From assembly GCA_965178125.1 (NCBI GenBank), contig OZ237750.1:124001-188000 (forward strand): a stretch of DNA of 64,000 nt, read 5' to 3'. The position numbers were made by a program, and so were the translations under genes. The notes under the pieces are model-generated. The model was not told the DNA's origin and ran no database searches. It saw only the letters and a list, made by a program, of their open reading frames with translations. Source of the DNA: Bilabrum cf. latius (Eukaryota). Positions 1 to 64,000 of the stretch are shown here, one piece after another (the first letter of the stretch is position 1; each line of letters begins with the position of its first letter).

Positions 1-150
1 CCTCAGCCAGAGCTGGCGAATGATCGATGGAGCGGGTCATCGGACACTTGAGCCGCTGGGAGCGGGTCACGACCCGTGGTCTCTTCCACTAGTGGCAGCA
101 GGCTGAGAGGTGCTGGCATTCAGGCCACGAACGAAGCGTCTGCCCCAAAC

Positions 151-2321
151 TAGTCAACCCATGGCCTCCTCAAGCAGCTTCACGCACTCTTCGTGACCTC
201 CAAGCCGAGCCGCCTCCAAAGCCGTCACGTCCCCGCCCGCACCACCCACCATGCCCCGAGCCACCAGCGCCCCCGCCAGCTTGCCCAGCCTCAGCCTCCT
301 GGCCAGCTCCATGGGCCTGCCCTCGCTGGCCGCCGCCCACGCCAGGCCCCTGTCCTGCAGGGCCCGGCCCGCGTGCCTCCACCGCACGACGGCCCTGTGC
401 CTGGGCGAAGTAGCCAGCGCCATGCCCCGCCTCCAGTCCGACGCCAGCCTAGTGCCGGGATAGTACCTTTGCAGCATGCCGTGGACGATGGCCGCGGCTT
501 GTGGTCCACTCGTCACACCATCCAGGTCGCGCATGAGCGAGGGCGGCACTCGACTCCCAGAGATCTCTCCAAACCTGAAATCTTCTCCCTCTTTCGGCTT
601 GGAGGCTTCCTCCCAGGCCTTTGCATCCGTTGTGAGCTCTCGCAATGCCTCCTATGCATCTGCCTCTGGCAAGTACGTCCGGAAGCTCCTGAGAGCTTTC
701 TCTTGCTATCCGGCGCTGCCCTGCCCACTCTGGGAGGTACTGCAGAAGCCTTGCGATTTTTGGTGGTACCAGTACACAGCTTGGCTCAAATAGGAGATCA
801 GGGCCTTGGGCGCGTGCGACCCGGCCTGAAGCAGCATGGCCATTGACACTACCTCGGTGGGGTGGTCGCATCGGGTGTCCGCGGGTGTGCGACCGGTGCT
901 GTTGCGCAGGGATAGGTCGGCCCCGGCATTCAATAGAACTTGCTATACTTTAATGGCTGGGTGCGAATACCAATGCACAAGGCTGGCCTGCCGAGTCTGT
1001 ATGAAGTGCAGCAGGGTCCAGCCTGTGGTAGTTGCTGCGTTCGGGTCTGCCCCTGCTGCAAGCAGCAACTGTGCAATGGGAGCCATTGAATCGTGCGTGC
1101 AGAAGTGCAGGGGGACGGATGTTCCCTGCGATAAGAGTATGTATCGCAGAAGAGACGCATTCAAGATGTCGGTAGCACGCCACTGGCAGAGCCGGTTCAT
1201 GTCATAGACCCAAGTTGCGCACCAAATGTTTTTGCAAATGCAGCACTGCTTACCCAAGCTACGAACGCATGATTTGCTCCAGCGTCCAGAAGCCTCTTAA
1301 CAATGCGTTTACTCATGCTTGCGTAGTCTGGAGCGCCCAGGGTGTTGAAGAGCTCCTGAGACATCGGTCTTGAGAATGGGATCGCGCATGCAAGGCAGTT
1401 GCTGATGGAGGCGTTGGCTCCATGTGACAGTAAAAGTTCCACCATTGGAACATCTGAGTTATAACACGCTATATCAAGCGCTGTCGTGGTTGAAGGACCA
1501 CAATTCCGGCGGCCGGAGCCGGGTGACGTGATGAAGTTCGGATCGGCGCCGGAAGCAAGCAAAACGTTGGCAATCACGTGCTTCTGGTGAGCAACCACAG
1601 CTTGTAGAACCGTGAGCTTGACGTCATTTAAGAACTACGGGAGTCCCGACCACCTCTTAGTCGCCTACAGGGAGCATCCGAGAGCTGCGTACTCGTTGAT
1701 GATCTCCTTGACCTCATCGCTCCTATCGGCCACTGAAGCCTTGATGGAGTCAAGCAGGGCTATTGCCTTTTGCCGATCCTTTATATCCAAATCATCCAAA
1801 CGTCTTGACGCTGGTTTGTTAGAGCGATCGCTCATGTCGCTGCTGCTGAGTGCCGCAACGACAGTGGATGATTTGGATTTAAAGATTAAAACCACCTCCG
1901 GACCGGAGGCTCCGGTCCACGAAGAAGATGAAAAATACCACTGGTGGCACTCAGGCTGCCAGTGCCACAACGGCACCCTGCAAGCAGGCTCAGTGGTGCT
2001 GGCATTCAGGCCACGAACGAAGCATCATCTACCCCCGAGTAGATATAGTCAACCCATGGCCTCCTCAAGCAGCTTCACGCACTCTTCGTGACCTCCAAGC
2101 CGAGCCGCCTCCAAAGCCGTCATGTCCCCGCCCGCACCACCCACCATGCCCCGAGCCACCAGCGCCCCCGCCAGCTTGCCCAGCCTCAGCCTCCTGGCCA
2201 GCTCCATGGGCCTGCCCTCGCTGGCCGCCGCCCACGCCAGGCCCCTGTCCTGCAGGGCCCGGCCCGCGTGCCTCCACCGCACGACGGCCCTGTGCCTGGG
2301 CGAAGTAGCCAGCGCCATGCC
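151..2321. repeat. Direct repeat of 276 bp (151-426 and 2046-2321) covering the 3' coding ends of both ankyrin genes
   Basis: One mismatch seen by eye. A further ~30-bp match (ggtgctggcattcaggccacgaacgaagc) lies downstream of both stop codons, at ~109-137 and ~1996-2024. Confidence 0.9.
154..1835 (-). CDS. Ankyrin-repeat protein (paralog 1); one intron at 1126-1253; 5 in-frame TAG read as sense
   Basis: ORF pieces 1665-1976/1197-1598 share a frame, as do 943-1257/706-933/154-645. They are joined by TAG at 1665, 1635, 943, 706 and 652 and by a phase-0 GTAAGC...CGCAG intron. Ankyrin motifs: LLASGADPN, TALDIAC..MVELLLSHGA, GWTLLH, GRTPAD, TALEAARLGGHEECVKLL. Ends at TGA. Confidence 0.8.
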
Positions 2322-4240
2322 GAGCCTCCACCCACTCGTCACACCACTCCAGGGCAGGTGCTCCTCCAGGCACCTCAGCACGGCAGCCGTCACTGCTGCG
2401 CCCCTGGCTTCGACCTGCATGAGGGCCTTGTGCAGCGCACTGCAGCATCTGGTCGAGGCAGCCACCGCCCCTCCACTGGCCCACCCCGTCACAAGTCTCT
2501 CCTCTATCTCCTTCTCCTTCTCCTTCTCGGCGAACGCCCGTGCACGCAGCTCTGATTCGAGCCTATTGCGGATGGCATCGTCCTGGACATCCCCAACGCC
2601 GGCAGCTACGGATCCGGGGGCGGGTGGTGACCCGGAATCAGAACTGGCGCCTTCCCCATCGGTAGCAGAACCACTTGCTTCAGAAGCCGCCCTGCTGCTG
2701 CCGCCGCGTGTCTTTGCAGACGTGCCGATCACCAGGTCTTTGCGCACCTGCATTTCGAATTCCACGCGCTCTTTGAGATCTTCCTATTCCTTCTCCGGTG
2801 TGCGCTTGTGATCATTGGCCATCACGACTCGAATCACCCCGACACACCGGAGCGGCTTGCCCGCGTCCCTTTCCTTGCCTATCATTTGTTGCAAGCAACT
2901 GGCCACGCGTTCTCGGCAGTCACGCAGCCCGGCTTTAGGCGCACTGACCAGGACTTGTTGCGAGCGCAGTAGCAGGGCCACCACGGTGGGGCTGCACAGT
3001 TCGTGATGCTGACCCGTGAGGTAGTCGAACGGCGTCTTGCCGGTCTCGGTGACTGCCCCGAAATCCGCGCCGTGGTCCGCGAGCAGCTGCAAAATCCTTG
3101 CTCCATCCGTTGCTCTTGACTGGTGCAGCTGGCTGCACACGTAGTGCGCGGCCGTCCATCCCCGAGAGTTGCTCGCCCGAGCACTTGCTCCGTGTGCGAG
3201 CAGCAACCGGGCCAGCGGCTCGTGCGCCTCGGCGGTGCATGCGTGGAGGGGCGGCGAATCGTCCTGTGAGCATAAGCTGGGGGGTGGCAACAAAAATTAA
3301 GCTGTGCGCGATTCGATGGTCTGGACGATCGACATCCACCGTTCGCTGCCACAGCCGCCGTGACCTGCGGGCCGCTGGCATGTGCTCCTCGCTCACCCTA
3401 CCCTTGGCGTTGGGATCTGCCCCGGCGTCAAGAAGAAGCTTCATTACCACTAACGCGGCGTCAAGTATGTTGACTCCAGCAGTTGCTTTGTAGCCTGCCG
3501 CGCTAGAGCGCAGGGCGCGGCATCGAGCTACGGCTTGCAAGGCTGTGGCGCTGACAGACTGTGTTTCCGGCGTGGAATCCGCATGCTTTCCCGCGCTGTA
3601 ATAGCCCTGCAAGAGCTACAGTTGAAGCGCGGCCGCCTTTCGCGTGATCCGCTGGGTCTGATCATGACCTCGGACCACAGAGGACTGTGCGCCAAAACAG
3701 CGCACCTTTGGCATGGCCGCCGCCACTGGCGCACCTCGGCGGGCATCGGCTCCCAGCTCAATGAGCATTGACACCATCTGGATATCCTGGCGAAGAGCCG
3801 CTAACTCTAGCACGTATCCCTGGACCGGCTGCGTACCCTGGGAATAGACCGGTCGGTGAAAGTGGGCCTAGAGTGAGTGGGTCACAACGAGAACGGGTCA
3901 AGAATACGTATCTCACAAACACTCTCCGCAAATACTCGCTTTTATTATTCAGTATGGCCCCAGCTCTAACGACTTGGTGGACTAGATCTGAAAGTCCAAG
4001 CTCAACTGCAACGTCCATCAGTGTTGGGTCCTGTCCTGACAATTTGCAAGGAGTGAGTGCCGGCGTCTGCAACACCAAATCGATAGGAATGCCTCGAGAT
4101 CGCATTGCCTCGATCGTATGGTCTACAGACGCGCTATCGCCATCTAGCGCCGACCGAATTACCCTCTCGAATAGTTCATTGGCCTCCCTGCGAGTGAACG
4201 TATCATCTGCTGTGTAGTACTAGCTGGCATCAAATGACAT
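2049..4240 (-). CDS. Ankyrin-repeat protein (paralog 2); two introns (~3838-3916 and 3264-3396); in-frame TAGs
   Basis: Starts MSFDAS*YYTADD. Ankyrin motifs LLLDAGADPN, PPLHAC..LLLAHGA, GWTAAHY, GKTPFDY. TAG at 4220, 3616 and 2784 joins same-frame ORFs. The C-terminus is near-identical to paralog 1. Ends at TGA. The acceptor of the first intron is uncertain. Confidence 0.75.
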
Positions 4241-4430
4241 CAATACTGGTATTTTACAGCTGCGCCGGCTTGGTGCAGTTGAGTTTATCTGCGAGTGCCA
4301 AACTGCCGACCAGGTCACGGTCCTGTCATCGTCTTGCCTGGGCTCTACTAGTAGACCCAGAACTGCACACGTCATCGTGTATTTTCGAGACAGCAAACCA
4401 ACTCACGTATGCTAACCATCATCTTCAACG

Positions 4431-7055
4431 TTATGATCGAGCCCGTCTCCTCTTGTTCGACCTCATGCTCCTCGCTGCCTGCGAGTCCCGCTTCAGGGCA
4501 TCCCTCGAGAGCGGCTCAACGTCGCCGTCCCTGAGGTCGTCGTCATCGTCGTCCGAAGAGCTCTCGCCGCCCATTTTCAGCTCCGGGTCCCTCTGCGCCC
4601 GCTACACCGCGAGAGGCACGCCGCTTGCTCCAGCCAGTGTGCCGGCCCCAGACCCCATCATGCCGCCGGCCTCGGACGACCCCGCCCCCGCACCACCGGC
4701 CGCCGCCTCGGCCCGCCGCTGCTCCTGCAGCTGCCTCAGCCGCTCCGCCGCCTCCCTGCCCTTGGCCGCGGTCGCCGCCGAGGTGCTCTGCGCCGCGCCG
4801 CGCATGGAAACGGAACCGAATCCGGGCCGCTGGGCCCCGTCCGCCAGCGGCCCCCCGTCTGCGTCGCTGACCAGCGTGGGCCCTTCGAACCTCCCGAGCG
4901 TGGGTCCCGCGCCCGACAGGGTGACCCTCAGGTTGTTCTTCCTGGCTTCCTCCAGGTCCTGCTCGGTGACACCAAGAGCACTCACCACGTCGCCACCCCC
5001 ACCCCCGCCGCCGTCGCCTTGCGCGGCGCCGGTTCCGCCAGCACCACCGAAGGATGCACGGCCGCGCGTCGGCGAGGCGGCGCCCGCCCTTGCTGCCGGT
5101 GACAGCGGCGTCCCACCGCCCCCGCCGTAGGAAGCTGGCGATCCCGCGGCCTCAGAGCCCGGCCTCGAGGCCGATGCCCTGGAAGAGGCGCGCCCTCTAG
5201 CGGGCGCAGACACGGCGATGGCTCGGCGGACAACGTCGGGGACGGCCAGCTCCGGGGCCATCGGCGGCTCGTCCTCTTCCTGCCCGAGGGCTCCCGTGAG
5301 AAAGGTTCCGCTGGATTGCGCGGCGCCGCCGCCCTGCTCCATCCGAGTGAGCGCTACCTCCGTTTGTTCCTTGGCGAACTTTCGCAGGTATTCCAGCGCC
5401 TTTGCCAGCGTTCCCTCGCAGGAAGCCAGCGTCCTTGCCTCTTCCGATTCCGTGGGTTTGGCCCTCCTCCCCCTCCTGCTCCTTCCCCTGTGATCCACTG
5501 GACCGCCCTCGGGCCCCTTCGACTCGCCTCCTTCCTCGTCCCCGTCCCCGCCCGCCCCATCGCTATCATCACCATCATCCTCGCTGTCATCCATGGCCGG
5601 CATCAGAGTCAGCACACCCTGCCCCTGCAGCCCGAGGGCCTTCCTGACCCCTTGCAGCTGGGCGTCCAGGTGCTCGATCCCGACCCTGAGCCTGACCAGC
5701 TGCTGCTGGGACCGCTCCACCCTGTCTCTCACCACCGACTTCTCGTCCTCCGCCGCCTCCAGCTGCGACTCGAGCTGCGACACGGCGCTTGCACCAGCAG
5801 CCCCAGCGGCCACGGAGCCGCTGGCACCGGAGCCGAACTTCACAGCGTCCAGATGCTGCTTCAGCATCTGCGCCTCCTCCTTCAGCTCCTCTATCTTCCT
5901 TTGATTGTCCCTGGTGAGCTGCCTCAGCCTGCCCTGCTGGTCCTTCTGCCCTAGGATCTTGCTCGTGACCTCCTTCTCGTCACGCACCCCCGTTGCCTCC
6001 TGGATTCGCCTGAACGCCTCCTCGTACAGCTCCACCTTCTGCCTCACCTTCCTCGTCTCTTCCTCCACCTCGGCTCTCCTCTTCAGCTGCTCCTCCACGG
6101 CGGCCTTCAGCTCCTCCTCCTCCTCGGCAGCGAGGTCCCCAGCGATGGCAGCGGCTCGGTTCAGCCTGGCAGTCTCTCGCTCCCTCGCCAGGCGATTCAT
6201 CTCTGCCCTCGCCTGCGCGTGCATGCGCTTGTCTCTCAGTTCCCTGGCCCTCGCCTCCTTCTCCTCCAGCGCCAGCTGCTTGACCCTCTCGAGCTCAGCG
6301 GAGGCCACGTCCTTGGCGTGAGCCGCTTCCTGGTGCAGCGACTTGAGCTCCTCAAAGTCCCTTTCCTTGCCCTTGAGCGCCCTTTCGATGGCCTGCAGCT
6401 GGCTATCGAACCCCACTCGCTCCTCCCTGAGTCTCCTGACGATCTGGTCGTACGTCTTGTGGATGCTCTGCGCCTCGTTGTGCTTGATCAGGGCCTTGTC
6501 CAGGCGATTCTCGAGCGTGCGGATGCGCTTCGACAAGGGATCGTCCGTGGCCTGAGCCTGCTCTTCTCGAGTCAGCATGGTGAGCTCGCCCCGGAGTTTC
6601 TCGTAGTCTTTACGGAGCTTCGTGGTCTTGAGCTTGACTTGGTCGTACTCGGATCGCTTCTAGACGAGCTTCACTGAAAGCTTGTCCTCATCCCTCCCCG
6701 ACAATTCTCGCCTCTGCTCATCGCGCGCCTCTTTCTGTGCCTTGCCGAGCCCCTCTCGCAGGTGCTTGTTCTTGGAACGTAGCTCGCCAAGTCGTTGCTG
6801 CGCAGCCAAGACTCATACATCGGGACAGAGCTCTAGAGGATGCACATGGGTGAGTAAACGCAGAGCTCACACAACTCTCTGGGCACTGAGCAGCGAACAT
6901 GACTGTGCATCAGTTCTTACCTCGTTAACTCGTTTCCTAGTTTCATACTCGTCGAAAAATGCCCTTCGATCCCCTCGTACAAGGTCAAATTTCTCCTTTA
7001 GCGCCTCCAGTTGTTCTCTTGTAATCTCATCTACTACAGCTCGCTTTGAAGACAT
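4431..7055 (-). CDS. CCDC151: Outer dynein arm docking complex coiled-coil subunit (CCDC151/ODAD3-like); intron 6798-6920
   Basis: Family-typical segments LVRGDRRAFFDE, IRTLENRLDKALIKHNEAQSIHKTYDQIVRRLREERVGFDSQL and YEEAFRRIQEATGV. Phase-0 GTAAG...GCAG intron. TAG at 6660 and 4602 is read through to a DDDD..SRDALKRDSQ tail and TAA at 4431. Confidence 0.8.
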
Positions 7056-7202
7056 CAAATTCGAGTCTACCCAGGCTGCTAAAGGCCTACGACTGAATTG
7101 CCAACGGATTGTCCTTAACCGCACGCTACTTTGTTCACGGCCGAAATATCAAATCAGATTCCTTACTGGCAGGTTTTTCCCACCCCTGCCGGCCATATAA
7201 CC

Positions 7203-10200
7203 ATGGCGGCAGCTGGTGGTGCGGCTACTGAATCCAAGTCATCTAGTATGGGGTCTGCAGGGGACTCATTGCTCGGCGAAGCGATTGGAGCGCCTGTGGT
7301 GCCCCCTGTTGAAATCCAGGTATCCAGCGGCGAAGTCGTGACGCTCACGACAGAAGAGCTGTCCGACGATCCGGCTGAACTAATCGGTTTTCTTGAAAGT
7401 GAAAATGCTGCCATGAACGCGTGGTACCAAGTCGGTGTGAGTCCCGTCGGCAGCAGTGGCCGTGCAATGTGGCTTGCTTTAAGTGTGTTCACCTCACAAG
7501 CTGGCCCACGTTTGCTTTGATTCGTTCTAATTATTGTTATTATTCCAACTGCAGGTTATGTACTACCGGATGGGGAAGCCAAAGAGCGCCATTGAAGTCA
7601 TGCAAGCAGCGCTCAAGAGAGCACGGCAAGACAAGCGGGGAGCCACTGACAGCAAGAATTTCGCTATTGCGTAGATTAATGCCGCGGTAGCCGCGCTGCG
7701 CATCGAGCCGGTGTTCACTGGAGACGGTGCCGAAGTCAGGCTCTCCGGCGTGCCCCGCTTCAACGAGACGACCTAGTACCTGCACGAAGTCCGCGCCCAC
7801 TCGGCCAACACCGGCGAGTCGCTCCTGAACGCGATCAGCGCCATCCGAATCCTCGTGCAGGCCAAGTACTTTGCCGCGATCCAGCCGGCGGACGGCGACG
7901 ATCCTTCGAACGCGGAGGTGCAGCAGGAGCTCCGCAAGGCCAAGCTGGCGGGCCGCAGGGGGCTCTCCGCCCCACTGGCCCTCCGCCGGCGCTTCGGGGC
8001 GATGATGACCCGCAACGGGGACATGCGCAAGTTCATCGGGCAGGTGAGACAGGCCTTCCACCTCTCCAACCAGCAGTTCTCAGAGGCCGTCAGGGCGAGG
8101 GCCATCCGCGATATCCTCACGGAGGGCTCGGCCGTGTCCCAGGATACAGTGGCGGCCATCGAGCAGGCCGACAGGACCAACGTGCTGGACCGGCACAAGG
8201 AGACCCAGGTCCCCACCAACTCGGCCAAGCTTGACGACAGGGTGGCCAGCGAGACCAAGGCAACCGTGAGGAGGCTCCTGGACCCGCAGCAGCCCGTCCT
8301 CGTGGCGGCCGTGCTGGGCGAAGCCACGGCACTGTACCTCATGGGGGCCTTCCCCCAGGCACGGGCGATCTTCGCCGCGGCGATTCGCAGGGAACCTTCG
8401 CTGCCGGCCTCCGTGAGGGTGGGTCTGGGAATGACGCTGCTGGGCATGGGCCACCGGCAGGCCGCGCTGCAGGCCTTCAGCCGGGCGCTGCAGCTGGACA
8501 ACAACAACACGGCGGCGCTGACGGGCCACGCTGTGCTGAGCGAGCTCTCGGCAGACTCGGCGAGCGGCCGGCAGCAGGCCAGGTCCAAGACGATGGCTCT
8601 GGCGCTCCTGCACAGGGCGCACGACATCGACTCCACGTGTCCCGCGGCACTGCTGCACCTGGCCAGGACCTCGTTCTTCGACTGGCACAGGGGTCACGCA
8701 GCCTCCTCGTCTTCCTCGTCGTCGTCATCCGCGGCGGCGTCTAGCTTTGGGTCCCACGGGAAGCAGCCCCTCTCTGCGCAGCTCAGGAAGAGCGCGCCCT
8801 ACTTGTATCTCTCGGGGCGGCCCGACCCGCCGCTGAGGAAGGGCGAGCTGCTGCGGCTGGTGCGGGGCGGATCCTCGAGGGCCGGAGAGTCTTCCGCTGC
8901 CGCCTCTGGGGGGCAGAAGGAGGAGGAGGCCATCTTGGTGAGGGTGAACACCAGGAACCCGGAGCAGGGGCCGCCCGCCGTGCACCCTTCCCTGCGATCC
9001 GACGCGTTCGAGGGGACAGCGGAGCTTGAGGGGCACGTCAGGGTGCGCCTGCAGCAGCCGGTCGGTGCCTCTGGGGGCGGGTGGAGGCTCTACAGGCGCG
9101 ACTACACTAACAGCGGCAACCTGGCAAAGCACGCCGCCAGCGCCACCACCAACCCACGCACGCGCGCCGAGGCACTGTACCTGTGCGCCCGTGCCAAGCA
9201 CGCCAAGGGCCAGTACGCCGAGGCGGCGCGGGACTACGAGGCGGCGACCAAGCAGCGTCCTGCCATGGCCGTGGCCCACATGGGCCAGGGGCAGTGCCTC
9301 ATAGCGACTGGGAGCAACACGGCCGGCCGCCAGTGCATCTAGAAGGCGCTTCGAGCCGCCCCCGACTCCCCCGAGGCCCTCAAGCTGATGGCCACCATCC
9401 TTGAGGTCGAAAACAAGAAAGATCAGGCGCTCAGGTGCGCCAGACGGGCCACCGAGGTCGCCGCCAGGGACCCCGACGCCTGGCTCGGCCTCGCCATCAT
9501 GCTGCAGAAGAGCCCCGTGGAGAGGAACTGCAAGCTGGCCAGGGCCGCCTACCGCAGGGCCGCTCGCCTCATGGTGGAGGACGAGGACAGGTGGGGCCAC
9601 CCCCCTCCGGAGCTGCTGCTGAACATCGCCGCCCTCTTGCACCGGGAGGGCGACTTCGCGGGCGCCGAGGACCTGTACAGAGAGACGCAGGAGCTGGTGC
9701 AGACCGAGCTGCTGCCCCTGGCGAGCGACGAGGTGTACGGTTCCACCAAGGCGGCGCAGGCCGCTGCCTTCAGTCCGAGGCTCGGACTGACGTGCACGTA
9801 CAACCTCGCGCGCCTGAAGGAAGACACGGGCGACAAGGAGGAGGCAAAGGCCAGGTACACGGAGATTGCGGCGCTGTACCCGCTCTACCTCCCCGCCCAG
9901 ATGAGGCTGGCAGCCATGGCCCGCGCCGAGGGCAAGCTGGACGAGGCCGCGGGCATCCTGCGAGCGGCCGTCGACCGCGCCAGGCAGCCTGGCCCTAGGC
10001 GGACCGCCAAGCGAGTGCCCGGCCAGCGCAACGGCGCTCCTCTGGACGAGGACGCTCGGGACGCTCTGGTGATGCTCTCTGCGCTCGAGGCGCAGCGAGG
10101 CAGTCGCAGGGAGGTGGTTGAAGGGCTGCTGGCCGAGGTGGCGGAGGGCATGACGGACAGGGGCAACCGCAGGGAACAGTGTGCTCGGCTGCTCTCCGCC

Positions 10201-12186
10201 GCGGGGTTCCTGGACCGGCTGCACCGCGCCACGGACCCGCACAAGCGGGATAGGGCCCTGCGAAAGGTCTTTGACGCCTACAAGGACATCATGCGGGCGG
10301 CTCCAGGCTCCTTGCCGGCTGCGCAGGGCCTGGGCGTGGTGCTGGCGGAGCAGGGGAGGCTCGACCGGGCCAGGGAGGTGTTTGTGATGGTGCGCGAGAT
10401 GGCCGGCGGCGCGCCCGGAGCATCCAAGGGTCTGCTTTGGAGCGCGGATGCCTCGGCCTGCGTGAACCTCGCTCACGTCCTCGTGGCGCAAGGGCAGCAC
10501 GAGAGGGCGGCGCAGCTGTACAGCCACGCGCTTCGGGCGCCCGGCAGTGTGTTTGCAGCGGACAAGGAGCACAGGGTCAAGTGCCGCCTGTGGCTCGCGC
10601 GCGCCCGTGCCGAGCTGTCGCAGTGGAAGCAGGCCGTTGAGGTGACCCAGGCTGCTCTGGAGGAGGCGCCCGAGAGGGACGACCTGGCCTTCAACCACTC
10701 TCTGGTGCGAGCGGAGGGCGCCATCGTTGTCATGAAGCGGCCGCCCGAGGTTGGCTCCGTGAAAGAGAAGGAGGACGCGATCGCTGACCTGGAGTCTAGC
10801 CTGAAGGCCTTCCAAGAACTGCTTGTCCGCTGCAGGGAGCAGGAGGAGAGGTACAGGAGGTGGGAGGAGGCAAAGGACAAGAGGGGCCAGCGGGCCATGG
10901 CAGACGATGATGGGGACGAGGAAGAGAAAGGGAAGGGTGGGGCCGGCTCGAACGGAACTTCTTCTTCGTCCTCTGCTTCCTCTTCGTCCTCGTCAGCGGC
11001 AGCATCCGGAGCGGGAGGCGAAGAAGGCGACCCGGAGGCCTACTTGCTGTCGGACACGCCCCCCGACCGCCCCACCATCTCCATCTCGACCGTTGAGGAG
11101 CTCGCCCAGAAGATCGAGACCGGTGTGCTGCCCAAGGCCAAGAAGAGGCTGTCCAAGGCCCGCAAGGAGGCCGAGCGAAGGCAGAGAGAGAGGGACGCGA
11201 GGCGCGCGGTGCAGCAGGAGGCCATCTAGGAGAAGGAGCTGAAGGAGTCGGAGAAGAAGGAGGCAGAGGAAAAGAGGTAGAAGGACGCGGAGCAGCACGC
11301 CAAGCAGCTTCAGGACGAGCTGCTGCAGATCAGGCAGCAGCAGGTCGCTGCCCTGGAGCAGCAGCAGAGGAGGAAAGAGGCAGCCAAGATGCGCAAGAAA
11401 ACCAACCAACGGGCCGGCGGGAGGGCGAGGCCGGGTGAGGACGCGTACGACGTCAATGCGGACTTGGAGGGCACCCTGGCTGCGGCCTATCACTACGACG
11501 AGGACTTCGACATCCAGGGGGCCCTGGAGCTGGGCGAGACGCTGGAGGCGATCTTCGGGGCGGAGGTGCAGGCGCTCCTCGAACAGGCCGAGGGAATAAG
11601 CGCCGGGGCTGGGGCTGCGGCTGGGGATGGGGATGGGGGTGGGGGTGTGGATGGTGAGGGTTCGGGGGACTTGGGGGCGGTGTTTGAGGGTGTGGGGGAG
11701 CTGCCCGAGGCCAAGGAGGGCGAGGTGATGATGGAGGGACAGGCGCAGGTGGTGGAGGGGGCGGGAGGCGGGGCGGACGGGAATGCGGTGGACCCCGAGG
11801 TGGAGGGCATGTTGGCGGAGGCTTTTGGGGGCCTCGGTGGGGACAGCGACGATGAAGAGGGAGAGGATGGGGGTGGGGGCGGAGCTGATGCTGGGGCCGG
11901 GGCCGGGGCCGGTGCTGGTGCTGGTGCTGGTGCTGGATCTGGTGGCTCTGGCAGCATCGGGGGGAAGAAGCGGCCTCGCAGCACGATTGAGGATGACGAG
12001 GACGAGGACGAAGACGAAGGAGCAGACAAGGAGGGAGGCAATGGTGAAGCGCCTGCTGGCGGCACCGCGGTTGCAACTGGATCCGAGGTTGCAACCGGCG
12101 AGGTAGATGGGCAGGGCGCCGGTGCGGCTGGGGATGCTGATTCCAGCGGGGAATCGGCTGCGAAACGACCGAGGGTGGACAGCTGA
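7203..12186 (+). CDS. CTR9: PAF1 complex TPR subunit CTR9; intron 7437-7554; 5 in-frame TAG
   Basis: N-terminus EVVTL..EEL.DDP.ELI.FL.SE.A.MNAW...V.YY..GK matches the Ctr9 pattern. Also multiple TPRs, PPELLLNIAAL, TYNLARL, AAQGLGVVLAE..VF..VRE, VNLAHV and an acidic tail. TAG at 7672, 7774, 9340, 11227 and 11278, all in one frame. Ends at TGA. Confidence 0.85.
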
Positions 12187-12243
12187 TTTTACCCATAAAC
12201 AACGTATCGATAGGATCGATCTCATGTATGCCATGCAATGCAC

Positions 12244-13822
12244 TCATTCAGTACCTGCTGTCTCCACCTCAGCGAGCCTCACCACCGCCAGCTGCGGCAC
12301 CCCTACCTTCCTGCTGAGCGTCCTCACGAACTGAGCGTGCAGCAGGAGGAAGCGCCACATGGGGCCCTGGGTGCGCAGGAGGAAGAGGGGACGGATGACG
12401 AACTCCCTTGACTCTGCGGGGCTTTGAGTTGCCTTGCCTTCCGTTCCGGGTCGAAGACCTCTAGACAATTCACGCATATCACCATCCACGATAGTACTGC
12501 TGCCTCCGCTTCCCCCATCAGATGCTTCAGTGGAGCTACCGGTCATAGAGCCAGCCTCAAGTTGTGCTTTAGTTGCAGTTTTCGGCAACTTCGCTGCTTC
12601 CGTGATTGAGAGCAGTGCGCGCCCCTGGGGCTGGGGCACTGCACCGGCACAGGCACGAGCATTGGCACCAGGCATCATCGTCCACGGGAGGACGATTTCG
12701 CTGGGAAATAGGCGCGGGCTTTTGCGACGATAGCTAGGGCTTGTCTAGTGCGCTGGGTTTGTCTCGCACGTCGATAGCCGAGAGCTGACGTGCATACTCG
12801 CTTTTCGGCTGAGCGCCCGATGCGAGATCTATGGCAGCTGCGGAGCGCAAGCAGACGCAGCATTCGACCTCCTGTCACTGGTGGCGCACCCAAGTTCCAC
12901 TTGCCCTGGATCGGCAACGGATGAGCTGCTCTCATCCTTGCGCTGATGTGCTCTCGTTGCACTCGGACCAATAGAGACACGGGTAGTGGTCGCTGGTGGT
13001 CCGGCTGCCTTCGGTGCGGTGATGACCATTGCATGGCCTTCACACGCTATTCCCGCGGCAGACGGGTACTTTTGTGATTTTACCACAGCGTACGGGCTGC
13101 ATGCGAGCCGGTCAGTTATGTTGAGAATTCTCGACACCTCCCTGAACTGGGTGCGTGTTTCCTGCGAGACTCGTCGTTCTGGCTGACACCGTGCGCAAAC
13201 ACGAGTGGTAGCGTTAAAGCGTCCGCTCTACGGCACGTTAATACTTTTGCAAAACACTACCGAAGATTCAATGCTGGTATGACCCCCAGCTCGGGCCTGA
13301 AGATCGTGTTGTAACTCGCGAAGATCTGCGATCAGCTTGTTAGCCTCTGCTTGCCTTGGAGCGAAGAATGGCCGCACTTCACTGCATCGGAATGCTGCTA
13401 TATACCAGTAGTCGACACAATCGTCGTGGCTTTGCCGTTCACTCTCTTGGATCTCCCCATACGTGCTTGAAGTGAAGTGCCCTCCCCCAGGGCGCCCGAT
13501 TTGGTGCTCTTTGCAAGAAATATCGTTACTAGTAGTCGAGCCCTACGAGTTTGATTGATTTCGATCGTAAGATGAATTGTATGATGCTTCTACCGACTAA
13601 GTACAGCCGGATTTTAGCGTAGCAACAGGCTTGCGAGCCTTGCATCCATTCTGCGGGGCTGTGGCGATCAACGACACTGCACAGACCATTTTCCAGCACA
13701 GCAGCGTAAGGCTATCTATCGAAATAAATGCAGCCTAATGATTGCATTTCACAGCCGAATTTCACCGGCTTTTCGATGATTCTAACCTAAGAAGCGCTTG
13801 AAGACGAAATGCCGCATCCCAT
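12244..13822 (-). CDS. Unknown protein, paralog A, with an N-terminal MGCGISS acylation-type motif; probable intron 13651-13786
   Basis: One frame from 13650 to the TGA at 12244 with only TAG interruptions. Core DYWYIAAFRCSEVRPFFAPRQAEANKL aligns with paralog B. Exon 1 ends TAG|GT. Confidence 0.6.
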
Positions 13823-14273
13823 CGCAACGCTCGCGCCTGCTTTCAACCAAAGCCTCCGACAAAACCAAGCAGACAAATTAGAAAAATTTGGAGTTAGTTG
13901 CTGGTAGTACCTGAGTCTTCTAGAATTGAGGTTTGTGCACCATGTCTACCGTGCGACCAAGTGCGACCAGGTGCGACCAACGGCAGAACGACCGAACCGC
14001 CAGCAAGGCCAACTAATTTCGTTGCGTGGTCCAAGCCTGTGCAAGACCGCCAGGCGGCGGAATTGTTCCAATACTACTTTGCATCTTAGATCTTCAATCA
14101 GCTCGCCTCTTGGCCAGCTCTACTCGCTCCACCTCAGCGAGCCTCACCACCGCCAGCTGCGGCACCCCTACCTTCCTGCTGAGCGTCCTCACGAACTGAG
14201 CATGCAGCAGGAGGAAGCGCCACATGGGGCCCTGGGTGCGCAGGAGGAAGAGGGGACGGATGACGAACTCCCT
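12262..14273. repeat. Direct repeat of 147 bp (12262-12408 and 14127-14273) encoding the shared C-terminal module of paralogs A and B
   Basis: One mismatch seen. Encodes REFVIRPLFLLRTQGPMWRFLLLHAQFVRTLSRKVGVPQLAVVRLAEVE in both genes. Confidence 0.9.
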
Positions 14274-15738
14274 GCGCTCGTTGGGCGTGCGCCCTGGCTG
14301 CGTATGCCCGACACTGTTTTCGACGTAGCTGCCATCGTCATCCCCTGACTAGATCTATCTACTACCTGTTGTACCGTCCTCATCACCACTCCCATTACCA
14401 CCTTCATCCTCGCTTGCGCCTTCACCAGAGCCCGACAGCCCGCCGCCGCTTGTGCTCCTGGAAACCTCGCCGCTGGCGATGCTTGCCGTCCTCGACTTCC
14501 CTGTCGGCTGGTTGGCTAGTGGTTGCTCTATAGTAGTAGCTGGTGAGCTATTCGTGGCCGTTTCTTCAGCAGCAGCAGCTGCACGCTGCTGCTGCTGACG
14601 CTCTGCTGGGCCTGGGGGGCTGGTCTGTGGCTCTTCCGGGGGCAGGGAGGGTAGCACTTTTTGCGTTGTGACCTCGGGTGGTGCTGCTGAGCTCGGTATG
14701 ATGATCTCGGCTGGGACCATGGGCGATCGCTGGGCAAGAAGAGCTGGCAGGCGTGGCGCCTTGTTGCTGGCATCCTTTGCGTCGGAGGGTGAGAGATGCG
14801 CGGCAGGGCTCCCGCTGCTTTCAGCAACACCATTCACACAAGCAACACCAATGCTTAAGCATGTTTGCGGGTGCAAAGTTGCTGCGTTCGAACCCACTAA
14901 GTCCCTCCCGGCTGCTCTTGGTGGGAACCCGGCGGCGACGTCGAGTGGCTGCGATCGGCCCTTTAGGTTGGATGCAAGCATGCCATGGCCTTTTGGCCCA
15001 CTCGGAAAGTATTTGCAGGAGCTTATCACGCCATAGGACTCCAAAGAGGATGTGTCAGCCAGGTTAAGGTACCTTGAAACTGCCTTGAAATGATGCCCAG
15101 CTCTCTGAGGAGCCTGGCGTCCAGCAACTACGCGCAGCATGCGGGTGGAGATGCCACATCTGCTATTATCTATGAAGCTGCAGTTTATGCTGCTGGAAGC
15201 CATGCCTACCTTACTGCCAGGGCGGGCTAGCAGGTCATTCTCTAACTCCTTAAACTCTGCGTTTAGCGTATCTGCCTCGACTTGCTCAGAAGCAAAGAAC
15301 GGTCTGGCCTCATCGCTCTAGAATGCTGATATATACCACCAGTCAGCACAAATTCCCTGCTCTCCACCTCCTGGTACCAGAGCATCAGCTTCCTTCGCGG
15401 AAGTGAAATCCACAGGAAGTCCCATGACCCTGTCCTTGTCAGGGCCAAAATCGAGCAGCGAAGTGTTCTACGCGATTGGCGCATGTATCTAGCTGTCATC
15501 ATTAGTTGTCTGTGGAACGCCTGCGGCCTGGGTATCTTTACAGTGCTCCGTATCCATACTTGGAGCAGTCGTCAATCGTTCCTGCGGTAATGAGACAAGT
15601 GATTGACTTATACATGATGGTAGACGGCCTTGGTACCGAGATTCCATGTTTATATCTACCAATTAATTCACAGTAGGCCTGTGGGATGATACTTACTGAT
15701 GGAGCGACGTGCAACATCGCAGAGGAACCACACCCCAT
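14094..15738 (-). CDS. Unknown protein, paralog B, with an N-terminal MGCGSS motif; intron 15582-15696
   Basis: Phase-0 GTAAGT...CCGCAG intron. Core DWWYISAF*SDEARPFFASEQVEADTL is homologous to paralog A. After TAGs at 14355 and 14349 the frame continues into the same C-terminal module as A and ends at TGA. Confidence 0.65.
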
Positions 15739-16058
15739 TGCCGCTGCTGTAACGCAGTGCTGTTGCGTAGTTCTGGTCCTTGCAGGCTTCAGGAATCAAC
15801 TGAAGTACTATACTACCACTTCCAAGAGACTGAACACGATTAAGGTCCCGGTAAAGCACAGACACCTCCGTAAATCTACTCGTTCTGCAGCAGAAACCGT
15901 GCCTCCTGCGACTTCGAATTGCGACCTCTCGCTCTCGCAGTGATTTGGCCAGAGATGATGGTTGCTGGTGATGGGGGCGAGTGCGCGGTCCAGCTGCCAG
16001 CAATCCTTGCGCTTAAAAGGCATTCAGTAGCTCTATATGTTTTCATTGTATTTCTCTC

Positions 16059-19000
16059 TCAGTGCACCCTCGCCCTCTTGGACACCTTCCAATCGGCCGC
16101 AGCCTCGTCGCCAGCACGCCCCCTGGCCCTCTTCCCACCGGCCATCCCGGCACCAGCGGCAGCGGCAGTGGCTGCAGCAGCCCGCTTGCCCGCCCGCAGC
16201 ATTCTCTGCGATCGACTGCTCTATCCGCGAGGCCCCAGGCTGCGAGGCTGCGCCTTCCTGCTCCTGCCTGCCGCACTGCCATGCAATGCACCCAGCCGCA
16301 GCAACGAGTTAGAGACCGCCGGCCGGCCCGCCAACGCCATAGATGAAGGTGAGGACGAGGCGGTCCCGCTGCCAAGCGCAGCCTAACTGCCCATCGCATG
16401 CCCCCCGCTGGAGCCCCCGGAAATGCCGGCACCCTCCAGCGCCTGCTAGATGCGCCTGGCCACCACGCTGCCGGTCCTTGGCAGCATGCCCGCGGGAGCA
16501 GTAGCGTGCACTTTGAGGTCGGATGCCCCGCGCCGAGCCTCGGGAGATGCGACCGCCAGCGACCTGGGGCCCGCTCGAGCACTTGCTCGGGCTAGAGGGC
16601 GAGCACCAGCGTGTCCGTGTCCGCCGGGACCAGCGTCCGTCTCTGACGTCTCCTCGTCCTCGTCCTCGTCTTCGTCCGTGTCTTCATCTTTACCCCCTCC
16701 TTTGTGCGAGGCATGGCCCGTCGAATCCTTGCCGGCCCTTGGACCGTCCTGCTCGTCCTCCCGGCTGCCTCCAGGGGCAGCTGTTCCCTCGACGATCGCT
16801 GTTCCCTCGACTATCGCCCCTGCTCTTGTGCTGCCTGCGCCCCCCACCACCAACGCGCCGCTGCTGCCAATGCCACCTTGCATTGTTCCCTGGACCGCCC
16901 CACCATCCCCCATCCGATCCACCTCCTCCTCCTCTCTACCATCATCCACCTCCAAGTCTAGGAGTGGCCCCAGCCCGAAGGCCTCCCTCCTCTGCCTGTC
17001 AGTGGGAGGGGACAGAATGGAGGCGGTGCTGCGGGAGGCGGACGGCGGGCCGGTTTGATGAGTGCGCTCGGGGGAGCCCACGGGTGATGTTTGGCCATCG
17101 AGGCTACTACTACTGCTGCTGTTGTTGTTGCTGCTGCTGCTGATCACGGCTCTTGCACTACCGATTGTCGCCCGCTGCGGCGAAGCTGGGTGCCAGTCGG
17201 CAGTGGCAGAAGCAGCAGTAGTCGTGCTCGCAGCACTTGGTGCATTGCTTGCGGTGCGAGCGGAAACTGCTGCAGCTCCATTGCTTGCGGCCCGCCCGAC
17301 CATATGCTCATCGCCCTCGCTCCGCTGCTGTCGCTGCATGGGGCCTGTTGTCGGCGGTCGTGCACCGCTGAAAGACTTCTGCTGTGGAGCTCCAAGGCTA
17401 CTTCCAGCTGCGGAAACCTACGCACTGGGCAGCTCCTGCTAGACCAAATCGGGGGCAGCCGTCGCAGTTGCATCGCCTTGCACTGCAACCCTGCTGGCCT
17501 TGTGCTCCATTCCGGACGCCCCACCGCTCTCGGCACCTGTACCGGAACCCGCGCCACCCCTGCTCTTCTGCACTGACCTGCTCCTCTGGCCCCTCTTGTT
17601 CCTCAAGAGCACCGCTTCTGCCGCCCTGGCCTGCTGTCTCGCCTCTGCCTCTGCTTTCCGCCTGGCAGCCATGGCCTGTGCCCTGGATCGGGCCGTGCGG
17701 CACCGGAGCCTGGGACTGCGTCGCAGGGAGTGCCCCTGCCTGCTTCGGCCGGAAGACACCGCTCCTTGCCGTCGTGTTTGACCACCCCTGGATCGGTCCA
17801 GGGTGCGCAGGTGCCCCCGGCTGTCGTCCCCCTGGCTCAGCTGGGCTCCGGACACCGACCCTCCCCCAGACCCGCCAGCTGCTCGGATCCCTAGCCCCAG
17901 CTTCCCCACCATGTCCTCCCTGTGTTCCCCAGAGTAAGCCCCGGACGTGAAACCGCTGAAGTGACTCCCGGGACGGAATCCCTTCCCGTCCTTTGGCAGT
18001 AGCCTGGCAGACACGCGGGGCGGGGTGGCCAGCAGCGACACGAGCCTCGCACGGCTAGGACTCGTCACATCCGACCTCTGGCTCCTCCGGCTAGAGACGG
18101 AATCCGGTGAACCCGGTCCCCTGGACTGCGCGGCGCCGCCCTTGGCCGGTTCCGCACCCCTGCCCCTAGGGCCCTGTGCCATCTGCGTGAGTGTGAGCGC
18201 GGTCCTCGCGGCCACGGCCAGTCTGCCAAGTCCCTCCGAGGCTCTCATCGCGTCTGCAAGAAGCAGCTGCACCACCCGTTTGGCGGACTGCTTGCTCTTG
18301 CCGCGGAGCGTTGCGACCAATTTCGCGCGATAGTTGAAGGAAGCGGCCCTCTGGGCGAAAGAGGCCGCCCGTGCCGCCAGCATGCCGCCGATCTCAAGCG
18401 GTGCAAGGAGGTCTTCCGTCTCTGGGTCGGACCTCAGAGGAGACATCGCGCTGCGCATCCGGTGCAAGCGAGAGGGCGCGGACTGCGGGGGGTTCTAGGC
18501 ACGGCCCTCCCGAGTTCGAATCCCTGCCAGCGGTGAGGCGAATCCCGTACCAAGCGCCGCCACATCATCGGCCTCCATGCCGGCTCGTTCCTCCGAGCTG
18601 GTGCTGCCAGCCTGGGAGACGGGGCTGCTGCTGCCCGATGAACTGCCATGACGCGCGTCCCGAGGCCCGTCCTCGTCGTCGTCGTTCAGCGGGTCGAATG
18701 CCTTACGATCGCTCCGATCGGATGCAATCGCAGCGCGGTGTCGAGGCGGTGTGCGGTGCTGGATCCGCTCCGGTGATCTGCCCGTGGTGCCGCCCGCCGG
18801 TTTCCCAGCCCGCGCGCTAGCGCTGTCTATCTTGCTGCCATCGTCTTTGTCATCATCATCATCGCTGAAGCCAAGGAGGGGCGGCAAGAGCTGGTCGTCG
18901 TCATCTTCGGTTCGCATGCTGCTGCTTTTCTTGCCTGCACCCTCACTGCTTGCCACAGCCCGAGGCCCTAGTCCCAGCCCCGATGCACTGCTCTAGGGAT

Positions 19001-20863
19001 CACTACCATGCGATGCACTGCGACTAGTTCCCTCCCGTCCACTCGTGTCATGCAAAGCCTGGACTCTCTTCGATGTGCCCTTTTCAGCCTTGCTGGAGCT
19101 GCCGACTGATGCGCCGGCCTATACCTCTTCACCCCGCCCCCCCTTGGGCTCCTGCCCTGCTGCCCTTGGCTGCGACTGTGTGGCGAGCACGTCAACATTT
19201 GCAGCGCAATTGACTGCACCCTCGCTGCGCACCGCCTTGGGGTGCTCATTCCCGACCGCAGGGCTAGAGTGCACCGAGGCTGCTGCGGCGCTGTCAACCA
19301 CCCCGACAGTGCGCGAGCTGCCGCTGCGAATGCGGGTGAGTGCAGCGAGTGCATCTCTGGCTGCGGCTGCTGCAGCCAGCGCGCTTCCGTTTGGGACGGA
19401 TCCATGCTGCGATGCATCCCAACTGGTGTCCTCTTCCGCATCATCGTCCGCCTCCATTGGAGCCTACCCTGACAACGAAGTCGCGGCCTGGCCCGGCTTT
19501 CGGCTGCGAGTCTGTTGACCAGCGATGGAATCGGACGCTGCGAGCATCGATCTATTTGAACTGCTACCACAGGCTCGCTAACTGCCTTTCGCGCCGTCAT
19601 TGCCACCCTCCATTGGCACGCTAGCCGCAGCCGATCCGCTGGACGTTGTCTAGAGAAGGAGGGCGCGCCCCGAATCCCCCGCTTGCTGTGCGATTCTAGC
19701 CCCAGACATGGACGTGTCGCGCTTGCCGTTGCTGGTGCTCCCGTCTTCCATTGCCATCGGCGATGACGAGGGCTGCACTAGCCCGCTTGCGCTAGACCCC
19801 GGCGGCGACGACGACGACGACGGCTAGCTTGACGAGCTAGCTGCTGCCCAGCTATGCGGGGATAGAGGACCATCGCCATTCGAGAAATCGCTCGTGTTGC
19901 CGGACTAGCTCGTGCCACTGGCTGCACCCCATCCCAAGGACGCAGTCCCTGCTGATGGACCCGCCGCTTTGGAAGGAGCCACGAGGTGCCTGAGCGCAGA
20001 CCGGTGCTGCCCGCTGGATGCCCTCCGCCTCTTGAGCTGATAGTTCATCACCCTCTCAGCGGCCCCCACGCCCGATCCCCGGGCTACTTCGATGGCTCTG
20101 TACATGAGGTCCAAAGCGAGATCCATCTGGGGAGTGGACTCCAGCATGGCTTGCGTGGGGGGCGAGGAGGAAGAGTCGCTGTCGCTGCTGCTGCCGCTGC
20201 TGCTGCTGCTGCTATGATCATCGTCGCCGGCACCACTTGACCCAGTGGTGGTGCTCGTTTGGTTGCACTATTTCGGGTGGCTGGCTCGGGTGCTGCTGCT
20301 GCAGCTACTGCTGCTGCTGCTGCTGTGTCCCAGTCGCAGCAGTGAGCTCGTGGCAGGGCCCATACCGCGGCGGCGAGCACTCGCTCGCTCCGCGCGTCGC
20401 TTCCTGCGCTCTGCTCGCTGCTATTTTCTAACTTCTTCTTGAGCATTCATCCGAAGATCTGCGGTGTGAATTGTAGCAAGTGGCTGAGACTCCCAAGTTT
20501 TGTTGCTTGCCAGATTCTAAATCGCGAGAAAACAAATATGGCACCGCAGCGAAATGGGCACACTAATGGTTGCCCCCGCGGAGAAGGCAACAAGATGACA
20601 AAACTTTACTCACAATTTGACAGAGCCATGAGGTGAACTTCTGAGAGCTTTACCGCAGGGGCATCCTGCTTGCTCTCAGGCTCAAGCGCTTCCCCGGAAT
20701 CTAGCTGATCACCGAGGTCATCCTCTTCGTTTTCATGCATGTCATCATTGTCATCAGAATCCATTTCACTAGGGTGTACAAAGCCGTTATTTTCTTTGTG
20801 TGGAGTACTGTCCTCTTCATCAATGTTTCGCCTGAACCGATCCACATTGGAAGGCTCATCCAT
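16059..20863 (-). CDS. Large low-complexity (Ser/Ala/Gly/acidic) protein of unknown function; intron 20459-20613
   Basis: ORFs 19905-20147, 19119-19457, 18495-18956, 17439-18467 and 16446-17339 share one frame and each ends in TAG. A phase-1 GTGAGT...CGCAG intron links the upstream exon. Ends with a basic tail (VSKRARVH) at TGA. Confidence 0.6.
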
Positions 20864-21226
20864 CGCACCCGGTTGATCCTACAGGCAACTATACCGAGCA
20901 AATTCCCGAATACTATTAAATTCGATTAATGTTTCGCCGAGTCTAGCGCCAAAATTTGTTTGAATCGGGTAGAATCGTGAATCGTCGGTCGAGTCGACAT
21001 TCGAAATTGGAAATCCGGCTCCGGATTATATCCGGGGTGCAGCTGCATTTTTCAGTTCGCCTGAGCAATCATGGATTGGCCATTGCTACAAGAGCAGACA
21101 GTCAATTAGACCCGAAACAAGACCTTATAGATACTCTGATAGGTGCTGAAAGAACCGATGGCCATCGTCTGCGACGCAAGTCACGCCCACCACCACAAGC
21201 CCCGAGATCAGCACGCTAGGCTCCGG

Positions 21227-23055
21227 TCATTTATCCTCCTCCTTCTTCTCTTCCTCTTCCTGTACAGCTCCCTCTCCAGCGTCATCATCGTCTCCCTTCC
21301 CTTTCCCGTCATCCCCACCTTCCTCATCTTCCTTAGTTTCCTCCACCACCACCTCCTCCTCCTTTCCCTCGAACATGACCCCGCCAGACGAGGCCACCAC
21401 ATCCAGCTCCTCGCCGAACACGGACTCCCACACGCCAAGCAAGCCCCTGCAAGCGGCCAGGAGATCACCGTGCCGACTCAGCGCCGCCTCATCCCCGCCC
21501 CGCGCCGCGTCCACCTCGGAATCAAAAACACTGGCGGAGGGCCCCCCCTCCAGCTTGTCGATGGCCACCCTCAGCTTGCCGTCGGCCGCCATCCACGCCG
21601 CCCGCACCCTTGCGTCGGTGCTTCCAGGGAACAACTCGCCCCCACCAGGCACGCGAGCCCTCCAGAACTCCGGCGGGCCCAGCGCGTCCTCCTCCTCTTC
21701 TTCCTCTTCTTCCTCCCCCTCGCCGTCCTAGCCGGATTTCTTGGCTCGCGCCTCCTTCCGTGCCTCCAGCGCCTCCCGCAGCCGGAGAGCGTCCTCTTTG
21801 CCCACCCCAACGTCCCGCGCCGCGATGCCGGCCTGCACGGCACTCCGCAAGAAGCACCGCACTGCAGCGTTCAGGCCGGCGTCCTCCTCCTCGCTGGGAA
21901 GGCCGGTGGCGGGAGCATCCCCAGCCTCGCCCGTCTCCCGGTCGATCCCCGCCGCCGCGCAGAGAACGTTCGCCAGGATTGCCGGGTCTACCTGCGCCTC
22001 GGGCGCGTCTTTGTCCGCCTTGACGAGTTCCTTCTGCCCGTCCTCGTTGAAGCTCACCCTCAGCCTGGGCTCCCTTAACCTCCTCTGCCTCACCGCATAC
22101 CTGATGGCATGGAAGGGCCGGCCCGCCTTCACCTCCAGCTCGGCTGCCCGGGCGCACTCGTCATCATTGGGGAGACAGGAGGGGCACTTGTTCCCTGCGG
22201 CCCACATGCCGTCTAGGGCCGCGACAGCCCCATCGGTGTCCTCTTCCTCCAATCGGGCGCTGGCGATGTCCAGCCATGCGTGGCCCCTCAGGAACAGCCT
22301 GGCCTGGTCCACGTTGGCGAGGATGCTGATCCAGGGGCCGTTGAGGCCCAGGGATGCGAGCTCTGCGACGGCTTTGGTGACCCTCTGCGAGTTCCTGACC
22401 CGGCGCACCTGGGCCACCTGCAGCGCACTCGCGGCCAGGTGCAGGTCGCTCGGCCGCTTCGACGCCTTGGCTGCTTCGATCACGCGGAGGAGCAGGCCGA
22501 CGCCTGCCACGGGACCGCGGCTGCCTCCTGAAAATCTGAAATTATAGTACGCATCCTTGGTTTGGAACTCCGGCTCTGGTCGTTCCAGCAGCGGGATGCC
22601 GCCGCGAGCTTGGCCGACGGACAGTGGATGCTCTGGGATTTCGGTTGCTCCGGGATTGTCCTGCCTAAATGCCGTCGCGTGCGCTGCGATAGGAAACAGA
22701 ACCAGCCAACCAGCAATCAGTCGCTGCACGATAGCACGTCAAGCAGGTGGCAGGCGCACAACATCGGGGCTACACTCTTACCTTCCATCATTTGGTCCAC
22801 ATCGTAGGGGGCCTTAGGCACCTACAACTCTCGTTTTCTCTGGAGTGCCTCCTGCAACACCTTAGTATCACCCAGCCTCTCCAATTCCATCAGCTTCCGC
22901 ACCCTTCGCTCGATTTCTACGCTTGACATGTGCCTCGCACTCTGCTCCCACGCGCGACTCTGTTGAGCAACACTTGAGCCAGCACCACGATGTGTAGACC
23001 AACTTATATGCTAGCTACCTAATCTACTTCCTAATCTTCGTGCAAACTGCCTCAT
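21227..23055 (-). CDS. Unknown protein with a probable mitochondrial presequence; intron 22684-22781
   Basis: N-terminus MRQFARRLGSRLGS*HISWSTHRG...ARHMSS is Arg/Ser-rich and almost acid-free. Phase-1 GTAAGA...CGCAG intron. ORFs 21728-22729 and 21227-21652 are joined by TAG. Acidic tail, ends at TGA. Confidence 0.6.
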
Positions 23056-23168
23056 CTCGTCACAAAAATGCAAAACAAGAGTTGCCGCTCTTTGGGTTTG
23101 TGTAACGAACAGTTTATGCATAAATCTGGTTTCTGGACGGGACCCCGGTTTCACCTCTCTGCTGTACT

Positions 23169-24101
23169 ATGCCCGGGGTGCTATCCGCCAACATTGAGTT
23201 ACCTGGTGGAAAATCTGTTTATATTTCTCTGGACAAGGGCTAGAATCCCTTGGAAGTTGCCCTGGCAGTTTGCCAAGAGCACAGCATTGCTCGATCCGAT
23301 GAAGGTGACGTGTTCAATGCCGTTTTAGGGTCACTTGTTGAGGCAGCCGATGCAAAAGCGCCAGCCGTTCAGATTTAGAGTGGGGACATTATAGTGAAGG
23401 CCGCAGCGGGCGAATCAGCGAGAGACGTGGCAGCACGCGAGGCAGCCACGGCCTCACACGTGGACGACGAAGATCGAGCCGAGTACGAGGAAGCTGTCGC
23501 AGAGGCGCTTGCCCAGGCTCGCTTGGAAAAACTCGTAGGTATCTCTCTGTAGGATCTTCTCCCTGGTGACGAAGAATACGAAGATGAGGACGAAGACAGC
23601 GACATAGGCCCTCCGACGGAGCCAGCATCCCCGGCAAAGTTGCCACAGATGCCCAGCAAGCCAGCCGAAGCGGAGCTCAGGCAGCGCAATCGATAGCAAA
23701 AGAAAAAGGTCAAGCCAGAGACCGAGGCACAGCGAAAAAAGCGAGAGAAGCGCGAGGCAGACATGGAGAAGCAGTTTAAGCTGCGAAAGGCACGCGAAGA
23801 TGCGCAGTGCCTCACGTCTGTCTTTGCCTTCCTTGCCGGATTCATCCTCGCCGCTGTCATCGCGTCTTTGAGCATCATGGCTGACGCCAGGGTGGACCGG
23901 TCTGTCCCCATGGCCACCGGCCTGGTGGTCATCGTGCTCACCGCGCTGTACCAGTCGTTTGCGACGGGCAGCAACGGCTCCACTTTGGATGAGGAGACTG
24001 TGCACCCGCTGGTGTGGACGATGGGCGGGGCGGGGATGGGCTGCATGATGGGGTCCATGGCAGGAGATATCATGGTCAACATGGGCTTCGGGTTCAGGTG
24101 A
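23169..24101 (+). CDS. Unknown membrane protein with 2-3 C-terminal hydrophobic segments
   Basis: Single frame from ATG 23169 with TAG at 23241, 23376, 23550 and 23694. A charged coiled region precedes the hydrophobic helices. Ends at TGA. Confidence 0.65.
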
Positions 24102-24700
24102 GGTGTGGGTGGGCAGACTACATGAGGAGAGGGTGAGAGAGGATGTAAAGATGGTCGCAACTTGAAGCCGCCGTGTCGTGGGTGAGCAGACTGTCAGCGT
24201 CCGTTGACACGCGACTTTTAGAGCGAAGAAGAAATTGGATTTGCGCGCACGCAAGGTGTGGAAACCCACGGGTTCTCCCCATGCCGGCCTCAGTTCATCA
24301 CCGGCGGTGACAACCGGGCCGGTTGACAGAGGGCCAGCCTGGCGGCACTCGCACGCAGGAGAGGGCACTAGAGATGCCGCTCCGCGTCACACGGTGGCTG
24401 GGTCCTGCAAGCAGCGTTAGTGTAGATTTGTAGGGATGGGCGGTCTTCATAGCGCCAACAATCGATCTTTAGGGAGTTTGTCGCACGTTTGGCCGCAAGC
24501 CTTGTTTACTGCTATGCTTCTGGAGGCATTATGTGCATGTTGAGAGTGTTGACACTGGATTCGGCCCGGGGCGAAGCCAGTGGCGGGTTGGGATCCGATC
24601 GGCGAGTTCGCATTTTACTGCCTCACGACTAGCCAAGCGAGAGAAAGAACCGTGTAACGCATATTTACCAGCAGATCTTCCTACTTCTGCGCTTAGAACC

Positions 24701-26659
24701 ATGCTGATCTTAACCAGTGTAATTGTGACAATGGCACATGTATCGTTTGGGTCCCAGATCCATCCCCCGATGCCATCAAGTATCCCAAAGATCGACAACT
24801 CGTGCTCGTGCTCAAAGCCCGACATGAAGAATAGCACGTGCATTGGAACGGGGTACACAGCCGGAAGGCATAAGGATGTTGCTTCACCTTCGGACTGCTG
24901 CTCGCAATGCGATCAAGCCCATGGCTGCATCGCGTGGACCTGGGCCCCGCCATCCGCAGGAAATTACAACTGCTGGCTCAAAGACAACCGCAACTAGGAC
25001 CCACACCGGTGCGATCCCGATCGCGTGAGCGGTGCATGTGGATACGTGCCTCCGAGCCCGTCGCCGTCGCCGGTGCCGACCACCATCCCAGTGTCAGTGC
25101 AAGTGCATGCTGGCGACAAACCGCTTCGCACCCTCCCACCCACGTACATGGGCGTCACGCTGGACTGGTGGCCGCCAAACCGAGGCACATCGGGTGGCTG
25201 GGGCAGCGCTGGATTGCTCAACATCGATCTCCAGAACCCTCGCCTGAGAATGCTCACCCAGGCGCTGAAGGCGGGCACCATCCGCGTGGGCGGCTCCCTC
25301 GACAAGCAGGTCAACTATCTCGTGGGCGGTATGACGAGTGCGCAGTGCGGGGAACAGGGCGGGGACGGGCTCTGCCTCAACATGACCCGGTGGGCCGAGT
25401 TTGTCGATTTCGTGAGCCACTCGGGCGCGAGCCTCACCTGGGGCCTCTCCTACCCCATCGAGAAGGGCACCTCCAAGCTGTGGAACAAGACCAACCCGGA
25501 GGCGTTCTTGGACTACGTGGGCAGGAACGCGACGCAGGCCGGCGTGTTCAACGGCATCGAGCTGGGCGAGGAGCTGCAGCCCAGAGTTTTCGATTCCGGA
25601 TTCGAGCAGTACATGCAGTCCTTCGCCGACTTCAAAGGGGTCCGGGACGAGGCATTCAAATCCGATAGGAGCGGCATCCCGGGCTCCTACGGCCCGTGCC
25701 CGGGCATGTCTTCCTTCGACAGCCCCTCCACCTTCTGGCTGCCCTTGCTCAACAGGACTGCAAGAGACCGGTCCATCGACGCTGTGGTCTTCCACTCGTA
25801 CAACAACCCTCCGCACTGGCCCATGCTCCTAAACAACACCTTACAATAGGCCAGGGAACTAGTGGGCTGGGTCAGAGAGGTCGATACCGCCGTGGGGCTG
25901 CCCAAGCCACGACCCGTGGTGCTGGGGGAGGGCGGTCCCCACAACGGGGGCGGGATCCCCGGTGTGACGAATGCGTACGCGTCCTCTATCTACTACCTCG
26001 ACGCCCTGGGCGCCCTGGCCAAAGCGGGCGTGGATGGGTTCAACCGGCAGACCCTCGTGGGGGGGCATTACGAGCTGCTGAACACCACTACCTTCGAGCC
26101 GTACCCCGACTACTGGGTCGGATACGGTTACAACCGGCTGGTGGGGCCCCAGGTGCTGGAGGCAGAGGTGAGCGATGGGGGAGTGCCTGTCTCTGGAGGA
26201 CCGCTGAACGACACCTTCCGGGTGTACGCCCACTGCGCCGCATCTTCATCGTCATCATCGTTGGGTGGTGGTGGCTCTGTCGGGGCAGGTGAGGTCCCGT
26301 CGGCAGGATCGGGCGACGTGGTTGTGTTCTGGTCTTCTGCATCGGTGTCTGCGACCTTCCAGGTGACCATGCGGGTGTCCAGCCGTGTGACGAAAGGTGG
26401 TGATGGCAGTGGTGGCGGTGTGCTGAGTGCGCAGCAGGGGGCCGAGGTGTACGCCCTGTCACCGGCCGGTGGTGACCTGTACAGCCACACGGTGCAGCTG
26501 AACGGCAAGCCGCTGGTGTTGGGCCCTCAGGACTAGCTCCCGGCATGGGTGCCCGAGCACGTGGCCCCAGGGCCCGATGGGAGTGTGACGATCTCTGTGC
26601 CTCCAATGGGGACGGGGTGGGCGGTGCTAGCAGGGGCGGGGAATATGGCCTGCTTTTGA
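24701..26659 (+). CDS. Secreted PAN/apple-domain + GH79 heparanase-like beta-glucuronidase
   Basis: Signal peptide. PAN motif CCSQC....CIAWTW...CWLK. GH79 motifs GVTLDWWP, IRVGGSLD, CLNMTRW, ELGEE, VLGEGG...GG..GVTNAY, RQTLVGGHYELL and PYPDYW. The typical C-terminus LNGKPL..LP...ISVPP....AC lies after the TAG at 26534. Other TAGs at 24995 and 25847. Ends at TGA. Confidence 0.85.
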
Positions 26660-27071
26660 ATTTAGTTATTTTTTACCATATATTCTGGATCATGTTTTGT
26701 ACTAGAACTGTCCGGTTAGGCGCAGATCTACCGGGAACGTCGCCCTGACATACAAACCTGGACCCAATCCGGACAATTGCATCTTTGAATCGGATATCCC
26801 GGATTCGAAGTATTGAACAACTTTCACGACTTGTCGACAAGCCCGAGCGCCATGCACAGCGTGCGACCTCAGCCTTAGAGGTGTAAGCCCCTCACGCACT
26901 ATCTCCGCCCATTTTTCCCTCCCTTCGCAACTCTCCTTTGCCTGCACCTCCATCACATCACACAACTGGTTGACTCGCCCAAGCACTACACTCTGCGCGC
27001 GACCTCGGCCCTTGAGGTCCAAGCCCTTCACGTACCAACACCTTCACGTGTTCATCTAGACTAATCAATCA

Positions 27072-30000
27072 TCAATACAGCGCAAAACCAACATTCCAAA
27101 TCCAGTAAACCCCGAGTACCAGCACAACTAGACATGCAATTGCATATAGCAAGAAACAAGTAGGCCCAGAGCAGCCTTGATACAGCCAGCAGACGGCCAT
27201 ATTGTTCAGCGTGCTGGCGTAGTGAGGATGCTGCTTGCCCAGCGCGGTCTCGCACACCTGCCTGCATTGCTCATACAGCTCCATGGCCTCCCCATACCGC
27301 CCCTGCGACTGCAAGCAGTTGGCCATATTGTTCAGTGTGGTGGCGTAGTCAGGATGCTGCTTGCCCAGCGCGGTCTCGCGCACCTGCCTGCATTGCTCAT
27401 ACAGCTCCATGGCCTCCCCATACCGCCCCTGTAACTGCAAGCAGCTGGCCATATTGTTCAGTGTGGTGGCGTAGTCAGGATGCTGCTTGCCCAGCGCAGT
27501 CTCATACACCTGCCTGCATTGCTCATGCAGCTCCATGGCCTCCCCATACCGCCCCTGCGACTGCAAGCAGTTGGCCATATTGTTCAGTGTGGTGGCGTAG
27601 TCAGGATGCTGCTTGCCCAGCGCAGTCTCATACACCTGCCTGCATTGCTCATACAGCTCCATGGCCTCCCCATACCGCCCCTGCGACTGCAAGCAGCTGG
27701 CCATATTGTTCAGCGTGCTGGCGTAGTGAGGATGCTGCTTGCCCAGCGCGGTCTCGCGCACCTGCCTGCATTGCTCATGCAGCTCCATGGCCTCCCCATA
27801 CCGGCCCTGCGACTGCAAGCAGTTGGCCATATTGTTCAGTGTGGTGGCGTAGTGAGGATGCTGCTTGCCCAGAGCAGTCTCATACACCTGCCTGCATTGC
27901 TCATGCAGCTCCATGGCCTCCCCATACCGGCCCTGCGACTGCAAGCAGTAGGCCATATTGTTCAGCGTACTGGCGTAGTCAGGATGCTGCTTGCCCAGCG
28001 CGGTCTCGCGCACCTGCCTGCATTGCTCATGCAGCTCCATGGCCTCCCCATACCGCTCCTGCGAATACAAGCAGTTGGCCATATTGTACAGCGTGCTGGC
28101 GTAGTCAGGATGCTGCTTGCCCAGCGCGGTCTCGCGCACCTGCCTGCATTGCTCATACAGCTCCATGGCCTCCCCATACCGGCCCTGCGACTGCAAGCAG
28201 CTGGCCATATTGTTCAGTGTGGTGGCGTAGTCAGGATGCTGCTTGCCCAGCGCGGTCTCGCGCACCTGCCTGCATTGCTCATACAGCTCCATGGCCTCCC
28301 CATACCGGCCCTGCGACTGCAAGCAGCAGGCCATATTGTTCAGCGTGGTGGCGTAGTCAGGATGCTGCTTGCCCAGCGCGGTCTCGCGCACCTGCCTGCA
28401 TTGCTCATGCAGCTCCATGGCCTCCCCATACCGGCCCTGCGAATACAAGCAGTTGGCCATATTGTACAGCGTGCTGGCGTAGTCAGGATGCTGCTTGCCC
28501 AGCGCGGTCTCGCGCACCTGCCTGCATTGCTCATACAGCTCCATGGCCTCCCCATACCGGCCCTGCGACTGCAAGCAGCTGGCCATATTGTTCAGTGTGC
28601 TGGCGTAGTCAGGATGCTGCTTGCCCAGCGCAGTCTCGCGCACCTGCCTGCATTGCTCATACAGCTCCATGGCCTCCCCCTACCGGCCCTGCGAATACAA
28701 GCAGTTGGCCATATTGTTCAGCGTGCTGGCGTAGTCAGGATGCTGCTTGCCCAGCGCGGTCTCGCGCACCTGCCTGCATTGCTCATGCAGCTCCATGGCC
28801 TCCCCATACCGACCCTGCGAATGCAAGCAGCTGGCCATATTGTTCAGCGTGGTGGCGTAGTCAGGATGCTGCTTGCCCAGCGCGGTCTCATACACCTGCC
28901 TGCATTGCTCATGCAGCTCCATGGCCTCCCCATACCGCCCCTGCGACCGCAAGCAGTTGGCCATATCGTACAACGTGCTGGCGTAGTGAGGATGCTGCTT
29001 GCCCAGCGCGGTCTCGCGCACCTGCCTGCATTGCTCATGCAGCTCCATGGCCTCCCCATACCGGCCCTGCGACTGCAAGCAGTTGGCCATATTGTTCAGT
29101 GTGGTGGCGTAGTGAGGATGCTGCTTGCCCAGAGCAGTCTCATACACCTGCCTGCATTGCTCATGCAGCTCCATGGCCTCCCCATACCGGCCCTGCGACT
29201 GCAAGCAGTAGGCCATATTGTTCAGCGTACTGGCGTAGTCAGGATGCTGCTTGCCCAGCGCGGTCTCGCGCACCTGCCTGCATTGCTCATGCAGCTCCAT
29301 GGCCTCCCCATACCGGCCCTGCGACTGCAAGCAGTTGGCCATATTGTTCAGTGTGGTGGCGTAGTCAGGATGCTGCTTGCCCAGCGCAGTCTCATACACC
29401 TGCCTGCATTGCTCATGCAGCTCCATGGCCTCCCCATACCGGCCCTGCGACTGCAAGCAGTTGGCCATATTGTTCAGTGTGCTGGCGTAGTCAGGATGCT
29501 GCTTGCCCAGCGCGGTCTCGCGCACCTGCCTGCATTGCTCATGCAGCTCCATGGCCTCCCCATACCGCCCCTGCGACTGCAAGCAGTTGGCCATTTTGTT
29601 CAGCGTGGTGGCGTAGTCAGGATGCTGCTTGCCCAGCGCGGTCTCATACACCTGCCTGCATTGCTCATGCAGCTCCATGGCCTCCCCATACCGACCCTGC
29701 GAATGCAAGCAGCTGGCCATATTGTTCAGCGTGGTGGCGTAGTCAGGATGCTGCTTGCCCAGCACGGTCTCGCGCACCTGCCTGCATTGCTCATACAGCT
29801 CCACGGCCTCCCCATACCGGCCCTGCGACTGCAAGCAGCTGGCCATATTGTTCAGCGTGGTGGCGTAGTGAGGATGCTGCTTGCCCAGCACGGTCTCGCG
29901 CACCTGCCTGCATTGCTCATACAGCTCCATGGCCTCGTCAAAGTGGCATTGCGCTTGTAGCCAGTTAGACAAATGGACTGACCTAGATACCACTGTTGAT

Positions 30001-33000
30001 GTCCGAGGATCTTGCTATGCATGTTTGCACGAAGCAGTGTAGGCCCTGTACTAAAATTCCAAATGTTTTACGATGCATGCGACCTCCACACCTCGCAGCC
30101 CAGACGAACGTTTCGAGAGTACGCGAAGTGCATTTATGCTAGGGTTAAGCTGCATGCTTGTAGATCTCTGGGCATGACTCAACTCCCGCACCAGTGATAT
30201 CGCGCTCTCAAGAGGTGCTCTCTTGTGCGCACCACCTCTCGCTGCTAGGTCTGTGCCAACGCAAGATGTAGATGCAGATGTGGCTACATCTACTTCTAGC
30301 GACTTCTCAGAGCGGCTGAAAGCTGCAGCTCGAGGACTCAGCGAAACAGGAACGTTTGCAATTCCTTTGGAAGCAAAGGCAAGCGCGCAAGATTTTGCAA
30401 CGTTCACTCTGCTTACTACGGATTCAGTAGAGCTTACGAGCCTATGAGGTGTATCGTCGTGCAATAGAGCATGCATCACGCACTGTTGTTCATCTCTGCC
30501 CTCCAGCTGTGGAACTAGCATTCTTGCATGCCTCAGCCCGAGTCCAAATGAGTGCATCACACGTTTTAGCACCTGGCGGCAAATGGTTGGATTCCTAGTC
30601 ACCACGTCGGCGTGGCTGCTTTGTTCCATCGCTAGCTGGTCTCGGTACCGGCCTAGAACCTTCGTACGTGCGTTTTCATATAGCTTCTGGATGCACTCCC
30701 TAGCTCGTGACATGGCCTCTGCATTCCCTGCCATGATCAGGTCAGGGCTCAGGCCCTCGAATGCATCCTCGCCCACAAGCTCCCGCAGCCGATGGGCAGC
30801 CTCGGGAGGCAGCAGGCACGTTATGGCCGCATTGCCAGAGTAGTACCATCGTGGACATGCCACGATCGCCAGCATGGCCACATGTCCGCTACTGTCCTTG
30901 GCACTAGCACTGATACACCCTGCATCCATGTGGCGCTGCATATGGTCGGCCTGGAATCGGATCCCAGCCAAGCCATCGGTGGACTCGCACCAGCGATGCA
31001 GGGCAGCTGATACGCCCTCGACTGATAAGGCCTTGCAGCCCGACTCCAGACAGAATGAGTCCAACTGACCATGGTGCATAGCTTGTACGGTATCAACACC
31101 TGATGCAACGTCTGATCTCGCATCAATCGCCCACACCCGCGGCTTGGCCTCATCTGACCTCATCCAGTCCATCCACACCACATCTGGGATCAGCAAGCGG
31201 TGCGTGTCCAGCACCATGCGCTGCCCACTGGGAAGCTAGTGCAACTCCACATCGAACGGTAATAAGAGCCTGTGGTCAACACCGTGTGACCGCTCGCATA
31301 CGTGCTCTACGTTGGGTACTGGCTTTCTGTAGTCCAAGTCCACACCTGTTTTGATGATTTCGGCATGAACAGCCCGGGCCAGCTCTTGCTCTTGCAAAGT
31401 GAGACTCTATTCGTCCTCTGCTGTCAGTCGCATGTCCGTCGGATCCAGTATCTTCCTGAGGCGCTTCACGCTGTCCGGATTCATGCCACGATCTAGCAGG
31501 AGGTCCAAAAAGGTCTTTTGGGTTGACGCATCAGAGCCAAGCGCTGCTACAGCCGAAGCGGCACATTTGCCATCATCATCTGAATTAGATGCGTCGACAG
31601 CAAGATCCGAGCCAGAGACTAGAACTATGCCTGAGTTGCTTTCACCAGCTCCCTGGTTCCCTGCCTCGCACATATACTTGTGCTGCACCACCACTCCAAC
31701 CTTGCGATCCACATACTCTGCAATCCCGAAATGCCGGGCCAAGGGCTTCACAACGTCCTCCAGCTGCTCTTCGTCCCAGTGCATGGAGCTGCCAGCGTCT
31801 GATGACCCCACACGCAGCGTGGTGTCTCGAATGGAAGCATTGAATGCAGCCTGAAAGTCTACCGATTCACCTGTCTCTCTCTGCTCCCGTTGGCATTTCT
31901 TGAAGTTCTCCATGCTCCACGCCATGCACCCTCGCACGTCCACGCGAGCAAATGCCTGCACGCGGATATCATGTGACCCACCACCTACAATGCTCACCCG
32001 CACATCCACGCACACCAGCAAGGGTGTTGACACGTGCACGCTGTCCATCGCGTGCACCCACCGACTCGCCGCTGCCTCCCGCTTCGCAGCCTTGGCCGCC
32101 ATGCGCGTGCTGCCGTAGATGTTTTCATGGTCTAAGGCGAACTTCAGGAACAGACCCAGGCTCTCATGTACAGCCTTGATACCACCGGCCATGCCCCCTG
32201 CATCGATGAACTTGAGACCCAGGGTCTCCTCGATCTTGGCCTTGTCCCCATCGGTGAAGCCCACGGGATCCAGCGACCTGTCCCCGTGCCTCCATTTCAT
32301 ATCCACCTCAGGGAAGCCCTCCAGCGCCTTGTGTACGTCCTGACTGAAGAGTGAACCGATCCGTTCTAGCCTCTGCTTGCGTTCCTTCTGCTCATATGGC
32401 CACAGGGCCACGGTGCGCTTGGCGGCCTCGAAGGCGGGCTGTCGGCCTCGAGGGCCAGGCCTGTCATCGATTTCTTGTGATTGGAAACTTGGATCACGCA
32501 ATGAATGGAACAGGTCAGCAGATTTTCCGCCAGCGTCGGCTGCCCCGCTGTACTTGATGCTGCCCCAGCCAGCGGTCCATGCAGGTGCCGTTGCGTGCGT
32601 GGGCGGGGTTGATGGCTCGGGGTCGGCTGCTCCCGCACCGGATGCAGCAGGGACAGGTGGACGAGGAGGAGTACGAGAGGGGCTGGGCCCAGCTGATGAT
32701 GCATCATCAAGGTCTCTGTCAGGCGGGTGGTTCGATGCTATCCCGCTGCTGTCACCGCCGGGGGCAACCGGAACGTCTGGATCCTCTGCAGGGTCGTAGG
32801 GGTCATTGGCTGGCTCGGGTATGGCACCACCGACGGCACTTGCTCCGCCTGTTGGTGCGCTTGGTATATTTGGATCCGCGGTACAGAATACAGCTGCTCC
32901 TCTAGCTGCACCTGAAGTAGCCATAGACTGCGAAGCCGCAGCTGGGCTTGACGAATCGGCGGAAGGCTCGTCATTCGGTGCTTCTACCGCCGCGCTAGAC

Positions 33001-33191
33001 CCGTCTCCATCTTCAAAATTTGGTGCAAAATCAATGCTGGAAGGAGCCGCTTCTATACTGCCAACAATTCGCGCATTGTGCCCATCATGGCCGTCGACTG
33101 CGCTTGAGCTAGCTGCGGTGGATCGCGGTTCTGGAGACTCCCCCACAGTGGTAACCGGACCCAACGGAAGTTTACTTGCTGAATCACTCAT
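27072..33191 (-). CDS. Clu-domain protein with ~22 kinesin-light-chain-type 42-aa TPR repeats and a C-terminal hydrophobic anchor (2039 aa)
   Basis: Four ORFs in one frame, joined by TAG at 31407, 31236, 30051, 30015 and 28680. Clu-like motifs FLKFALD..IYG...AAKAAKRE, TPL.VCVDV, VGSSDAG and VLDTHRLLIPD, plus VMHSFGLGLRH. Then the TPR array and a TM-like tail. Ends at TGA. Confidence 0.75.
27190..29940 (-). repeat. Coding tandem array, 126-bp unit, about 22 copies (TPR)
   Basis: Unit encodes GRYGEAMEL[YH]EQCRQV[RY]ETALGKQHP[DH]YA[ST]TL[NY]NMA[NSYC]CL[QYH]SQ. Confidence 0.95.
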
Positions 33192-34794
33192 AATGGGAAA
33201 AATGGTTCAATATTGCCTATATTGTAGCGAGAATCAGCGAGAATCAGCTAGAATTAGCTCTATCTGCGGTTTGTGAATAATGGGGCTACTGGATCAGGTA
33301 CTTCAGAAGTACAGAAAGTATCAATACATCCAATGAATGCACTAGTATACAAAGCTAGCATCATTAACCAACATGTTAAAATCCTCACAGATTCAAGTTA
33401 GGCAGATTGGTATTGGGAACGTCGACTTGACCAGTCGGTTACAACCGCCTGAGGGTGTTGAACTTTCAAGAAGAAGATTAAAACCGCCTGGAGATTTCTT
33501 CAAAAGTGAAGAAAGAGTGAAGAAAAGCCAAAAAATTTCCATAACGTTACTACATAATCTGTATTAATCGTCATCTTTTCACAATGCTGGCGCACCATTC
33601 TAGGTTGCACTTGTTTACTACACAAGGTGGTGGTGGTTTCCCACCTCCACCCATCATCCCAGGGGGTAGTCTTGTTTGATGGCCCCCCTTGCAGGCCCGC
33701 AACGGCCATGCTGACTGCCCTTCGGGGTCTGTCAGCGTGGCCTTGGGCTTGTGGGGGGGACAGGGGTTGCCGCGCCGGCATGATCCGGCGCAGGCTGGGA
33801 TGGTGGGCGGATTAGATCAACCGATCTGGTCCAATTGTCTTGCTAGGAAGCTCTCACTTGGTACTATTGTATGCTTCTTTGCTATTATTTGTGAGTGCCG
33901 GTGAGCCGAGCTCCCCGGTATAGTTACGTGCACTTTAGTGCGCTAGAATGAGGTATAACTAGAAGTGATTGCACATTCTAGGTTGCACTTGTTTACTACA
34001 CAAGGTGGTGGTGGTTTCCCACCTCCACCCATCATCCCAGGGGGTAGTCTTGTTTGATGGCCCCCCTTGCAGGCCCGCAACGGCCATGCTGACTGCCCTT
34101 CGGGGTCTGTCAGCGTGGCCTTGGGCTTTGCCAACTTGGCTTGTCAAGGGAGGCCAGACTGGGATGTGTGTGTTTAGTTGTGCAGTGTGCGTGCAGCCCT
34201 TGTGGTCTTATGCACTATGTGTTCGGTCCAGCATGCGTGCCGTGATAGGCGCGAGGTGTAGGCGGCGGACTCCACAGGGTGGTTGTCCTGCCCGGGTGAG
34301 GCAGGAGTCCAGCTGTCCTCTACGGTCGCATGGTAAGGTAGCCGAGCGTAGCGAGCTACGCAGTGTGGGGATGTAGGGGTGACTCGGTGTCGACCCTAAT
34401 CCCCGGTGGTAGTTTCCACCATGGTCGTATGTTGCAGTACAGCACGTATTCGAGAACCTATCGCTGGAATAACTTAAAAGTCGTGTTGTTTCTTCAATGC
34501 AACATGCTCACCTAAGAGTGCCAGGTGCGTTGGGGGGCGCTTAGCGCCGGCCCCCATGGTGGCCCATCCGTAGGGAAGTAGGCCGGCCAGCCGTGGGGAT
34601 CTGCGCGGCGCGTCCCCCGCCGGTGCTGGGACCTGGGGTGGGGCCGGGTCGTGTGGCGCGTGACCGCTGGCTGCCGTCGCGGTACAGAGCTGGTTGATCT
34701 CAGAAGCCGTTCGCGAGGCTGGGGTCATTGGTGTTGGCCCTGCCGATGCGGCTGGTTTCGCTGACGTGAGCAGGCGAAGAGCCGCGTCCCGCAC

Positions 34795-36180
34795 CCGAGC
34801 CAATCAAGGCTGTCGAGCCGAGCCAGCGCAAGGCCAGTTTGTAGCCGAGCCGATCCAGACAAGCAGCGATCCGGCGACCAGCTGCACCGCGAGGCCCTCA
34901 AGCCGAGCCAGCACGAGGACATAATGTGGCCGAGCCAATGAAGGCAAGCAGCGATCCGGCGATCAGCTGCACTGCGAGGCCCTCGAGTCAAGCCAGCACG
35001 AGGCCAGTTTGTGGCCCAGCCAATCAAGGCAAGTAGCGATCCGGCGATCAGCTGCACTGCGAGGCCCTCGAGCCGAGCCAGCGCAAGGCCAGTATGTGGC
35101 CGAGCCAATCAAGGCAAGCAGCGATCCGGCGATCAGCTGCACTGCGAGGCTATCGAGCGGAGCCAGCACGAGGCCGGTATGTGGCCGAGCCAATCAAGGC
35201 TAGCAGCGATCCGGCGATCAGCTGCACTGCGAGGCTATCGAGCCGAACCAGCGCAAGGCCAGTATGTGGCCGAGCCAATCAAGGCAAGCAGCGATCCGGC
35301 GATCAGCTGCACCGCGAGGCCCTCGAGTCGAGCCAGCACGATGCCAGTATGTGACCGAGCCAATCAAGGCAGGCAGCGATCCGGCGATCAGCTGCACTGC
35401 GAGGCTATCGAGCCGAACCAGCGCAAGGCCAGTTTGTGGCCGAGCCAATCAAGGCAAGCAGCGATCCGGCGATCAGCTGCACCGCGAGGCCCTCGAGTCG
35501 AGCCAGCACGATGCCAGTATGTGACCGAGCCAATCAAGGCAGGCAGCGATCCGGCGATCAGCTGCACTGCGAGGCTATCGAGCCGAGCCAGCACGAGGCC
35601 AGTATGTGGCCGAGCCAATCAAGGCTAGCAGCGATCCGGCGATCAGCTGCACCGCGAGGCCCTCGAGTCAAGCCAGCGCGAGGCCAGTATGTGACCGAGC
35701 CAATGAAGGCAAGCAGCGATCCGGCGATCAGCTGCACTGCGAGGCTATCGAGCCGAGCCAGCGCAAGGCCAGTTTGTGGCCGAGCCAATCAAGGCTAGCA
35801 GCGATCCGGCGATCAGCTGCACTGCGAGGCTATCGAGCCGAGCCAGCGCAAGGCCAGTTTGTGGCCGAGCCAATGAAGGCAGGCAGCGATCCGGCGATCA
35901 GCTGCACTTCGAGGCTATCGAGCGGAGCCAGCGCAAGGCCAGTTTGTGGCCGAGCCAATGAAGGCAGGCAGCGATCCGGCGATCAGCTGCACGGCGAGGG
36001 TCTCAAGCCGAGCCAGCGCGAGGCCAGTATGTGGCCGAGCCAATCAAGGCAAGCAGCGATCCGGCGATCAGCTGCACGGCGAGGCTCTCAAGCCGAGCCA
36101 GCACGAGGCCAGTATGTGGCCGAGCCAATCAAGGCAAGCAGCGATCCGGTGATCCGCTGCACTACGAGGCCCTCGAGCCG
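34795..36180. repeat. Tandem array, 85-bp unit, about 16 copies, inside the SDR element
   Basis: Consensus approximately ccgagccaatcaaggcaagcagcgatccggcgatcagctgcactgcgaggc[ct]..cgagccgagccagc[ag]c[ag]aggccagt[at]tgtgg. Confidence 0.95.
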
Positions 36181-36307
36181 CGCATATAGCGAAGCCCGGA
36201 GACCGGTGCGCTGGCGTGGTAAGTCCGGGCCCGCAGACTTATGACGTCCGTGTTCGTCAACGAATATCATGGATCTGAGGAAGGAGCATCGCTCGTCGCA
36301 TTTATCT

Positions 36308-37170
36308 GCGTGAGCGGGGGCGGATGCCGTCGGGGTAGCCGAGAGGCATCCTGGGGTGCATACGGCGATGCCCCAAAGGCTAAGCCAGTCCCACAGCGCT
36401 GTGATAGGCGTGTTTGCCAACAACTATCATCAAGCGTAAGACGGAGCATATAGCTTCGCGTCCAACCGCGTGAGCGGGGGCGGATGCCATCGGAGAAGCC
36501 GAGAGGCATCCTGGGGTGCATACGGCGATGCCCCAAAGGCTAAGCCAGTCCCACAGCGCTGTGATAGGCGTGTTTGCCAACAACTACCCTCAAGCGTAAG
36601 ACGGAGCATATAGCTTCGCGTCCAACCGCGTGAGCGGGGGCGGATGCAGTCGGCGAAACCGAAAGGCATCCTGGGGCGCTACGGCGATGCCCCAAAGGCT
36701 AAGCTAGTCCCACAGCGCTGTGATAGGCGTGTTCGTCAACAACTATCATCAAGCGTAAGACGGAGCATATAGCTTCGCGTCCAACCGCGTGAGCGGATGC
36801 CAGGGCCCATCGGAGAAGCCGAGAGGCATCCTGGGGTGCATACGGCGATGCCCCAAAGGCTAAGCCAGTCCCACAGCGCTGTGATAGGCGTGTTCGTCAA
36901 CGACTATCATCAAGCGTAAGACGGGGCATATGGCTTCGCGTCCAACCGCGTGAGCGGGGGCGGATGCAGTCGGCGAAACCGAAAGGCATCCTGGGGTGCT
37001 ACGGCGATGCCCGAAAGGCAAAGCTAGTCCCACAGCGCTGTGATAGGCGTGTTCGTCAACGACTATCATCAAGCGTAAGATGGAGCATATGGCTTCGCGT
37101 CCAACCGCGTGAGCGGATGCCAGGGCCCATCGGCGAAACCGAAAGGCAGCCTGGGGCGCATACGGCGAAG
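36308..37170. repeat. Tandem array, ~160-bp unit, about 5.4 copies, inside the SDR element
   Basis: The anchor gcgtgagcgg recurs at about 36308, 36468, 36628, 36787, 36948 and 37107. Confidence 0.9.
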
Positions 37171-37555
37171 CCCCAGGGAAAACCAACAGGAAGGGAGTAC
37201 CTTAAAGGTAAACCAAAGAGGTAGGCCAGGCTATCCACACGGGAGCGGCCCCACACGAACCGGAAAGCCAGCCAGGTGGCTGAACGGACACTACACAGCA
37301 ACAACACACAGCCCCTCCCGCAGGGAGATAAAGAACACAATAAGGAGCCGCTGAGAGAGGCAAGAAGATAATCGGATTAGATCAACCGATCTGGTCCAAT
37401 TGTCTTGCTAGGAAGCTCTCACTTGGTACTATTGTATGCTTCTTTGCTATTATTTGTGAGTGCCGGTGAGCCGAGCTCCCCGGTATAGTTACGTGCACTT
37501 TAGTGCGCTAGAATGAGGTATAACTAGAAGTGATTGCAAACGTGTAGGCCTTAAA

Positions 37556-40500
37556 ATGGAAGCTACGTAGTCTATGCTACCGTCTGCACGTGAAAGTGAT
37601 GGCGAGAATAGGAGAAAAGATCAATATCATCCGTTTTTCACCTTGGTTCAGTCTGAATCAAGAGCCAGAATCAAGTCAAAGGGTGGGAGACGCAGACCCC
37701 CAGATCTAAAGTCCAGTCAAGGGCAACCGAAACGCCGTCGAACTTAGACCAGCGTCAGTACAGTGAAGGGGAAAGATCGCGAAAAGTTGATTCGCCAACG
37801 TAGGCAAGCGCTGGAAACCATGAAAAGAAACCTCGTGAAGCATCCACTTGGAAAAACCATGTTCGAGGCGTCCCTACAATCGAGACAGGATGACTTTCTA
37901 ATGGATTCTAAAGTTTACTGCATGGGCTGTGGGAAATGTATCACTGCGTTGCGATGGGCAGCTGCAAAGAGTCACCTGGTTAGTACGCACGGTGGAGAAC
38001 GTGTAGATGCTGGACTTGATCCAAGCGTCGTGCACGGTGACATTCTGCTTGCTGAACAGCAGCGTTTTGGTGGGCCACGTGCAATTGCTGAAATAATTGA
38101 GGGTACCCGTGTGTCAGAATCCGCCGCCGGTGCAACGGTGCAGGACAAGCATGAACTACGAAGGACAGGCCGGCTTGCAGTAGCGCTTGCCAAGCAATCT
38201 CAGTAGCAAAGAGAACCCCAGACAGCGATAGGGCGGTTACTACCCGCCGAACCGTTAGACGCTGAAGCCTTCCGTGCTGTAGGCGCTCGATCCTTGATTT
38301 CCATGCTTCGTGGATATGGGATGAGTGTTGACCACATCAAGGTTGTACTCAGTGACAGGTTCAGGTCCATGACCAGGAGATTGAGACCAGCAACAGGATA
38401 CACTGAGTATCATGTGAAGCAGGCATGTGATAGCCCCCAAGGCTTAATTGATGCGATTCTGCTTCGCCTGCGAGACATCATTGACATGGAGCGGCAGGCT
38501 GGGCGACCAGTTCGCGCTGGCATTTTGCATGATGAGTCCAAATTCTACGCGGGAAAATTAACATTTGTTATGCTTCGAGGATCATGGTCAATAGACAAAG
38601 GTGGGCCATACCTCATAGGATACGATGTGACGTCGTAGTCGGTCGATTCGAACTATGTTGCTGACCTGCTCGTGGCTGTGATTTCTCGCTTGTGCAAGAT
38701 GACTACGCTGTCCCTCAAGCATATTTGCATGCTTGTATCAGATAATGCTAGTTATGCATAGTTGGGGTCCTCTTTGGTTCAGAAGAAATTCGAAGAGGCA
38801 TGGGGGCGGCTCGCACCAGGTATGCCTCTGGAGTGCAACGGGTTCATGGTTGGACAGTGTCTGTCGCACGGTTTGAACCTCGTTGATTCGGTCATCCTAA
38901 AGGCTGAAGTTGGACAGACATCGGATGGCAATGCATGCACGCTCAGTGGCCTGGTCAGGGCAATTTCCAATGCGCGATCGAGAAGTACTGATGCAAGTGA
39001 TGAGCTGGCGGCTGTTGTGAAGGAGGCCTTCGGCTAGGCTGCGGCAGGAGACGACGAGTTTCCGATTAAGGATGCGAAGGCCATTCTGTACGCCAACGAA
39101 ACAAGGTGGGAAACCGGCAGTAGAGCTGTGGTAGCTTTCTGTCATCGTATGATTGGAGCGAAGGTGGTCGCCCTCGCCGAATTGCAGAACTCGAAATCGA
39201 ACTGGCATGCCCTCGCACAGCGGATCCTGAGTGAATTACCGGCTGGAGGTGGTAACAGGCTAGATATTCGGTATATTAATGCTGTGTGCAGGACCGTTGC
39301 CCCTATTTTGAGAATAGTCTCTGCAGCCATCCAGGCATCACAGGCCCAACAGAGCTTCCGATCTCAACACGTGGAAACCATGTTGCACGTTCGGCGCGTG
39401 CTATCAACGTTTGTACAGAGGAATGGGTATGCCTATGTTGCAAGTAATGGTGTGATGGGCTTTGCAGCTGCTGTTGAGGCCGATGCAGGTGCTGCTGAGG
39501 CCGGAGCAGGTGCTGCTGAGGCCGGGGCAGGTGCTGCTGAGGCCGGGGCAGGTGCTGCTGAGGCCGGGGCAGGTGCTGCTGAGGCCGGGGCAGGTGCTGC
39601 CGAGGCCGGGGCAGGTGCTGCTGAGGCCGGGGCAGGTGCTGCCGAGGCCGAGGCAGGTGCTGCTGAGGCCGGGGCAGGTGCTGCCGAGGCCGGGGCAGGT
39701 GCTGCTGAGGCCGGGGCAGGTGCTGCTGAGGCCGGGGCAGGTGCTGCTGAGGCCGGAGCAGGTGCTGCTGAGGCCGGGGCAGGTGCTGCCGAGGCCGGGG
39801 CAGGTGCTGCTGAGGCCGGGGCAGGTGCTGCTGAGGCCGGGGCAGGTGCTGCTGAGGCCGGGGCAGGTGCTGCTGAGGCCGGGGCAGGTGCTGCTGAGGC
39901 TGGTGTCCGCACTGATAGCGCTATGGTCGATGACACAGGAACTGCGATAGCGCGTTTAAGTCCAGTGAATACGAGCCTCTGGCATGATGTTGTGGATGCA
40001 TGCGCTGCAGAGGGCGGAGGAGCCGGACTGGAACAAGCTCACCGGGAGCTGATATACACCTACCTACATCCTGCTCTCGTGCTTGCGTTTTAGAAGTATG
40101 ATGAGCGGCTTGGTAGGATGCACAGCCTATTGGATCTCATCCGGCTGCTTGACCACAGGCAAAGTAAGGCCGTCCGCGAGTCCGTGCTCTCAATGGTCCC
40201 GAGGTTGAGCAGGGTAGTCGGCACGTCGTTTGCTGAGCGGAGATTCGCAGGGTCACTACAGGACTTGGACATGGAATGGATCAAGTTCCTGACGCATGAT
40301 GTGTCAATAGTTGCTGCAATTAATGCAGCTTAGGGCATTGACCCGCTTGAATTTTGGATGGGAGCTCCGGGTCACTGCAGACAGATGCAAGCGCTTGCTG
40401 CAGAACTTCGAGCCGCTTGTCTGTCCCAGGCAGGCGTTGAGTCGGTGTTCTCGATTGCAAGCAATTTGTAGAACACTCGTGCTGCATGTGAGCATCCGGA

Positions 40501-40846
40501 CACGTTCGTCTCGAGAGTGATTGCTAGCCATGCAAAGTCGTACTTGATGGAGGTGGCGCAGGCATGCACAGTCAAGATGGACGAGATAGACGCCTCTGCG
40601 ATAGCTGCGTTGGATGCCGCTGGCTCTGAAGGCTAGAGCAAGCAAGCACACTCTGGTGCTGGACATAGTGCCGCCGAGTTGCAGTAGAGCAGAGTGGGGC
40701 AGTCAAATGTGTTGCAGCCTGGTTCAAGTGGCAGCGGCAGCAGCAGTGCCAGTAGCGCCGTCAGTAGCAGCGCCAGTATCAGCTCCAGCAGCAGAAGCAG
40801 TGCAAGTCTAGGCTCCCGAAGTTCTGGAGTAGGTCTCTCAACCTAA
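37556..40846 (+). CDS. hAT transposase (1096 aa) with 11 in-frame TAG
   Basis: Zn-finger CMGC...HLVSTH, first catalytic D in LHDES, VSDNASY, CxxH motif CLSHGLNL, ETRW, and C-terminal DPLEFW...SQAGVESVFS. TAG at 37568, 37745, 38204, 38636, 38759, 39035, 40091, 40331, 40469, 40634 and 40685. No in-frame TAA or TGA until the TAA at 40844. Confidence 0.85.
39470..39905 (+). repeat. In-frame 21-bp minisatellite, about 20 copies (AAEAGAG), within the transposase
   Basis: Unit gctgctgaggccggggcaggt. Confidence 0.95.
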
Positions 40847-41039
40847 AAATGGAGCACAATGGCATCAGCAGTCACGCCGTGCTGCCCATAGCGGGGAACT
40901 GAGCTATAGGGGCCTCCAAGTAAGGTGTAGTTTCGAAAACCAGATTTTGTGTAGAAAGACTGAAAACTGATGTATATATACAAGTGAAAATACGTGATCC
41001 GATCCTTCTCTGCAGTGTAGAAATCTCCAGGTCTGCTGA

Positions 41040-42526
41040 GGGCTGGATCTAGAGAGCAAGGCACTGGCAGGCACCGCTTCCTCCTCATCCTCATCCTCAT
41101 CCTCATCCTCATCCTCATCCTCATCCTCATCCTTATCCTCATCCCCACCCCCATCCTCAGGACCAGAGCAGCTCAGCTGGGTGGCCCGAGAGACCGAGTG
41201 GCACACCTACATGCTCCGGTCCGGCGTGACTGCAGACACATTCTGGGGCGAAAGGGTGCTCAACCAGAACGGCAACTACCTGTACGTGGACCAGGTGAAT
41301 GCGGCGGAAAGGGATCCTCTGGCTCTGGGACACGTGATGCCGCTCATCCTGCAAGCCGGTGGGAGCAGCAGCAGCAACGCGACCACTGCACAAACTGGCG
41401 ATGGCGTAACCCTGCGCAGCGCAGACATCACGGCCAGTGCAGTGCGCCTGGCTCTCAAGACAAGGCAGCCGGACGGACACATGCCCTGGGGATTGCGAGC
41501 GTTTAGCAAGCTCGACGACGATCACCCCACCGGTGACCTGGAGCTAATGACGCTGCTCACAGGCACACAGCTCACCCTTGCCACTCAGAACACGAGCTGG
41601 TTGGATGCACAAAACACTGACGTTGCCGGCCGCACCATGTCGGTGGGTCACGGTCTCATGGCAGCCGCCGAGTACGCCATGCGGAACGTGCCTGCTGGCC
41701 CCCACGGACTCATGCGGGTGCTAAGAGGCGACTGGAGCGACGGAATCTTTACCTGCTGCGCCGACAAGTACGCCCCATACACGGCAGAGCTCGGCGAATC
41801 TGCCCTCAACGCCGCCATCGCGGCCTATATCATGCCGCGTTGGGCAGATGCTATGCGACTGTGGGGCAAGGAGGGCTCCGAACAGGCCGCACTTGAGGCC
41901 GAGGAGTTCGGGAGGAACCAGACGATGGCTCTGCAGCGGCAGCATCGGGGCGGCTGGTTCCCTCGAGGCTGGAAGGGACCCGCCGAGGAGGACTTGTGCG
42001 GGGACGGCAGCCGGGATGGCGACCTGTGGGCGCACGTGCAGAACTTCGCCATGATGGCAGGCGTAGTGCCCGGTGGGGAGCTGAAGGTCCGTGCACTGGC
42101 GTGCAGGATTAAGCGGCTGGTCTTGGGTCCCTCGAAGATCGGATCGCCGAACACCGGGCCCAAGCCTCTCGGTGATGGCGGCACGAGCGATGCGGGGGGT
42201 GTGTGGCCGGCGACGAACCTTTGGCTGATCACTGGCCTGGGCCAGCAGGGCCTTGAGAACAGGCCTGGGATGAGTGGGTGAGGGGGTCCATGCAGCGGCA
42301 CGCTGATAAATATATCCGGATCTTCCCAAGCGTGTGCTACGGTGTGGCCTCCTGGTCCGACGTGCTCGATTCGTACCATAGCGAGCACGAGGGCCTGGCT
42401 CGGTGCCACCGGGTCGATCCAGATCTGGATTCGACTGAGGCTGGGGGTGGGGGTGGACCTGGGGATGGGTCTGCAGGTGCACGGACAGTTGCAGCAAGAA
42501 TGGACGAGTGGGGCTGTAAATGGTGA
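41040..42526 (+). pseudogene. 5'-truncated, frameshifted GH94-like glycoside phosphorylase catalytic-domain fragment
   Basis: Motifs GPHGLMRVLRGDWSDG, GESALNAA and GGVWP. The frame opens right after the hAT right TIR without a start ATG. An apparent frameshift near 42260 continues as AWDEWVRGSMQRHADKY. Confidence 0.55.
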
Positions 42527-43190
42527 GTCTACGGATTTCTCTCGGGACTGTACAGCCGGAGCACTTTCAGTACCCATATTTCTTGACATTTAGTATTTGT
42601 CCTTGTGAGACGCAGATGCTTTCCATATATGTAGGCGCTTAATATTTTGCTTAGATAGCGCCGTATTCCGCGATCATTTGAGCATCTTCTTCCATGTGAT
42701 ACCATCAGCACATCTCTTTATATATTCTAAGTTGAATTCAGCTTCAATTTGCCGTGTGTTGCTACTGCTATAGCACTTTTTTGCTTGAAGGGGGTGGACG
42801 CTCGCGAGCACCAGGATTTCCACCGAGGTGATGACCCCCTCATCCACCCCCCGCCGTCTCTCCCCCCGTCCTCCAATCCGTCCCCACTGGCACCCCCCTC
42901 GCGGGGGTCTGAATGAGCACAGTTTGATCTCTGGTTTCTAATCAATTGAGCCCACACGCAATACTCAGCATTAGTGGTTCAAAAGTCGTGATCAGGTCAT
43001 TAAAACTGATAATCTAAAGCATCAACTAACTTAACTTCTGCAATCCTCCCTACTTGAAGCAATGCGGGGTGTTTTTCGTGAGTCGTGATACTGACTTCCT
43101 TCCCCAAACAACAGCCTGCTTTACGGCACAATCAGCAATGAATGACTGCATCAATAAATAATGCTGACATCGGAATTATAGTGGGAAATC

Positions 43191-46100
43191 ATGCCCTTTG
43201 CCCCCCTAGCAGTCGCACTTGCCCTTGCTGCTGGGGGCAGCCACGGCTCGCAGCTCAACATTCCAGTTGGGCAAGGGGTCACGGCGGCAATGTCTACGTA
43301 TACATACGTGGGAGGAGATTCGGACGAGATTATCTTCCCAGCAACGGATGCACTCGGCTCGAATGCCTGGCTGCTTGACTGCACGGCCAGCCCGCCAGCT
43401 TCGGTAAACCTTGGAGGCGCGCCAGAGAGCGATGATGACTCCAGTCCATTTGCGAGACGAGTCTATGGCTTTAAATTTGACAGCGTTTTGTACTCCATAT
43501 AGGCCGAGGACGACCCAATCTCGATCCTGAAGCATGCCAAGGACGGTCAGGGCGGATACAGTGCCACTGTGGTTGCAACCATGCCAGCAGCTGACTTCGG
43601 CACTCGCGGCCCGACTAGGACTCCCGTCGTCACAGCGGGCACGGTGTTCATCGAGGGATCAGGAGTAGTCACTAAGTTTGACGGCACAACTTGGGCCATC
43701 ACGACGGCCTTCGGCGAGGCTAGCTCCCTGAGGAAGATTCCCGGGCAGAGCCTGGACAGCGACCCCACCGTGGTCTACTCGAGCAGCAGCGACCTCATTC
43801 GCATAGATGGCCAGGGAAATGTGGTTTTCTTCAAGAATGAGACGTCCTCCCTCCTTCGCGAGGGTTTAGTAGCCAATGGTCACGTCTTCTACACCGTGCG
43901 GTCCACCCTCTTCAAGGTCAACGTGGCGACCGGGACCACCACCAACGCCAGCCTGGCTGAAGTCGCCGGGGAATCTCCATCCTTCCGATAGTATGCCATG
44001 GTGGGCTCTACTATTGTGTATTCTGACCGCAACAGCGTCCTCTACGCCATACCCACCTCAACGATGGAGGCCCGAGTCATCCCTAAGGTCTCCGTCCCGG
44101 GCACTGACGAGGACATGCAGACTCTTCTTGACATGGCCAGCGTGGGCCAGTCATTGTTCGTTCTAGGCCGGGCCGGCGACAGCGAGCACCTCTGGGAGTA
44201 CGACTTCTCGACGGAGGACACGCCAACCCCGGTGCACATCTCGGAATCGAGTGGGCAACTACGAGGGCAGGGAGAAATGCACCACTGCAGCGACTACCTG
44301 TCAAGGGTGGTGAGGAACTCAACGTCCCGGGAGTTCCTCTGGTAGCACATCGCCATCAATTCGGATGGCACTGCCGACGATGATGCTTCAGCATGCGAAC
44401 CCAACCCGTGCAAAAATGATGCTTCTTGCACTGTCGACGGAGCGGGCTTCGAATGCGAGTGCTCGACCGGATTCTCCGGGGACACATGCGACACCGTGGT
44501 AGACACCTCTCCGTGCGCAAGCACGGACTGCGAGGAGGGCATCTGCGTGGCCTCGGGTGAGGGCGACCAGGCCACCGCCAAGTGCAGCTGCAACCCCGGA
44601 TGGACCCTCGGCAGCACCCAGGCGTGCTCCGAAGAGTTGCCTACGGATGCACCCCCTACCTGCACTGACGGCATCAAGAACGGCGATGAGACCGGAGCTG
44701 ACTGCGGAACGGACTCTGGCGAATGCAGCCTCTGCAGCTCCGGCATGGCCTGCCTGGCGTCCTCAAACTGCGCGGGCGACCTAGTATGCGCCGAAGAAGA
44801 CCTCGTCTGCGCGCCTGCAGAGCAGGCGGCGGGCGTGTACACGGAGGTGGAAGGTCTGGAGCTCGAGGGCGTGTCTGCCTCTCAGTTCAACGGGGCGCTG
44901 CGCGAGTCCTTCGAGTCGTCCGTGAAGGAAAACACCGGGGCAGAGGAGGTGGCCGTGACAGGAGTGGAGGATGTGGCAGCCGCTGGCGTGGGCGGCGACC
45001 AGCGCAGGGCACGCGCGTTGCAGTCCTCCAAGCCCTCTATCTCCATCTCGTTCTCTCTAAGGTTCGCCGAGGGGACCGACACCAACAGCACCGCAAGCAA
45101 AGTGGACAAGTACGTCCGAGGCACCCCCGAGGCGGGCGGCAATGGACTCCTGGACGACCTCCGGGCTGCAGTGCCCTCCCTCGCCAGCGCCATCCAGGTG
45201 AATACCGAGGCCATGAAGACATCCGTGGAGGTGCTGGACGAGCCTAGGAGCACGCTTGAAGCCGAAAATAGCGATTCTTGCGCTGACGTAGATTGCGGCG
45301 AAGGCCGATGCGCGGCCAATCCTGACGCAGCCACCAGATACGAATGCCAGTGCAACGATGGCTGGGGACTCGATGAGAAGGGATCCTGCTCTGTCGAGGA
45401 GACGAACGATCCATGCACTGAGGTAGATTGCGGCGAAGGCCGATGCGCGGCCAATCCTGACGCAGCCACCGGATACGAATGCCAGTGCAACGATGGCTGG
45501 GGACTCGATGAGAAGGGATCCTGCTCTGTCGAGGAGACGAACGATCCATGCACTGAGGTAGATTGCGGCGAAGGCCGATGCGCGGCCAATCCTGACGCAG
45601 CCACCGGATACGAATGCCAGTGCAACGATGGCTGGGGACTCGATGAGAAGGGATCCTGCTCTGTCGAGGAGACGAACGATCCATGCACTGTGGCAGATTG
45701 CGGCGAAGGCCGATGCGCGGCCAATCCTGACGCAGCCACCGGATACGAATGCCAGTGCAACGATGGCTGGGGACTCGATGAGAAGGGATCCTGCTCTGTC
45801 GAGGAGACGAACGATCCATGCACTGAGGTAGATTGCGGCGAAGGCCGATGCGCGGCCAATCCTGACGCAGCCACCGGATACGAATGCCAGTGCAACGATG
45901 GCTGGGGACTCGATGAGAAGGGATCCTGCTCTGTCGAGGAGACGAACGATCCATGCACTGAGGTAGATTGCGGCGAAGGCCGATGCGCGGCCAATCCTGA
46001 CGCAGCCACCGGATACGAATGCCAGTGCAACGATGGCTGGGGACTCGATGAGAAGGGATCCTGCTCTGTCGAGGAGACGAACGATCCATGCACTGAGGTA

Positions 46101-48860
46101 GATTGCGGCGAAGGCCGATGCGCGGCCAATCCTGACGCAGCCACCGGATACGAATGCCAGTGCAACGATGGCTGGGGACTCGATGAGAAGGGATCCTGCT
46201 CTGTCGAGGAGACGAATGATCCCTGCGCCGAAGCCAGCTGCGGGAGGGGTCGGTGTTTCGAGGACGGGAATTCTACAATCGGATACGAATGCCGTTGCAA
46301 CCAGGGCTGGAGACTCGATGAGAAGGGATCCTGCACCGTGGAGAGCAAAGCCTGCGAAAGCGTGAACTGTGACCGAGGCCGCTGTCTGGAGAGTAGTGAC
46401 GCTGTCAGTGGATACGAGTGTCAGTGCATTCGTGGTTGGGGATTAGACAAGGGCGGGTTATGCACGGTCGACCAGAGCGACTCTGTGGGCAGCACTGAGC
46501 CCTGCGAGGCCAAGCCCTGTGGCTCTGGCCAGTGCATCACAGTGGGCGAGGGTGCAGCCACGAGCTACGTGTGCCGTTGCGACGATGGCTGGGGCAAAGA
46601 CTTCCAGGGACACTGCACCATCGAAAAGGTTGACCCATGCGAGAAGGCATAGTGCGGCAATGGCAGGTGCCTCCAGGTCCAGACCAGCGCAGCGGGATAC
46701 ATGTGCCGGTGCGATGCCGGATGGATGATGTCGCCCGGCGGATAGTGCACCGTGGAGGTGGACCGCAACCCATGCAACGACATGCCGTGCGGCCGCGGCC
46801 GCTGCAGCGAAACAGAAGCTGATCCAGGCTACGAATGCGCATGCACCGTTGGGTTCGGAAAAGACGACAAGGGGTCGTGCACCGTCTACAAGGACCCTTG
46901 CGACGAAGCCAAGTGCGGCTCTGGCTCGTGCATCCGTTCTCGCGACACGCAGGAGGGCTTCAAGTGCGAGTGCGAGGACGGCTATCGGCTGGATGCAGCG
47001 GGAAGCTGCAGCATCGAGATCAACGTAGAGGAGCCGAGCGCCTGCGACGTTGAGCCATGCGGGTTCGGGTCGTGCCAAGAGGACAGCGCGACTGCAAGTG
47101 GGTTCCAGTGCACGTGCTTCGAGGGCTACGGCAAGGACGACGAGGGGTCGTGCACCGAGAAGGACTACTGCTTCGGAGATCCTTGCGGGCAGGGAACGTG
47201 TGCCCCCTTCCCTGGTTCGTGGACGGGGTACCGCTGCACCTGCAACGAGGGCTTCTAGCTGGACAGGCTGGGCTCGTGCAGTGTCGAGGTGGTGGACTAT
47301 TGCGTCGACGAACCCTGCGGCAATGGGGAGTGCTTCTCCTTCCAGAGCAGTGGCGGCGGCTTTTTCTGCCGTTGCGAGGCCGGCTGGCTCAAAGACGCAG
47401 CGGGCGGATGCACCGTGGCTAAGCCTACTGACCCGTGCAGCACTGGGGTTGCGCAGTGCGGGCAAGGCGAGTGCGTGGAGGAAGGGAGGGCGCCCCGCGG
47501 GTACTTTTGCAGGTGCAACAATGGCTGGCTAAGGGACAGGGAGGGCGACTGCACCGTGGAAAAGACAGCCTGCGATCCTAACCCGTGCCGCAACAGGGGC
47601 CAGTGCACCATCGACGGGACCTCGTTTACCTGCGCGTGCCCGTCGACCAAGTTCTTCGGCGGTCGGTGCGAGCGGATCCGGATTGAGGGCCCTTGCGCCT
47701 CCAAGCCGTGCGGCAACGGGGTCTGCAGGGAGAACAGCCCTGGGAGCACCGAGTACGTGTGCGGCTGCGACGCAGGCTGGCTCAAGGACACGGAGGGGCA
47801 CTGCACGGTCGAGAAACCAGCGGACGCGGAGCCCACATGCACGGACGGGATCCAGAACGGAAAGGAGACAGGGATCGACTGTGGGTTCGAGGAGGAGGGT
47901 GTGTGCGGTCTTTGTGACCCCGGCCTGGGCTGCCGGTCCACCGAAAACTGCGCCGCCGAGCTCGTGTGCAGCGAAGAGACCCAGACGTGCACGGCCGCCG
48001 TCAAGGAGGCCGGGGCGTACGTCGAAGTGGACGCTTTGGAGATCCAGGGCGTGTCCCCCTCGCAATTCAAGGACACGCTGGAGGACGCCTTCAAGGAGAG
48101 CATGAGGAACAAGACGGGCGCAGAGGAGGTCAACATCGAGAAGGTGTCGAGTAGCGCAGACGACAGGCGCCTCGAGGTCGGCTCCCAAGTGCGCCCCGCG
48201 GGCTCCGTCCGCGGCTGGCATGGCCGCATGCTTCAGGCAGGCGGCATCTCCATCGACTCGAGCCTGCGCTTCCGGGCTGACGAGAACACCCTGGACGCGC
48301 AGGAGGCCGTCACCGGCTACATGTCGGGCGAATCCGAGGCGGGCGGCAACGGTCTCCTGGAGGACCTGCAGGCGGCCGCACCTGCCCTAGCTGAGCGCAT
48401 CACGGTGGACACCAGCACCATCTCCACGGAGACGGAAACGCTCGTCGTGGCAGAGATTGTGCAGGCATTCGTGGCGCCTACACCCTCCCCTTCGCCCTCG
48501 GTGACACCCACGCCGCAACCGAGCCCCGACGCCAGCCAGGCTCCTGTCGTGGGCCCTCCGGCCAGTGCCAGCCCCTCCCCTTCTCCTGAGTCCCTCGAAG
48601 GCCTCGGCATGGACGGGGACGAAGACGGGGACGACGGTCCAAGCGCTGCTGTCATCGCTATCGCTGTCTTGGCGGCTGTTGTCCTCAGCGTGCTGGCAGC
48701 TCTTGCCTACTGCATGTGCTGCCGGGGCCGCCCGACCCGCCGCCGCGATGCCGAGAAGGGGGACGTGGCAAAGGCGGACGATGTGGGCCAGAGCGACTTC
48801 GCGGGGGCCAACCCCATGAAGCAACCCGGGGCAGGTGGAGCCGTTGCCGCGCGTGGGTGA
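43191..48860 (+). CDS. Type I membrane protein with many EGF-like repeats (1889 aa)
   Basis: Signal peptide. Six ORFs in one frame, joined by TAG at 43500, 43989, 44343, 46650, 46743 and 47256; three of these lie inside EGF modules. Two CTDGIxNGxETGxDCG modules, each followed by a Cys-free domain. Pro/Ser stalk and TM helix. Ends at TGA. Confidence 0.85.
45273..46217 (+). repeat. Coding tandem array, 135-bp unit x7 (45-aa EGF-like module), near-identical copies
   Basis: Unit encodes DPCTEVDCGEGRCAANPDAATGYECQCNDGWGLDEKGSCSVEETN. Confidence 0.95.
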
Positions 48861-49424
48861 GGTGAACGGGAGTGTGGCAGGGCAGGACGGGTGAATGGGC
48901 ACCAGCTCGCCCACACCCCGATTCATCTAGATCCAGTGTAGAGCCTGCGGTGATTGCACCCGTTTTGGGCGTTGCAATAGAATCTGATCTGGATTTTCAC
49001 CCTGTCCCGCCCGGGCGTTGGTGGAGGGGAGGGCGTGGTGGGGCGGGGACAAAGGAAACGAGGAAGGAGACAGGGTCGGCGGCAAGGCGGTGTGCGGGAG
49101 CGTGAGTGTGGATGGGTAGGGGTTGGGCAGTGCTAGCCATGGTGGGAAGACAAGGGGATCGGCTGTGGAGGAGCTGCGGGATCGTGTGAGGGACCTGGAG
49201 CGGGAGCTGGCTGCGGCGAGGGAGAAGCTAGCAGCTGCAGAGGCCGGGAGTATGTGAAACTGGACTAGAGGCGAGAATATCTCTGCCCTACGGCTTGCTT
49301 GCTCAACTGAGCGCCCATCACTCTCGTCACACGACTCAGAAGTAGCCAACGCATGCTCGCTTCATTTCAGCCGCCCTGAAGCCCCCCAAAATCGGTCAAA
49401 GATATACTAAAGTGTATCGTTGGC

Positions 49425-52400
49425 ATGCCGGAAACAGTACTGAGCAGGCAGCAGAAAATGGCTGAGTACCAGGCGAAGCTTTAGGATATGAGGAGAGCGC
49501 ACAGACTCTCAACCGACATCGTAACGTCTGTCCGACAGAGGTACAAGGAGCCCAGAGGGTGGTTTTTGCGCCACTGCTCAGCAGATTCTGGTAAAATGAC
49601 TCAGGATGGATGGAGAATCGCTTTACAAGACCTGATTGGTGCGCGAGAGAGCGATGCCGCTTCTCTGTTCAGGCAAGGCACCAGCTCTACCGAAATGACC
49701 TGGCGATAGTTTCAGCGCTTCCTACATGCAGCAGAGCAGATGTCATCGACTAGTTTCCCCGGCTAGCTTCTTTCTGAGCAAGAGGTGAAGCGCAAGGCGG
49801 TTCTCAAGGATGACACTGAAACCAGCCTGCCAACTCGGGAGGCCGCGCAGCCCACATCAAAGCACGCCAAAGTTATGAGACTGCAGCGACAGCTTGTAGA
49901 TAGCTTTCTCAAAAGCGGATCGAAGGGAGCTGGCTCTGTTCGGCTGACATAGGCATTTCGGAGGATGGATTCGGACGCCTCTGGAGACGTTAGCCACGAT
50001 GAGATCAGATCATTTTTGGTAGGAGACAACGGTCTTGGGCTGCGGCTGGAAGACGACGTGATAGATGGTGTTTGGGAGGCGATGGACAGCCAGGCCAAGG
50101 GAAGCGTCTCGTTCCAAGATTTCATGGACGTCGTGCAGCCAGTGCGAGAGCTGCTGGACCGTGAATCCAAGGGCGACTCTGTCGTCGAGGACCAGCAAGT
50201 CGAGATGCTGGAGGCTATGGGCAGCGCATCAACCCCTAGGCTAGAGCGAACGTTCTGGAGAGTGGGGAGCGCAGAGCAAAAGGAGGGACACCAGGCGCTC
50301 GTGACCGTCGCGACCAAGGAGGGTAAGACTCGCACAGGCGCGCGCTCCCGCGTGCCTGGCGCTTCCCTATCGCAGGAAGAAACAAAGGAAGCACAGGAGC
50401 GCTGGAAACTATCCATGCCAGCTTCAAAGGAGAAAGCGAGGAGCCGACTCAGGGAGATAGTGTCGTACGGAGCCGGAGCAGTTGCTGGGAGCGAGACCCG
50501 AGAGGCGAGCGGCGCCAATGCTCAAGGTCGTCTGTCGCTGGCTGCGCATCCAGAAGAAAACCACCACTCTGCAAAGCATGCAGACGTGGTGGGGGCATCT
50601 AATGCGCACTTGAGGCGCGTTGCATCGCAGGCTATCTCCAACCAGTACTAGAAGAGGCTGTTGCTATTAGGCAAAGCAGCCACTGGGAGTGGTCCGGAAG
50701 GCCCCGGCCCTGCGGCCGCCACCGTTTCAAATCTAACCCAAGGAGAGGTGCAGCGGCAGTAGCAGTGGCAAGACAATCTGCAAAAGCAGACGGCCGCGGC
50801 CGTTGGTTCTGAAGCGGCGGCGAAGCACATGCAGGAAAAGAGGCGACATCTGGCTCCACCGAACGCGAGGATGCGGGCACTGGGGCACTCCTCCGAGGCG
50901 TTTGTCCCCCCTCCTTCGCGAGAGGGCGATCCCAGGCTTTTGGGGGCATCAATAATGCCTCCGAATGCATCCATGGCAGAATCCGCCGAGGTGCCTGTGC
51001 AGAGCAGGAGTCTGCTGCTTGGGAGCGTCCGAGTCGGACTGCAGCACGGTGGTGACCCGTCGGTTTCGGGCTCATCACGGGGGCTCAGGGACAGCGTCGG
51101 AAGGTTGGCACCGCTCGTGTTTCCCCCCAGTTCAACGAGCCGGACTGCCAGCGAGACAGGTCTCATGCAAGGCGCCGGAAACGGTGCTCACGCGAGCGCG
51201 GGGGATGCAGGTGCAGCAAGCTACTAGATCTAGCACAGCAAAAAGATGGTCGCCCGGCGGCGGGCCTCCTCCCGACCCGAGGGCCCCTCCAGCGGTGCCC
51301 TCCGCAACGCAGCGTGCGGCGGCCGGGCGATGCTGACCAAGGCGACCACCACCAGGACCCGCAGTACTTCGCACTCGTCACACCGACCGGGCCGGTTCGG
51401 TGTGGCGGGGCACCCGGACGCTGTCGTTCGCAAGCGGCCCCCATCTGCTGCCCTGCCCTCCTCCACCGCATCGTATGCATCCTGGAATGGCGGTTCATCC
51501 CACGAAGCAAGAGATGGAAACAGCTCACGCGGGATAGCCACGGCCCGATCGGCCCGATCCGACGGCACGGTGGCTGGATCTGCGTTGCGGCCCCTAGTGC
51601 GCGACACGTTGCGCGCGTCGATGCAGGGCCCTGCGGTGCAGCGATCGTCGCAGCCAGCGAGCCACAGCCCCTCGCACGCAATGTTTGGGGATTTCATGCC
51701 AGGGAACAACGACAACATGCCAGGGAACATCGACGCCATGAGGCTGGAAAGAAGCGCAAGGTCGGGACCCAGACCCAGTTCCAGCAGGCGAGACGCGTGG
51801 GTTGCAACCGGCGGCAGCCGCCTCCTCGGGAGCAACCGACCCATGGCCCGCACCGCTGCGGCCCGCATCATCGGAGGCAGGCGCGACTCGGAGTCTGTCA
51901 CCCGCCAACCGGTCCGAGGGTAGCCTGTGCCCCGCCCCATGCTCGGGAACGGCATCGCCATCGCAAGCCGACCCAATCGACGGGGGCGCGGTTCCCTGGC
52001 GCCAGGCGTGTCCGACTCTTTCTCTAGGCTGGCCATGGGGGACGTGGCAGAGTATGACGGCAAAGACGTGGCGCATTACAGGCTTGCGGGTGTGACGAGT
52101 GTGCTCGCCGGCCGCACGGCCAGGGACGCGGCGGAGGGAGCCAAGCCCCTCCACTGCACCTACCGCACGGAGTCGGGCGATGCGGCCGCGCTCGGGCTGC
52201 AGAGCCGTGCGGGCTTGCAGCACCAGGGTTTGGCGCACACCTTGGTGGGGGCCGCTGATGGCGGCGTGACGAGTGCGGGCCTCGGAGATAGGCGTGGGCG
52301 CACCCAGGGAACACATGCGGCAACGGGAGCGACGGGCATCGCCGTGCACGTGGATTCGGAGCGGAGGAGCAAGCAGATGAAGGGACGGACGCACAGGCAG

Positions 52401-52997
52401 CGCCTCCGCAGGGCACACGAGGATCTTATCCAGGCAGGCATCACGGCTAGAGAGGCAGCCCATCGGCTGGCTGACGTCCGCCGGGTGAGATCGATCGTGA
52501 GGCAGCGGCTCGACTATAGAAAGAGGGTGTTCGAGTCGGGCCAGATTGTCGTGCACGTGGTGCCGGCGGGCAGCGGGATGCGGGGCTTCGTGAGCCGCGA
52601 GGAGGTGGGCAAAGAGGCGGTCGAGACGCAGGACCGGTTGCTCCTCCGGGGGAACAAGCGGGCCGTGGGAGCCGCTAGCCGGCCGTTCGCAGCATTGAAC
52701 TCTGACCCAGAGACCGGCGGGGCAGGCGGGCCCATGGCTGGAAGCGTCAAAGCAGGCAGTGGGGCGCCCAGGCACCGGCCTCGATCCGTGCCTGCCACCC
52801 CTCACACCGCGGTGAGAAACGGCGCCATCGTTCCTGACGCGCAGCTGAGGCAGGCAACCATCCGAGAGAGGCTGCGTGCAGGGGAAGTAGCCACGCTGGA
52901 GGGGCAGGCGAGGCCGCTGGCGGCTCGCAACTTCCCCGTGTGTGATGCATCCATGTTCGTGAGTGACACCTTCGCGTGGTTTAGGCATGATGGGTAA
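49425..52997 (+). CDS. EF-hand protein with a long low-complexity C-terminal region
   Basis: EF-hand pair L T*AFRRMDSDASGDVSHDEI and MDSQAKGSVSFQDF. Five ORFs in one frame, joined by TAG at 49485, 49707, 49764, 49950, 50649, 50760, 51225, 51231 and 51921. Ends at TAA. Confidence 0.75.
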
Positions 52998-53511
52998 ACT
53001 TGGTGCGACGGCCGGCAGGGCGTACCGGAGATGTAGGTGAATAGATCTAGGGCAAAGACGCCGTGTGGTGGGCCCGGTCTGCTTGGTTTGGATCTGCTCG
53101 TGACGCATGCATTAAGATGCTGGAGTGATGGGCTGGTAAAATAAAATCGTTTGGCCTCTCGATTGTCATTATTTTCCCTGCGACACGGGGGCCCTGAGAC
53201 GCGCATAAGGTATACTGATTAGCGTTCGACGCTTCAGCACGCTACCGTACGCCCCACCGCACCCGTAGTGAAGTTGCCGTTGCGGCCTAGCTCGGGACGC
53301 GTGCCCTCAAACACAGTATCAGAGGCGGGCGGTAGACGGATGGCAGGAGAGCTTGAATGCGCTGCCGTCGCGGGAGTTGCGCTGGCGCTGAATCCTGCGC
53401 TGGCTGCGGATCATCTCGCAGAATCTTCTATTTATTCGACCCCGGACGGGCGTGTTTCGTTTGAGACTCAAGCCACGCTAGAACTAGCTGCCCTTTCCCA
53501 CTCTCCTTCTC

Positions 53512-56500
53512 TCAATTCTCCGACGCTGCCGCCATCCGGGCCGCCAGAGCCATGGCGGCCTGCCCCAGCGCGCCGCCTGCACCCCCGTGCAGTGCACCCG
53601 ACACAGCCCTCGCCAGCTCACCCAGCCCCGCGCCTTGTTCCCTGGCCGCCGCCCGCACCGCCACCACGTGCTCGTCCAGCTCCGATTGGTCCCCCACGTG
53701 AGGCATCGCATCCAGCGCCGCCACCTGCATCGAGCCCAGCCCCACCAGCCACTGCACCCGGCGAGCCGCCGTGGCCGCGGCCCACTCGTCACTCGCGTCG
53801 ATGCCCTGGAGCGCACTCGTCAGGTGCTGCACCAGGCACAGCGCGCCCAGCGGCTTCAGCGCACTCGCCGCACTGCGACACACTTCGCCGAGGAAAGCGC
53901 CCGCATCGGCAACATCGGTCCCGCTCGATCGCCTGGCCTGAGCCGCGCTCGCCAGGGCAGCAGCAACTCCGGCCGCGGTCGCAATTGCGCTCCCCACTTC
54001 AAGTAGGTCCATCACAGCAGCGTCCACCTCGGCCCCAGCGCCACCGTCAACGCCACCTGCGAGCCTGCCTTCGGCCGCTACCCGTCCCACGCTCTGCATG
54101 CGGCCCAGCAGCGCGGCATCAAGCGACTCGGAGCCGGGGAACAGCTGCAAGGACTCCATCAGCGAAGATAGACCCAGCTTGGCCACATCTCTATCCGACT
54201 AGCCAAGCCGTCCGACAGCAGCTGCAGCCCCATCGCCAGCCCCATCGCCAGCCCCACCCCCAGACCCATCGCCCGAACTAGCACTGGCACCGTCAGTGGC
54301 CGCGGCAGCAACAGGCCCGCTGCCCGCCGCACTCGTCACACCACCGGCGGCACTCACCACGGCTCGCGCTGCGTCCTGCCCCGCCCTCCGGATCGCCTCG
54401 CACGCCTCTTCCGCCGCACGTCGGATGGCCGCCACGCCCTCTCTGGAGGCCTGCTCCAGCCGACCCTCGGCGCCGCGCACCCCGGCGCTGACCCGGTCCT
54501 GCGCCGTGGAGCCTGCGCTCTTTAGATTGCCGGCTGCCTGCGCCGCGGATTGCTTGAGCTTCTTGCCGGCCTCCTGGGCGGCCCTCTGTATGGCCGCACT
54601 GGCCTGCTTGGACATCTCCGCCGCGGCCCCGCCCAGGCCCGGGACCAGCTGCTCCTCCACCACCTTGCGGAACATGTCCAGCGCGGCGCCGCGCACGGCC
54701 TCCTCCGCCCCGCGGCGGGCGCCCTCTTCCGCAGCGGCCGCCGACTCGGGCTCCCGCTCCGCCCCCGCCGCCAGCGCGCCCATCCGAGCCGCCAAGGCGA
54801 CGGCCTTGCCACCGTCCGTCCCGGCCGCCAGACCGGTTGCAATCGCCTGGGGAACAACGTCCCTCACGGCCGCCTGAATGGCTTCGGTGCTCACTGCGTG
54901 GCCCTGCGCGGACGCCCCGGCCCCGGCCCCAGCCCCGGCCCCAGCCCCAGCCCCTGCCCCAACACCAGCCGCAGCCATCTCGCTGATGGCAGCCTCCATG
55001 CGCTTCATCTGGTCCGCGATGGCCCTCTACTGCTGGTTGAGGCCCACCACGGCCTTGCCCAGCGCCTGCATCATCGTCCTGACCCTCGCACTCGCCTGCT
55101 CCTGCTGCCTCGCCACCGTCTCCGTGACTCGCATCTCCATGGCGGATAGCTGCCCGGGCAGCACGTCCAGCATCGACTCACGGACTGCGGTGAGCTGCTG
55201 CTCGCTCGCCACAGAGGCGGAGGAAGCGCTCCTCTGCATCTACGTGGGAACAGCTGCTCCCGTTGTTCCCTGGATCCCCGATTCCCCGCCTTCTTCCGCC
55301 TCCTCCTCTTCTCGCAGCCCTCTTGCCTGAGCAGCTCGCGATTCAGACCCCTGCTCAAGGCCGGTGCTGCCACCAGGCGCCGCTTTGCGCTTCGGTTTCT
55401 CGGAGGCACCTGCCCCGCTGGATGGGCCGTCGGGTGCCTGGGCGGGGGCACCAGGCCCAGCTCCGGTATTTCCATGTGACGAGTGCTTGAGCAGCGCGGA
55501 GGGAGACAGCGCGGCGTCGGTGGGCGCCTTGCGAGACGGCGTGAGCTGCTGCTAGGATTCGGAGCCATCCTGGTGTGACGAGTGCTCTTCACCGTCCTCG
55601 CTCTCGTCAGCGTCCGCGTCCTCTTCCCCATCGCCGTCTTCTTCCTCGTCAGCCCCATCCTACTCAGGTTGAGCACCCCCTGCACCTGCTCCTGCTCCTG
55701 CCCTTGCTCCTCCTGCAGCACCCGCACCCGCAGCAGAGTCCAGGTCCAGCGCCTCCCCCACGGATTCCAGAACCTGCACGCCGCGCACATCAGAGCTGCC
55801 ACCCGTCGCATCGGCGTCTGAACCGCCGGTACCCGCCCCGCCACCCGCCGCCTCTTCCGATTCCGAGTCGGACGGCACCAGGTGCCTCACGCGCGTCAGG
55901 CGGCAGGCACCCGCAGACAGCACAGCAACGTCGCCCGACGGCGCTGCCGGTTCCGCAGGCGCCGCGCAAATCAGGTCCCCGGACGCCTGTGGGTCGATCC
56001 TCACCGCTCGTTGCACAGCCGCCATGCCGGCGTGCTCCCCCCCGTCTTGTTGTTCCCCAGCGCCCCCACCTCCGATGAGCTTGGGCAGCGCGCACACCTG
56101 CAGCTGCACCACCGACTGCTGCTCCGCTGCTCCCCGCCTGCCCCCCGCCAGCAGAAGCACCCCCGGCTCGCCCGAACGACTGGCCGTCTGAGCAGACATG
56201 GTGTAGGACCTGTCGCTCTGATCCGATCCCGGTTGTTCCCTGGCGGGCGAGCCCACCACCACGACGGAACCGGGCACGGCCAGGCAGGTTTCGGGCTCCG
56301 GGGTGTCGAGCTTGGGCGGCACTACGATGACCAGCAGAACGGTTTCGTTGTTCCCCAGCCCCAGGGCCAGGGTCGCGGGCTGTGGCCGGGCGCCTCCCGC
56401 GGTTCCGCTGGACGCAGGTGTGACGAATGCGAGGCCCGCGGCGCCTTGGTGCAGTGTGAGGGGCTAGCTGTCCCTGACCCACTCGCTGAGGCGCCGCGCA

Positions 56501-58359
56501 GCGTCAGCCATAGGTTCCGCAGCGGCGCTGGGATCCATGCCTGTGGCTGCAGCCCGCAGCGACTCCACTGCTCCCCTCAGGTGGCTGGCCGCACCTGTTG
56601 GTGACCCGCTGGCCATGACCCACCTGGCCACGGGCAGGGCGGGGACAGAGGCAGGCACCTTGTCCAGGGGAGGAACCGCGAGAGGTTCCGTTCCGCGCGG
56701 CGCCGCGCCCACGTTGAGGACGTGGGTCTCCGACATGAAGGCAATCTCGGTTCCGCTGCCGTGCGCGGCGCCACCAGCGGGAGGGAGGCATAGCACGGCC
56801 GTACGAGCCGCGGCCAGCAGGTGCAGCCCAGACAACAACGGGTCCACAGCTCCCATGCGGTTGCAGCCGGGGGAACATGCAGAGCTTGCCAGACTCATGG
56901 CAACCGGCACGCCGACGCTCGCAGCCTCCGTCGTGACCTTGGGCATGGGCGGGAAGGGGAGGAAGCGCCAGGGCGCGGCGCCGGCTGCGGAACCTCCCTA
57001 CTCCGGGAAGGTCGCCGCCACGTCACCGCTGCGGTACTCGGCTCCCAGCGACGGGTCGATCCGCACGGGGTGCGGAACCTGGGCGCGCGGCGCCGCCGCC
57101 ATGCGGCCGTCGACGTGCAAGAGAAGCACGCCAGCGGCGGTTGCAACCGCAAGCATGGCCCGAGGCAGCCCCGCGGCGTGGCCCGCACTCGTCATCCAGT
57201 GCACCCTAGCGGCGCCGCGCATCGATAGCGGAACCTGCGCGTCCCCCGCCTCGTCCAGCGGCTCCGAATCGTCGTCGTCCTCCTCGGGACCGCCCGTCCC
57301 ACCAGAGGCCGTGCCCCTGCCGCCGCTGGCCCTTCCCGATTTGCTGCCCGTGCCGCCGCCGCCCTCCCCCCCCTCCGCCACCGCGCCGGCGCCGGTGCCC
57401 AGCCTGAAGGCGAGGATCTGCCTGGCCGCGGGGGCCGCGTGGGTCCTCGTGGGCGCCACGGCGAACACCCGGATTCTGATTCCGGATCCCTCTCCCATCC
57501 GGCCCGCGCTGACGGCCAGCAGCTGCAGGCACGCCGCCTCGTTCCCGGCCTTGTGCCCTACAAAGCACCTCGCGGCGGTCGCTGGCCTGACCCCCTTGAG
57601 GGGGGGGGACAGGCACAGGTCCTCGATCCTAGGCCCCCCCCTGCACTCCTGCAGGAGTGACGAGTGCTTGGCCGAGACGGCCGTGCTCGCCTCTGCCACT
57701 CGGACGTACTGGTGCGGGTGCTCGCCTTCCGGAGAGGCACCTGCTCCGGCCCCGCTGGTCGCAGATGCGCTCGCTCCGGCGGCCTCGATCGCGACTGCGA
57801 CCAGACTGCCAGCCCTCGAGACGAGCCTGCCCTGCGCCCTGCAGCCCGTTTTGCCTGCCGACGGATCCGCTGGCTGCGGCCGGCGCGGAATGAATTTCGT
57901 CTTGCACACGGTGCCCGACGTGGCCTCGCTCACAATTGGTGCAGAGTCGCTTCCCGACAGCGAAACAGCCTGGGCGACCACGGGTTTGCAGCCCGTCCCT
58001 GTCCTGGGCTACAGTGCGCTCATTGGAATCGCGCCCGGTGCTGTCATAACTACCGGTTGACCAGCTTGCAATGAGCCAGCTGTGCTGGGCAAGCCCCGGC
58101 CCGGCACACCTCCAGACTACAAAGGAGAGCTGGAGGACATGTGGCCCGCCTTTGCTGTTAGTGGTGACTTTGCTTTTAGTGCGGCAAGCATTGCAGACGG
58201 TTTTGCGGCTGCCGGCGCAGGTGAAGGTGGCAACATGCCGTGCTGCTGCGGTGCAGACGCCAAGTTCCCCTACATTCCGCCGTACGAATGGGATACGACT
58301 CCCCCATTCTGTGTCTACGGCTACTACGGATAAATTCCTGGAAATTGCGGCTGTGACAT
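53512..58359 (-). CDS. EDC4: EDC4/Ge-1/VARICOSE-like mRNA decapping scaffold
   Basis: Six ORFs in one frame, separated only by TAG. Q/P-rich N-terminus, degenerate beta-propeller-like region and coiled coil. The C-terminal ALCLVQHLTSAL...RRVQWL resembles the EDC4 C-terminal motif. Ends at TGA. Family call is by eye. Confidence 0.55.
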
Positions 58360-58634
58360 TACTCAGAGCTCCAGCTTGGTTGGATATAAGATTCTCGAAG
58401 GGTTGTTACGGAACTGATGTTGCGCGGCGCCTATTTGTCTGTAGGGTGCTGTTGGGCAAAAATCGCTTAAATGTGATTCCTGTGAATTTAATCAGATTCC
58501 TGCAAAATTCTGGTAGTGTGCTATATTATATTCAACGGCATCCCCCAAGGCTCATTAAGCATCAGCCCAGTTCAGGTCCTAACAGCCTAAGCTCGGCTCT
58601 TTTCAGCAACCAGAGAAAAGGATAACCAGTCAAC

Positions 58635-60399
<1,765 letters not shown>

Positions 60400-60598
60400 G
60401 CGCCGTGCCTTAGAGCGTGAGTCGCGACGGAGCGACGCTGGCTGACTGGTTAGTGTGTGCTCTTGCAAACAATAATGAGAATTCCATGAATTCAACACGC
60501 CGCTTAGCTATGGACGATGCCAAAATATTGTGACAGGACTAAACCTATCGTTATCAGTGACTATCCCCGGTCACACGTAGATCTTGAATCAGAGGGCA

Positions 60599-60841
60599 AT
60601 GGAGTTCTACATCAAAACTCTGACCGGTAAGACTATCGTTGTGTACCTGAGTTCTGATGATACCGTCTTGATGATGAAGCAGGCGATTGAAGAGCTGGAA
60701 GGGGTCCCGGTAGAACAGCAGCGCCTGATCTTTGCTGGAAAGCAGCTCGAGGACGACAAGAAGCTAAATGACTATAACGTGCAAAAGAGCTCTACATTGC
60801 ACCTCGTTCTACGCCTGCCTGTGTCTGATACGTCAACATGA
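60599..60841 (+). CDS. Ubiquitin-like protein lacking the C-terminal Gly-Gly
   Basis: [13 protein letters not shown]...[13 protein letters not shown]...[16 protein letters not shown], ends at TGA. Confidence 0.85.
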
Positions 60842-61085
60842 TTAGTTGAGAATTTGACGTGAACGAGGGATTTATCAACTTAGATCGGCGCCAGTCATTA
60901 ATTGACAAGTCAAACAATGTGGTATATACATCAAAGCACGAGCTAGTCGGTACGCTGCATGAGGAGACGAGCGGTTCTCAATGTCGTTCTCGTGGTGTCC
61001 ATGGTGGCTTGGATGGATCGCTGATCGGTACTTTTGCATTAGCTGGCGGGAATCGCACCGGTCCGTTGCTTCAGCACAACCTAAG

Positions 61086-63946
61086 TCACTGCGGCTTGAG
61101 CATCGTAGGCGCAAGCCGCCGCTTCTTCTTCTTGGGCCCAGCCTTTGCCGGGATTGGCTTCGGCTTCGGAGGTGGCATGGTCGCTGCAGACGCCTCTGCG
61201 GCCTTGGCAGTGCCACCAGCCTCTGCCACGTGCTTCTGGATTGCCCCAGAGGCTGCCGCTACAGCACCTGACGATCCGGATGATGAAGAGGCCGAAGAGG
61301 CTGGCACGCCCGAGCCCGAGGCGCTGTCCATGGCCGCATTCAGCGATGCCACGGCCTATGCAGCCCCCGAGGCGCTCACAGTACTATGGGTGCTGGCAGC
61401 AGCAGACTCAGCCGCACCACATCCTCCACCACCACCTCCCGTTTCCTCCGCGGGCCGCTCCCTCTTCTGACCCGCAATCGCGCCCGGGGATCCCTTGGAT
61501 TTGGAGCCCGATGATTTCGCCTTTGCTTTCGCCTTGGCCTTGGCCGCCTTGCTCCGCCTCTCCCGCTCCGCCCTCTCCTCCTGCCTCGCCCTCTAGCTCT
61601 CCACCCTAAGCACGCGAGACAGCGGGCCCGGCAGGTCCGACACCTCGAGAGGTGCCCCCAGCGTGAGCTGCAGCGGCCCGGCATCGGCGCCGCGCGATCC
61701 AAGTTCCGCAAGCAGGCACAGGGTGACGTATCCATCCACGCTGGCGACCGCCAGCAGTCCACCGTCGGGCGCCCACGCAATGTCGCAAATCGTGTCGAGG
61801 TGGGTGCCGGCGATCCGGGCCACGGGTGAGGCTCTGTCGCTGACCCACACCTGCACCTCGGAGGCGGTTGCAACCGCCCAGGCCATCCGGTACGGCAGCG
61901 AAAAAGGAAGGCCGTCCCGCGTGCCGAAGCCGGGATCGGACCCGGGACTCGATCCGTCTGAATCGGCCGCCTTGAGGAGCGCGGGGCAGCACCGCACGAC
62001 CACAGCGGCAGAGGCGCTCCCCACGGGCAGCAGAACCGACGGGTCCTGCGACCCCGATTGCGGAACCGATTGCGCGGCGCCGGTGGCCGGCAGGAGGCTC
62101 CGTCGGTTGTAGACTGCAACCCCATACCTGTGCTGCTCCACGGGTGGAAGCGCGGGGCCCGACCCATCCATTTCTTTGGAAGCATTGCCCTTGCCCTTAT
62201 CCTTGCCCTCTCCCCCTGATGATGCCCCTGATGCTGCCGCCTGCTCCTGCCCTGTGGACCCGGAGCCCGAAGCAGCCGCGGCGGCAGATGCACCGGACAG
62301 CTCAGCCGCCGGGCACAGGAGGAGGGATGCGTCAGGGGAGAAGGACAGCCGCCGCACGAAGGAGCGGAGGGTGTCGTCGCAGAACAAACGGCGGGTAGCG
62401 GCTGGCTGCGACGATGATGAGGCTGATGATGATGAGGCTGATGATGACGATGGCCTGGTGCCCCCTGCTGGTGCGCCCCCGTGCGCCGCACCCGCGCCAA
62501 CCCCGATGGTGGACAGGCTGGCGATCTCACGCAGGATCCCCCGTCCCGAGTTGCCGGCCTCCGCGGCGCCTGCGGAACCATCCGGAGCCAAAAGTCGGCG
62601 GGAGGCCGCGGCAGCCGTGGCGGCGTGACTCGCCGCGGAGCTCGCGGGGGTATTCCCCCGGGTGGCACCCCCCGCGTAGGGGTCATTCACCTGGTACACC
62701 TTGACGGATCGATCGGCCCCCGCAGTGGCCAGCTGCCCCCCGCACGCCGAGAAGGTGACCCCCTGAAAGAACCCGCGGGACTCCCCGTGGCCCAGTTCCT
62801 TGATGAGGCCGTTGAGGGGCTGCTTCGGCTGCCGCCCCGGCTTGCGCGGCGCCTGGGCGGCCTGCCCCTGGCTCGCATCGAAAAGTGCACGCAACCCCTC
62901 TGCAGCTTTCGCGTCCGACGGAAGCTCTGCGGAACCCGGCGGCGCCGCGCGCACGAGCGCCTCAGCTGAGGTGGTTCCGGGTTGGGGCAGCGGAACCGGC
63001 CCCCAAACCGTTGCGCGGCGGTCGAGGCCGCACGCGGCGAGCAGGATGTGCTGGCTGGGCAGCGGGGGCACAGAGGAGATAGCTGAAGACGAAGAGGGTG
63101 CCGACGACCCCGCCCCCGCACTAGCGGCAGCCGCAGCCGCCGCGGCTGCAGCTGTCGCTTGCTAACCCGACCCTGACTAGTGCGCACCGCCCTCGTGTTC
63201 CCTGGTGCTCCGGATGGGCCCCCAGGCCAGGTCCACGAGCTCGTGACCCAGGGCTGCGGAACCTCCCCGGGCGCCGCGCACTCCCCCCACCCGGGGGCCC
63301 GCGGGCGCCTCTGGCTGCAGCCTCATGGTCAGGAGGCTCTCTGTGCCCTGCACGAACCTCCACCCGAAAGAATGGCCTCCGCCCCCGAGCCAGCCCAGCG
63401 CACCAGCCTAGCCGGCCTCTGACGATTTCTGCGCCTGGGCTGCCGAGGCGGCCGCGGCTCGCTCTCGCTGCTCGAGGGCGCGTCCCGGAGCGAGCACGCA
63501 CACGAAGCCGTCGTCGCCGGCAGAGGCGAGGTACCGGCCACATGGGCTCCACCTGCGAGAGCAACAACACATGCAGGCAAGAGGGTTGCGATTTGTTGTT
63601 GGTTGTGGTAGTCTTCGTGCAGCGAAGGTCGTGTCAGGTGGGCTCACCTGACTGCGTTGATTGCTGGCGGCCGTTGCCCCAATGTCAAATGAACTTTGCT
63701 AAGCTCGCAATGAAACCGAAGTCTGAGTGGAAACTGCTCTGGAGTCGCTGTCTTGAACGTGCCATCGGTCAATCTGGCGGCTGCCGCGCTATCCGTCGCC
63801 TCAGATTCTGCCTTCGTGGTACTGGCTACTCTCCACAGCAATATGCTGCTGTTGTCGCCGACCGTCGCTAACAATGGTATCCTAGGGTGAAAATCGAGGC
63901 CTCTGATAGGACCATTCGCTGCGTGAAATTGGTAAAACAAGCTCAT
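61086..63946 (-). CDS. CHAF1B: Chromatin assembly factor 1 p60 subunit (WD40); intron 63553-63647; may start upstream of the window edge
   Basis: Motifs LDFHP..LATVG, INAVRWSPCGRYLASAGDDG, LFCDDTLRSFVRRLSFSPD and FSLPYRMAWAVAT...DIAWAPDG..LAVASVDGY. The C-terminal KKKRRLAPTML B-domain-like motif lies after TAGs at 63408, 63177, 63162, 61593 and 61356. Ends at TGA. Confidence 0.85.
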
Positions 63947-64000
63947 CGGAACACGGATTGCACCGATCTATCGTTGAGTAGATGAATCCTTGTAGACTGT

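Follow-up and report, generated by a model that had tools for sequence, protein, structure and literature searches.

Translation of UAG, most likely as glutamine, in a GC-rich and UGA-terminating nuclear locus

Across the 64,000-nucleotide stretch of DNA analysed here (the window), long reading frames are interrupted by TAG and by no other stop codon, which raises the question of whether UAG is translated in this organism and, if so, as which amino acid. In 19 frames with open lengths of 275 to 2044 codons, 100 in-frame TAG, 0 TAA and 0 TGA were counted over 17,203 codons; the zeros stem partly from the cutting of frames at TAA and TGA, and the weight rests on the openness of the frames and on homology continuing past the TAGs. 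No frameshifts were found over the same codons, and from the first ATG onward there were 94 TAG per 16,366 codons. Seventeen of the 19 frames carried TAG, the exceptions being alpha-tubulin and a GH94-like frame, and termination was at TGA (n = 14) or TAA (n = 5), UGA thus being the main terminator of a window with 61% GC. The two other frames of the same DNA, used as off-frame controls, contained 269 and 359 TGA, 123 and 98 TAG, and 51 and 55 TAA. Random nonsense would be expected to give 54% TAG, and 100 of 100 gives a log10 P of −26.5. The number of ORFs of at least 800 aa rose from 2 to 11 with TAG as sense, compared with 3 for TAA and 8 for TGA. ORF length alone is not decisive, since taking away the most frequent stop of a GC-rich sequence should by itself yield a value like that for TGA, and the 19 frames were therefore set by homology, GC3 and transcript evidence. 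An initial annotation of this DNA had proposed that UAG is sense and that UAA and UGA remain stops, from TAG in 16 of 18 genes with 14 TGA and 4 TAA ends, and had held that in-frame TAA as frequent as TAG would speak against this. Its counts are essentially equal to ours, TAA was found 0 times against 100 for TAG, and the proposal is upheld by the frame statistics, by homology across TAGs and by intron-less contigs that keep the TAGs.

The stretch was present in contigs of seven runs from three studies. Contigs of runs X5, X6 and X7 skipped five introns of 98 to 136 nt with GT..AG or CT..AC ends, all of which were retained in the DNA-like run X1. X5 to X7 are termed transcript-like solely for the missing introns; the label "RNA" is a guess, X5 is marked "probably DNA", and none of the listed runs containing the stretch is on record as RNA. 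All 18 exonic TAGs of the five genes concerned were covered in the listed pieces, where gaps and other letters at these sites both numbered 0; across 20 kb, no base differences were tabulated in the listed pieces of the four runs compared. One of the five is an ODAD1-family coiled-coil gene (outer dynein arm docking; 4431..6812, minus strand; TAA end) with a 5′ intron at 6798-6920 that was skipped in X5 to X7 contigs and TAGs at 6660-6662 and 4602-4604, both covered with 0 other letters; the earlier label CCDC151 was not confirmed, the Pfam match being to ODAD1_CC (E value, 2e−10). CTR9 of the Paf1 complex (7203..12186, plus strand) consists of exon 1 (7203-7436), a GT..AG intron (7437-7554) and exon 2 (7555-12186), has TAGs starting at 7672, 7774, 9340, 11227 and 11278, and ends with TGA; record 7 of X5 joins 7190-7436 to 7555-11596 with 0 differences. 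Two paralogous minus-strand genes whose family was not recognised (12244-13761 and 14094-15662) are 36% identical, with identical last ∼50 codons, and in X5/X6 contigs their introns (13651-13786 and 15581-15695) were skipped and their 10 exonic TAGs kept. The fifth gene, also of a family not recognised (21227..22738, minus strand; intron 22684-22781), has one TAG (21728-21730), covered by X5/X6 contigs, and a CT..AC joint reflecting minus-strand splicing. A plus-strand ORF at 21150-23105 was rejected as an antisense artefact. As introns are absent from these contigs and the 18 TAGs are unchanged, assembly error, splicing-out and editing, three further outcomes that the initial annotation had set against sense UAG, are largely ruled out.

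In five genes (CTR9, GH79, TPR, EGF and EF-hand), Pfam or PDB alignments continued through TAGs. The PDB match to CTR9 (E value, 4e−46) aligned residues 513 to 806, which include the TAG at 9340. A PAN and GH79 domain gene (24311..26659, plus strand; Pfam Glyco_hydro_79n; E value, 1e−26; TGA end) carries TAGs starting at 24995, 25847 and 26534, with two more in its leader, and heparanase alignments at residues 366 to 643 and 711 to 769 cross two of its TAGs and extend beyond the last. In CAF-1 subunit B (CHAF1B; 61086..63800, minus strand; Pfam Beta-prop_CAF1B_HIR1; 5 to 7 TAG; TGA end), PDB-aligned blocks flank TAGs on both sides in one frame. The TAGs singled out earlier at 26534 and 61593-61595 were present, and conserved sequence 3′ of TAGs, as had been described, could be seen in CTR9 and GH79, where alignments continue through, and in CHAF1B, with blocks on either side. 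The EF-hand protein gene (49380..52997, plus strand; 9 TAG; TAA end) has a Pfam EF-hand_7 match over residues 188 to 252 that spans a TAG at residue 190. A TPR gene of 2044 codons (27072..33206, minus strand; 5 TAG) encodes an unrecognised N-terminal domain followed by ∼22 TPR_12 units of 42 aa in 126-nt tandem repeats, and an EGF-module surface protein gene of 1900 codons (43158..48860, plus strand; Pfam EGF/hEGF; 7 TAG; TGA end) is built of 135-nt modules.

The remaining frames are less readily named. A serine-rich minus-strand ORF of 1516 codons (16059..20609; 16 in-frame TAG; TGA end) matched no Pfam family, and a 1616-codon minus-strand ORF (53512..58362; TGA end), its family not recognised, has 13 TAG, three of them in a Q/P-rich N-terminus. 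The 1109-codon ORF on the plus strand (37517..40846; 11 TAG; TAA end) had been assigned to hAT transposases, an identity that found no backing in Pfam (best E value, 0.037, to a zinc finger) or in the PDB. Alpha-tubulin (58636..60399, plus strand; Pfam Tubulin; ATG at 58636-58638; introns 58639-58926 and 59031-59137; TAA end) is the most codon-biased gene (GC3, 0.91) and lacks TAG. Four minus-strand ankyrin-repeat frames (154-1296, 1197-2024, 2049-3296 and 2935-3897; Pfam Ank; 8 in-frame TAG) are probably two duplicated genes; a 285-nt sequence occurs at both 151-435 and 2046-2330 with 99% identity. Two of these frames may be upstream exons, with which the terminators would number 13 TGA and 4 TAA. 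One TAG falls at a usually hydrophobic ankyrin position, the consensus being judged by eye.

The amino acid meaning of UAG was sought in relatives. A CTR9 protein search gave only three weak matches at near length, and a metagenome search with a single-protein query gave none; a later search with alignment A2 identified the metagenome contig L001, and A2 had no match among genome contigs or viral contigs. L001 is syntenic with the window, keeping the head-to-head ODAD1-CTR9 arrangement (87% and 63% identity, respectively), and its frames in turn carry 7 TAG. In the codon alignment, the partners at 10 TAG sites were Gln at five (four CAG, one CAA), Arg at two, and Lys, Glu and Asn at one each; in the more similar ODAD1, all four were Gln, with CAA opposite the TAG at 6660-6662. 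For comparison, ordinary Gln was conserved at 31 of 49 sites. The likelihood for L001 was best with Gln, followed by Lys at 4.2 ln units below and all other residues at least 10 below. Among relatives' proteins, P0284 (97% identical) has Gln at the CTR9 TAGs 7672 and 7774 and terminates exactly at TAG 9340, P0285 (99% identical) terminates where the window has CAA (its stop type is presumed), and the P0177 site points to Glu. Taken over all pairs of a TAG and a residue (n = 13, from two genes only), Gln was found in seven, Glu and Arg in two each, and Lys and Asn in one each. In the closest comparisons (87 to 99% identity, with P0285 counted and the P0177 site left out), Gln was found in seven of eight. 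From these 13 pairs in two genes, UAG most likely encodes Gln, and at least four relatives, 62 to 99% identical in CTR9, appear to share this code. Neither of two crude composition tests gave a usable signal, the ranking of TAG neighbour residues placing Ile, Pro and Leu first and the per-gene counts placing Ser first. The window's own paralogue pair, at 36% identity, was too distant to show the residue, with TAG partners of Arg, Ala, Val, Thr and Val.

UAG is thus very probably a sense codon in this organism, most likely for Gln, with UGA, the main stop, and UAA as the only terminators. With UAG in conserved coding sequence, kept in spliced transcript-like contigs and aligned with orthologue Gln codons, the code matches the pattern of NCBI table 15 (UAG as Gln, UAA and UGA as stops). 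By analogy with reassignments already described, UAG would be decoded by a tRNA-Gln whose anticodon, CUA, differs in a single base from the CUG of the normal tRNA-Gln, and eRF1 would have lost recognition of this codon. No tRNA genes were found in the window or in L001, Rfam gave no matches, and the eRF1 gene is absent from the 64-kb window. A CUA tRNA thus went unseen in both sequences, and near-cognate readthrough of UAG by tRNA-Gln is described in part of the literature (PMC13192750), so that tRNA-Gln(CUG) might instead misread UAG efficiently in cells whose eRF1 ignores it. This is unlikely, as TAG makes up ∼12% of the Gln codons in the window (94, against 544 CAG and 144 CAA) and occurs in 17 of 19 frames, a high usage for near-cognate reading, and the UAG reassignments described in the relevant sections of two reports carry or postulate a CUA tRNA (PMC5304391, PMC11687900).

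It seems quite improbable that UAG is sense with another meaning (Lys, Glu, Arg or Tyr), or with an ambiguous one, several near-cognate tRNAs decoding it. Six of the 13 partners are Glu, Arg, Lys or Asn, Lys trails Gln by only 4.2 ln units against L001, and in the 42-aa TPR repeat one TAG stands at the position of a Tyr codon (20 TAT, 1 TAG). However, Glu, Lys and Arg are common substitutes for Gln, and Gln, with a share of only ∼4% of residues, accounts for more than half of all partners and for all but one in the closest comparisons. PDB alignments placed TAG at variable positions, opposite Glu in human CTR9 and Thr and Val in heparanase.

A further alternative is a dual codon, with UAG translated in the interior of genes but terminating close to some 3′ ends, like the context-dependent codes of ciliates and trypanosomatids. 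Since only TAA and TGA delimited the frames, a true UAG terminator would go unseen; only the tubulin and GH79 frames have a homology-backed C-terminus, and in four frames the final TAG lies just 41 to 57 codons ahead of TGA or TAA. Nevertheless, no frame in the window requires UAG as a stop, the sequence beyond the final TAG mostly shows the coding pattern of GC3 above GC2 (52 of 63 among all pieces of at least 60 codons), the heparanase alignment passes the last TAG of GH79, and UAG-only lineages are described without dual use in the section concerned (PMC11687900), making a second role as terminator rather doubtful. Finally, TAGs that are not translated as such, being assembly or sequencing errors, pseudogene lesions, small introns or sites of U-to-C editing to CAG, can be dismissed with near certainty: editing would likewise account for Gln in orthologues, but the runs compared show no differences, the TAGs persist in the intron-less contigs, pseudogenes would bear TAA, TGA and frameshifts as well, and relatives carry TAG elsewhere in the same genes.

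With UAG read as Gln, one of the closest precedents is Iotanema spirale (Fornicata), a gut anaerobe in which UAG alone became Gln and UAA and UGA stop, likewise inferred from in-frame UAG at orthologue Gln positions (Panek et al. 2017; PMC5304391). In the part of that report concerned, UAG never terminates and UAA outnumbers UGA as terminator, 104 to 15 (PMC5304391), whereas the window is dominated by TGA. The ciliates Hartmannula sinica and Trochilia petrani (McGowan et al. 2024; PMC11687900) and, as cited there, Protocruzia tuzeti also reassign UAG only, to Gln. In the data given there for these ciliates, UAG provides 18.5 to 31.8% of Gln codons and is found in 78 to 84% of genes (∼12% and 17 of 19 frames in the window), and UAA accounts for >90% of stops at class GC contents of 27 to 54% (PMC11687900), in contrast to the UGA-dominated, 61% GC window. 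The window also contains tandem repeats of some length and an ORF resembling a transposon. Taken together, these features are unusual for a ciliate somatic genome. UAG is similarly uncoupled from UAA in the rhizarian exLh and three TARA phyllopharyngean MAGs, where it encodes Leu, and in Scotinosphaera, where it encodes Ser (as cited in PMC11687900). Both residues fit the window's orthologue pairs poorly, Leu lying 50.9 and Ser 13.5 ln units under Gln. The same codon table is used as "code 15" by crAss-like and other phages, with TAG as Gln (described in part of PMC9523058), but the window, with its spliceosomal introns and its genes for tubulin, CTR9 and CHAF1B, belongs to a eukaryotic nuclear genome. 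Two further codes were rejected from the frame counts. Codes in which all three stops are sense (Condylostoma, Blastocrithidia and Amoebophrya types) do not fit a window with neither TGA nor TAA in frame. The UAR=Gln code (NCBI table 6), used by many ciliates, Hexamita, some ulvophyte algae and an aphelid, shares the change from stop to Gln, but in the window TAA ends 5 frames and never occurs within one (0 of 17,203 codons).

Plant, Naegleria and environmental proteins reached no more than 94% identity to the window's alpha-tubulin, which scored nearly equally against its three best PDB tubulins (884, 881 and 880 bits). The nearest named CTR9 proteins were only 29 to 34% identical, and the ten next-best CTR9 matches looked up include Chlorokybus, Mesostigma, two Salpingoeca and a mite. 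No lineage placement resulted from either set of protein matches. The earlier suggestion that this lineage is unlike the known UAG-only ones agrees with the 61% GC and the TGA-dominated stops but is not proven, and a literature search found no report of such an organism. Nuclear code changes are few, and those that uncouple UAG from UAA are rarer yet; the sections concerned name Iotanema, a single rhizarian, Scotinosphaera and a small number of ciliates (PMC5304391, PMC11687900). An independent origin of UAG as Gln, in a eukaryotic clade of high GC content that has no sequenced and named relatives, is somewhat favored. If true, this would extend the code beyond ciliates and metamonads for the first time and provide the first example with UGA, not UAA, as main terminator. 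The code itself has been described in Iotanema and several ciliates, and it occurs here in a 61% GC genome terminating mainly at UGA. Another origin in such a genome would test AT-pressure codon loss as the driver of UAG capture, and also whether a fixed UAA terminator shields UAA from reassignment. Differences of TAG/CAG or TAG/CAA between near-identical strains would show that the codon is still spreading. Standard gene callers fragment these genes, and genomes and metagenome bins of the clade will be misannotated until table 15 is applied. The relatives' CTR9 proteins in the databases are fragments of this kind, of 65 to 594 aa out of a protein of ∼1,620 aa.

The 64-kb window has a G+C content of 61% and carries eukaryotic nuclear genes for alpha-tubulin (58636-60399), CAF-1 subunit B (CHAF1B; 61086-63800, minus strand), and a PAN- and GH79-domain protein (24311-26659, plus strand). 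A CTR9 gene of the Paf1 complex (7203-12186, plus strand; match to PDB, E value, 4e-46), a gene for an ODAD1-family dynein-docking coiled coil (4431-6812, minus strand), and genes for ankyrin, TPR_12, EGF, and EF-hand proteins were also identified. The coiled-coil gene had been named CCDC151 in the initial annotation; its Pfam match is to the ODAD1_CC family. No tRNA genes or Rfam matches were found in the 64 kb. When exons 1 and 2 of CTR9 were joined, a single open frame starting at the ATG at 7203 was obtained. In the alpha-tubulin gene, intron 1 directly follows the ATG and intron 2 follows codon 35. Alpha-tubulin usually carries an acidic tail with a terminal tyrosine, from which the C-terminus encoded here (...DDDGGFE) differs.

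Nineteen frames were set using homology, GC3, and transcript evidence. Across their 17,203 codons, 100 TAG were found in frame but not one TAA or TGA, compared with 628 TGA, 221 TAG, and 106 TAA in the two alternative frames over the same DNA; counting from the first ATG left 94 TAG in 16,366 codons. Random nonsense mutation predicts a TAG share of 54%, and a yield of 100 TAG from 100 has a log10 P of −26.5. TAG was present in 17 of the 19 frames, the exceptions being tubulin and a GH94-like frame, and GC3 remained above GC2 in 52 of the 63 inter-TAG pieces of at least 60 codons. Frames ended at TGA (n = 14) or TAA (n = 5), although two ankyrin frames overlapping the next frame may be upstream exons, which would leave 13 TGA and 4 TAA ends. 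ORFs of at least 800 amino acids numbered 2 under the standard code, 11 with TAG as sense, 3 with TAA as sense, and 8 with TGA as sense. The gain with TGA is expected from removing the stop that is most frequent in GC-rich sequence, and ORF length is therefore no proof by itself that UAG is sense.

Homology extends over the TAG codons. Heparanase alignments of the GH79 protein (366-643 and 711-769) and a PDB alignment of CTR9 (513-806) run over TAGs, the CHAF1B blocks share one frame on either side of three TAGs, and the TPR_12, EGF, and EF-hand_7 domain matches also extend over them. It is close to certain that UAG is read as a sense codon in Bilabrum cf. latius. The initial annotation had proposed this code from sequence alone, with UAA and UGA as the stops, and its gene and stop counts and named TAG positions proved essentially right.

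Errors in assembly, removal by splicing, and U-to-C editing were excluded as explanations for the TAGs using public sequencing runs. At least part of a 7.9-kb stretch was found in 12 runs, and 70 to 100% of its sampled words were present in seven of these, from three studies. Contigs from four runs (X1, X5, X6, and X7) were aligned to window 4400-24399, and no base differences were tabulated between them and the window. X1 behaves like genomic DNA, may be the run from which the window derives, and keeps all five short segments that are skipped elsewhere. Contigs from X5, X6, and X7 skip 7437-7554 (GT..AG) as well as 6798-6920, 13651-13786, 15581-15695, and 22684-22781 (CT..AC, or GT..AG on the minus strand), and ODAD1 and CTR9 each appear to carry a short 5′-proximal intron. 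The RNA status of these three runs is a tool's guess, with X5 flagged "probably DNA"; their contigs were taken as transcript-derived because introns are absent from them. The listed pieces from X5 to X7 cover all 18 exonic TAGs of five genes, with no other letters and no gaps: two in ODAD1, five in CTR9, five in each of two paralogues, and one in the gene at 21227-22738. A nineteenth TAG, at 13737, is intronic.

Evidence within the window on the amino acid specified was weak, and the meaning of UAG was settled by comparison with relatives. Neighbor-context and composition tests inside the window gave no amino-acid signal for UAG, and in-window paralogues were rejected as a guide because they were too distant. 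In PDB alignments, TAG falls at variable, mostly polar positions; in one copy of a repeat unit, the tyrosine codon TAT is replaced by TAG (20 TAT, 1 TAG). A full HMMER search with CTR9 returned best full-length matches only 33 to 35% identical, plus three short fragments of 65 to 81% identity. A metagenome scan using an alignment of CTR9 fragments as the query identified contig L001 (3,271 nt), which has ODAD1 and CTR9 head to head as in the window and seven in-frame TAG of its own. Codon alignment with the window gave 87% identity for ODAD1 (372 sites) and 63% for CTR9 (457 sites); the divergent gene pair (window 4431-12186; L001 1-3271) is conserved despite the low CTR9 identity. At the 10 sites with TAG on one side, the partners were Gln at five (CAG four times, CAA once) and R, R, K, E, and N at the others, with Gln at all four ODAD1 sites. 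Ordinary Gln was conserved at 31 of 49 sites. Likelihoods computed from the pair's own substitution counts placed Q first, K 4.2 ln units below, and the rest at least 10 below (S, 13.5; Y, 18.9; L, 50.9).

Searching 90% clusters for shorter proteins recovered pieces of a 97 to 99% identical relative. Among the database CTR9 fragments, P0284 has Q at window TAGs 7672 and 7774 and terminates exactly before window TAG 9340, opposite which P0286 has E. P0285 terminates where the window has CAA (Gln), P0177 and P0286 (from a 73% relative) where it has GAG (Glu), and P0126 where it has CGG (Arg); we infer the stop type at these ends. Counting only pairs in which one member shows TAG at the DNA level and the other a residue, 13 were available (Q7, E2, R2, K1, and N1), and Gln makes up ∼4% of residues in the window frames. 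UAG behaves as a Gln codon in orthologue comparisons, and the joint reading of UAG as sense and as Gln is very probable. The code appears to be common to a small clade of relatives, most of which are uncultured.

UAG accounts for ∼12% of Gln codons in the window; tubulin, whose GC3 (0.91) is the highest of any gene, avoids it. The codon would be decoded by a putative tRNA-Gln(CUA), one base change from tRNA-Gln(CUG), by analogy with the origin proposed for Iotanema (PMC5304391), and eRF1 would be blind to UAG. Additional use of UAG as a stop is improbable; the frames were cut at TAA or TGA, which would hide a true UAG stop, but no gene in the window requires one.

Nuclear code changes of this kind have precedents. 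[quoted passage not shown] A ciliate with UAA as Lys and UAG as Glu is reported in PMC10553269. The window's code is the same as that of Iotanema and the UAG=Gln ciliates, whereas stop usage differs: UAA predominates in Iotanema (104/119; PMC5304391) and exceeds 90% of stops in the ciliates (PMC11687900), compared with mainly TGA in the 61% GC window. Reassignment in the Bilabrum cf. latius clade was likely independent of these lineages. A literature search from which most subscription journals were missing turned up no account of UAG being read as Gln in a GC-rich eukaryote outside the ciliates. The genomic setting is unusual, and the finding is well worth genome-wide follow-up.

The window also holds several repeats. 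About 22 tandem 126-nt units (27039-30007; 89 to 96% DNA identity) encode 42-amino-acid TPR_12 repeats within one 2044-codon gene, and their similarity points to recent expansion or gene conversion. A 1900-codon surface-protein gene contains seven or eight 135-nt EGF-like modules (45137-46381; 94 to 98% mutual identity). Within a 1109-codon ORF initially labelled hAT, for which no Pfam or PDB match was found, a 21-nt unit encoding AGAGAAE is repeated about 30 times (39359-40009). In a noncoding satellite (34722-37106), an 85-nt unit is repeated ∼16 to 18 times (34722-36296), and 160-nt repeats come next (36225-37106); apparent ORFs within it are probably repeat artefacts. An S/P/A-rich 651-codon ORF (21150-23105, plus strand) was rejected because it lies antisense to the genuine minus-strand gene at 21227-22738, which is spliced; long spurious ORFs arise easily in this GC-rich DNA under TAG read-through. 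The two paralogues (12244-13761 and 14094-15662) share 36% identity overall, whereas their last ∼50 codons (12244-12400 and 14094-14250; REFVIRPLF...AEVE) are identical, which could reflect gene conversion or an inserted element common to both. Finally, two ankyrin genes have 3′ ends made of a 285-nt duplicate (151-435 and 2046-2330; 99% identity), and the ankyrin region resembles a two-exon gene that was recently duplicated in tandem.
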